A stretch of DNA of 64,000 nt. Origin: Eledone cirrhosa (Eukaryota). The DNA lies in the NCBI GenBank assembly GCA_964016885.1, contig OZ024742.1:9176001-9240000 (forward strand). The letters are read 5' to 3'. Below are positions 1-64,000 of the stretch, piece after piece. The position numbers and the translations under genes are program-made. The notes under the pieces were generated by a model that saw nothing but the letters and a program-made list of their open reading frames with translations, ran no database searches and had not been told where the DNA came from. The stretch's first letter is position 1, and the number at the start of each line of letters is the position of its first letter.

Positions 1-747
1 TTACGTGCAGTTAAGATAATGTGCATTTCATTACTAGTTAAATCTGTATATTTAAATGCATATTTAAGGGCTTTATTAAGTAGATTAGGAGTGATAGATG
101 AGTAATAATTAGTAATATCCAATTGAATAAATTTATTGTTATGCTTATATTTAATGTCCTTAAACCAGTCGATAACTTCATTAGTCCCATTCCATAATTT
201 TAAATAAGATATTTCCTTAAGTTGTGGTATGATTCTATCTAAAATATTCTTGCTAAGTATGCCAAGGTCCGATTTAGATAGTGCAATCAATCTAACTGGT
301 AATTCAATTTCAAAATTTCTTTTATGGTCCTTCATATTAATTTTTGGTTTCCTAGGTATGAAGTGTTGAGACCTATTTTCGATACCTAATTCCTGCATTA
401 TATAAGAAGCTTCAGTATTTAGTTTTTCAAGGTCATCATTGGTTGCTCTTTTGTAATTCTTCCTTAATTCCTTAAATATAAGATTATTGTAATTATCCTT
501 TTGCATTCCGTAAAGATTGTTGGTTTTATCTGATTTAACTAGAATTTTTTCCGTTTTTTCAAAGCTTTCTATATTATTTTAGGGACTTTTTAGGTAATCC
601 TGGCCTACAAAGTGGTTTTCCTTAAATTTAATGCTATGCATGATAGAGATAATCACATTTTCAATTTCCATTAATAGTTTGTTGGAAGGTGGATTCTTTT
701 TGGATTTGAAGATTCGATCAAGATTGGAAATATTTTCACATCAGGTT
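1..747 (-). pseudogene. Penelope-like element (Naiad-like) RT N-terminal fragment, running off the window's left edge
   Basis: Aligns by eye with 7030-7790, the RT region of the PLE at 5702-7907 (shared KSDKTNNxYG, PKINMKDHKxNFE, IQLDIxNYYSSITPNLLNKAL coding). It is a diverged copy. Confidence 0.8.
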
Positions 748-980
<233 letters not shown>

Positions 981-1198
981 TTATATGTATGCATGTGTAT
1001 GTGTAAATGTGTGTATTGCTTACCACGTGTGTTTGTTTATTTATTTGTGTCCTTTCCTGTATCGCTGTCAACTTTATAATAATTTTTATTTTCTTAAGTC
1101 GTATATTTTTTATTTTTCTGTGACGGCCTATTGCATTATAGGGTTGTTCATTGTTTTTATTTTTTATTTTTTATTATAATTAATTGTGTGTGTGCGTA

Positions 1199-1801
1199 TG
1201 TAGGCGTGTGTACATATATCTATATATGTGTGTGCGTATGTATGCGTCTATATATGTGTGTATGTATGTGTGTGTATGTACGTGTGTATATATGTATGAT
1301 TATGTGTGTATATATATGTGTGTGTGTGCGTGTGAGTGTGTTTGTGTATTTATGTGTATGTGTATGTATGAATATATATATATATATAAGTATGTGTGTA
1401 TATATGTGTGTGTGTATGTATATATATATATATATATATAGTTGATCGCTTTATATCAGTTATAAAAATGTTTAAGCCTGTTGAATCCCAACAAATTAAA
1501 TATAACCTCTGCATATATTTTGCTCCTTTATTGTTGAGCGCTTTAAATTATAACTGATTAAAAATGGAATTCTTTAAGATCTCTTCTTCTCTAAAGACAT
1601 ACCTTTACCTAGGAATAAGGACTTTCTAAAACAACTTATAGAAAAATCGTACTCATTTATAAGAAGACTCAGATGGTGTGCTTTTCATTTCGATTAATCT
1701 GTAGGTGTGTGTACATATATCTATATATGTGTGTGCGTATGTATGCGTGTATATAGGTGTGTATGTATGTGTGTGTATGTACGTTCGTATATATGTTGGA
1801 T

Positions 1802-1845
<44 letters not shown>

Positions 1846-1960
1846 TGTGTGTGTGTGTTTGTGTATTTATGTGTATGTCTATGTATGGGTATATATATAT
1901 ATATGTATGTGTGTATATATGTGTGTATGTATGTATATATATATATATATATATATATAA
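1199..1960. repeat. ~250-bp imperfect direct repeat (about 1199-1440 and 1700-1960) of low-complexity TG/TA sequence
   Basis: Both copies start gtagg(c/t)gtgtgtacatatatctatatatgtgtgtgcgtatgtatgcgt and share the gattatgtgt and gtgtatttatgtgtatgt blocks. Confidence 0.75.
1441..1700 (+). mobile_element. 5' UTR and ORF start of a Naiad-like PLE, inverted relative to the fragment at 1-747
   Basis: ATG at 1564 (MEFFKISS...KQLIEKSYSFIRRLRWCAFHFD) is homologous to the reverse complement of 7785-8030. Confidence 0.75.
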
Positions 1961-2139
1961 GTGTGTGTGGGGGGGGGGTATGTATATATATATGTGCGTG
2001 TGTGTGTGTGTGCATGTGTGTTTATCTACTTTTATATTTATTCTTTTTCCTTTCTTTCTTCCTTTTTCAGCCTCACTTTCATATAGATCATATTTTTGTA
2101 TTTAAAATCCACTGTCTATATGAAAGTGAGGCTGCATTT

Positions 2140-2200
2140 TTTCATTCTGATGACTGAAAGCAAATTTTGTTTGCATTCAAGAAACCACTGGTAAATGAAA
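2140..2200 (+). ncRNA. Type I hammerhead ribozyme motif
   Basis: Stem I TTTCATT/AATGAAA; CTGATGA (2147-2153); stem II TGAA-AGCAAA...TTTGC-A-TTCA; GAAA; stem III CC-ACT-GG; GTA cleavage triplet. Preceded by a 20-bp-arm hairpin at 2068-2134. Confidence 0.8.
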
Positions 2201-2229
2201 TAATTATTTTATGTTGTTTATTACATAAC

Positions 2230-2333
<104 letters not shown>

Positions 2334-2932
2334 CATACATATATATATATAAATACAACCATAAGGTTGAGATGCAATTTAGGCAATATTAAACTGCGCT
2401 TTCTAGCAACTATCCCACACGCCGTAAGGCACCAATCACATTCTTTCTGACTTGACCACTGCCACGTCACAGTTCTTAGCCATTTTGAATTCGTTTCTGG
2501 CGGGGTTTATTTAAGAAAAATCTTCGTCCAAGTGAGTTTGTTTCCTGATGATTTCGAAGCTCGTGAATCTATCTTTGATCGGATATTTCCAAAAGGGAAT
2601 GAAATCCAATGAGGTCGAAACGTAATCTTGGTATGTTTATATACATTTTTTCTTCTAACTTTAATTTTATACCTAATTGTGTATGGTTGACGATATATTT
2701 AATCGATTTCCACGTGCTATTGAAGTGCTTGGTAAATATACTATAGCTGTTGATCGCGAATAGATGGCTGTCGTTTATTTATCTATTATTGCTTCATAGG
2801 TGCCTTTTAATCTTTTAGGCTGGTTTAATTGTTTGTTTGTGTGGTTGATTATGCTGATTGGGAGAGGAGATGGTGTATATATCTTATCAAATGATTCTAT
2901 GAACATATGTTATTGTATATATATATATATAT

Positions 2933-3348
2933 ACTCCCGAAGAAGAGCTTATGCCCGAAACGTCCCCCCTCTCAAAAGCGTAAACCTAATAAACCTTTAT
3001 TTGTCTGCCTCTTTGTTTTGTTCCCGTATAAATTTGCACTATACTATACACGCTTACACGGCTCCACAGCACCTCGGAATACTACCTCTACTACCGGCTC
3101 AACCCCGATTGAAACCGCCGTGACCACCCTCTGAACTTTCCCCACACTCCCCCACAACCTTTTCTTTGCTTGTTAATTTTTCCTATTTTTTCCTTTTTTC
3201 CTATTCTTTGCATTAACTTTCTTCCTAACCTATTTACTCCTGAAGAAGGGCTTATGCCCGAAACGTCGTCCCCTACCCCACTCTCAAAAGCGTGAACCTA
3301 ATAAACCTTTATTTGTCTGCCTCTCTGTTTTGTTCCCGTATAAATTTG

Positions 3349-3352
<4 letters not shown>
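2933..3352 (+). mobile_element. ORF-less mini-PLE (retrozyme-like) with two minimal hammerheads 303 bp apart
   Basis: CCGAAGA (degenerate, 2937) and CTGAAGA-A-GGGC-TTAT-GCCC-GAAAC-GTC (3240-3267). The sequence is homologous to 55990-56230 of the Neptune-like element and is flanked by (TA)n. Confidence 0.75.
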
Positions 3353-3425
<73 letters not shown>

Positions 3426-3428
<3 letters not shown>

Positions 3429-3774
3429 TGGCTGCCAACTCGTTTTCGAGTACGGCCACTACTTTATATCCATGTAGGAGAACTCCTACCAATGCGCTGA
3501 ACGAGTGTGACTTTTTAGTCCAGCCAGCGACTTGAAAACTCTGGTACTAACACTACACTTGTGACAATTATTGACACATAGTGCTGGGCCCATGGTACCA
3601 TGTGACGACAAGTGCAGAGAGATCTCCAGATATAAAGCAATGCCTGTGCCATGAAGCTTTTATAGTGAGCAAAGGCACTGCACAGAACCAGTCCCACTCT
3701 CTTAACCAAGATGATATTTACCAAAAAGAAGAACAAGTCAACATCATTGGATACCATCAGGGTTGCAGGTGTTA

Positions 3775-3775
<1 letters not shown>
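3426..3775 (-). mobile_element. Non-autonomous RTE-related retroposon, 5'-truncated copy 1
   Basis: Near-identical to 14040-14552 and 20365-20675. All share the fixed left end TGGTGGCTGCCAA and have variable right ends. Confidence 0.7.
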
Positions 3776-3863
<88 letters not shown>

Positions 3864-5701
3864 CATATATATACATATAATTTAAAAGAATAAGACAACA
3901 AAAGATGTAAAGAAACAAAGTTTTCTCATAGCCACACACACACATATATATATATGTGAGTACATGTAAATGTATATATATATTTATATATATATACGAT
4001 ATTAAACAAATGGAAACTATATTTATAAAACCATATTTATTTCATTATACATATTTCAGGGATACCATATTAAAAATATGGCATGCCTTCTTTAGATAAA
4101 ATACAATATATAAGCAGTTTTATAAATAAATTTGACGTACCATAAATATTGATCAACTTCCATTTAAGAAGTTGGTTTGGTAGTGAAATGTTTATAAATA
4201 TTTAGTGTTAAGCACAGTTAGAAAGAAAGACGGAGAAAAGGAAGAAATGTATGTAAAGAAAAACAGAGAGATATGGGAGAGAGAAATAGTGAGGAGGTGA
4301 AAAATGAGAGGCAGCTGAGGCAACAGATGAATAATAATAATGCATCATACAAATTGAGAGATTTAGGAGGGAGGGAGTACTGTAATTATTTATTTATTTA
4401 TTTATTTATTTAGTTATAGTGTTAAGGAGACGGAGAGAAATAAACAATAAATAAAGAGAAAACAGAGATGTAGAGAAAGATAGAGGTGGGGGGAAAAAGA
4501 GGTAGACCGAATAATAATAATTATACATGGGGAAGTGAGAGAAATAGGAGAGAGGTAAGAGAGAAAATAATAGAGAAGCTCGAGAGGCAAAGTTAAAGTA
4601 GCCGATACTTAAATTTCATCATGTATAGAGGGAGGAGAAGAAAGAGCTATATCTAGAGAGAAGGATCACAGATTTACAACTTTACGTTATGTCCTATCAA
4701 TTTGAATTATCAATTCATATGAATTGGGTATTATAATGTAAATATCAATATTCATGAATGAGACACAGATATATAATGTGTGAAAAATAATGACCATATG
4801 TTTAGTTTAAAAATTCTTAGGTCGATATACTAAAAACTGAGATAAAACTTCAAAAAATACGGAAATACATAAGTATATATGTACTTTCCGGAAAAAGAAA
4901 AAAGAGAAAAAGAGAAGGTCATCTCAAGTTCTAGTTGACTCTATAGACATACACGTGAACTTACGTGATCAGCTCTGTAATTTCTTATTTCACATGAAAA
5001 AATTTACCCTTGCGTTATAAAAGATTTTACTATATATATATATACATACATACATATACATAAAAATATATATTAATATTAATATTCCTGCCCTCACATA
5101 CATCATTATCGTTCATGTATAGAATATTATGCATATCTGTAACATATCCAGAACCATAGCCACACATACATATATATATGGACAGATAGAATAAACAGAT
5201 AAAATAGAATATACTCTGTAATCATTCCATGTTCATATTAATATATATGGCCTCTGCACAGAGACAACAGATATTAATATATCAAAACGCTAAGAATACT
5301 TTCATCACTCCCTAGAGTATCTAGGGCCGTAAAAAAAACACAGTATGCCCCCCATATCAACCACAGAAATCTAACCTTCCAATGTATCTGACAATATATT
5401 GCCAAGTTCATTAGAAGCAATCAGAATCAAAAAGCAAACAAAAAACCAAAATTATTCAACAAAACTTATTTAGCAGAAATCATTTAAAAGATTTAGGAGA
5501 CCCTGTTGTTCTACAGATGCTCTTATATTTATTATAGAAGTTTATCTAGCGTAACATTTATTCAATAGATTGGGAGCATCAACATTTTAGGGTAGTTTAA
5601 TTACATAATTAGTATATATTTATGAAGAAGGTTTAAAAAAGAAAAAGTTGAAGGAATTATCGTCTCGTTTCATAATTAATTAAATATCTTAACTAAATAT
5701 A

Positions 5702-7907
5702 CTACATTTTAAATCGATATTTATATTTAAACGTTGAGTTCAATCTATGTCTGCAGCAACTGAATAAATTGCTCCTTAAATTAAGGGAATTTTTAGATTT
5801 TAATATAAAGAATATCTCCTCCACGCAGAGGTCACATGTCTCAGATGAGGAATTAAAAGGAATCCCTCTTGAGACTATATTCCAAAACATCGAATATCCA
5901 ACGTTATCATGTTTAAGTTGCCAGAGTAAGCCTGATAGTGAAGTTGAAGATTTTTTGTTTGGATCTGTGAAAGAATTCTTATGATTATTATAGCGAAGTT
6001 TAAATTCTGTCGAGGTGGAACCAACATAGTTAAAATAATTTAAGTCAGTTTTAACATTACAATTGTATATTATAATTTTAACTAAGCAATTGTTATTTAA
6101 CGGACATTTAGATTTATTTCTACAGTTACAGTTGTTTAATTGAATATTGTTTAGGCTATTATCGGTATTTTGGCTAGGTTTTAGATTCCTATTATTTATT
6201 CTGTTAATATTTTGTGCTAAATTTTTGGTGGACGAGTAAGTTAATTTTATAGTATGTCTATTAAAAATTGAGTGATATTTATGTGTTCTAGGGAAGCGTT
6301 TGTCAAGAGCATTAAAAAATAGTTTAGCAAGGTGGGTTTTAATATTTAGTGAGAAAGGAGGGGGGCAAACCATATTATATTTCTAGTTCTATTCCTTTTC
6401 TGGCTTTTGGAATTATTGTAATGCTTTCTATTATAGTTGTTAAAGTTGTTACCGTAATTAAAATTGTTGTTATTTTGGTTAGTTTGCCTATTATTATCGA
6501 TGTACATAATTGTATCACTATATCCTGCTCTAGCTAACGCTTCATTGTAATACTGCGCTTTTTCGTCGAAAATATTTTTATTAGATGAAATTCTTGAGAT
6601 ACGTTCTTGAACAGAGTTCACTATAGTATTTTTAACAGATCTGAGGTGATTAGAGTTAAAACTGACATAATTCAAGTTTTCATTTAGTTTGTGAAATGGA
6701 TAGTGAAGACATGTGTTGAAATTTAGTGTTACATCTAGGAAATTGACTATTCTATGGTTATTCTCTATTTCTATTTTTAGATTAAGGTAATTAAAAAATT
6801 GTATAATTTGTTTTCATTTTCTATTTAGTTCAGAGTTATTATTTTCAATAAGTAAAAGCATGTCATCACGATATAATCCTCCGGTTACACCAGGTATTTT
6901 TCTATGCAGCGAATTAATTATAAATAGGCCACAAGGTCCGTTACCTGAGCTGAGTCAGATGATCCCATAGTAATGTCGAAATTATTATCTCTGTCTGACC
7001 TAGTCCATAGTTTGTTATTAAATTCTATCAATGTTTTCCTTGCCGATAATATAATGTGCATTTCATTGTTAGGTCTGTATGTTTGAATGCGTAATTTAGT
7101 GCCTTATTTAGTAGATTAGGGGTAATAGATGAATAGTAGTTAGCAATATCTAGTTGAATAAATTTATTATTATTGTTATATTTAATTTCTTTAAACCACT
7201 CAATAACCTCACCAGTTCCCTTCCACAAGTTTAAGTTATGTAAACCATGTAAGTTCTTAATTTGCTGTATCACCCTGTCTAGAATGTTTTTGCTAAGTTT
7301 ACCCAGGTCAGATTTTGATGGTGCAATCAATCTGACTGGCAAATCATTTTCAAAATTTCTTTTGTGATCTTTCATATTGATCTTGGGTTTCCTAGGCAAG
7401 AAGAGTTGTGTTTTGTTCTCAATTTCCAACTCATGCATTATACAAGATGCCTCAACATTCATTTTCTCCAGTTCGTCCTTATCTGCTACTTTGTACTTTT
7501 TCCTTAGTTCTTTCAGTATAAGGCCATTATACATGCCTTTTTGCACTCCATAAAAGTTGTTGGTTTTGTCTGATTTCACCAAGATCTTCTCTGTTCTCTC
7601 CAAGCTTTCAATATTATCCTTAATGCTTCTTAGATATTCCTGGCCTTTGAAGTTTCTCTTGAATTTGACTCCTTGTATGATAGAAATTATATCGTTTTCA
7701 AAATCCATTAAAAGTTTGTTCGGGGGTGGATTTTTTTTAGATTTGAAATCTTTATCTAAGTCTGAGACATTTTCATTTAGATTAGATTTATCAAAGTGGA
7801 AGGCACGCCACCTGATTCTTCTTATAAAAGAGTCTGATTTTTCTATTAATTGTTTAATAAAGTCTTTGTATGTCTTTTAGAGAAGAAGATATCTTAAAGA
7901 ATTCCAT
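5702..7907 (-). pseudogene. PLE reverse transcriptase plus GIY-YIG endonuclease, frameshifted
   Basis: KSDKTNN, QLDIANYYSSI, FDITMGSSDSAQV, GLYRDD, VNFLDVTLN, CNCRNKSKCPL (CxCx5C), IIY..YVGST..FKLRYNNH, CDLC..E..LN.R...CCRH. Several frameshifts and one in-frame TGA (6814-6816). Confidence 0.9.
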
Positions 7908-8093
7908 TTTTTTCAGTTATAATATAAAGCGCTCAACAGTATTGGAGCAAAATATATGCAAAAGTTTTATTTAAAATTGTTGAGTTACAACGAGTAAATA
8001 TTTTATAACTGATATAAAGCACTCAACAAGTTTTGGAGTAGATATACGATATTAAACAAATGGAAACTATATTTATAAAACCATATTTATTTC

Positions 8094-8149
8094 ATTATAC
8101 ATATTTCAGGGATACCATATTAAAAATATGGCATGCCTTCTTCAGATAA
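8094..8149 (-). ncRNA. Hammerhead-like core in the PLE pLTR (other copies at ~4045-4100 minus with a mutated core, and ~9521-9577 plus)
   Basis: CTGAAGA, long stem II (AGG.ATGCCATATT/AATATGGTAT.CCT), then GAAATATGTA. The stem I/III register is imperfect. Confidence 0.55.
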
Positions 8150-9709
8150 AATACAATATATAAGCAGTTTTATAAATAAATTTGACGTACCATAAATATT
8201 GATCAACTTCCATTTAAGAAGTTGGTTTGGTAGTGAAATGTTTATAAATATTTAGTGTTAAGCACAGTTAGAAAGAAAGACGGAGAAAAGGAAGAAATGT
8301 ATGTAAAGAAAAACAGAGAGAGATATGGGAGAGAGAAATAGTGAGGAGGTGAAAAATGAGAGGCATCTGAGGCAACAGATGAATAATAATAATGCATCAT
8401 ACAAATTGAGAGATTTAGGAGGGAGGGAGTACTGTAATTATTTATTTATTTATTTATTTATTTAGTTATAGTGTTAAGGAGACGGAGAGAAATAAACAAT
8501 AAATAAAGAGAAAACAGAGATGTAGAGAAAGATAGAGGTGGGGGGAAAAAGAGGTAGACCGAATAATAATAATTATACATGGGGAAGTGAGAGAAATAGG
8601 AGAGAGGTAAGAGAGAAAACAATAGAGAAGCTCGAGAGGTAAAGTTAAAGCAGCCGATACTTAAATTTCATCATGTATAGAGGGAGGAGAAGAAAGAGCT
8701 ATATCTAGAGAGAAGGATGACAGATTTACAACTTTACGTTATGTCCTATCAATTTGAATTATCAATTCATATGAATTGGGTATTATAATGTAAATATCAA
8801 TATTCATGAATGAGACACAGATATATAATGTGTGAAAAATAATGACCATATGTTTAGTTTAAAAATTCTTAGGTCGATATACCAAAAACTGAGATAAAAC
8901 TTCAAAAAATACGGAAATACATAAGTATATATGTACTTTCTGGAAAAAGAAAGAAAGAGAAAAAGAGAAGGTCATCTCAAGTTCTAGTTGACATTATAGA
9001 CATACACGTGAACTTACGTGATCAGCTCTGTAATTTCTTATTTCACATGAAAACATTTACCCTTGCGTTATAAAAGATTTTACTATATATATATATACAT
9101 ACATACATATACATAAAAATATATATTAATATTAATATTCCTGCCCTCACATACATGATTATCGTTCATGTATAGAATATTATGCATATCTGTAACATAT
9201 CCAGAACCATAGCGACACATACATATATATATGGACAGATAGAATAAACAGATAAAATAGAATATACTCTGTAATCATTCCATATTCATATTAATATATA
9301 TGGCCTCTGCACAGAGACAACAGATATTAATATATCAAAACGCTAAGAATACTTTCATCACTCCCTAGAGTATCTAGGGCCTTTTCTCCGTCTTTCTTTC
9401 TAACTGTGCTTAACACTAAATATTTATAAACATTTCACTACCAAACCAACTTCTTAAATGGAAGTTGATCAATATTTATGGTACGTCAAATTTATTTATA
9501 AAACTGCTTATATATTGTATTTTATCTGAAGAAGGCATGCCATATTTTAATATGGTATCCATGAAATATGTATAATGAAATAAATATGGTTTTATAAATA
9601 TACTTTCCATTTGTTTAATATCGTATATCTACTCCAAAACTTGTTGAGTGCATTATATCAGTTATAAAATATTTACTCGTTGTAACCCAACAATTTTAAA
9701 TAAAACTTT

Positions 9710-9789
<80 letters not shown>

Positions 9790-10220
9790 TATATACATAC
9801 ACATATATTATACATACATATTTGAGCACTTTAACGAAGCACGGGATAAAAATACACATTTTTGAAGAGCCTGTTCACGAATTTCAATATAGAGTGTATA
9901 AACAAACAAAAGTATATTTGTGACTATATATAGAAGTTGATGGATTCTAAGTGAACACAGAATAGAAAGATCCACAGCATCCACTTGCCTCCGTTGTTTT
10001 TCTTGTTTTCCTTACGTTGATTATACTCTGTTGTGTAAGAGTTGTGACACTTGAGTCCCTCGCTATTGTAGAACAACACAATATTTGTGTTTTGAAGTAA
10101 TGGAAATATAAAACTTTTGAAGGATGTTGGGTGAAGTGGAGAAATGCCGGTGTGTATTTTGGTGTAGATAATGGTAGCGGTTGTTGTTGCTGTCGTTGTT
10201 GTTGTGTGTGGTGATGCTGC

Positions 10221-10758
<538 letters not shown>

Positions 10759-11040
10759 GTGTTTGTGTTGATAATGTTTGTGTACCTTGGAGATAAAGGT
10801 GGTTGGAATAACTCTTGCAATGATAAACTAGTTGACCACCTCTACCTCACCTTTCAGGGATATATTCCATTCCATCCATTTATGATTGACCAAGGTCACC
10901 CTGGTTGTCAGCTCATCCCAACTTTTTTTCATCTGGAGTTCTGGACCAGTCTGTCTACCCAGCTCCCAACTACGTTACTGGACAGTATCAACCTGCTTCT
11001 CTAGGGGCCGAGACACAGGCCCATCAACATTTTCTGGTAG

Positions 11041-11443
11041 TAATAATAATTGTTTCTACTTTTGGCACAAGGCCAGCAAATATTCAGTGTATTACTGGTA
11101 CTTTATTTTATCGACCTCGTAAGGGTGAAAGGCAAAGTTAACCTCGGCGGGATTTGAACTCAGAATGGCAAGGGCCGTAGCTCTATGCGTCAAAGTATGG
11201 CGTCCGACCCTCTACCGATACTGCCAATCCAACAAAGATTTCTACTATAGACACAAGGCCAGAAATGTGGGGGGAGGGGAAAGTCGATTAAATCGACCCC
11301 AGTGCGTGACTAATACTTTATTTTATCGACCACCGCAAGGATGAAATCAAGGCTAACCTCGGTGAGATTTGAACACAGACCGTAAAGCGACATAACTATA
11401 AACCACAGTGCATAGTGTCTGACGCTTTACCGATATTGCCAGT
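11041..11443 (-). mobile_element. Two tandem tRNA-derived SINEs (about 11041-11230 and 11238-11443)
   Basis: Reverse-complement B-box (GGATTTGAACTC), body TTTATCGACC..AAGG.TGAAAGGCAAAGTTAACCTCGGCGG, 3' end GGCCTTGTG..AAAAGTAGAAACAATTATT. Homologous to 24317-24510. Confidence 0.85.
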
Positions 11444-11496
11444 CAACAAAGGACGTGCTGACAATTGTGACAATGTATAGTCTCTCTAAAAATATT

Positions 11497-11616
<120 letters not shown>

Positions 11617-11622
11617 TGTGTT

Positions 11623-13215
<1,593 letters not shown>

Positions 13216-13582
13216 ATACATACATAAATTCATGAAAAAATAAATAGATAAAGATTGGTTACGATAATTAGAATTGTTAGTTTGCGAGAATTCGGAGTAG
13301 AGTGTGATAAAGATGACGTATTTCTGTCTCAGTATTAAACTCTTCAGACTTGCCAGGCTATAGTAATGAGAAGCAACTGAGCTCTCCTGGAACTAAGACA
13401 AAAGATTTAAATTCAATATGAAACTACAATATTGGAAAAGAAAATCGATATTTCATTTTGCTTTGATTTATCGATTTCAATCGATCAAAGGTTATTTCAA
13501 TGTGTATGCTTTTCACAGTCTATGTCTTCGCATATAAACACATATAATCACACAGACACAGACACACAAACACAAACACCTA

Positions 13583-13658
<76 letters not shown>

Positions 13659-13774
13659 AACACCTACAAACACATTCACATTCACGCACACACACATACA
13701 AACACATACACGTAAACAAATAAACACAGACACACACCAACACACAAAACACACACACACACATATATATATAC

Positions 13775-13806
<32 letters not shown>

Positions 13807-14039
13807 CTATATAATGACTGACAATTTTCATCCCTCTCAATCGTACTTTTCTTCACTCTCCTTCTTCGCCTCATATATACACTGCTATATACATACATAG
13901 CTATATATATACACTGCTAACTACATACATAGCTATATATATACACTGCTATATACATACATAGCTATATATATATACACTGCTATATACATACATAGTT
14001 ATATATATACACTGCTATATACATACATAGTTATATATA

Positions 14040-14552
14040 TGGTGGCTGCCAAATCGTTTTCGAGTATGGCCACTACTTTATATCCATGTAGGAGAACCCC
14101 TACCGATGCGCTGAACAAGTGTGACTTTTTAGTGCAGCCAGCGACTTGAAAACTCTGGTACAAACACTACACCTGTGACAATTATTGACACATAGTGTTG
14201 GGCCCATGATACCATGTGACGACAAGTGCAGAGAGATCTCCAGATATAAAGCAATGCCTGTGCCGTTAAGCTTTTATAGTGAGCAAAGGCACTGCACAAA
14301 GCCAGTCCCACTCCCTTAAACAAGATGATATTTAACAAAAAGAAGAACAAGTCAACATCATTGGATACCATCAGGGTTGCAGGTGTTATATCAGAGTTTT
14401 CCTTCTCCTAGAATTCTGCCTTGACAAAGGCTAAAGGGTCATCTCTCCCGGTGATTTTGGATGGGGTTGCCAGTTTAGTCGCCAACGACCCGACCATGAG
14501 ACAGGTTGTACTGCAATACATCTTACCAGTAGCACCAACTGGTGACCTGACA
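14040..14552 (-). mobile_element. Non-autonomous RTE-related retroposon, longest copy
   Basis: Same family as 3426 and 20365. The minus strand contains CTAGGAGAAGGAAAACTCTGA, a motif I recall from RTE 5' UTRs and RTE-related SINE bodies, and ends in a 3' hairpin. Confidence 0.7.
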
Positions 14553-15392
14553 TATAATTATATATATACACTGCTATATACATACATAGTTTTATATATA
14601 TATACACACTGCTATATACATACATAGTTATATATATACACTGCTATATACATACATAGCTATATATACACACTGCTATATACATACATAGCTATATATA
14701 TCCACTGCTATATACATACATATTTATATATATACACTGCTATATACATACATAGCTATATATATACACTGCTATATACATACATAACTATATATATATA
14801 TATACACTGCTATATACATACATAGCTATATATACACACTGCTATATACATACATAGTTATATATATATACACTGATATATACATACACAGTTATATATA
14901 TACACTGCTATATACATACATAGCTATATATATATACATAGTTATATATACATACGTAGTTATATACATACATAGTGATATATATACACTGCTATATATA
15001 TATATATATACATAGTTTTATACATTCATAGTTATATGCATACACTGCTATATATATACACTGCTATATACATACACTGCTATATACATACACTGCTATA
15101 TATATACACTGCTATATACATACACTGCTATATACATACACTGCTATATATATATACATAGTCATACTGTGCTATATGTATACACTGCTATATATATACT
15201 GCTGCTATATACATTGCTATATACATGCATAGTTATATACATACATAGTTATATACTTACAAAGTTATATATATACACTGCTATATACATACATAGTTAT
15301 ATATATATACATAGTTATATACATACATAGTTATATATATACATAGTTATATATATAGTTAGTTATATACATACATAGTTATATACATACAC

Positions 15393-18300
15393 AGCGGCGG
15401 CTGCAGTGTGCACCCCTTCGAGAGCACCTTGTAATCTGTCCCGTTAGCACCCCTCAGCACGATGTCATCCGCGTAGGCCAGGTCCGTCACCATGACCCCC
15501 TCTCCCGACCTCTACGCCCGGGTAATTCCGGAGTGCTGTGTTGAGAGTGTAGTCAAGGGCGTAGTTTAAGGGAGTTGGTGTTAGCGTACACCCCTGCCGA
15601 ACACCGGTCCCAACATCGAACGACTCCGTCTCCCCACCATAGACCCTCACTCGAGCCCGAGTCGACAGGTAGTAGCCTTGTATGAGATGAAGCAGCTTCA
15701 CTGGCATACCGTCCGCCTGCATTTTATGCCATAGGGCTTCCCGATCTACCGAGTCGAAGGCAGCTGCAAAGTCGATGAAGCAGAGGACGGTAGGCTGTTG
15801 ATATGCCCACCGTTGTTACAGGACATGCCGGAGAATGAAGATTTGATCAACGCATCCCCTCCCCGGATGGAAGCCGCCCTGAGAAGGACGGGTACGGACA
15901 TCACGGATGGCCTGGAACCTCTTTAGCAGAAAAATTGCGAGGGTCTTGGCAGCAACGTCAATTAAACTGATACCCCTGTAGTTGGAACACAGTTTCCTGT
16001 CGCCCTTTTTGAAGAAGGGTAGGAGAGTTGCCTCGCTCCAGTCACCAGGGAACCGCTCCGTCACCCACACCGAGAAGAAGACTCGATGGAGCCAAGCTGC
16101 GAAGACATCAGGCATGGCCTTGTAGACCTCAGCTGGAACGCCATCCTCGCCCGGCGCCTTGTTGCTCCGGAGATGTGTCAGGACACCACGTACCTCCTCA
16201 ACCGTTGGAGGGGCAGTGCTGCATCCTTATTCTTCTCCGGAAAGCTGCACGTAGGTTGGCGTGGATGGTGGAGGGTGGTTGAGCAGCTCGGAGAAATGGT
16301 CCCGCCATCGAACTAGCCGGTCATTAAGATTGGTAATGACCGCCCCGTTCCGATCACGGATCGTCTCGCTGATACCCGTACTGCTTCGGCTGGCCCGCTT
16401 CACCAGTTGGTAGAGCTTGCGCTAGTCACCACAGGTTGCTGCCCTCTCTGTCTGCTCTGCAAACTCGCGCCAGTGTGCATTCTGATCGGCCCGAATATCC
16501 CGAGATGTGCGACGTCGGAGATCTCGAAGATTGGGTGCACCCTAGAGTCGGGCCACTCTCCCCCTCTCCTCGAGTTCAAGAGTGTCGTTGGAGATACAGT
16601 CCTGATGGCGTCTTCGGGTCGACCCGAGATGCTCCTTGGCCACCTCAACCGTCGCCGCCCTGAGCGCGCTCCACTCCTGCTCCGGTGGTTGTTCCACTTC
16701 GTTACTCAACATTTGGAATCGGTTTCGCAGCTCTAGCCGGAAAGCATTTCCAGCATCGAGCTTGAGCGCGAGATGTCGACCCTTTTCTGGCGGTTGGGAG
16801 GAGATTTCGCCCGCAGTCACAGACGAAGGGTTTCTCGAACAAGAGTATGGTCTGACCCATGCTCACTGCCCGTATCAGCCCCCCGATACGCACGCGAGTC
16901 CATCACTGAGCTGGCCCACCGAGATCTGACCAGGATGTAGTCAATCTGATTGGCCGTTCTTCCGTCATTGGCTTGCCACGTGACGAGGTGACGGCGAGGA
17001 TGTTGGAACCGGGTGTTGATGACGATAAGACGATTGGCATCCGCGAAGGACACGAGCCGTTCACCATTGTCACAGCGTACGCCTAGGGCAAAGCGTCCTT
17101 GAATATGCCATGCTGTATCATCAGCCGGCCCCGTCCGCGCATTCCAGTCCCCAGCGACAATAAGAACATCACTGGAGGGGACGCCATCCACGGTTGTTTG
17201 GAGATCGGCATAGAACTGCGTCTTGTCCGCCTCGTCCGCATTGAGTGTGGGAGCGTAGACGGCAATTACGCTGACGTTGGAGATTTGACCCTTCAATCGA
17301 ACCAGACGAGTCGGTGTGAGATCGGCTGCCACGCCAGCAGAGACGCTTGCGCGTCGGGGCCGAGCGCTACAGCGACCCCGTGAAGGCCACTGTTGTCAGT
17401 CACGCCACTATGGTAGGAGATGACCACGCCAGGAACTTTGATCGGAAGATGACCCACATCGGGAAGTCGAACTTCTGAAAGGCAAGCGACACTAATGCAG
17501 TACCTGTGCAGAGCCTTCATTGTAAGTGAAAGGACACCGTCGTCACGAAGTGTTCGGACGTTTCAGCACGCCACCCTCAATTCCTTCATTCGTCTGAAGA
17601 GCGGGACTACTGCGGGAGTAGTCTGTAGAGCCATAGCGGTAGGAGCGCTGTTGCTTTGCATTGCGTTCGTATTCATAGTTCGCATTTGTAGGATTCATGG
17701 AAGAAGTGTCATTTATATCCCGAACGAGGGGAACAAACGGGGTTGGTCTACGAATCAATGCCGCCAAGTCGAAGGTCATGACGTCACTGGTCTCGCCTGA
17801 TGCCTGGCAGCCAATATCTCTCGAGGGCGTGGAGCTGGGGGATGTGGAGTCCTTCGTTTACCTGGGCTCAACAGTGGTTCCAACGGGACAGGGCGCAGCC
17901 GAGGTCAAGCGTCGCATAGGTGCTGACAGATCCGCTTTTGGGCGCCTACACCGGTGTCTGTGGGACAGAAGAGAGATCACCTCGGCGACCAAAGGGCGAA
18001 TCTACCAGGCCGTCGTTCGAACTATGGCTGTGAAACATGGCCTATGAGTGTATTCGATAAACGAGGGCTGGAGGTCTTCGACAATGACTGTGTCCGCCGC
18101 ATTCTTCACTACCGACGCGTTGATCGGGTACCTACCACCAGTCTTCGTCTTCGCCTGAATCTTCGACCCCTTCCTTCAGTGCTTCTGCAACGGCGCTTGA
18201 GAAGGTTTGATCACGCGGCCCGGGGCCCTGAGGGTGAGCTGATCCGAGATGTTCTCCTGCCACCTACACTCCTTAACTGGGCAACGACGATCTAGGAGGA

Positions 18301-18492
18301 CCTCTCCGAAATCTTTGGTCCGCAGGTGGTCGGCCTGCGCCGATGGAACCGTGACTGGCTCGCTATCTCCAGTGACCTAGCCCGGGACCGTCGTACGTGG
18401 ACTGCCATGGTTCGGGATGCCGTCAGGACAAGTAAAGTAGCCGGCTCAACCCGTCCAGGGTGAATGTCGACACAAATACAAGTACAAGTAAG
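15393..18492. mobile_element. RTE-clade LINE (APE-RT) with a 5' inversion; pseudogenized
   Basis: Minus 15393-~17725: APE (ACWNVRT, CLSEVR, VYAPT, GDWNAR, NQIDYIL, GSDH) and RT (NYRGISL, GVRQGC, LAYADD). Plus ~17733-18492: GLRINAAKSK, FVYLGS, YGCETW, ending in a CAAGTA-repeat tail. Confidence 0.9.
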
Positions 18493-20364
18493 TATATACA
18501 TACACTGTTATATATATATACACTGATATATATATATACACTGCTACATACATACACTGCAATATACATACACTGCTATATAAATACACCGCTATATACA
18601 TACACTGCTATATACATACACTGCTATATACATACACTGCTATATACATACACTGCTATATACATACACTGCTATATACATACACTGCTATATATATACA
18701 CTACTATATACATACACTACTATATACATACACTGCTATATACATACACTGCTATATACATACACTGCTATATACATACACTGCTATATATATACACTGC
18801 TACATACATACACTGCTATATACATACACTGCTATATACATACACTGCTATATACATACACTGCTATATACATACACTGCTATATACATACACTACTATA
18901 TGCATACACTGCTATATACATACACTGCTATATACATACACTACTATATACATACGCTGCTATATACATACACTGCTATATACATACACTGCTATATACA
19001 TACACCGCTATATACATACACTACTATATACATACACTGCTATATACATACACTGCTATATACATACACTGCTATATACATACACTGCTATATACATACA
19101 CTGCTATATACATACACTGCTATATACATACACTACTATATACATACACCGCTATATACATACACTACTATATACATACACTGCTATATACATACACTGC
19201 TATATACATACACTGCTATATAAATACACTGCTATATACATACACCGCTATATACATACACTGCTATGTACATACACTGCTATATACATACACTGCTATA
19301 TATATACACACTGCTATATACATACACTGCAATATACATACACTGCTATATACATACACTGCTATATACATACACTGCTATATACATACGCTGCTATATA
19401 CATACACTGCTATATACATACACTGCAATATACATACTCTCCTATATACATACACTGCTATATACATACACTGCTATATACATACACTGCAATATACATA
19501 CACTGCTATATACATACACTGCTATATACATACACTGCTATATACATACACTGCTATATATATACACTGCTATATACATACACTGCTATATACATACACT
19601 GCAATATACATACACTGCAATATACATACACTGCTATATACATACACTGCTATATACATACACTGCTATATATATATACACTGTTATATACATACACTGC
19701 TATATACATACACTGCTATATACATACACTGCTATATACATACACTGCTATATACATACACTGCAATATACATACACTGCTATATACATACACTGCTATA
19801 TACATACACTGCTATATACATACACTGCTATATACATACACTGCTATATACATACACTGCTATATACATACACTGCTATATACATACACTGCTATATACA
19901 TACACTGCTATATACATACACTGCTATATACATACACTGCTATATATATACACTGCTATATACATACACTGCTACATACATACACTGCTATATACATACA
20001 CTGCTATATACATACACTGCTATATACATACACCGCTATATACATACACTGCTACATACATACACTGCTATATACATACACTGCTATATACATACACTGC
20101 TATATGCATACACTGCTATATACATACACTGCTATATACATACACTGCTACATACATACACTGCTATATACATACACCGCTATATACATACACTGCTACA
20201 TACATACACTGCTATATACATACACTGCTATATACATACACTGCTATATACATACACTGCTATATACATACACTGCTATATACATACACTGCTACATACA
20301 TACACTGCTATATACATACACTGCTATATACATACACTGCTATATACATACACTGCTACATACA

Positions 20365-20675
20365 TGGTGGCTGCCAACTCGTTTTCGAGTACGGCCACTA
20401 CTTTATATCCATGTAGGAGAACCCCTACCGATGCGCTGAACGAGTGTGACTTTTTAGTCCAGCCAGCGACTTGAAAACTCTGGTACAAACACTACACTTG
20501 TGACAATTATTGACACATAGTGCTGGGCCCATGGTACCATGTGACGGCAAGTGCAGAGAGATCTCCAGATATAAAGCAATGCCTGTGCCGTGAAGCTTTT
20601 ATAGTGAGCAAAGGCACTGCACAAAGCCAGTCCCACTCTCTTAACCAAGATGATATTTACCAAAAAGAAGAACAA
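20365..20675 (-). mobile_element. Non-autonomous RTE-related retroposon, copy 3
   Basis: Near-identical to 3426-3735. Confidence 0.7.
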
Positions 20676-21022
20676 TATACATACACTGCTACATACATAC
20701 ACTGCTATATACATACACTGCTATATACATACACTGCTACATACATACACTGCTATATACATACACTGCTATATACATACACTGCTATATACATACACTG
20801 CTATATACATACACTGCTATATACATACACTGCTATATACTCTCAGTAATATGACGGTCACAATCTATCTCACAACCAAACACACATATCTAATTGAGAG
20901 GTAGATAGATAAATATGAAATAGATACATAAACAAATAATTATGTATATATGTACACACACACACACATATATTTATGTATATACATATATATATACATA
21001 TGTATATATAGATAGATATACA

Positions 21023-21054
<32 letters not shown>

Positions 21055-21099
21055 GATAGATATACATATACATACATATATATTCATATATTTATATAT

Positions 21100-21144
<45 letters not shown>

Positions 21145-21181
21145 ACGAAGGAAATGTGGTAAGGAACCAGGTGGACCATAA

Positions 21182-21293
<112 letters not shown>

Positions 21294-21859
21294 TGCATAT
21301 ATATACACACACACACATATATGTATATATATATACATATACATACTTACATATAAACAGACATATATATATACATACATATATACAAACATACACAGTC
21401 CTAGACACGCAAACATAACTATTGAAACACGTATATATATATATTTACGTGTGTGTATGTGTGGAGTGAGTGTGTGTGTCTTTATGCGGGTGTGTGTATT
21501 CATGTGTGCAGTAGGTGTTTCGCCCTACATATTTCATGAGAAGAATGGTTAAGCTTTCAGTACATTTAATCAATATTATTCATCAGGAGTCCACTCTATT
21601 CAATTACTCTAAGGTCAAGTATTGATATTTGTCTGTCTGGACCATAAAGAGGGAACCTATACACTGCTCACCCTACATCTATATGCAATCTGTGTTAATA
21701 TCGATACCTAAACTATATATAATGCGGAATAAATATCTCACAAGCCCCAAAATACTGGAGTTCTTCAATATGCGAGTTGGTGTTCCTCTCTCAGGTCTGT
21801 TACAGAAGTTGTCTATATTTATTTTAACAATCTCAAGAGCAAGTTTTATTTACAGTAAC

Positions 21860-22005
21860 AATAATAATAATTGTTTCTACTTCTGGTCCAAGGCCAGCAA
21901 CAAACCAGTACATTACTGGTACTCTATTTTATCGACCTCGTAAGGATGAAAGGCAAAGTTAACTTCGGCGGGATTTGAACTTAGATCATAAATGGCCTTA
22001 ACTCT
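21860..22005 (-). mobile_element. tRNA-derived SINE, 5'-truncated
   Basis: Same body and (ATT)n tail as 24317-24510. Confidence 0.8.
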
Positions 22006-22014
22006 TTGCTGCAC

Positions 22015-22344
22015 CTTTGAAAGTATATACTTTCCTTATGCATATTAACGGCTGAGCAGCCTAGAAACTAGTTCATCGTTCCTTTGTCAGTGTTGAACAA
22101 AAGGGCAACGAAGGTTGCCGAACACTGTACGGCTTAATTCGGACTGTTTGTTTACAAACAAACCGAACATTATAATAAATGTTCGGTAAACCCATACGTA
22201 CATATATATATATATGTGTGTGCATGTATGTATATATATACATACTACTGTATGTCTGTATACATATATGTATGTACGTATACATACTTATATTTAAGTA
22301 TCAGCTGTACTAAGAGTGGGAAATGAAATTTCATTTGTTCTATT

Positions 22345-22347
<3 letters not shown>
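22015..22347 (+). mobile_element. Non-autonomous PLE-like repeat, same family as 60902-61645
   Basis: CTAGAAACTAGTTCATCGTTCCTTTGTCAGTGTTGAAC... is shared with 61418-61640. The first ~45 bp are inverted relative to 61318-61362. Confidence 0.7.
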
Positions 22348-22406
<59 letters not shown>

Positions 22407-22492
22407 CCACACACACATATATATATTTATATACACACGCACACACACACATATATATATATAGACACACACATATATATACACACACACAT

Positions 22493-22556
<64 letters not shown>

Positions 22557-22687
22557 TATATATATATATATATATATATATACAAACACATGTAGCATAT
22601 TGTTATAGTTGATTCTTCGAATATAATAGATATTTTTTTCTCCGAAGCACGAAGACTACCATTATTACGTCTGGCATGTCACACATA

Positions 22688-22816
22688 CGAGTGTGGGCTG
22701 AAAAGTCCATAGGCTCACTATAAAAGCATGATGCTAGAGATGTGAAATCTTGCCTGTTCTAATTAATAACTGCATTGTTTCTTTGCAGAGACTATGAACT
22801 TCTCAGCTGACCCTCG
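22688..22816. mobile_element. Mariner-type MITE, old
   Basis: Imperfect 25-bp TIRs (CGAGTGTGGGCTGAAAAGTCCATAG / CTATGAACTTCTCAGCTGACCCTCG), with TA on the left. Confidence 0.65.
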
Positions 22817-23475
22817 TTCAGCAAACTAGAATATCTATTCAACGTGGAAAACCAGTATGTATGTATGATATTATCCCGTAATCTCCGAGAGAGTCGTAGC
22901 TGCACCGTATTGACATACGCCGTTTCTTGGCTATTTTATTCCTGACGCGGCCCATCCCTCTCCAGTTTTGAGTACAGCAGATTTCTTCCAGAGAAAGACA
23001 GAAAATGAGAGAGAAGAAAATGAGGAAGAAACGACCCCTCTAGCCGACTGGTATATTTTTATCGACCCATAAAGTAGGAAATGCAAATTTGACTTGTGTA
23101 TGTTGTACGTTGTGTTTAAATTCGAAATATTTTTAAACCGAAGTATACATACATTCTTAACACACCAGATATACTGTTAAAGATGATTGCTTTTTGTGTT
23201 TCAATTTGACTGTGAAATGTGGTACCTACAGGCGATGTAATTATACCTGCACCACATGTTGTTTTCATTCTCCTGTTTTCTGGCCTTCTGAATATTAACG
23301 AGAATTCCTACGGAGTTTTTACTATTCTTTTATCGTGCATCTCGCTGTGTGTCTGTGTATGTGTGTAATTGAATGTGTGTCTGTGTATGTGTGTAATTGA
23401 ATGCGTGTAATTGGGCGCATGTGTGGACAACCATAGACTGACAAATATTTGAACACAATCAAGTATGTATGTACG

Positions 23476-23512
<37 letters not shown>

Positions 23513-23734
23513 GTATATATATGTATGTATGAAGTGATTCCGTAGATGTGTGTAGGTGTGACTCTGTCGGTGTATATGTCTGTGCAGTTGTTTCTATAGC
23601 TTATGTATTGTCAAAGTGATAGCTGCTTTATTCACATGGGTATTGCAGGATGAACGAAAATATTGGATTTTGGCAGGTGATAATTTTTACATATATAGAA
23701 CCAGATTTTAAGTATTTGAAATGTGTTCGATTAT

Positions 23735-23766
<32 letters not shown>

Positions 23767-24316
23767 TTATACGTATATCTATATATATATATGTGGGTAT
23801 ATATATATATGTATATATTTATATATCACCCTCCCAAAGTATAACAACCTATATATATATGTGTGTGTCTGTGTGTGAGAGTGTGTGTGCGTGTGTGTGT
23901 GGTGTGTATGTGTGTGTGTATCGTGAGTATGTGAGAAGGATGTGATTGTAAAGTCATTTTCGTATGTCTATTTCTTTGATGTCTGTAGATTTCACAGTTG
24001 TATAAAGAGTGCAAAATAAACGAAAATAATCTAATATACAAAAAAATATTCAGGAACTGACAAAGCTGAGTTGAGAAACTTGTCAAAACGAATACCAAAT
24101 ATTTACAATACATAGAGAAGCATACATATTATACTCCTCATCATATAGTTTATCTAAACCTCAATCTGTTTGTAGTTGCCAATAATTTACATAAAAAACT
24201 TCTCTCACGTATGTCAAGGTAGGAAATGTATTCACAAGAACGACCTAAGTACTGTGAAGCAGGGTTAGGAGGGAGATTTCAAGGCTATTTTTTACATCTT
24301 ATTATTATCATTAATT

Positions 24317-24510
24317 AAGGGCGGTGAATTGGCAGTATCGGTAGAGGGTTGGATGCCATGCTTTCTAGCATAGTTACGTCCCTTTACAGTCTGAGTTCAA
24401 ATCCCGCCGAAGTTAACTTTGCCTTTCATCCTTACGGGGTCGATAAAATAAAGTACCAGTAACGTACTGGGTAATTGCTGGCCTTGTGCCTAAAGTAGAA
24501 ACAATTATTA
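24317..24510 (+). mobile_element. Full-length tRNA-derived SINE with a 16-bp TSD
   Basis: A-box-like TGGCAGTATCGG and B-box GAGTTCAAATCC. TSD ATTATTATCATTAATT at 24301-24316 and 24504-24519. Confidence 0.88.
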
Positions 24511-24726
24511 TCATTAATTCCAGAAATCACTGCATGTTTAGGTAGTTTAGATTGTATATCTACTTAGAAAACTGAAGATCTGGAGGTGTTTAGACAGTTT
24601 TAGGATATGTGTCTTTTCTAGTTCAGTCGTAAAAGCGAATCACGCTTCACATGTGTTCCTAGGTTCGGAAGTATTAACATTTATTCTATGTTGTCAACGA
24701 GAACGATAAAGAAACCAATAAATATA

Positions 24727-24946
24727 ATGGTTTCTTGTATAGGCACAAGGTCAGAAATTCCGGGGGAGGGAAAAGTCGATTAAAATCGACCCCAGTGCGT
24801 GACTGGTACTTTATCTTATCGACCCCGTAAGGATGAAAGGCTAAGTTAACTTCGCCGGGATTTGAACCCAAATCATGAAGGGCCGTAACTCTATGCTGCT
24901 AAACATGGCGTCCGACCCTCTACCGATACTACCAATCCATCGCCCT
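24727..24946 (-). mobile_element. tRNA-derived SINE, longer variant with a GGGGTCGAT..ATCGAC hairpin
   Basis: Homologous to 24317-24510 and 11238-11443. Confidence 0.85.
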
Positions 24947-25399
24947 ACATATAATAACAGAATAAAACTAACATGACAAATATAAATACCAGTAAGAGGA
25001 CGTAATGTAAGTGTTCAAAAGAATGATGTCAAATATATAGCAAGAATGAAGTTCGAGCTTTCCTATCTAACATAGCTTTGTCACAGCAGTATCTAACGTG
25101 ATTCATCACAAGGAAGCAACGGTGGGTGTTTTGTTTTTCAAAAGACACAAAAAAAAACAAAAAAAAGAACTGTAGAGGAAATGATAGGGAAATGTTGTTA
25201 TCCACAGAGCTGGGACAAGGACTCTGGTAAAGGCATCACAGGACCCTAAAGGCGTGTTCAAGAGAATGGCGGTTAAGTCCACCAATAATATGTGTATTGT
25301 CCATACATGGACGATATGTCCCACAAACCAATTAGGTTGATCTAACATGAAAGAAGAATCCGTTCCAACAAAAGACTGCCTACTTTAAGATCGATCGAT

Positions 25400-25580
25400 T
25401 TTCGTCAAATCGGACCGAGGAAACAATGTTTCCGTTGGTATTTCCAGTTGCTAGTACTATCTATCGGTCGCAACTCCAGGTAGAAGGAGCAATGTGAAAT
25501 AAAGTAACTTGCTCAAGGAAATAACGCATCGCCCGGTCCAGGAATCGAACTCACAACATCAAGATTGTGAATCCAATTAC
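25400..25580 (-). mobile_element. Old tRNA-derived CORE-like SINE
   Basis: TGAAATAAAGTAACTTGCTCAAGG (CORE-like) followed by GGAATCGAACTC (reverse B-box). Confidence 0.55.
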
Positions 25581-26450
25581 AATGCCTACGTTAATGGAAG
25601 TCAAATTTACATGAAGTGATCTTCTTCACCACACACATACACACACACATACACACACATATCTACCTACATACACACACATACACACATGCTCTAGCTG
25701 TTCACAGAATATAAGACCAAACTTCATTTTAATATTTGATAATGTTAATATACCAATCAACACTGGTGATATTTGACAAAATTTAGACCCACTTAATCTA
25801 TCAATTATAAAATTATCCATTCTGTCGGATTACAGAAAAATAAACTAATTATAAGATACACCTCTGCGATTTTTAACTTTTACGTTTTACTATAACATTT
25901 CATTTGTATGGAACTGTACGTCCTTTAGAAGATTTAATATAAGTGAGGTTTGACGGTTGTCATTTCTAGCAGGTGAGTAACCACGTGGAATAATCTTAAT
26001 TTATATGTTGAGAAATCTCTACGGAGGGAATGTAAATCTTACACCCAAGTTCACATATGACAGTTCAAAAATTAGATCAGACAATTAGACATTGGATATA
26101 GTCAGAATTACGTCAGTTGTAAAATATTGAAAGTCTAGAGACAATCTTCATTTAAACAGATTGGCGAGTACAAATTAACAAATCAAAACTGAAAATTAAT
26201 TAACGAAATGAATTAAAACAAAAATAATGAATTGATGTTTTCATATTCTTTTCGCTATTGTGAATTAATTGTTATTTATAATAATTGCTTTTAAAATTAT
26301 TAAGAAGTTATCATAAACTCAATCGTATATACTTACTGGCACACCTAGTCAGACATACACCAACATATTATACATACACATACATATATATATACATACA
26401 CACATGCCTAAAAACATACCAACGAACCAAGCAGACGTATGTATGAATAC

Positions 26451-26483
<33 letters not shown>

Positions 26484-26484
26484 G

Positions 26485-26542
<58 letters not shown>

Positions 26543-26642
26543 TATGTATGTAAAAATATGTGTGTGCTTGTTTATGTCTGTGTGTGCGCACGCGTAATTG
26601 TGCGTAAGTGCCTGTGTGCCGCTTGGCATGTGTGCTAGTGTT

Positions 26643-26695
<53 letters not shown>

Positions 26696-26939
26696 GATTG
26701 TTAGTATTAATACAACAGCCTGACTTGAGTAAATTTACGTGCAGCAAAGATGGCAAGTATTTCTAGTTACAATGGTATAACAATGAGACTGACATCTAAA
26801 GACATTGAGACAGACAAAACAGTGCAAATGACGTGAACAAACAAATCTCACAGCAAAAAAAGAATCTTTTCTCTATTTACATACTTTGAACAATTTACAC
26901 AAAGAGGAAACATTGAAAAGTTTTCAAACCGATTCTGTG

Positions 26940-27042
<103 letters not shown>

Positions 27043-27073
27043 ATATATATATATGTATATATATATACACACG

Positions 27074-27155
<82 letters not shown>

Positions 27156-27286
27156 TGTGTGTGTGTATGTGTGTGTATGTGTCTGTGTATATATATGTGA
27201 GTACATTTTGATATATCTAAATACAGTCATTCACTGTTAGACACACACACATGTATATATATAAATATAAGTATATATGTATATAA

Positions 27287-27332
<46 letters not shown>

Positions 27333-27369
27333 GTGTGTGTGTGAGCATATATATACATATGTACATGCT

Positions 27370-27461
<92 letters not shown>

Positions 27462-27586
27462 TAGCGAGAGATATATTTATATCAGTTTAAGAACTTTATG
27501 TGCGTATGTGAGTGTGTGAGAGAGCTAGTGTGTGTGTGTGTGTGTGTGATGAGAGAGCTAGTGTGTGTGTGTGGGAAAGTGAGAAA

Positions 27587-27619
<33 letters not shown>

Positions 27620-27660
27620 ATAAAATTACACACAAATATACATTATATATATATATATCT

Positions 27661-27775
27661 GGTTCAAACTCCGCCAAAGTTAACTTTGCCTTTCATCCTT
27701 ACGGAGTCGATAAAATAAAGTACCAGTAATACACTGGTTAATTGCTGGCCTTGTGCTAAAAGTAGAAACAATTAT
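27661..27775 (+). mobile_element. 5'-truncated tRNA-derived SINE
   Basis: Matches 24395-24510. Confidence 0.8.
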
Positions 27776-27824
27776 ATATATATATATATCGCTCTCATAT
27801 ATATCCATATTTATTTGAGCGTGC

Positions 27825-28705
<881 letters not shown>

Positions 28706-29339
28706 CACAAACGTGTATATATATATTTATATAAATACAAACACACTCACACACACACACACGCCCATATATATATACATATATAATATGCGTGTGCATG
28801 CATGTGTTTGCATGTCTGGTGCTGTGTGTGGTTGCGTTGTTGTATGTGTGCGTGTGAAAATCAAAACGTTAAGCAAGGCAAAATGTTGAGTTGTCTGAAA
28901 ATATGGAAATCTGGCAAATTCCCAGGACAACAATTAAACGGGACAGACAATTCATTTATCGATCTTTCCAGAACAATTATCGGTCTAAACACAAAAAGAA
29001 CTAATGAGAAGTGTATTTGAAAACTTTCTCTAATTAATTGTTCTTGATTAATTCTAGTCGAAAATGTCTCCGAATGTGCTCACTGACCGCTGGCAGTTAT
29101 CAGACTCTGATTGGCCAATACCAATATTCATCGATGACTTGTATTCTAACGGTTATAGATTGATAAAGTAGCACACACTCAGATTTATACACACGCACAT
29201 ATATATATACATATATATACATACACACAGAAATGTAAACACATACACACACATCTCACTCATACACATACATATATGGAGAGAGAGATAGAGAGATAGA
29301 TAGCGAGATACAGACATATATATATATTCATTCATAGCG

Positions 29340-29393
<54 letters not shown>

Positions 29394-29469
29394 CAGATTA
29401 AAGTTTAAGCAAAGAATCGCTGCTTTCACCCTTAACGGGATCTTCTGAAACTATTATTATTATTATTAT

Positions 29470-29700
29470 TGTACTTTGAGTCTCAGTCATTGATGTTAGT
29501 TAACTGGAAAGTTTGTTGAAATGAATATCAAGCCACTACCTGCAGCCTCAGATATTCAGGACGTATCGGAGGGTTCTTGCTGTTCCCAGCAAGCATGCCT
29601 TTTGAAGTGTTCAAAATAGCGGGGCGGGACCAATTTTCTTTAACCTAGTGCGCCTATGACAATCGGGACCACTTGACGTCATGGCAGTTCCAAATCCTTT
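29470..29700 (-). mobile_element. R4/Dong-like element 3' fragment (copy 0), internally deleted
   Basis: Matches 35552-35810. (ATT)n on both sides. Confidence 0.85.
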
Positions 29701-29936
29701 ATTATTATTATTATTATTATTGGCGACCTACTTAGTAAATCGTATCATCGTGAGTTTCGCAAAGGTTTGTTATTTTCAATTGTTTAAAATTGCCATTTAT
29801 GGAAAAATTTTATTGTTAACTGTATATAAGTGCTCATACATTGATTTCTGAAAAGGACACTCAAAAATATTGGGGCCTTGAGCCCGAAATTTAAACTTTT
29901 TATAATTATCAAACAAATATTTTTCTTTGAAAAATC

Positions 29937-31810
29937 ATGGCTGACTCAGAGTCACAATCTAACACCTCACACCGACACCACCATTGTAAATATTGCTACG
30001 TTTGCCAACTGGAAATGTAAGCAGTAGCAATATTTTAAATTTGTCTCAGGCAGACGTTCATTTCCCGCCATTACCAATGACTGCAGGTGTTAAAGCCGCC
30101 ACCCCCACCACCACCACAGCTACAACAGAAACAAAAGAAAGAAATAAATTAACTCGTGATATCGAAATGAATTCAACCAAAATGAACTCTTCCACACCGA
30201 ACACCACTGACACCACCAACACCACAACTGAAACTAAAATTAACAATAACAAAAATAACGATAACAACAACAGCAACAATGAAATTAAGAAAACTACTCT
30301 GAGTTTTGCCAGAGTAGCAAAAACGTGCGAAGCGATCCAGGTAACCCAGGAGGAATTAGAAGAAGCCAAATGAATGGTAAAGAAAGATGGGTACAGGATC
30401 AGCCCCCCCCCCCCCCCCACACCTAATAAAAGGGAGCATCGTCGCCTATGCACCGTGTCTTATCGGACAATTAATATAAAATCGCGCCGAGTGGAACGGG
30501 CATCCGAGTCCCAAATCCAAAAAGCTTTGGGACATGCGTGGGCAAAAAAAACCCATATCAGACGTGGGCAGAAATATGGAACCGTGGACGTGTTCTTTGA
30601 AACACCACAGGAGGCCAGAGAACACTCCATGGCCCCATTAAGAAGTGACGACTTCACACTCGTCCCAAGCTATTGTGGCCAGAGACTTGTAAAGATCAGG
30701 GTGACCCACGTACCACCGGCCATCGAAATTCCGTGGCTAATGGGTGCCGTCCTCGCCGGCATCGAGGCCAACACCAAGATAATCGAAATAGCGAAAGAAA
30801 AGCAGGAGAACTGGCCGGATATGGGATGGAGCTCTTGATCCAAGCGGATCATAAAAGCATTGAGGAGATCCCAGAGGTAATAGACCTCACTGACGGCAGC
30901 CATCTCACTGTAATCGTCGAGGGCAGAAGGCCTAGGTGTGTCGTTTGTGGTGAAGGAACCCACCTAAGGGCTTTCTGCCCTCAGGCTAAAAGGTTGAGGC
31001 CACCTCTCTTACCCACCCCAGTGACTCAACCATCAACACCACCAGCAGCAGAAATGGCAGCAACAACTGTACCAGCAACAACAGAAGCAACTGTAATAGC
31101 AACAACCCCAGCAACAGTAGCAAAACCAACACCACCACCACCCAACGCGCCTGAACTAGCACCAGCGCCTACACAATCCACCACGCCACAACCAAAACTA
31201 ACGCCTGTGGAGGATTTTCCACTCCCCGGCTTATCGCAACTAGAGACAGATTGTGACGACGTGGAGTGGGAAACGGTATCAGGAAAAAAGAAAAAAAGAA
31301 ACCAAAAAAGAAAAAATTCTCTTCCTTCCCCCTCCAAAAACAAAATACAGAGGGAAACAAATAAATTATCAAACAAAAAAGTTAGGACAGATATGCCACC
31401 ATCCACACCAGCATCACCAACCCCATCACCACAAACACCAACACCATCCCCATCATTAACCCCAACACCACCATCACCAACACCACAAAAGTCACCAAAA
31501 AGCGTAACAGAAACAAACACACAACAAACGCAAACAAAACAACCAAAACGATACACACTACACAGCGTGCAACACAACACAAGCATCACAGAAAAAGACT
31601 ACACAACAACCCCAAAGTTCACACCACCTCCACACATACAAATCACACGGATCACACAGAAAACGTACACGACACTAAAACAAAAAATTCCACAAAGACA
31701 TCGGAGACTTCCGACAAGCACTCTCCAGGAGGATTTATAAGGACATCCTTCCGGAGGAGGCCACAGCAGTGAAAAGGATGGACAAACCATCCTTCCTCTA
31801 CGAGAAGTAA
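29937..31810 (+). pseudogene. Tx1-like ORF1 (gag-like, CCHC zinc knuckle, Pro/Thr-rich)
   Basis: CVVCGEGTHLRAFC. Homologous to 47789-49117. Contains stops and frameshifts. Confidence 0.75.
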
Positions 31811-31849
31811 GGTAAGTGGTCTTTCCCATCTTTCCCACTCCTTTTAAAC

Positions 31850-34800
31850 ATGACCTCACTCAGAATATGCAGCATAAATGCGCGTGGCTTGGGGTCGTCA
31901 TGGAAGCAGGGTCACCTGATCAACGACCTCAGGTCACTAAACATAGATGTAGTGGCCATCAGCGAGACCAGAATCTCCGAAGCACGGGCCTTCGCACCGA
32001 TCTTCGGCGGCTACGATGTGTACGCATCTCCCAGCCCTCCGGGATCGGGGAGAGGAGTTCCTGTGCTTTTTCGGAGAGGTTTGAATCTCGCCATACGGGC
32101 CATCTTCCTGGACCCAGAAGGTAAGTTGGTTGTGCTAGACGTGACCAGCGGAGACGGGCAATCTTTCAGGCTAGGGGCCGTCTATGCCCCGACAGGAGCA
32201 GGGCGGCCTGATTTCTTCCGGCGTCTGGAGACGTTTCTTGGAACTTCCCGCTCTTTAGTGTTAGTGGGCGACTGGAACAGGATCTTAGATGCACGCTGGG
32301 ACTGTGTGGGATTAGCGCATAGGGGAGGAGGGTGCAAGAGCCTCACCCACCTGCTCAGGCGTTTTGAACTGTCTGACAGGTACTGATTGGATTTGCCGAA
32401 TTTTCCAATGTGGACTTGGACAAATCGCATAGGGTCATCCAGATCATATCTAGATAGAGTATTTTGTAGAGAAATAGATAGGTCTAGTATAGGCTGTCCA
32501 CAATTCAAGATAGTCAGCTACACGGACCACAAATTCGTGATCTGTGTGCTTGACTTAAATAGGCTTCATAGACGAGGAATCGGCTACTGGAAGCTAAACG
32601 CGTCCTTATCAGCGCGCAAGGCCTACAGAAAACGGATTAGCGAACTAGTTAAGCGGGCGTTGACGGGGGCCATCGTCAAAAACAAGTGGTGGTTTGTTCT
32701 GAAAAGAGCAATTAGAATAGAGTCCATTAGGTTTAGTAAGGCTTTAGCAATAGAGAAAAATAGAGCAGAGGGAGAATTAGTTAGAAAATTAGACGAGGCG
32801 CTTAGCAAAGGCATCGCGACCGACGTACTTGCGGCGAAATTGGGCCTTGACCAATTCTTCAATGCAAAGCACAAATGCTGCGTTGTGAAAGCTAGGGTGC
32901 GTGCTCTCAGACACGAGGGGACGAAAGCCGTTCAATGGGCCCGAGTGGCGGAGGCGCGTCGTGGCAACAAAGCCACGATCCAGTCTTTGGTGGACCACGA
33001 CGGGCGCATGCTACTCGATCCCGGGCAAATGTGTGAATCTTTTCAGCGACACTTCGCTCTGCTATTCAGGGGCAGCGGCGGGCCGGATCGAGTGATGAAC
33101 TTTAGTGTCTACCTCGACTGACTGCCGCGGCTCTCGGCCACTGGGGCGTAATGTTGCGAAAAGCCGATAACAGCCGCTGAAGTACGGGAGGCAATGACTA
33201 GCTGCACAAGGGATAAATCGCCTGGTTTGGATGGTCTGCCCTATGAACTTTACGTACAGATGCCAGACTTGTTCGGAGGCCTCTTGGCGGACGTGTACTG
33301 CAACTGGCAACAGAACGGGAGAATTCCCAGCTCTGTGAGCCGAGGAGCTGTGGCGCTGCTGAGAAAGGATCCGAACAAGGGGGATAACATAGATAATGTT
33401 AGGCCCATAACTCTGCTAAACACAGAGTTCAAGATTTTGGCCAAGGTGCTAGCAAAGAGGTTGGCGCTTGTCGTTGGTGGTCTGGTGGGAGAGGCGCAGA
33501 CATGCGCCATTCCCGACAGATCCATCCACGACAACCTCCACCTCATGTGATACATCGTAGAGAGAATAGCTAGGGGACCTGGCACGAGTGGGTCCTTGAT
33601 CAATTTAGATCAGTCGAAAGCTTTCGATAGGGTCGACCATCGTTACCTAGCGGCAGTCCTGAGGGCGGCTGGCTTTGGACCCGTCTTCAGAGGCTGGATC
33701 GCTGCCATGCACAGCGACATCTGCTCTGTGGTGAGAGTGAACGGTCACCTTTCGGAACCGTTCAACATCATGCGCTCGGTCCGCCAAGGATGTCCCCTCT
33801 CGTCCCTCTCGTACGTATTGACTCTCGAGCCATTACTGCACAAACTGAAGACGTTGAGGGGGGTCCCGTGCGAACTAGGATGCGGAAGATCCGTGTCAAC
33901 ATATGCGGACGATGTCACCGTAGTGGAATCGAACGCCAAACACATCGAAGCGATCGGCACTACACTAAGAGAATACGAAGCGGTGACAGGAGCAATGATC
34001 AACCAGGAAAAGTCAGTGGGCCTGCAGCTCGGCACCTGGAGAGGCAGGTCCATGCCGTCCAACAGCGTCGTGGGGCGCTGGACGGACGGACCGATTAAAT
34101 TGCTCGAGGTCTGGTTCGGTCCGGATCTCCAGACGGACAAAAACTGGGACGAGGTGAGGAGCAGGGTGGCTTCTCTCACACAGAACTGGGCCGAAAGGAA
34201 GCTATACCTGAAAGGTCGAGCGGAGGTGGCTAACGCGTATATCGCGTCCGTCATCTGCTACCGCCTGACCGTCGTACCTTGTCCTAAGCCCCGCCTGACT
34301 GAGCTGGAGCGTTTGCTCTTTCGCTTTTTGTGGAAGAGACGCGCTCCGATGGTCAGGCGGTCCATCTGTTGTCAACACCCGCTACGTGAGGGCTGGGAAT
34401 GCCGTGGCTGTTGATGCGCAGACACGCGCTCAGGCTGCGACATCTCCACCTCTTCCTCGACGGTGATCAGGTGTGGTCGCCGTTTGCTAGACGTGTCTTT
34501 CCCCAGCTAGTCTCCTTGACGGAGCTGCAGTTCTGGGTCAAGCGAAGACCGAGAGGCAGCGCTTGGAGACTGGAATGTCTTCAGGCGCTCACAGCCCTCG
34601 ACCAATCGGGCAATGTGATAGGTGGAAACTCCGCCTTGGCGTTCTATAGAGGATTAGTGGAGGGGAAGAGCGACGACGTACTTGTGGAAACTCTAGGCGT
34701 CGACGAAAATCAACTAGCCAATCTCTTCGGAAGAACTTTCGGGTCGGGGCCTATGGACAACTTCCAGAAATCCCTGGCCTTGCAGTGCTACCGAGGAGCC

Positions 34801-35269
34801 TTTGCCAGTTCGGGATAAACTCTACAGGCATGGAGGTGCCGTCAGCCGCGCATGTCCGAGATGCGTGCAGGGCAACGAAACCGTCCTGCACGCACTCGTC
34901 CAGTGTCCGAAAATTGCTGACTTGTGGGTTCATGTCGAACACCTGCTGTCGCGTGTAGAACGGATCCGGCTATCATCTGAGTCCATCGTGAGAATTGCCC
35001 CGCCCTCTTCCTTTAGCCGGGAAGGGCAGGCAGTTTTTATCTGTCTGGTGGCCATGGCGAAAGAGATAGTATGGTGGACACGTTTGAAAGGGCTGAAGAC
35101 GAGCACTTACCTCTTCGGTGATGCCCTGATTGACTTTTTCAAATTTCATTTGAAAAGGAAAATCAGAGTAGAGAGGGAAGTGCTCTCTTCCCAGCATTTT
35201 GTTAAAAGATGGGTGAGAGAAGCAAGAATGGCCCGAGTGAATGGGCCTACTCTGAGTACGTATCTGTAA
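31850..35269 (+). pseudogene. Tx1-like ORF2 (APE endonuclease, RT, zinc finger)
   Basis: SINARGL, SETR, VYAP, GDWN, SYLDR, TDH, YWKLN, KSPGLDG, RPITLLN, LDQSKAFDRV, VRQGCPLS, YADD, CPRC...ETVLHALVQC. Multiple stops and frameshifts. Confidence 0.92.
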
Positions 35270-35628
35270 ATTAAAGGTGGAAAACTGGGAGAGGGCACTT
35301 GCCTTGGTGGTCAGGGTCACTGTGGCCTTTTACTGGGCTTTCTCCACAAATGTCCCTCCGAAGTCTCCCCCTATTGGGGAATTTTTCATTGTTATTTTTT
35401 GTTACATCCTCTGTTTTTGTTTTTTACACGCAGAAATGCCCATTTGTACCGTCCTGTATTGTCCTGCACTGTCCTTAATGCCTACTTTATGTAAACCCTT
35501 GTGGTTAATAAAGAAATCATTATTATTATTATTATTATTATTGTTATTGTTATTCCTTGAATCTCAGTCATTGATGTTGGTTAACTGGAAAGTCCGTTGG
35601 ATTGAATATCAAGCCACTACCTGCAGCC

Positions 35629-38600
35629 TCAGATATTCAGGACGTATCGGAGGGTTCTTGCCGTTCCAAGCAAGCATGCCTTTTGAAGCGTTCCAAAAAG
35701 CGTGAAGGGGCCGATTTTCTTTAACCATCCCTGGAAACCTTTGGAGATAGTCCCCAGTGCGCCTATAACAATCGGGATCACTTTGACTTCATGGCAGTTC
35801 CAAATCCTTTTCACCTCCCACTTTAGGTCCTGGTATCGGTTAATTTTCTCCCTCTCCTTCTCTTGCACTCTCGTGTCGAACGGGCAGGCCACATCCACAA
35901 TCAGGCACGATCTTTTTTCTTTGTCCACAACCACCAGGTCAGGTCTATTGTGCTCCAGTTTTTTGTCCGTCTGTATCCTAAAATCCCACAGCACCTTCAC
36001 CTGACTGTTCTCCATCACCGCCTCTGGCCTATGCTCATACCATTTCTCAGAATGTGGTAGATTGTTTACTTTGCACAGGTGCCAGTGGATCACCCTGCCC
36101 ATCACATCGTGTCTCCAGCCCTTATAGTGGGTCTGGGCTAGGTGTTTACACTCGGACACAATGTGAGCCACAGTCTCCTCTCTCTCTCCACAGATCCTGC
36201 ACAGTGGGCTAGCCTCCTCCTTGTAGATATGGTGCTTCAACCACTTCGTTTTGAGGGCCTGCTCCTGCGCAGCCATTAGCATTCCTTCTGTAGCCTTTTT
36301 GAGGTCTCCTCTTCTCAACCAGTTCCATGTCTGTGGATCTCTAAATTCAGTTTTCTCAAAGAAGGTACTATGAAGGGATTTTCCCTTAAGGCTGCTCTTC
36401 CTCCTTGATGTTATTTCCTCCTTGGGTATCCCCTGGCCTACTGTCCCCTCCTTCAGTACAGCTCTGAGCATTGGCTCCTTACTATAGGTCACGTATTTGT
36501 ATAGGTTGTTTTTCTCCATCTGAACACAGTCCTCTATGCTGATAAGACCTCTTCCACCCTCAGATCTCCTTAGGTAGAGTCTATCGACATCACTCCTCTT
36601 GTGGAACATGTTGTAGATAGTCAATAGCTTCCTAGTCTTCCTATCCATTTCTTTTTGTTCAGCAACATTCCATCTCAGAATTCCCGCACTGTACCTAATA
36701 ATAGACACAGCTCGGGAATTTACTGCGCTTATGGCATTTCTGCTGTTCAGATGTGACTTCAATACGCTCCTTACTCTCCGAATGTATTCAGTTCTTAACA
36801 ATTCCTTCATTTTTTTGTTCTTTATGCCATCAGCCTCCAGAACGCCCAAATACTTGTATCCTTCCTCAGAGTCAATTTCCTTTATCATCTCACCTGTTGG
36901 TATCTGGATCCCGTTACTTCTGCTCAACCTACCCCTCCTCATCACAATGACTCCACATTTACCAATACCAAACTGCATACATATATCACTGCTGAAAATA
37001 CGGACAGTGTCAACAAGCACATCCAACTCCTTCTCACTTTTCCCGAAGAGCTTAAGATCGTCCATGAAGAGGAGGTGATTGATGGTAAGCTCTCCCCTTC
37101 CCAACTTGTATCCTGCTCTCACTTTTCGCAGCATAATGGTCAAGGGCATCAGGGCAAGGACAAACAACAGAGGGGACAGGCTATCTCCCTGGAAGATACC
37201 TCTCTTGATCTTCACGCTTCCCAAGGATACTCCAGTTGATGTCAACTCTGTCTCCCAGGACCCCATACTCCTGCCCAGCAACTGTCTGATGTTATCTGCC
37301 ACCCTGAAGATCTCCAGGCTTTTGGTGATCCAGGAATGAGGCACCATGTCAAATGCCTTTCTGTAGTCTATCCATCCCATGGCAAGATCAGTGTGTCTCC
37401 TCCTGCAATTCCCCATTACCATCTTATCAATAAGCAACTGGTCCTTTGTACCACGTGACTTCTTTCGGCATCCTTTCTGTTCGTCCGGCAACAAGTTGTT
37501 TGTGTGGAGGTGATGGTAGATTTCCTCAGACACAATGCTCGTCAACAGTTTCCACATTACGGGCAGACATGTGATAGGTCTATAGTTGGTAACATCATTA
37601 CCCTTGATTCGGTCTTTCATTATCAGAACTGTGGTACCTTTTGTCAACCACTCTGGCACCTCACCCGACACCAAGCAGTCATTGAACATGGCCGTCAGCT
37701 TCGGGTGGAGGGATGTTAAATGTTTAATCCAATACCCCTGCACACCATCTGGGCCTGGTGATTTCCAGTTGGTTAGTTTTTTGGCTTGCCCCTTAAGAGT
37801 TTCAACTGTGATACTCAAATCAGTCTGTTGCTGTGCCTGCTCACCGATCTCCCTCTGTACTGTCTCAATCCACCCTGCCTGGGCATTGTGTCTAACATCC
37901 TGCTCCCATATTCTTCTCCATAATGTTTTAGCTTGTTCCGCCCCAGGGATCAAGTCGTTGCCTCTTTCTTTCCCCTCAAGCTGTCCAAACAGCATCTTCT
38001 GGTTGTTGTCGAACATGCGGTTCTGTTTATACTGACTGACTCTGTTCTCGTATCGCCTGATTTTGGCACTCTTTGCTACAATGCGTTGCTTCAATTCCTC
38101 TATGATAATATTTAGCTTTTTACTCCTAGTTTTGTATTTTATTTCCAGTCTATTTTTAGTGCCTATGTTTTTTAGTGTCCCATTCAGTAGTGACTCAAGC
38201 TTTCCTATGTCATTTCTCATTTCCCCGATTTGCCCACTCAGTCGCTTCTTCCACCACGGCTCTGCTCTTTCTTGTCTGTTGTTTCCTCTCGCTTTTATAC
38301 CAAGTAGTTTCCTCACCGTATTTGCTGTTGCTTTGAGGATATTGTTGCACTGGTGAAGACTCCTCGCCTCAAGGTATGGGATGACTTTGTTTACCTTAGC
38401 TGTTGTTTCTTTTAACTTTTTCCTGTCTACAAATCTTAGGTTCATAGGTCTCCCACTATCATTGTTCAACTCATCTACCACTAAATTTAGGATGTCAACC
38501 GAATCTTGTCCTAGCCCGTCAGCATTCATCTCCTCAGTGGCCGTTTCTCTGTTCCAGGTATTATTTATCTCAGTATTCAGATCATTGTCTGCTTCGGGTG

Positions 38601-39021
38601 GTTCCTCCGTTCTCAGGACCTCCTCACCTTCATTTCCCGCCGGCTCGCTTGTCTGGCATACTACACCCGCCATCTCCAAGCCATTCTCTCTGCTCAGTTC
38701 CTCCAGTTCCAGCTCGCCTATCCACCCATTAGTTCTTATTACCCGAGCCTGCCCGGCCAATTTTTGTTCATCTAATTTAAATAAACCAATCTCGTTCCAG
38801 ATGTTATGCATCCGTCTCCTGTAGCCCCTCTCCTTGGGGTTACTTTTCAGGTAGCATTGCATAACAGTTCTATTCAATTCTTTCGTCCAGTTGGTTCTGG
38901 CCCCTTTCCTTCTTCTTCTTCCTCCAACATCAGCAGTATTTGGTTGACAGTCAGGTTCCTGCTGCTGAGCCAGGGGGCACCTGTTGGGTGAGAGTCTGTC
39001 ACATGACGTTCTAGTCTCCAT
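35629..39021 (-). CDS. Intact 1130-aa RT plus CCHC plus restriction-like endonuclease protein (R4/Dong clade)
   Basis: N-terminal Myb/SANT-like WTKELN..MQCY; KSPGPDG, YRPITCL, IDYRKAFD, GIFQGDSLSP, LFMDD, YKYLG, GGRGL, CRICGEREETVAHIVSEC, RHD, RPDLVVVD...DVACP...KINRY. No stops. Confidence 0.93.
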   Translation of the reverse strand: METRTSCDRLSPNRCPLAQQQEPDCQPNTADVGGRRRRKGARTNWTKELNRTVMQCYLKSNPKERGYRRRMHNIWNEIGLFKLDEQKLAGQARVIRTNGWIGELELEELSRENGLEMAGVVCQTSEPAGNEGEEVLRTEEPPEADNDLNTEINNTWNRETATEEMNADGLGQDSVDILNLVVDELNNDSGRPMNLRFVDRKKLKETTAKVNKVIPYLEARSLHQCNNILKATANTVRKLLGIKARGNNRQERAEPWWKKRLSGQIGEMRNDIGKLESLLNGTLKNIGTKNRLEIKYKTRSKKLNIIIEELKQRIVAKSAKIRRYENRVSQYKQNRMFDNNQKMLFGQLEGKERGNDLIPGAEQAKTLWRRIWEQDVRHNAQAGWIETVQREIGEQAQQQTDLSITVETLKGQAKKLTNWKSPGPDGVQGYWIKHLTSLHPKLTAMFNDCLVSGEVPEWLTKGTTVLIMKDRIKGNDVTNYRPITCLPVMWKLLTSIVSEEIYHHLHTNNLLPDEQKGCRKKSRGTKDQLLIDKMVMGNCRRRHTDLAMGWIDYRKAFDMVPHSWITKSLEIFRVADNIRQLLGRSMGSWETELTSTGVSLGSVKIKRGIFQGDSLSPLLFVLALMPLTIMLRKVRAGYKLGRGELTINHLLFMDDLKLFGKSEKELDVLVDTVRIFSSDICMQFGIGKCGVIVMRRGRLSRSNGIQIPTGEMIKEIDSEEGYKYLGVLEADGIKNKKMKELLRTEYIRRVRSVLKSHLNSRNAISAVNSRAVSIIRYSAGILRWNVAEQKEMDRKTRKLLTIYNMFHKRSDVDRLYLRRSEGGRGLISIEDCVQMEKNNLYKYVTYSKEPMLRAVLKEGTVGQGIPKEEITSRRKSSLKGKSLHSTFFEKTEFRDPQTWNWLRRGDLKKATEGMLMAAQEQALKTKWLKHHIYKEEASPLCRICGEREETVAHIVSECKHLAQTHYKGWRHDVMGRVIHWHLCKVNNLPHSEKWYEHRPEAVMENSQVKVLWDFRIQTDKKLEHNRPDLVVVDKEKRSCLIVDVACPFDTRVQEKEREKINRYQDLKWEVKRIWNCHEVKVIPIVIGALGTISKGFQGWLKKIGPFTLFGTLQKACLLGTARTLRYVLNI

Positions 39022-39590
39022 TTCACCGTTATTCGAACTGTTTATGTTCGATATTTAAACACTCTTATCGAGGATTGGCGAATGTATGTTTACATAGCCA
39101 TCTGTGGATCCGCCATCCCACTTGGCCCTTGTGTGGCATTATCACCACGCTGTATACGGACACACATAAACAAACAAACACACGGGCAGAAAGGGCCCCA
39201 AAAATGAATAAGCATAAGTTTCATTGTAATGTAGTATTCGAATGTCTGACTTAGTTTTTGTTTTTTAAGTTTTACTTTTTCCCCCCTCTTCTCTGTCCGT
39301 CCGCCTGCTTCTCTCTTCATTCTTATTTTCTTTACGTTTTGGGGGTTTCTTTTTTTGTTTTTGTTTTTCTCTGTTTTTCTCGTTTTTTACTGTTGTTGCT
39401 GTGCTGCTTTTGTTGTTTGTTTTTTCTTTTTTCTTTTGAGTCTATCTATACATTTTGATGCCTTCCTCTTTGTTAGTAGTAGGAATTCTATAATGTGGAA
39501 GTGGTAGCCAGCAGAGACTGGCGGCGTTGGCGATACTGAGACAGTGGTGGTGGTGATGTCGACACCGAGGCAGTGGTGGCGGTGATGCGA

Positions 39591-40234
39591 CCGTATTACT
39601 GTAGTGATGGTGCTGTAGCGGTGGCAGCAGCAGTGAAGGAGTCAGGGGGTGGTGGCGGCGGTGATGGGATAGTGGTGGTAATGATGGCCGTAGTGAGCGG
39701 TGGCGGTGAAGGTGAAAATGCTGTTGTGTTTAGTGTACACAGATGATGGGGTGGGTGGTGTATCTAGTTTCTGGTGTTGGTGAGTTTCGCTGTCCTATAT
39801 AGTGTAGCCAGAGGAGAGGAGGGGGGGGTTCTTCTTCTTCCATTTATAGCCATTTTATTTTTTTTTGGATATACAGTGTACAATACAAAGTTGAATATTT
39901 GAATATTTGAGCCGTATTACTGTAGTGATGGTGCTGTAGCGGTGGCAGCAGCAGTGAAGGAGTCAAGGGGTGGTGGTGGCGGTGATGGGATAGTGGTGGT
40001 AATGATGGCCGTAGTGAGCGGTGGCGGTGAAGGTGAAAATGCTGTTGTGTTCAGTGTACACAGATGATGGGGTGGGTGGTGTATCTAGTTTCTGGTGTTG
40101 GTGAGTTTAGCTGTCCTATATAGTGTAGCCAGAGGAGAGGAGGGGGGGGGGGGGGTTCTTCTTCTTCCATTTATAGCCATTTTTTTTTGGATATACAGTG
40201 TACAATACAAAGTTGAATATTTGAATATTTGAGC
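39591..40234. repeat. ~322-bp tandem duplication in the 5' region of Dong copy 1
   Basis: CCGTATTACTGTAGTGATGG starts at 39591 and 39913. The units differ mainly in homopolymer lengths. Confidence 0.9.
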
Positions 40235-40417
40235 CTTATAACAATATATTTTGGGTCCGAATTTTTTGGGGGCTCAAGCCGGGTACTTTACGTAGCATTT
40301 GTACTAAGAGTTGTTATTTCACAAATGATTTAAATATGTTAAAAATTCAAAACTTACGGGAGCGATTTCATGACCTCCGTCACCTCGTGCGTCTTCTTCC
40401 CATTATTATTATTATTA

Positions 40418-42695
40418 TTGTTATTGTTATTCCTTGAATCTCAGTCATTGATGTTGGTTAACTGGAAAGTCCGTTGGATTGAATATCAAGCCACTACCTG
40501 CAGCCTCAGATATTCAGGACGTATCGGAGGGTTCTTGCCGTTCCAAGCAAGCATGCCTTTTGAAGCGTTCCAAAAAGCGTGAAGGGGCCGATTTTCTTTA
40601 ACCATCCCTGGAAACCTTTGGAGATAGTCCCCAGTGCGCCTATGACAATCGGGATCACTTTGACTTCATGGCAGTTCCAAATCCTTTTCACCTCCCACTT
40701 TAGGTCCTGGTATCGGTTAATTTTCTCCCTCTCCTTCTCTTGCACTCTCGTGTCGAACGGGCAGGCCACATCCACAATCAGGCACGATCTTTTTTCTTTG
40801 TCCACAACCACCAGGTCAGGTCTATTGTGTTCCAGTTTTTTGTCCGTCTGTATCCTAAAATCCCACAGCACCTTCACCTGACTGTTCTCCATCACCGCCT
40901 CTGGCCTATGCTCATACCATTTCTCAGAATGTGGTAGATTGTTTACTTTGCACAGGTGCCAGTGGATCACCCTGCCCATCACATCGTGTCTCCAGCCCTT
41001 ATAGTGGGTCTGGGCTAGGTGTTTACACTCGGACACAATGTGAGCCACAGTCTCCTCTCTCTCTCCACAGATCCTGCACAGTGGGCTAGCCTCCTCCTTG
41101 TAGATATGGTGCTTCAACCACTTCGTTTTGAGGGCCTGCTCCTGCGCAGCCATTAGCATTCCTTCTGTAGCCTTTTTGAGGTCTCCTCTTCTCAACCAGT
41201 TCCATGTCTGTGGATCTCTAAATTCAGTTTTCTCAAAGAAGGTACTATGAAGGGATTTTCCCTTAAGGCTGCTCTTCCTCCTTGATGTTATTTCCTCCTT
41301 GGGTATCCCCTGGCCTACTCTCCCCTCCTTCAGTACAGCTCTGAGCATTGGCTCCTTACTATAGGTCACGTATTTGTATAGGTTGTTTTTCTCCATCTGA
41401 ACACAGTCCTCTATGCTGATAAGACCTCTTCCACCCTCAGATCTCCTTAGGTAGAGTCTATCGACATCACTCCTCTTGTGGAACATGTTGTAGATAGTCA
41501 ATAGCTTCCTAGTCTTCCTATCCATTTCTTTTTGTTCAGCAACATTCCATCTCAGAATTCCCGCACTGTACCTAATAATAGACACAGCTCGGGAATTTAC
41601 TGCGCTTATGGCATTTCTGCTGTTCAGATGTGACTTCAATACGCTCCTTACTCTCCGAATGTATTCAGTTCTTAACAATTCCTTCATTTTTTTGTTCTTT
41701 ATGCCATCAGCCTCCAGAACGCCCAAATACTTGTATCCTTCCTCAGAGTCAATTTCCTTTATCATCTCACCTGTTGGTATCTGGATCCCGTTACTTCTGC
41801 TCAACCTACCCCTCCTCATCACAATGACTCCACATTTACCAATACCAAACTGCATACATATATCACTGCTGAAAATACGGACAGTGTCAACAAGCACATC
41901 CAACTCCTTCTCACTTTTCCCGAAGAGCTTAAGATCGTCCATGAAGAGGAGGTGATTGATGGTAAGCTCTCCCCTTCCCAACTTGTATCCTGCTCTCACT
42001 TTTCGCAGCATAATGGTCAAGGGCATCAGGGCAAGGACAAACAACAGAGGGGACAGGCTATCTCCCTGGAAGATACCTCTCTTGATCTTCACGCTTCCCA
42101 AGGATACTCCAGTTGATGTCAACTCTGTCTCCCAGGACCCCATACTCCTGCCCAGCAACTCTCTGATGTTATCTGCCACCCTGAAGATCTCCAGGCTTTT
42201 GGTGATCCAGGAATGAGGCACCATGTCAAATGCCTTTCTGTAGTCTATCCATCCCATGGCAAGATCAGTGTGTCTCCTCCTGCAATTCCCCATTACCATC
42301 TTATCAATAAGCAACTGGTCCTTTGTACCACGTGACTTCTTTCGGCATCCTTTCTGTTCGTCCGGCAACAAGTTGTTTGTGTGGAGGTGATGGTAGATTT
42401 CCTCAGACACAATGCTCGTCAACAGTTTCCACATTACGGGCAGACATGTGATAGGTCTATAGTTGGTAACATCATTACCCTTGATTCGGTCTTTCATTAT
42501 CAGAACTGTGGTACCTTTTGTCAACCACTCTGGCACCTCACCCGACACCAAGCAGTCATTGAACATGGCCGTCAGCTTCGGGTGGAGGGATGTTAAATGT
42601 TTAATCCAATACCCCTGCACACCATCTGGGCCTGGTGATTTCCAGTTGGTTAGTTTTTTGGCTTGCCCCTTAAGAGTTTCAACTGTGATACTCAA

Positions 42696-42697
<2 letters not shown>
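40418..42697 (-). mobile_element. 5'-truncated R4/Dong-like copy 2, nearly identical to copy 1
   Basis: The 729-aa open frame differs from copy 1 at two residues that I could see. Flanked by (ATT)n. Confidence 0.92.
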
Positions 42698-42771
<74 letters not shown>

Positions 42772-45700
42772 GTGTTGTTCTTTGAGTCTCAGTCATTGGT
42801 GTTATTTAACTGGAAAGTTTGTTGAAATCAATATCAAGCCACTACCTGCAGCCTCAGATATTCAGGACGTATCGGAGGGTTCTTGCTGTTCCAGCAAACA
42901 TGCCTTTTGAAGTGTTCCAAAAAGCGGGGCGGGACCAATTTTCTTTAACCATCCCTGGAAACTCTTTGAGATAGTACCTAGTGCGCCTATGACAATCGGT
43001 TTCACTTTGACTTCATGGCAGTTCCAAATCCTTTTTACCTCCCAATTTAAGTCCTGGTATCGGTTAATTTTCTCCATCTCCTTCTCTTGCACTCTTATGT
43101 CAAATGATCAGGCTACATCCACAATCAGGCACCATCTTTTTTCCTTGTCCAAAACCACCAGGTCAGGTCTATTGTGTTCCAGTTTCTTGTCCGTCTGTAT
43201 CCTAAAATCCCACAGCACCTTCACTTGATCGTTTTCTATCACCTACTCTGGCTTATGCCCATACCACTTCTCAGAATGTGGTAAATTGTTTACTTTGCAT
43301 AGGTGCCAGTGGATCACCCTGCCCATCACATCATGTCTCCAGCCTTTATAGTGAGTCTGGGCTAGGTGTTTACACTCGGATACAATGTGAGCCACAGTCT
43401 CCTCTCTCTCTCCACAGATCCTACACAGTGGGCTAGCCTCCTCCTTGTAAATATGGTGTTTCAGCCACTTCGTTTCGAGGGCCTGCTCTTGCACAGCCAT
43501 TAGCATTCCTTCTGTAGCCTTTTTAAGGTCTCCTCTTTTCAACCAGTTCCATGTCTGTGGATATCTGAATTCAGTTTTCTCAAAGAAGGTACTATGAAGG
43601 AATTTTTCATGAAGGTTGCTCTTTCTCCTTGTTGTTATTTCCTCCTTGGACACCCCCTGGTCTATTGTCCTCTCCTTCAGTACAATGCTGAGCATTGGCT
43701 CCCTACTATCAGTCACGTATTTGTGTAGGTTGTTTTTCTCTATCTGAACACAGTCCTCTACGCTGATAAGACCTCTTCCACCTTCAGATCTCCTTAAGTA
43801 GAGCCTATCGATATCACTCCCCTTGTGGAACATGTTGTAGATAGTCAATAGCTTCCTAGTCTTCCTATCCATTTCTTTTTGTTCAGCAACATTCCATCTC
43901 AGAATTCCCGCACTGTACCTAATAATTGTTTCTACTTTAGGCACAAGGCCAGCAATTACCCAGTGCATTACTGGTACTTTATTTTATCGACCCCGTAAGG
44001 TTGAAGGCAAAGTCAACCTCGGCGGGATTTGAACTCAGATCGTAAAGGAACGTAACTATGCTGGATTCCCGCACTGTACCTAATAATAGACACAGTTCGG
44101 GAATTTACTGCACTTATGGCATTCCTACTGTTCAGATGTGACTTTAATACGCTCCTTACTCTCCGAATGTATTCAGATCTTATCAATTCCTTCATTTTTG
44201 TGTTCTTGATGTCATCAGCCTCCAGAACACCTAAATATTTGTATCTTTCTTCAGTGTCAATTTCCTTTATCATCTCACCTGTTGGTACATGGATTCCATT
44301 GCTTCTGCTCAATTTACCCCTCCTCATCACAAGGACACCACACTTACTAATACCAAATTGCATACATATATCATTGCTGAAAATACGGACAGTGTCAACA
44401 AGCACATCCAACTCCTTCTCACTTTTCCCGAAGAGCTTAAGATCGTCCATGAAGAGGAGTTGATTGATGGTAAGCTCTCCTTTTCCCAACTTGTATCCTG
44501 CTCTCACTTTTCGCAGTATAATGGTCAGGGGAATCAGGGCAAGGACAAACAACAGAGGGGACAGACTATCTCCCTGGAAGATACCTCTCTTGATCTTCAC
44601 TCCTCCCAAGGATTCTCCAGCTGATGTTAACTCTGTTTTCCAGGACTTCATACTTTTGCTCAACAACTGTCTGATGTTATCTGCCACCTTGAAGATCTCT
44701 AGGCTTTTGGTGATCCAAGAATGTGGCACCATGTCAAATGCCTTTTTGTAGTCTATCCATCCCATGGCAAGACCAGTGTGTCTCCTCTTGCAATTCCTCA
44801 TTACCATCTTATCAATAAGTAACTGGTCATTTGTACCACGGGACTTCTTTCGGCATCCTTTCTGTTCGTCCGGTAACAAGTTGTTTATGTGGAGGTGATG
44901 GTAGATTTCCTCAGACACAATGCTTGTTAACAGTTTCCACATTACGGACAGACATGTGATAGGTCTATAGTTGGTAACATCATTACCCTTGATTCGGTCT
45001 TTCATTACCAGAACTGTGGTACCTTTTGTCAACCACTCTGGTACCTCACCTGACAACAAGCAATCATTGAACATGGTTGTCAGTTTCGGGTGGAGGGATA
45101 TTATATTTTTAATCCAATACCCCTGCACACCATCTGGGCCTGGTGATTTCCAGTTGGTTAGATATTTGGCCTGCCCCTTAAGAGTTTCAACTGTGATACT
45201 CAAATCAGTTTGTTGGTGTGCCTGTTCACTAATCTCCTTTTGTACTGCCTCAATCCACACTGCCTGGTCATTATGTTTAACATCCTGCTCCCATATTCCT
45301 CTCCATAATGTCTTAGTTTGTTCCGCCTCAGGGATCAAGTCGTTGCCTCTTTCTTTCCCTTCAAGCAGCCCAAACAACATCTTCTGGTTGTTGTCAAACA
45401 TGCGGTTCTGTCTATACTGACTGACTCTGCTCTCGTATCGCCTAATTTTTGCACTCTTTGCTACAATGCGTTGCTTCAGTTCCTCCATGATAATATTTAG
45501 CTTTTTCCTCCTAGTTTTGTACTTTATTTCCAGTCTATTTTTAGTGTCTATGCTTTTTAGTGTCCCATTCAGTAGGGACTCAAGCTTTCCAATGTCATTT
45601 CTCATTTCCCTGATTTGACCATTCAGTCGTTTCTTCCACCAAGGTTCTGATCTTTCTTGTTTGTTGTTTCCTCTCGCTTTTATGCCAAGTAACTTCCTCA

Positions 45701-46900
45701 CCGCATTTGCTGTTGATTTGAGGATATTGTTGCACAGGTGAAGGCTCTTCACCTCAAGGTATGGGATGACTTTGTTTACCTTAGCTGTTGTTTCTTTTAA
45801 CTTTTTCCTGTCTACAAATCCTAAGTTCATAGGTTTCCCACTATCATTGTTCATTTCATCTACCACTAAGTTTAGGATATCAACCAAATCTTGTGTTAGC
45901 CCGTCAGCATTCATTTCCTCAATGGCCGTATCTTTGTTCCAGGTATTATTTATTTCAGGATTCAGATCATTGTCTGCTTCGGATGGTTCCTCCGTTCTCT
46001 CAACCTCTTTACCTTCATTTCGCACTGGCTCGTTTGCCTGGCATACTCCACTCTCCATTTCCAACCCAATCTCTCTGTTCAGTTCCTCCAGTTCCAGCTC
46101 GCTTATCCACCCATTAGTTCTTCTTACCCGAGCCTGCCCAGCCAATTTTTGTTCATCTAATTTGAATAGACCAATCTCGTTCAAGATGTTATGCATCCGT
46201 TTCCTATAGGCTTTCTCCTTGGGGTTACTCTTCAGGTAACATTGCATAACAGTTCTATTCAATTCTTTCGTCCAGTTGGTTCTGGTCCCTTTCCTTCTTC
46301 TTCTTCCTCCAACACCAGCAGTATTTGGATGACAGCCAGGTCCCTGCTGCGGAGACAGGGAGCACCTGCTGGGTGAGAGTCTGTCACATGACATTCCAGT
46401 CTCCACTTCACCGTTATTCGAACTGTTTAGGTTCGACATTTAAGCACTCATATCGAGGATTGGTGAATGTATGGTTACATAACTACCGGTGATTTCATCA
46501 CCCCCGGTGATTTTAGCGTGGCACCATCACGCTGTAGACAAACATAAATAAACAAACAAATAGATAAAAACCTAAAAAAAATAAAAAAACGAACACAAGT
46601 TTCATTGTAATGTTTGAATGTCTCACTTAGTTTTTTCTCTTTTTTTTTCTTTTTTTGTTTGTTTTTCTCTTTTGCGTTTTTCGTTTTACAAGGCCAGTAA
46701 CATCGGTTACTAGTGTTGTTGTTGCTGCTGCTGCTAAGGGAAGTAGGGGTTGTTGTGTTCAAAACTTTTGAAACCCGTGTCCGTTGTTGCGTTTGCTTCT
46801 GTCTCTGTTCTGTTCTATAATTTTTCGACTATAATTTTTTATATAATTTTTTTCCCCTTCATCCCTACGTTGCCGACACCACAAGGCACCTGCAACACAC
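42772..46900 (-). mobile_element. R4/Dong-like copy 3 (diverged subfamily), disrupted by a SINE, a stop and a frameshift; the 5' region may extend to ~47340
   Basis: ORF pieces 44013-46439, 43243-43968 and 42862-43092 are homologous to copy 1. Confidence 0.9.
43927..44064 (-). mobile_element. 5'-truncated SINE inserted in Dong copy 3, with a 23-bp TSD
   Basis: ATTCCCGCACTGTACCTAATAAT at 43904-43926 and 44065-44087. Confidence 0.92.
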
Positions 46901-46904
46901 CGGG

Positions 46905-46950
46905 ACAATTGCTGGCCCCGTGCCAAAAGCAGAAGCAATTATTATTATTA
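46905..46950 (+). mobile_element. 3'-terminal SINE fragment with an ATT tail
   Basis: AATTGCTGGCCCCGTGCCAAAAGCAGAAGCAATTATT resembles the SINE 3' end. Confidence 0.6.
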
Positions 46951-47361
46951 TATTATAGTTTAGAATTGATATCGTTTAAACTAAACATTTTGAGAGAGTT
47001 TAGAGATACAACATAATTATTTTGGTGTTGTTGTTGTTAGCTGCTTGGCCGAGTCACTAACCCAGTCTATTTATATCTGTTGATACCCACAACGCTTCTT
47101 TTCATGTGTAGCGGTACCACCACCCCTCTCTTAAGTAGTGAGGGAATAGTGGCGGTAGCGATGATGCAGTGGCGACGGTGGTGATGGGGCAGCAGTACTA
47201 TAGGGATGGTGCTGGTTTGTATTTGGCTAGATTTTTTGTGGTAGTGGTGATGGTGATGGTGGCGGCGGCGGCGGCGGTGGTGGTGCTGGTGGTGAAGTTA
47301 TTTGGCTGTTGTTTTCTAGTAATTTTCTTTTCTGACTATAAAAACAATTATTATTATTATA

Positions 47362-50300
47362 TTATAGTTAAGATTCGACATCGTTTAAACTAAACATTAT
47401 TAAAATTAACAAATATTTCTAACACAAACAACACCAACAATAACACCAACAACAACACCAACAACAACACCATCAATAACAACAGCAACAACAAAAATAA
47501 CAGCGGAAAAGTCGAGAACGACAATAACAAAAATAAAAACGGTAAGGTCGAGAACGACAATAACAATGACAATAACAATAGCCACAACAACAACAATAAG
47601 AGTAGGAACAGTATCAACGAAAACAACACCAACAACACCAACAACTGTACCAACGAAAACATCATCAATGACATCGATACCTGCAATAGCGACCTCAGCA
47701 CCACCAGTAAGACCAGTAGCGGCAGCAATAGTGGTGCTGCTGAAAAAGGGACCACTTCTTTTGAGGTGTCGCCCGAAATATTGAGACAGTGTTAGTCACA
47801 GAGGAGGAGATGGCAGTCGTAAGGGCCATGGTGACAAGAAGCGCCAATAGAGTCTCCCTGAAACCTCTACCTGATTTTTTCAAGGACCAGCAGCTACGGA
47901 CGGTGACTTACCGCACCGTAAGCAAAATCTCACATCGGGTGGAGAGAGCCACGGAGGCTCAAATCCCAAAAGCCTTGGGGTGCGTCTGGGAACGCAAAAC
48001 CCACATCACCCGAGGCAGAAAGTACGCCACAGTAGACGTACAATTCGCTATCCCCCAGGAAGCAAAGTCTCACTCTTTGGAAACCCTAAAGAGTGAGGAG
48101 ATAGTCTTGGTGCCCTCCTACTGCGGGCAGAAAATTGTGAGGGTCAAAGTGACCCAGGTCCCACCCGACGTGCCCATACCTTGGCTGGCCGCATCTGATC
48201 TTGTGGGATTCGAGAACAGTACGACCATGCTGCGAGTAGAAAAAATAGGGAGAGAGAACTGGTCAGGTATAGGCATGCAAATGCTTATACAAACTGACCA
48301 GGAATGTATCGAGGCTATCCCCGATATCATAGACATCGAGGAAGGACTCCAGCTTCCTATAAGTGTAGAAGGAAGACGGCCAAAATGTTATCTCTGTGGG
48401 TCGAAGGGTTACCTCAGGGCCTTTTGTCCGCAGAAGACAGCGAAGAAGAAGGCCCCTCTCCGTCCAATACCTGGTCTGCTGCTACCAAGAACAGGGCAGG
48501 CAACAAACGTAGAAGCCCCTTCCACGGTCAGTAGGTGGGCAACGTCCGTAGCACCCGTACCAAGGCCATGGATAACTAAAGCAGCATCATCAGTAGCGGC
48601 AACACCAATAGCTACATTTGAAGTAGCTACACCAGCAACAAAATTCCCGAAGAGGGCTCCACTGCCACCACCAACAGCCGTGGAGCACATACCCCTCCCA
48701 GACGCCACAGAATCCGACCTGGAGTTTGAGGCGAGAGTGAAATGGCAAACGGTCTGCCACACAAAAAAAAAAAAACCCTTAGATTCACCCTCCAAAAGCG
48801 AAGGCATACAAAGAGGGGTAAAGGCAGCAAGGAAACTTGCAGCAACACCACCACCATCACCACCACAAGCACCACTGACAACAACAACCACACCACCACC
48901 AGCATCACCAAAAACACCAACAACGCAAACACAACAAGACACACACACCAAACAGCAACAACAAGAAAACAGCAACAAAATCACCCCTCCCCCCAAAAAG
49001 TACACAGCCATAAACATGACAAAGAAAGAACTCATACAATATATAAAGCAGCACACAGACATCACAGAAAAAACTACTACACCCCACCAACACCATGAAC
49101 TCTCCCAACAAACATAAGCATCATTGAAATCTCAATAGAACAGTACAAACCTTTAAAACAAAAATTTCCCAACGCAGTTGGAGACTTCAGACGATCGGTT
49201 ACCAAGAGGATATACACTGACATCTTCTTGGGAACACTCATGACCAGCAAAAGGGACGGTTCTACTGTCCCTTCACCACACGATCAAGGTAAGTGACCCT
49301 TTCTCACTTGCCCTATTTCTCATCCAAAATGGCCGTACTCAGAATAGACAGTATAAATGCACGTGGCCTGGGGTCATCTTGGAAGCAGAGCCACCTACTC
49401 AACGACCTCAGATCACTAAACATAGATGTGGTGGCCATCAGTGAGACCAGAATCTCCGAAGCACGGGCCTTCGCACCGATCTTCAGCGGCTACGATGTAT
49501 ACGCATCTCCCAGCCGTCCAGGATCGGGGGGAAGAGTTGTCGTCCGTTTTCGGAGAGGCTTGGATCTCGCCATACGGGCCATCTTCCTAGCCCCAGAAGG
49601 TCAATCGGTGGTGTTGGACTCACTGGCATCGAAGGCAATGCTTTCAGTCTAGTAGCCGTCTACGCCCCAACAGAGGCAGGACGGCCAGATTTCTTCAGGC
49701 GTCTAGAGACCTTTCTTGGAACGTCCCGCTCTTTAGTGTTAGTGGGCGACTGGAACGGTATCTTTGATGCACGCTGGGATTGTGTGGGGCTAGCGGATAG
49801 GGGAGGAAGGTGCAAGAGCCTCACCAACCAATTCAGAAGTTTTGAACTGTCTGACAGGTATCGACTGGATCACCCGAATGTGCCAATGTGGACATGGACA
49901 AACAGCATCGGGTCATCCAGATCGTATCTCGATAGGATATTCTGCTGAGAACTAGATAAGGCTAGTATAAGTTGTCCACAATTTAAAATAGTCGACTACA
50001 CAGACCACAAATTTGTGATCTGTGAGATCGACATAGACAGACTTCATAGACAAGGGCCTGTTTACTGGCAGCTGAACGCGTCTTTTCCGGCGCGCAAAGC
50101 CTACAGAGACCGGATTAGCGTATTAGTTAAGCGGGCGTTGACGGGAACGGTCGTCAGGTCGTCAACAACAGGTGGTGGTTCACCCTGAAAAGGGCAATTA
50201 AAGTAGAGTCGATTAGGTTTAGCAAAGGAGTAGTGATAGAGGAAAATAGAGTAGAGGGAGAGCTAGTCAGAAAGCTAGAAGAGGCGTTTAGGACAGGCAT

Positions 50301-53042
50301 CGCAACCGACGTGCTCGCGGCGAGATTGGCACTCGCCAATTCTTCAACGCAAAACACGGAGGCTGCGTTGTCAGAGCTAGAGCGCGTGCTCTGAAACACG
50401 AGGGGACAAAAGTCGTCCAATGGGCCCGGGTGGCAGAGGCGCGACGTGGCAATAAAGCCACAATTCGGTCTTTGTCTGACCAAAACGGGTGCGTGATGCT
50501 CGAACCCGAGCGGATGTGTGAAGCTTTTCAGCAGCACTTTGCTGAACTGTTCGGGAGCAGCGGCGGCTCGGATCGGGGCATGGACTTCAGTGCATGCCTC
50601 GACGGACTGCCTGGGCTCTCAACGACCGCAGCACATTGTTCCGAAAAGCCAATATCAGCCGGTGAAATACAGGAAGCGATGCCTAACTGCACAAGGGGTA
50701 AATCGCAAGGTTTCGGTGGTCTGCCCTACGAGCTTTATGCATTTATGACAGACTTATTCGGTGACCTCTTGGCAGACAACTACTGCAACTTGCAGCAGAA
50801 CGGGAGCATTCCCAGTCTTGTGAGCCGGGGAGCAGTGGCGCTGCTGAGAAAAGAACCGAACAAGGGGGATGTTATCGATAATTTCAGACCCATAACACTG
50901 CTAAGCGCAGAGTTCAAGATTTTGGCCAAGGTGTTAGCAACGAGGTTGGCGCTTGTCGTCAAGGGTCTGGTGGGAGAGGCGCAGACATGCGCCATTCCGG
51001 ACAGATCCATACACAACCTCCACCTCATGCGATACATCATAGAGAGGGTGGTTAAGGAACCTGGCACGGATGAGGCCCTGATCAACTTGGATCAATTCAA
51101 AGCATTCGATAGGGTCGACTATCGGTACCTGGCGGCGGTCCTCGAGGCAGCCGGTTTCGGGTCCGTTTTCAGGGGTTGGATCGCAGCAATGTACAGCGAC
51201 ATCTGCTCAGTTGTGAGGATGAACGGTCAACTGTCGCAGCCGTTCAGCATCATGCGTTCAGTCCGCCAGAGTTGTTCCCTCTCGTCCCTCTAGTACGTAT
51301 TGGCTCTCAAGCCGTTACAGCACAAACTGAGGGCGATGAGGGGCGTCCCACGCGAACTAGGATGCGGGAAATCCGAGTCGGCTTACGCTGACGACGTCAC
51401 CGTGGTGGTGTCGAGCACCAGACACGTCCAGATGCTCGGCACCGCTCTCAAGGAATACGAAGCGGTGACAGGAGCAAAGATAGACCAGGAAAAGTCGGTG
51501 GGTTGCAGCTCGGCACCTGGAGGGGCAAGTCCATGCCGCCCGACAGCGTCGTGGGGCGTTGGACGGACGAACTGGTTAAATTGCTCGGGGTCTGGTTCGG
51601 ACCGCACCTCCAGATGGAGAAAAACTGGAACGAGGTGACGAGCAGGGTGGCCTCTCTCACCCAGAAATGGGCCGAGAAGAAGCTGTCCCTGAAAGGTCGG
51701 GCGGAAGTGGCGAATGCGTACATCGCATCCGTCATCTGCTACCTCCTCACCGTCGTCCCTTGCTCCTGCCCAATTCTCACCAAAATGGAGCGCCTCCTTT
51801 TCCGCTTTTTGTGGAAGGGACGCGCTCCCATAGTCAGACGATCCATCTGCTGTCAACACCCGTTGCGTGGAGGACTGGGCATGCCATGGCTGATGATGCG
51901 CAAACATGCGCTGAGGCTGCGACATCTCTGGTGCTTCCTTGACGGTGAACAGGTGTGGTCGCAGTTCGCCTGGCACGTTTTCCCACAGCTCGTCTCTTTG
52001 ACGGAGCTGCAGTCCTGGGTCAGAAAAAGACCGAGGGATAGCGCTTGGAAACTGGAATGTCTCCAGGCGCTCACTGCCCTCTGCTAGCTGGGCAACAGTA
52101 TCGGTGGAACATCCACCTCGTCGTTCTATAGAGGACTAGTGGATGGGAAGAGCGACGACATTCTCGGAGAGATCCTTGGCGTCGAAGAAGATCAGCTGTT
52201 TGCTCTCTTCCGGAGAACTTTCAGCCCAGGGCCTATGGATAACTTCCAAAAATCCCTGGCCTGGCAGTGCTACCGGGGAGCGATGCCGGTTCGAGATAAG
52301 CTCTACAGGCACGGAAGTGCCGTCAGCCGAGCATGTCCAAGATGCGCGCAGAGCGACGAAACCGTTGTGCACGCACGCGTTCAGTGTCCGAGCATTGCTG
52401 ACTTGTGGAGCTATGTTGAACAGTTGCTGTCGCGTATAGGATTGATCCGGTTATCGACTGAGTCCATTGTGCAGATGGTCTCGCTGTCTTCCTTCGAGTA
52501 GGAAGGGCAGGAGGTTTTCATATGCCTGGTGACCATAGCGAAAGAGATTGTGTGGTGGACAAATTTAAAAGGGTTAAAGACAGACACATTCCTCTTCGGC
52601 GATTCCCTAATTAACTTTTTCAAGTTTCACTTGAAGAGGAAAATCAGGGTGGAGAGGCAAGTGGTGCCTTCTAGCAAGTTTGTTGAAAGGTGGGTGAATG
52701 TAGCGAGAATGGTCCGAGTGAACGGGACCGCTCTGAATATACGTCTGTAGTTTGAGAGATGGAAAAATTGAGAGCGGCCGCTTTCCCTGGTGGTCAGGCT
52801 GGCCGTGGTCTTTTGTGTGGTTTTCGGCACGAGTAACCCTCGGAGGTTTCCCCCCTATTAGGGAATATTTCATTGTTTCAATTTTCATTTTTATTGTTTA
52901 TATATATATGTTTCTATGTTCTTTTTTGTCTTTTCTTATATAAATAATAAAAATATTTACACGCACAAAACCCACTTCGTACCGTCCTGTGCCGTCTGTG
53001 ATGTTTTTCTTGATGTCAGCCCTTGTGGCCAATAAAGAAATC
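47362..53042 (+). mobile_element. Tx1/L1-clade element (copy B, diverged subfamily), degenerate
   Basis: Asn-rich start; ORF1 (CYLCGSKGYLRAFC); ORF2 at 49329-52750 homologous to copy A. Ends CCCTTGTGGCCAATAAAGAAATC followed by (ATT)n. The 5' boundary is approximate. Confidence 0.88.
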
Positions 53043-53084
53043 ATTATTACTATTATAATAATTATTATTATTATTATTATTATT

Positions 53085-53594
53085 CTTTGAGTCTCAGTCA
53101 TTGATGTTAGTTAACTGGAAAGTTTGTTGAGATGAATATCAAGCCACTACCTGCAGCCTCAGATATTCAGGACGTATCGGCGGGTTCTTGCTGTTCACAG
53201 CAAGCATGCCTTTTGAAGCGTTCCAAAAAGCGTGAAGGGGCCAATTTTCTTTAACCATCCCTGGAAACTTTTTGAGATAGTCCCTAGTGCGCCTATGACA
53301 ATCGGGATCACTTTGACTTCATGGCAGTTCCAAATCCTTTTTACCTCCCACTTTAAGTCCTGGTATCGGTTAATTTTCTCCCTCTCCTTCTCTTGCACTC
53401 TCGTGTCGAATGGACAGGCCACATCCACAATCAGGCACGATCTTTTTTCTTTGTCCAAAACCACCAGGTCAGGTCTATTGTGTTCCAGTTTCTTGTCCGT
53501 CTGTATCCTAAAATCCCACAGTACCTTCACCTGATCGTTTTCTATCACCTCCTCTGGCTCATGCTCATACCACTTCTCAGAATGTGGTAAATTG

Positions 53595-53597
<3 letters not shown>
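53085..53597 (-). mobile_element. R4/Dong-like 3' fragment (copy 4)
   Basis: RLE-coding C-terminus. (ATT)n on both sides. Confidence 0.9.
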
Positions 53598-53650
<53 letters not shown>

Positions 53651-53658
53651 ATATATAT

Positions 53659-54317
53659 ATATCACGATAAATTAACGGAGCCATAGACTCACGCTATCAA
53701 TAATGTGCTCAAAGGAGAAGGAATCCTGAGCTCTTTAACAAACAATATGTTGAAAAAGTAACATACCAGAGAGAGATACTGCGCCATCAATAAAACAGGG
53801 AAAATCCACCGTTGTTGGAATCTATAACCTATAGCGAGAGACTATGGCTCCTTTAATTTATCGTGATATTTCGCTCCTTATTACAGTGTTTCCTCTCTCC
53901 CTGTTTGGTTAAGCACAATTCTCTGAGTGGTTTTGGGCTGCCCTTTAAACAGCTTGGCCCTCAGACACCACTGGTCCACTGCCCTAAACACGCTGTGACA
54001 TCTCTCTCCACGTGTAGCTGGACGGTCGCTTTAAATTCTCTTAGAGTTGTCTGAAATGTATAGCCTTACACATGCTGATGAACCATGGGCTATTTCATTC
54101 CTGTCAACAACTTATTGGCGAAACAGATCTCTTTGGATTTGTACGTGTGTGTTATATAGTTATAGAGGTATTTCTATACACTTTAATTTATATTTTTAAT
54201 TATCGTGTGTCTTTTCTGCCTTTCATATGTTATAGATTCCATACACTGGTGGTTTTTCCCGGTTTTATTGATGGCGCACTATCTCTCTCTGGTATGTTAC
54301 CTTTTCAACATATTGTA
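53659..54317. repeat. Element with two overlapping inverted-repeat pairs
   Basis: 53659-53697 pairs with 53831-53869, and 53741-53810 pairs with 54248-54317. (TA)n on both sides. Confidence 0.75.
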
Positions 54318-54338
54318 TATATATATATATATATATAT

Positions 54339-54874
54339 ATTGTTATACTTGGGGAGGGTCATATTTGTGTAATATTGCCAGAATTAATAACAGAACACAC
54401 TCACTGTTTGGTTGGTTTTCGCTTTTCGCTTCTGTGTCTTTTATATCGGCAATCTAATTTATTCGGTCCTCAATGTTGCCATTGACTGACCAGCGGTCAA
54501 AATTAATACAGATACAATATAGACACAAACACATATATATAGTTTATCAAAGTTCTTTCGTTGCACATCTGCAACATCGTCAGTGGTGCTATTGTTTCCT
54601 GCCGTTACATTGTATTTTCTATGCCATCTTTATTTAGTCTGTTTATATATTTATTTATTTGTTTATTTTATTTATTAAATAAATACATACACAAGCACAA
54701 TAACAACAAACACATATAAACACACACTAGTAAAGATAGAATACATTAACCAATACACATTCACCCAATCACGAACACACATCAAACAAAACACTATACA
54801 CACACGCAAACGCATGCGCAAAGAAGACAAAATAAAATATTACACAAATATGACCCTCCCCAAGTATAACAATA
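54339..54874. mobile_element. Element with ~37-bp terminal inverted repeats and an internal hammerhead-like motif
   Basis: ATTGTTATACTTGGGAGGGTCATATTTGTGTAATATT and its reverse complement at 54836-54873. Minus strand 54548-54585 reads CA-CTGACGA-T-GTTGCA-GATG-TGCAAC-GAAA-GAAC-TT-TG. Confidence 0.7.
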
Positions 54875-54910
54875 TTTGTTTGGACACACGATTTCATATC
54901 AAAAACCTCG

Positions 54911-55000
<90 letters not shown>

Positions 55001-55060
55001 TATATCCCGGGTTCAATCGGGAGTAACCACAGCAATTAAGGTACTCAATACAAAGCAGAG

Positions 55061-55169
55061 TATAATATAGAAAGGCTTCTACAGGACTAGAACATTTTCA
55101 TTCGGTAGAATTCATCAGAATTTCCTGATGATTTCACCCGAGTGAAACAGTGCTAGTCCTGTAGAAGCT

Positions 55170-55182
<13 letters not shown>
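55061..55182. repeat. Imperfect palindrome of two back-to-back hammerhead-like halves
   Basis: Arms TATAATATAGAAAGGCTTCTACAGGACTAG / CTAGTCCTGTAGAAGCTTCTCTATATTATA. CTGATGA..GAAA reads outward from the centre on each strand. Confidence 0.7.
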
Positions 55183-55204
<22 letters not shown>

Positions 55205-55703
55205 GTATAAAAGAGAAAACACAAGTAAGCATTAAGAAAATAATTTTATCCAGGTATTTACGACCGTTTCATTGGTAAGTGCACCCTTATATTGCTACAC
55301 TGCAAATAGCAGCCACTCAATGATAATTGTTGTTCGCGTCCAAATTTTCAAAATAGTGAGAAAGTTACTCTTAAAAAAGTTCTTGATATATAGAGAAAAA
55401 CATTTTTGGGAATTGTATTTACTAGTATAGAGAGAGAGGAAGAGGAATTAGCAAGTGGGGGGACAAACGGAAAAGTATAGAGAGAGAAAGAGAGGAAGGG
55501 GGAGAAGAGTTATGGAGTAGAGTGACAAACTGGGATGGAGGGATGGGTAGATGTGGACGAACTGGGTCACAATAAGCAATTACCTGGTTCCCTAACTATA
55601 TATATATATATATATATACATTTGTCAGCATTTTCTTTTCCTTTTACTAATATATAACAACTCGTGTGTTACACCTCTATTTTTTTAAATATATATATAT
55701 ATA

Positions 55704-58700
55704 TCTTCCCCCAACCCTTGCTTTCACATACACACACACACACACGTACACCTACACGCACACACCACCTTCAGCCCTCCCCGCTCGGACACCCCGTCTC
55801 CCTCTCTCCACTCCACCCGCCACCACCCCTACACGCCCCACATCCTTCCACCGCCTGTTTTACCCCATTTTAATTTTATTTTGATCATGCCTTTATTTTT
55901 AATTTCATTTGCACCGTTTCCTCTCACCCCCTTTTTGCTATATGTCTCCCCACCCCCTACACACCCTTTGAACTCTCTTCCCACACACTTTTCACCTGAA
56001 GAAGGGCTTATGCCCGAAACGTCGTTCCCACCACCACCCCACTCTGAAGAGCGTGAAATTAATAAACATTTGTTGTACTGCCTCTCTGTTTGGTTCCCGT
56101 TCAATTTTTCATTATACAATACACGCTCACACGGCTTCCATACCTTTGGAATATAACCTAACTACCGGCTCAACACCGATCTAATCCGCCGTGACCACTC
56201 TCTGAACTTTCCACACACCTTCCCACACTTGTTCTTTCCTTCCACGCATTACCTTTGTTTGATTTTTTTACTGTACTTGTTTATTTCTGTATATGATTTT
56301 TTGCCTGTGTTTTTACAATTTTATTTCTATGATTTTTTGTTCACGATTGCCTGTGTTTTTACCTTTATGATTTTTTTGTCTTTATTTTTCCTGTGTATAC
56401 TCTCCCCTCCTTACGTTTTTCTGTTTCCTTTTCCCTTCCCCGCATCTGCCTATCCTTCGCACTCACTCCTTCGTTCACTCCACCCCGCTTCACACACCTG
56501 CTTTCTCATCCCTCCCCCTGCTTTCACCCAACGCCCAAGCCTTCCTCTCCTTCATCCAAAACCTCAACCACGACCTCTTCTCCTTCCTCACCTCCACCAA
56601 AGCCCGCAAGCTACACTCACTCCTCCCAACCACCCCATCCACCACCACCCGCCCATCCCCATGAGCCCACCACTCTCCACCCCTCCCTCGATCCACACCC
56701 ATACCCAATCTCCACTCTCCACCTCACCCCTCACCACACCCTCCATCCCCCCACACACCCAAACCCCACCACTTGTTGTCACCATACCCCCTGATCTCCC
56801 CCTCTCCGCACCCGAGCGCTCACTCCTTAGTAGAGGCCTTCGCTTCATACCCCACACTCCGCACAGCGACGAGTTCCGCACCCGAACGGAAGTCGAGCGA
56901 TTCGTGCGACGCACGAAGCTACAGGCACATTTCGTCCGAACGCCACCGGCTCCGGACGCCCCAGACCCGTTTCTCGCCCTGGGCCGACGACCATCTTCTT
57001 GGACGCCGGCCCCAGGGCAATTTAGCACCCTGGACGCCTTCGTCGATGCCAGCCGTAGCGCCGTAAATCATTTCGACTTCTGCCACCGTTCCAAACGGAA
57101 TAATATCTTACGGGGCGAACTCCTCGCTCTCCGCTCCCTCCGTATCCGAGATGACATCGTCATCAAACCGACGGACAAGGGAGGCGCCGTGGTGGTGTGG
57201 CGCGCGGACCTCTACACGGCCGAAGCCCTCAGTCTCATCTCCGCCTTTCTCGACTCCATCATCGCCCCCCTTGTCACCACCCTCCCCTCCCACATCTCCG
57301 ACACCAACCACGCCCTGCGCCTTTTCGACTCCTTCACCTACCCACCCGGCCCACAGCCCTTCCTCTTCACCCTAGATATCAAGTCCCTCTATACCGTCAT
57401 CCCCCACGCCGACGGCCTACGCGCCCTCAAACACTACCTCGACCTTCGCCCCTCCCCCATTCCCTCAACCCCCACCCTCCTTCGCCTCGCCGACCTGGTC
57501 CTCACCCTCAATTGTTTCTCCTTCTCGGGTGAGTTTTACCAACAGGTCACGGGGGTAGCCATGGGTACAAGAATGGGCCCAAACTTTTGCCAACCTTTGT
57601 GTTGGCCATATTGAGGCCCAAATCTTTGCCCAGTACACCGGCCCCACGCCCAAAATGTACGGTCGTTACATCGACGACTGTATCGGAGCCACGACCCTCA
57701 CCCGAGAACAGCTCGACTCCTTTCTCTCCTTCTTCTGCTCCTTCCACCCCTCCCTCCACCTCACCACCTCTATCTCCACCACCCACGTCCACTTCTTAGA
57801 CATCTCCGTCGCCTTCGACCCCTCCCACCACTCCCTCGTCACCTCCGCCTTCTTCAAACCTACCGACTCCCACTCTTACCTCGACTTCATCTCTTCCCAC
57901 CCCACACACACTAAACGCTCTATTCCCTACTCCCAACTCCTCAGGATCCGCGCCTCTGTAGCCGAGATGCAACACCTGTCCCCACATCACCAACACCACC
58001 ACCTTCCAGGGTCCCAACGGCCACCCTCTCTCTGTCCGGCATGCCTTCCGCTGCACCTCCTCCAACCTAGTCTATGGAATTCGTTGCACGGAGAGCAGCG
58101 CGACTTACGTCGGACAGATTGGACGTCGCCTGGCGGACAGATTTACTGAGCACCTCCGGGATATTCGTCTCGGTGGTAGTTCCCCCATCGCCCGCCACTT
58201 TGGTGCCCCTGGACATTCCGCACGCCATCTCACAGTCTGTGGCCTACTCCAATGCCACGGAACACCCGCCAATCTCCTCAGAGTTGAACAACGAACCATC
58301 TTCATCTTACAGACCCACACTCCCCCGGCCTGAACTGCCCACCCTTATTCCTTTAGATTTCGACCGCCCCCCTCCACCCACACATATCCCCTACTAACAG
58401 CACTAACACACCCCTCCTTTTCACCGCCCACCCCACAACTAACAATACTAACACTTCTACTCCACCACACATCCGACCACCCTTCCCCAACTAACATACT
58501 AACATCCCTCCCTTCTTCTCCCCCACCCCTCCTTATCACACGCACACACCCACCGGCACATATATACACGCGCTCACACTAAACACACACCCTACTACCA
58601 CCACTAACCCTCACCCCCACACATCCACCCCACCACCCCGCAACTAACATCACTAACACCCCCTGACCCCAAGCACACGAACACACACACCCACTTACAC

Positions 58701-59867
58701 CACCCACCCTACACGCAACTAACATCACTAACACCCCCCAACCCCACGCACACGTACACACACACCCTCTTACACCACCCACTCTACACACCCTACCACC
58801 ACTGACCCTCACTCCCACCCGCATTCAACCCTTTCTCCACCTCCTGTATACTAACACCCACTATAAAACTACACACACACCAGTACACCACACTCCCTCC
58901 ATCGACTCCCACACCCTTCTCTCCCCGCTCCACCGACACCCTTTCTCCAACACTCACTCATCCCACTAACACCTCGACTAATACACACACACACCCCCTC
59001 CTCACTCCAACTTTCACACCTACCCATCCTCTCCCCCTTACCATTCTACCCTACTGCTGCTATGCCCTCTGACCATAGACACACCACACTCCTCCTGCCT
59101 TGACCACTTCCTGTTGCGCGCGCACCCCACATCTCCCCTCTTCCGACCAATCTCTTCACGGATTACACGTATGTGAACCTTGGTCCCGGAATCAACCACA
59201 ATCAAGGATTTTACCAAGCATCCCACCGGAATCACCTTTATGACTCACCCACACACACACCCAAACAAATTTGTTTCTCCACACGCCACCTACACCCACA
59301 ACACGCTTAAACACCACACACACACGTGCGTACCACCACATATCTACACATTCAGCCTCCGGTTTCCTCTCCCCCCCCCTCTATCCACACACGCACGCAC
59401 ACTCCGACCCCCCCCCCCCACATCTCTACCTGAACATGCAACCCCGTTCTTCCCCCAACCCTTGCTTTCACATATACACACACACACACACACGTACACC
59501 TACACACACACACCACCTTCAGCCCTCCCCGCTCGGACACCCCGTCTCCCTCTCTCCACTCCACCCGCCACCACCCCTACACGCCCCACATCCTTCCACC
59601 GCCTGTTTTACCCCATTTTAATTTTATTTTGATCATGCCTTTATTTTTAATTTCATTTGCACCGTTTCCTCTCACCCCCTTTTTGCTATATGTCTCTCCA
59701 CCACCCCCTACACACCCTTTGAACTCTCTTCCCACACACTTTTCACCTGAAGAAGGGCTTATGCCCGAAACGTGGTTGTCCACCACCACCCCACTCTGAA
59801 GAGCGTGAAATTAATAAACGTTTGTTGTACTGCTTCTCTGTTTTGTTCCCGTTCAATTTTTCATTAT

Positions 59868-59868
<1 letters not shown>
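55704..59868 (+). mobile_element. Neptune-like Penelope element with ~410-bp direct pLTRs
   Basis: Direct repeats at 55704-56116 and 59448-59868, each with CTGAAGA-A-GGGC-TTAT-GCCC-GAAAC (55996 and 59747). (TA)n flanks. Confidence 0.9.
56660..58330 (+). pseudogene. PLE RT plus GIY-YIG, internally deleted and frameshifted
   Basis: LSRGLRF, IKPTDKGGAVVVW, LDIKSLYTVIPH, GVAMGTRMGP, YGRYIDD, FLDISV, KPTDSHSYL..SSHP, CTSSNLVYGIRC...YVGQIGRRL.DRF.EH. Confidence 0.9.
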
Positions 59869-59922
<54 letters not shown>

Positions 59923-59932
<10 letters not shown>

Positions 59933-60045
59933 AGTGTCGGGACACGACGGCTGAGCTCTTGCCGTTTCATCAGCTAGGACCATTCTGAAACTAGGTGTTT
60001 AAACGGCAAGATCTCAGCCGTTGAGTCCCGACTCTTTATAATATA
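59923..60045. repeat. ~120-bp palindromic element adjoining (TA)n
   Basis: Arms of ~45 bp: TATTATAAAGTGTCGGGAC..GCCGTTT / AAACGGC..GTCCCGACTCTTTATAATA. Confidence 0.8.
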
Positions 60046-60120
60046 GCTATACTCTCTACACCCAGTATCGCGAGTATTCATGGTCCAAGCTATTTCAAAC
60101 TGGTTCTATCCTATATTTAT

Positions 60121-60900
<780 letters not shown>

Positions 60901-60901
60901 A

Positions 60902-61645
60902 TATAAATGGAAAAAATGAAATTTCATTTCTCACTCATAGTACGGCAGTTACTTAAATATAAGTATGTATTCGTACATGCATATATGTATACAGACGTAG
61001 AGTAGTATGTATATATATATACATACATGCACACATATATATATTTGTACGTATAGGTTTACCGCACATTTATTATAAAACGATAATATTTCGTCGGCTA
61101 ATAATCGGCCTCTTTGTTTACAAACACTGTACATATATATATGTGTGCGTGTATGTATGTATATATATACTACTGTACGTCTGTATACATATATGTATGT
61201 ACATATATATATACTTATATTTAAGTATAAGCCGTGATAAGAGTGAGAAATTAAATTTCATTTTTTCCATTTATCGCTTGCGGTACGCCCGGCCGACTAC
61301 CTCACTTGATATGCAAATTAGGCTGCCCAGCCGTTGATATGCATAAGGAAAGTATATACTTTCAGACGTTCAATCATCTGACAGGAAGGTATACGGTGCT
61401 GATGACAGCTAATAAGCTAGAAACTAGTTCATCGTTCCTTTGTCAGTGTTGAACAAAATGCAACGATGGTTGCCGAACACTGTTCAGCTAATGATTCGGG
61501 CTGTTTGTTTACAAAGAAACCGAACATTATAATAAATGTTCGGTAAACTCATACGTACATATATATATGTGTGTATGTATGTATATACATACTACTGTAC
61601 GTCTGTATACATATATATATGTACGTATAAATACTTATATATAAA
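60902..61645 (+). mobile_element. ORF-less PLE-like element with inverted and direct repeats and a hammerhead
   Basis: 60902-61040 is inverted at ~61130-61274, and 61130-61220 is repeated directly at ~61555-61640. Confidence 0.7.
61394..61434 (+). ncRNA. Minimal type I hammerhead motif
   Basis: CGGTG-CTGATGA-C-AGCT-AATA-AGCT-A-GAAA-CTAG-TT-CATCG. Palindromic stem III ACTAGT. Confidence 0.75.
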
Positions 61646-61885
61646 GAAATTTCCCCACTCTTATTTTCTCTCTTGCTATGTATCTACGTAATTCAATGCT
61701 TCTCTTCTATGTATGTTTTGTGTATATGTCCATATCTCTATGATATTGATAGACAAACAAATTATAAACATATATATTTATAATGAGATTAGTGTGTGGG
61801 AATGATAGACGTGTAGTGCACATAGAGACCCCACCATGTACACATACATATTTATAAATATATATATATATGTGTGTGTGTGCAA

Positions 61886-61967
<82 letters not shown>

Positions 61968-61978
61968 AAATATATATA

Positions 61979-62027
<49 letters not shown>

Positions 62028-62038
62028 AAATATATATA

Positions 62039-62257
<219 letters not shown>

Positions 62258-62769
62258 CCACATGAACATACCTACATAATATATCTATATTATATATACA
62301 TCTACGACAGATATTTGTGGACTGATGTTAAAATGTGCGTGTGTTTATTTGTAGAATGTAATAGTTTGAATAATATTTACTATTTATCCCTAGAGCCAAA
62401 TGTAAAAAGTAATTCAGTTTATGTTGTATACATAATACTGTGTTGAAGACAATAAGTCGATCACAATTGATTGTCCTATTATCTCAGTATCTCCACACAA
62501 AGTCTCCATATTTTTATCCTTATTAGTTTTCTGCTCTTGAAATATATGCCTGGCCAATAAAGTAATATCTTTTTAAATGGTTTCAGTCGCTGTTGTATTC
62601 ACTGTGGTATTAATGCTGGTAATACTGATGTCTATATTGGCAGCAATGGTAGTTTTAGTAGCACGAGTGGTGGTGGTGGTTGTGATGGCCGTCGTGTGGG
62701 TGGGGTGTAGGTATGGTGATTTGATGCTCTCAGCAGGGGATAACAATTACGTCTGTCTTTTAGAAGACG

Positions 62770-62814
62770 TTCCATGAAAATAGTTTCTTATCTCAATTTC
62801 TGTCTTTTAACATA

Positions 62815-62905
<91 letters not shown>

Positions 62906-62952
62906 TATGTTAAAAGACAGAAATTGAGAGATCAGAAACTATTTTCATGGAA
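62770..62952. repeat. ~48-bp inverted repeats facing across a (TA)n tract
   Basis: TTCCATGAAAATAGTTTCT..TTTTAACATACCA-(TA)n-TGGTATGTTAAAA..AGAAACTATTTTCATGGAA. Confidence 0.85.
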
Positions 62953-63027
62953 AATATATATTACATATATATTACATATATATTACATATATATTACATA
63001 TATATTACATATATATTACATATATAT

Positions 63028-63101
<74 letters not shown>

Positions 63102-63564
63102 GATTTTATGGTTCTCCACTGGAGAGAACTGGTCATTCCGTATGGTCAACCTCCATGTAATATTATGGAGAGCACTCAACGTAATGCAACTCACACGTCT
63201 TCGTTAGTGTTGTTGGTGTTGCGAGTACGGAGTTAATTATTATAAAATAACAGGAAGCTGGACTGCTGTAAATCCTTGAAAGGTTTATTATATTATGATC
63301 ACTTCAATGACTGGGTTCAGTATGAAGCCGGTGACATCATCAGGCATTCAATATATAACAAAGGAATATAACAGATAACATCCATGGGCCTGAAAATCAG
63401 AGACAAGAGGACGACCGACTATTTTGGCAGCTTCTACCTCGTTATTTTATAATATATATATATATACAGGGGAACGGACGAAGAACCCAGAAGCACACAC
63501 TTCGTCCGTTCCCATGTCGATTCAACTTGGATTGCCTCGGAAACATAACCTTATTATGTAACAA

Positions 63565-63639
63565 GCTGTCTGATGATGTCACGACACTCGTAACACAGAA
63601 CAGTGTGGTCGGTGTCGTCATTGAAATATATATCACAGC
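63565..63639 (+). ncRNA. Type I hammerhead motif with an extended stem II
   Basis: GCTGT-CTGATGA-...ACGACAC...GTGTCGT...-GAAA-TATATA-TC-ACAGC. Perfect 5-bp stem I. Confidence 0.78.
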
Positions 63640-63762
63640 ATTATTATTAAAGGACTTGAACATCTGAAACTACTTAGCTTTTACTTATTCGATATATATA
63701 TATTTAAAATAAAATAAAATAAAATAAATAAGTCAAATGTTTAAAATTTGGCTTCGTTTATT

Positions 63763-63817
63763 ACTGCTATATATATTTCGGTGACAGCCATCTTTGGCTG
63801 TGACCTCTTCAGACAGT
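63763..63817 (-). ncRNA. Type I hammerhead motif
   Basis: ACTGT-CTGAAGA-GGTCACAGCCA-AAGA-TGGCTGTCACC-GAAA-TATATA-TA-GCAGT. Confidence 0.82.
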
Positions 63818-64000
63818 CTGAATTAGTGTGGTAGAGACGTGTACACATGTGGTTGAGCTGTTTAAATTTGTCAATACTCTGATATTCCCAGTTCCTGGTT
63901 GGGTTATTGTTTCACTGAGGAACTGGAATCATATGAATTTAAACAAACGAATTTCAGCGTCAAAGGACATCCTCTCCTCTCATTGGTCAGTTGTGAGAAC

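Follow-up and report, generated by a model that had tools for sequence, protein, structure and literature searches.

Dong-like and Tx1-like LINEs on opposite strands of an ATT repeat in an octopod genome

How could two LINE families with different endonuclease types come to be stacked on one simple repeat, each family on its own strand? The question is raised by 24.2 kb of Eledone cirrhosa DNA (contig OZ024742.1), part of the 64,000-nucleotide stretch that we analysed, hereafter the window. From ATT tract to ATT tract, this DNA consists of five Dong-like RLE copies on the minus strand and two Tx1-like APE copies on the plus strand, in the order D1(−), T1(+), D2(−), D3(−), D4(−), T2(+), D5(−). 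Such a stacking between ATT tracts had been proposed in the initial annotation of the window and is borne out by our analysis. We put the probability at roughly 0.5 that the opposite-polarity array arose from a Tx1-like endonuclease and a Dong endonuclease cutting opposite strands of the same ATT repeat, with usable tracts left each time.

Architecture of the array

The left edge of the array is an (ATT)6 tract (29453..29470), representing the 3′ flank or tail of D1. The 5′ ends of D1 and T1 are separated by (ATT)7 (29701..29721); flanked by two 5′ ends, this tract cannot be the 3′ tail of either element. T1 and D2 meet tail to tail at (ATT)8 (35519..35542), the 5′ end of D2 joins the 3′ end of D3 at (ATT)6 (40402..40419), and the 5′ end of D3 joins the 3′ end of D4 at (ATT)25 (42696..42770). 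Between D4 and T2 (46933..47398), a clean junction had been assigned to 46940/47348; the tracts there, starting at 46938 and 47347, instead belong to a 57-bp duplication (46933..46989 and 47342..47398; 91% identity) with (ATT)4 in each copy; the first of the two tracts is preceded by a SINE fragment's 3′ end. T2 and D5 again meet tail to tail, over an ATT tract (53043..53084, with starts at 53043 and 53061) whose repeats are degenerate next to T2 and form a perfect (ATT)8 next to D5. The right edge is formed by (ATT)16 (53598..53645), the 5′ flank of D5. Each Tx1-like copy faces a Dong 3′ end over one ATT tract, and both tail-to-tail meetings that had been reported are seen (T1/D2 and T2/D5). 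Counted across the window, tracts of at least four units number nine within the array, every one reading ATT on the plus strand, and five in the remaining 39.8 kb, every one reading AAT on the plus strand.

Dong-like copies insert into TAA repeats

The full-length copy D2 (35543..40401, minus strand) contains an intact 1141-aa frame (35629..39054) with RT, CCHC and RLE, in which FMDD lies at residue 663, the CCHC at 952 and the RPD motif (RPD..D) at 1037. It displays the R4/Dong-type architecture: a single ORF, RT, C-terminal CCHC and RLE (RPD..D), and no APE. The best solved relatives are R2 proteins, and no named R4 reference is among the 120 matches listed. A quick RT tree, built without named R4/Dong or Tx1 references, leaves deep branches unresolved, and clade names are used here at group level only. 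The D2 5′ UTR holds a 330-bp tandem duplication (39591..40242).

The other four copies, all on the minus strand, vary in length and divergence. D3 (40420..42695) is 5′-truncated and shows four differences to D2 over 2276 bp (99.8% alike). The near full-length D4 (42771..~46850) is 90–93% identical to D2/D3 and has a SINE inside; its 5′ UTR, ending at ~46850, may extend to 47346. D5 (53085..53597; 513 bp) is 5′-truncated and 94% identical to D2–D4. D1 (29471..29700; 230 bp) is also 5′-truncated and has an internal deletion of ~28 bp; its identity to the other Dong copies is 81–84%, gap included, and it gives a tblastn match to residues 1111–1141 of P0001.

Insertion into a TAA repeat, with TAA on the sense strand, is seen at 5/5 Dong 3′ ends and at 4/4 clear 5′ ends (D1, D2, D3 and D5), where the junction lies directly at AAT in element sense. 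Microhomology at the three truncated 5′ junctions (D1, D3 and D5) is 0–2 bases only. The target of Dong is known to be a TAA repeat (PMC3812793), and the silkworm 5′ junction likewise has sense-strand TAA upstream, in seven units and with the same polarity (PMC3774820, available part).

Tx1-like copies end in ATT

T1 (29722..35518, plus strand) is a full-length but decayed Tx1-like (L1-group) LINE with a 5′ UTR, an ORF1 carrying a CCHC knuckle, and an ORF2 that starts at 31850 and comprises APE, RT and a zinc finger. T2 (~47359..53042, plus strand) is decayed as well; it is 80% identical to T1 over ORF2, and its 5′ end is uncertain. Both encode APE, RT and zf-RVT, disrupted by several stops and frameshifts. 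The ORF1 knuckle reads CX2CX4HX4C in T1, with the H changed to Y in T2. A hairpin lies near each 3′ end (35494–35506 in T1, followed by AATAAA; 53019–53029 in T2), and both 3′ ends pass into ATT without a poly(A) tail. An ORF1 CCHC knuckle and the absence of a poly(A) tail are features of the Tx1 clade. Profile A1 scored E 1e-100 against L1 ORF2p and 1e-34 against R2, L1 ORF2p being closest, and the elements possess what defines the L1 group of APE LINEs: ORF1 plus an ORF2 with APE, RT and a C-terminal zinc finger.

The 5′ end of T1 abuts (ATT)7, and a multicopy 5′ UTR starts at or within ~80 bp of that tract. In the T1 5′ bin, summed contig depth is 109,006 (run X5), versus 8–18 for the single contigs listed, and variants occur from 29803 on; this multicopy depth and these variants indicate that the T1 5′ UTR is element sequence. 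With four clear Dong 5′ ends and the T1 5′ end abutting ATT, the tracts in the array are ruled out as mere 3′ tails. Homology between the T1 and T2 5′ UTRs is not significant (30/500 shuffles). A common promoter in the T1 and D2 5′ UTRs, reached by 0/500 shuffles, was rejected, as unrelated stretches of the window score alike (62 versus up to 70).

A third Tx1-like sequence, a 220-bp relic on the minus strand (10822..11041), lies outside the array, which corrects the earlier statement that no copy occurs elsewhere in the window. It shares 70–72% nucleotide identity with T1/T2 (tblastn E 4e-11) and, in its own sense, begins immediately downstream of (ATT)3 at the 3′ end of a SINE. The Tx1-like 5′ junctions comprise one clear case (T1), one plausible case (T2) and this relic. 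The opposite strandedness of the two families is supported, while the description of it as strict rests, for the Tx1-like family, on two copies and the relic.

A tRNA-type SINE shares the Tx1-like 3′ hairpin

Eight copies of a dispersed tRNA-type SINE have a 3′ end in the window, and ATT follows seven of them. A target duplication is visible in four copies and starts with ATTAT in all four, against a background of 0.0024 per position. These are a full-length copy (24300..24519, plus; 16 bp, ATTATT), a 5′-truncated copy (27642..27790, plus; ~18 bp, ATTAT), a longer variant (24720..24955, minus; a short duplication of 7–9 bp, ATTAT) and the copy inside D4 (43904..44087, minus; 23 bp, 43904–43926 = 44065–44087, ATTATT in SINE sense). 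D2 and D3 show the empty ATTATT site of the D4 SINE, revealing that no tail was added at insertion. Three of the other four copies have ATT without a visible duplication, and one has no ATT. A SINE 3′ fragment with (ATT)4 (46851..46949, plus) shows T>C-biased divergence. The SINE insertions at ATTAT run in the Tx1 polarity.

The SINE and the Tx1-like copies have a 3′ hairpin in common, with covariation. The terminal 28 nt of the SINE were compared with every window of T2 (5657 in all): the window at the T2 terminus ranked 1–2 for 5/7 copies and 5 and 32 for the rest, whereas Dong ends ranked 64–1655. For T1, the terminal window came first for only 2/7 copies, the other five ranking 49–1283 of 5770. 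Across 15 distinct ends, 88% of cells are paired, three of the four pairs have changed on both sides, and 0/500 shuffles reach the observed covariation, for a stem of 3–5 bp that was defined from the tested sequences and still scores 0.217 versus 0.350 when slid by +1. The stringent signature of a SINE/LINE pair, a shared 3′ terminal sequence plus a stem-loop with compensatory changes, is present, with a short stem and a weaker match for T1; a shared 3′ hairpin with compensatory changes is also known for one monocot L1 lineage (PMC3747384, available part). On this sequence evidence, the SINE is likely mobilised by the Tx1-like ORF2 via the common hairpin. A sister LINE lineage carries the same hairpin at its 3′ end, with ATTAT following 0/89 of the 3′ ends selected by motif (37 of them distinct, from loci of one record that overlap), which indicates that the ATTAT preference is not lineage-wide.

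A proposed two-nuclease model for the array

Following the standard target-primed model for nick positions, the Tx1-like endonuclease would likely nick a short ATTAT(T) motif on its AAT strand, and the Dong endonuclease the opposite, ATT strand of the repeat. Every insertion would leave a usable ATT tract on both sides. Tx1-like target duplications of 16–23 bp would renew the tract, which Dong could then enter from the other strand; within (ATT)n, a duplication of this size would copy 5–8 units, fitting the (ATT)6–8 at several junctions. If the Tx1-like ORF2 mobilises the SINE, the SINE sites would reflect the preference of that enzyme. The SINE target duplications and the empty ATTATT site in D2/D3 suggest that the Tx1-like machinery likely prefers the short ATTAT motif over long microsatellites. 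The decayed Tx1-like copies would likely have come earlier, with younger Dong copies filling the tracts: D2 is intact and differs from D3 at 4/2276 sites, versus several stops and frameshifts in T1 and T2. The SINE inside D4 suggests some temporal overlap of the two activities. A self-renewing site, as postulated in the initial annotation, gains support from the Dong 5′ junctions (4/4), the T1 5′ end and the SINE insertions at ATTAT in Tx1 polarity. More tentatively, and with somewhat less than even odds, the model may extend genome-wide: an octopod Tx1-like LINE that knows its RNA by the 3′ hairpin and drives a tRNA-type SINE abundant in octopus could nick ATTAT on the AAT strand while Dong nicks the other, the two nucleases renewing each other's targets and building up mixed arrays of opposite polarity.

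The same junctions are predicted if the Tx1-like nuclease has no motif specificity, a reading that we consider rather unlikely. LINE and SINE RNAs ending in AUU would then prime only at nicks exposing a complementary AAT end, filtering for ATT sites in one polarity, and their tails would seed Dong targets. The ATT after most SINE 3′ ends agrees with this, and other LINEs end in short template-slippage repeats, such as TGTAA in UnaL2 and TAA in the I element (PMC3747384, available part). However, insertion of the SINE into D4 left no tail in addition to the ATTATT that was already there, one SINE end lacks ATT, and for the known microsatellite-specific members of the Tx1 clade, target choice is credited mainly to the endonuclease (PMC4494074, available part). 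Priming by tail microhomology nevertheless qualifies the earlier interpretation of the Tx1-like copies, since it would produce this pattern even if the nuclease were not specific. The strong form of that interpretation, in which the family, like Kibi and Koshi, is genuinely specific for (ATT)n microsatellites and converged with Dong, appears doubtful. T1 is flanked by (ATT)7 and (ATT)8, T2 runs out into an ATT tract and may have its start at (ATT)4, and both lie within the one ATT-rich array. In contrast, the likely SINE partner uses motifs of 5–6 bases off microsatellites, including one inside a Dong ORF, the relic adjoins three ATT units only, and the Tx1-like family is very abundant in reads, with an ORF2 depth similar to that of Dong. 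Of the proposed APE and RLE convergence on one microsatellite, the opposite polarity stands; given the dispersed SINE sites, specialisation of the APE family on microsatellites is not required.

It is very improbable that the Tx1-like family aims specifically at Dong 3′ tails, as Xenopus Tx1 does at another transposon. Tx1 families targeting transposons exist (PMC4494074, available part), and T1 and T2 each lie tail to tail with a Dong copy, but decay has gone further in T1 than in the intact D2 next to it, the T2/D5 tract is degenerate at T2 and perfect at D5, and SINE sites lie outside Dong tails. Equally slim is the chance that the array is a block duplication of one Tx1–ATT–Dong unit or a misassembly of near-identical repeats. 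A single 4.5-kb block does align T1+D2 with T2+D5, D2 and D3 are nearly identical, and 29388–39580 is spanned by none of the reads or contigs listed from the four runs (of 14 available) placed there, with placement outside the ATT junctions. Yet each truncated copy has its own breakpoint, and at 35767 the base in D3 is that of most reads and the base in D2 is private to that copy. Within the aligned block, identity is 80% over the Tx1 part and 93.5% over the Dong part; these unequal identities indicate that the Tx1/Dong junction arose twice, and block duplication is rejected.

Comparison with known systems

For opposite-strand cutting of one ATT repeat by two endonucleases, the underlying principles are known: Dong on TAA, microsatellite-specific Tx1 families, Keno/Utopia convergence and the opposite orientation of TRAS/SART. 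This narrows the novelty suggested in the initial annotation, the last two being published cases of RLE/APE convergence and of opposite orientation. We did not find described the likely ATT preference of the Tx1-like family or its likely partnership with a SINE.

Dong of the R4 clade (silkworm, mosquito and the snail Biomphalaria) has the single-ORF architecture and TAA-repeat target seen here, whereas D2 differs in having a 5′ region that is long (~1.3 kb) and carries a tandem duplication. Silkworm Dong has an HDV-like ribozyme; the Dong 5′ regions gave no match in Rfam or in a core-motif scan, both of which are weak for diverged ribozymes. In Octopus vulgaris, Dong-R4 is abundant and recently active, with 1129 recent insertions (PMC13282606).

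Kibi, Koshi and the crocodilian microsatellite-targeting Tx1 families are of APE type with two ORFs and have their 3′ end straight against a simple repeat, as here. These families target (TC)n, (TTC)n, (TTCC)n and (TTTC)n, with more than 20% of flanks as the criterion for microsatellite specificity (PMC4494074, available part), whereas the preference here looks like a short motif. The literature searched, in its available parts, contained neither an ATT-targeting Tx1 family nor a Tx1-like partner for an octopus SINE. SINEU mirrors the target of a Tx1 family, Tx1-Mar (PMC4494074, available part), but ends in poly(A), and no LINE with the SINEU-1 3′ terminus was found; here the 3′ hairpin is common to SINE and LINE.

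Keno (Tx1, APE) and Utopia (RLE) evolved the same U2 snRNA gene target in parallel (PMC4640811) and so also place an APE and an RLE family on one target, yet with identical 3′ flanks, and hence the same polarity, and in an RNA gene rather than a microsatellite. In silkworm, TRAS and SART insert into the telomeric repeat in opposing directions, which gives mixed arrays (PMC10088271); both are R1-clade and telomeric, whereas the array here is interstitial and joins different endonuclease types. In Drosophila transposon tandems, the target duplication keeps the site and permits further insertions (PMC5932611), a double insertion into a renewed target as proposed here, although described mainly for same-family dimers.

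LINEs make up 12.9% and SINEs 11.6% of the Octopus vulgaris genome, together about a quarter, and repeat hotspots have been mapped in this genome but lack an explanation (PMC13282606). If the two families do share a self-renewing ATT target, this would offer a testable mechanism for some of these hotspots. An octopus SINE would also gain a named partner and the L1 group a rare member that recognises a hairpin, and a natural APE and RLE nuclease pair would be at hand for comparison on one short duplex.

Additional searches

Pattern and protein scans of viral contigs gave no match, nor did the 3′-end pattern in genome contigs. A metagenome scan returned 31 distant loci (22–35% identity), none with an ATT/AAT tract of at least five units, and matches in the protein atlas were to unnamed RT clusters only. 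Rfam results in the window comprised sub-threshold noise and miRNA matches driven by microsatellites. In run X12, the large loose ends at 32853 and 35845 are library artefacts: they lie on AATT sites, and the starts in this run on GCATGC sites.

Organization of the array

The initial annotation described an ATT array common to two clades with strictly opposite polarity, and the window sequence indeed contains it at 29453-53645 (24.2 kb). It runs (ATT)6, D1(-), (ATT)7, T1(+), (ATT)8, D2(-), (ATT)6, D3(-), (ATT)25, D4(-), a complex zone containing two (ATT)4, T2(+), an ATT tract, D5(-) and (ATT)16, where D1-D5 are Dong-like RLE copies and T1 and T2 Tx1-like APE copies. All nine tracts of at least four units inside the array read ATT on the plus strand; the five in the 39.8 kb outside it all read AAT, and four of these are part of two copies of a single 1.3-kb duplication. 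Two details require correction. The claim that neither family has a copy elsewhere is contradicted by a 220-bp Tx1-like relic on the minus strand at 10822-11041, which is 70-72% identical to T1 and T2 and has a tblastn E value of 4e-11. The tracts taken for the D4/T2 junction (46938 and 47347; annotated as 46940/47348) fall within a 57-bp duplication, the first right behind a SINE 3′ fragment, so there is no clean D4/T2 boundary. In this zone (46933-47398) the duplication flanks a 350-bp segment, and about 45 bp more are weakly shared across the SINE; it could be a piece of the D4 5′ UTR or of the T2 start.

The two LINE families and their relatives

The 1141-aa frame of D2 is intact and comprises RT, CCHC and the nuclease motif RPD..D; the closest solved relatives of D2 are R2 proteins. 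D3 matches D2 at all but 4 of 2276 sites, and D4 and D5 are 90-94% alike to these two. The 5′ region of D2 (39591-40242) holds a tandem duplication of ~320-330 bp (95%) that resembles a promoter monomer array. In T1 and T2, ORF1 carries a CCHC knuckle, and ORF2, which combines APE, RT and a zinc finger, is nearest among solved structures to L1 ORF2p. Both carry several stops and frameshifts; they are 80% alike across ORF2. Among named matches to T1 ORF2 the closest comes from Argonauta hians (55%), which points to an octopod host. The R4/Dong and Tx1 labels hold to group level only. Both families are very abundant in reads. In run X5 summed depth, which does not give copy numbers, is 871,000 for Dong close to the 3′ end but only 132,000 where the ORF begins, and is steady at 570,000-830,000 across the Tx1-like ORF2.

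A sister lineage of T1 and T2 was found in animal-like DNA in one bacterial MAG (36 of 40 loci), and a quick tree placed it with T1 and T2 in a 19-row clade (SH-aLRT 100). This GTDB genome, labelled uncultured Arenicella sp., includes contigs (L032-L066, L069) that consist of head-to-tail arrays of 6.4-6.8-kb Tx1-like LINEs. The elements are mostly intact, belong to several subfamilies and are separated by short spacers of variable length; the contigs are probably DNA of an animal host that was binned with the bacterium. Among more distant relatives, U1 snRNA lies upstream of the ORFs in L001 (47-210) and L068 (3036-3199, 9961-10137, 18183-18346), resembling U1-headed or U1-associated Tx1 families, and L002, L016 and L019 end or start with other simple repeats, (GA)n, (AGTA)n and (CAA)n.

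Tracts as targets or tails

Read in element sense, all four clear Dong 5′ junctions (D1, D2, D3, D5) adjoin AAT; for the three truncated copies, microhomology there amounts to 0-2 bases. This agrees with the TAA target already known for Dong, a snail included (PMC3812793), and with the polarity in PMC3774820. The tracts 5′ of D1 and D5 are not the 3′ tail of any other element, and the (ATT)7 between D1 and T1 is flanked by 5′ ends on both sides. In the first bin of T1 (29728-30067), X5 depth is 109,006, against 8-18 for the single contigs listed, and variants appear from 29803 onward; T1 therefore starts at, or at most ~80 bp from, (ATT)7. The read evidence covers the elements between the ATT tracts.

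A SINE with a Tx1-like 3′ hairpin

The window contains eight copies of a dispersed SINE that retain a 3′ end, as well as one weak internal fragment; from a B-box motif we take it to be tRNA-type. The ends of seven copies (excluding the diverged one at 46851) were scored against every 28-nt window of each LINE. Among the 5657 windows of T2, the terminal one ranked 1-2 with five copies and 5 and 32 with two; among the 5770 of T1, it ranked first with two copies and 49-1283 with five; the Dong ends ranked 64-1655. The Tx1-like and SINE ends share a small hairpin, its loop being CTTGT and its stem AACC/GGTT in T1, GCC/GGC in T2 and GGC/GCC in most SINEs; the sister lineage has it upstream of its 3′ AATAAA. 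Across 15 distinct ends, 88% of cells are paired and both sides have changed in three of four pairs. The covariation score (0.350) was reached by none of 500 shuffles, but a +1 slide still gives 0.217, and the stem is short and was defined from these same sequences. Only 13 of 170 CT[TC]GT loops in the window have a stem of at least 3, and seven of those are these termini.

Target duplications are visible in four of the eight SINE copies (23, 16, ~18 and 7-9 bp). All four begin with ATTAT, both upstream and downstream of the inserted SINE, at a background of 0.0024 per position. In three copies ATT follows the 3′ end but no duplication is visible, and one has no ATT there. For the SINE inside D4, whose empty site is preserved in D2 and D3, ATTATT was present before the insertion, which added no tail. 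The SINEs share their polarity with T1 and T2. The ATTAT preference is without counterpart in the sister lineage, where ATTAT follows none of 89 3′ ends selected by motif (37 of them distinct, with loci of a single record that overlap) and the pure head-to-tail arrays contain no (ATT)4 or (AAT)4.

Insertion model and alternatives

Target-primed reverse transcription begins on the strand opposite the element's sense flank. The explanation we favor, at a probability of about 0.5, builds on the observed layout, nuclease types, junction sequences and SINE duplications. Tx1-like ORF2 would move the SINE and prime from the AAT strand at ATTAT(T), and a 16-23-bp duplication within (ATT)n would copy 5-8 units; Dong would prime from the ATT strand and add AAT tails, with the tracts being renewed. 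Because the T2-D5 tract is degenerate beside T2 and perfect beside D5, the decayed T1 and T2 are probably the earlier insertions, with the tracts filled later by Dong copies. The SINE within D4 suggests that the two activities overlapped in time.

The main rival, in which nicks are non-specific and an AUU tail on the RNA does the priming, would give junction sequences that cannot be told apart from those of nuclease specificity; we consider it unlikely. Still more doubtful is a strict microsatellite form of Tx1-like targeting, and targeting of Dong tails by the Tx1-like family is very improbable. Equally improbable is duplication or misassembly, against which the identities speak: 80% in the Tx1 part versus 93.5% in the Dong part, so the tail-to-tail junction arose twice. 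The full reading, a two-nuclease system with a SINE partner, is tentative, and its Tx1-like evidence comes from a single window.

Relation to known systems

Each principle has precedent: APE/RLE convergence on one site in Keno and Utopia (PMC4640811), opposite orientation on one repeat in TRAS and SART (PMC10088271), and target renewal by double insertion (PMC5932611). Tx1 families are known on (TC)n, (TTC)n, (TTCC)n and (TTTC)n (PMC4494074, which may list further targets), and L1-group hairpin recognition in one monocot lineage and a green alga (PMC3747384). In Octopus vulgaris, Dong-R4 and L1-Tx1 were both recently active, with 1129 and 421 insertions (PMC13282606; also PMC8967140, PMC9115989); the text consulted in these three papers names no target for either, and that in PMC4758252, PMC4824008 and PMC8869645 no Tx1 partner for an octopus SINE. 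An ATT-preferring Tx1, this SINE pairing and a mixed Dong/Tx1 array were absent from the literature searched; older papers, Repbase or Dfam may hold part. The combination of RLE and APE on opposite strands of an interstitial microsatellite, together with the SINE link, merits genome-wide attention.

Other features of the window

Compared with five other copies, the SINE fragment at 46851-46937 has mostly T>C changes (12 of 22 T, versus 2 of 24 A>G; Fisher p 0.001, small numbers), a bias absent from the other copies. On the D4 sense strand this is A>G, as would result from reverse transcription of an A-to-I edited transcript. Beside the Tx1-like relic, a 540-bp (GAT)n tract (10222-10759) holds no inserted element. 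A direct 1.3-kb duplication (3989-5328 and 8039-9381, 98.7%) is accompanied by an inverted 250-bp copy of its start (9380-9631), and long minisatellite arrays with a 16-bp unit and up to 117 copies occupy 14554-15392, 18493-20365 and 20675-20840.
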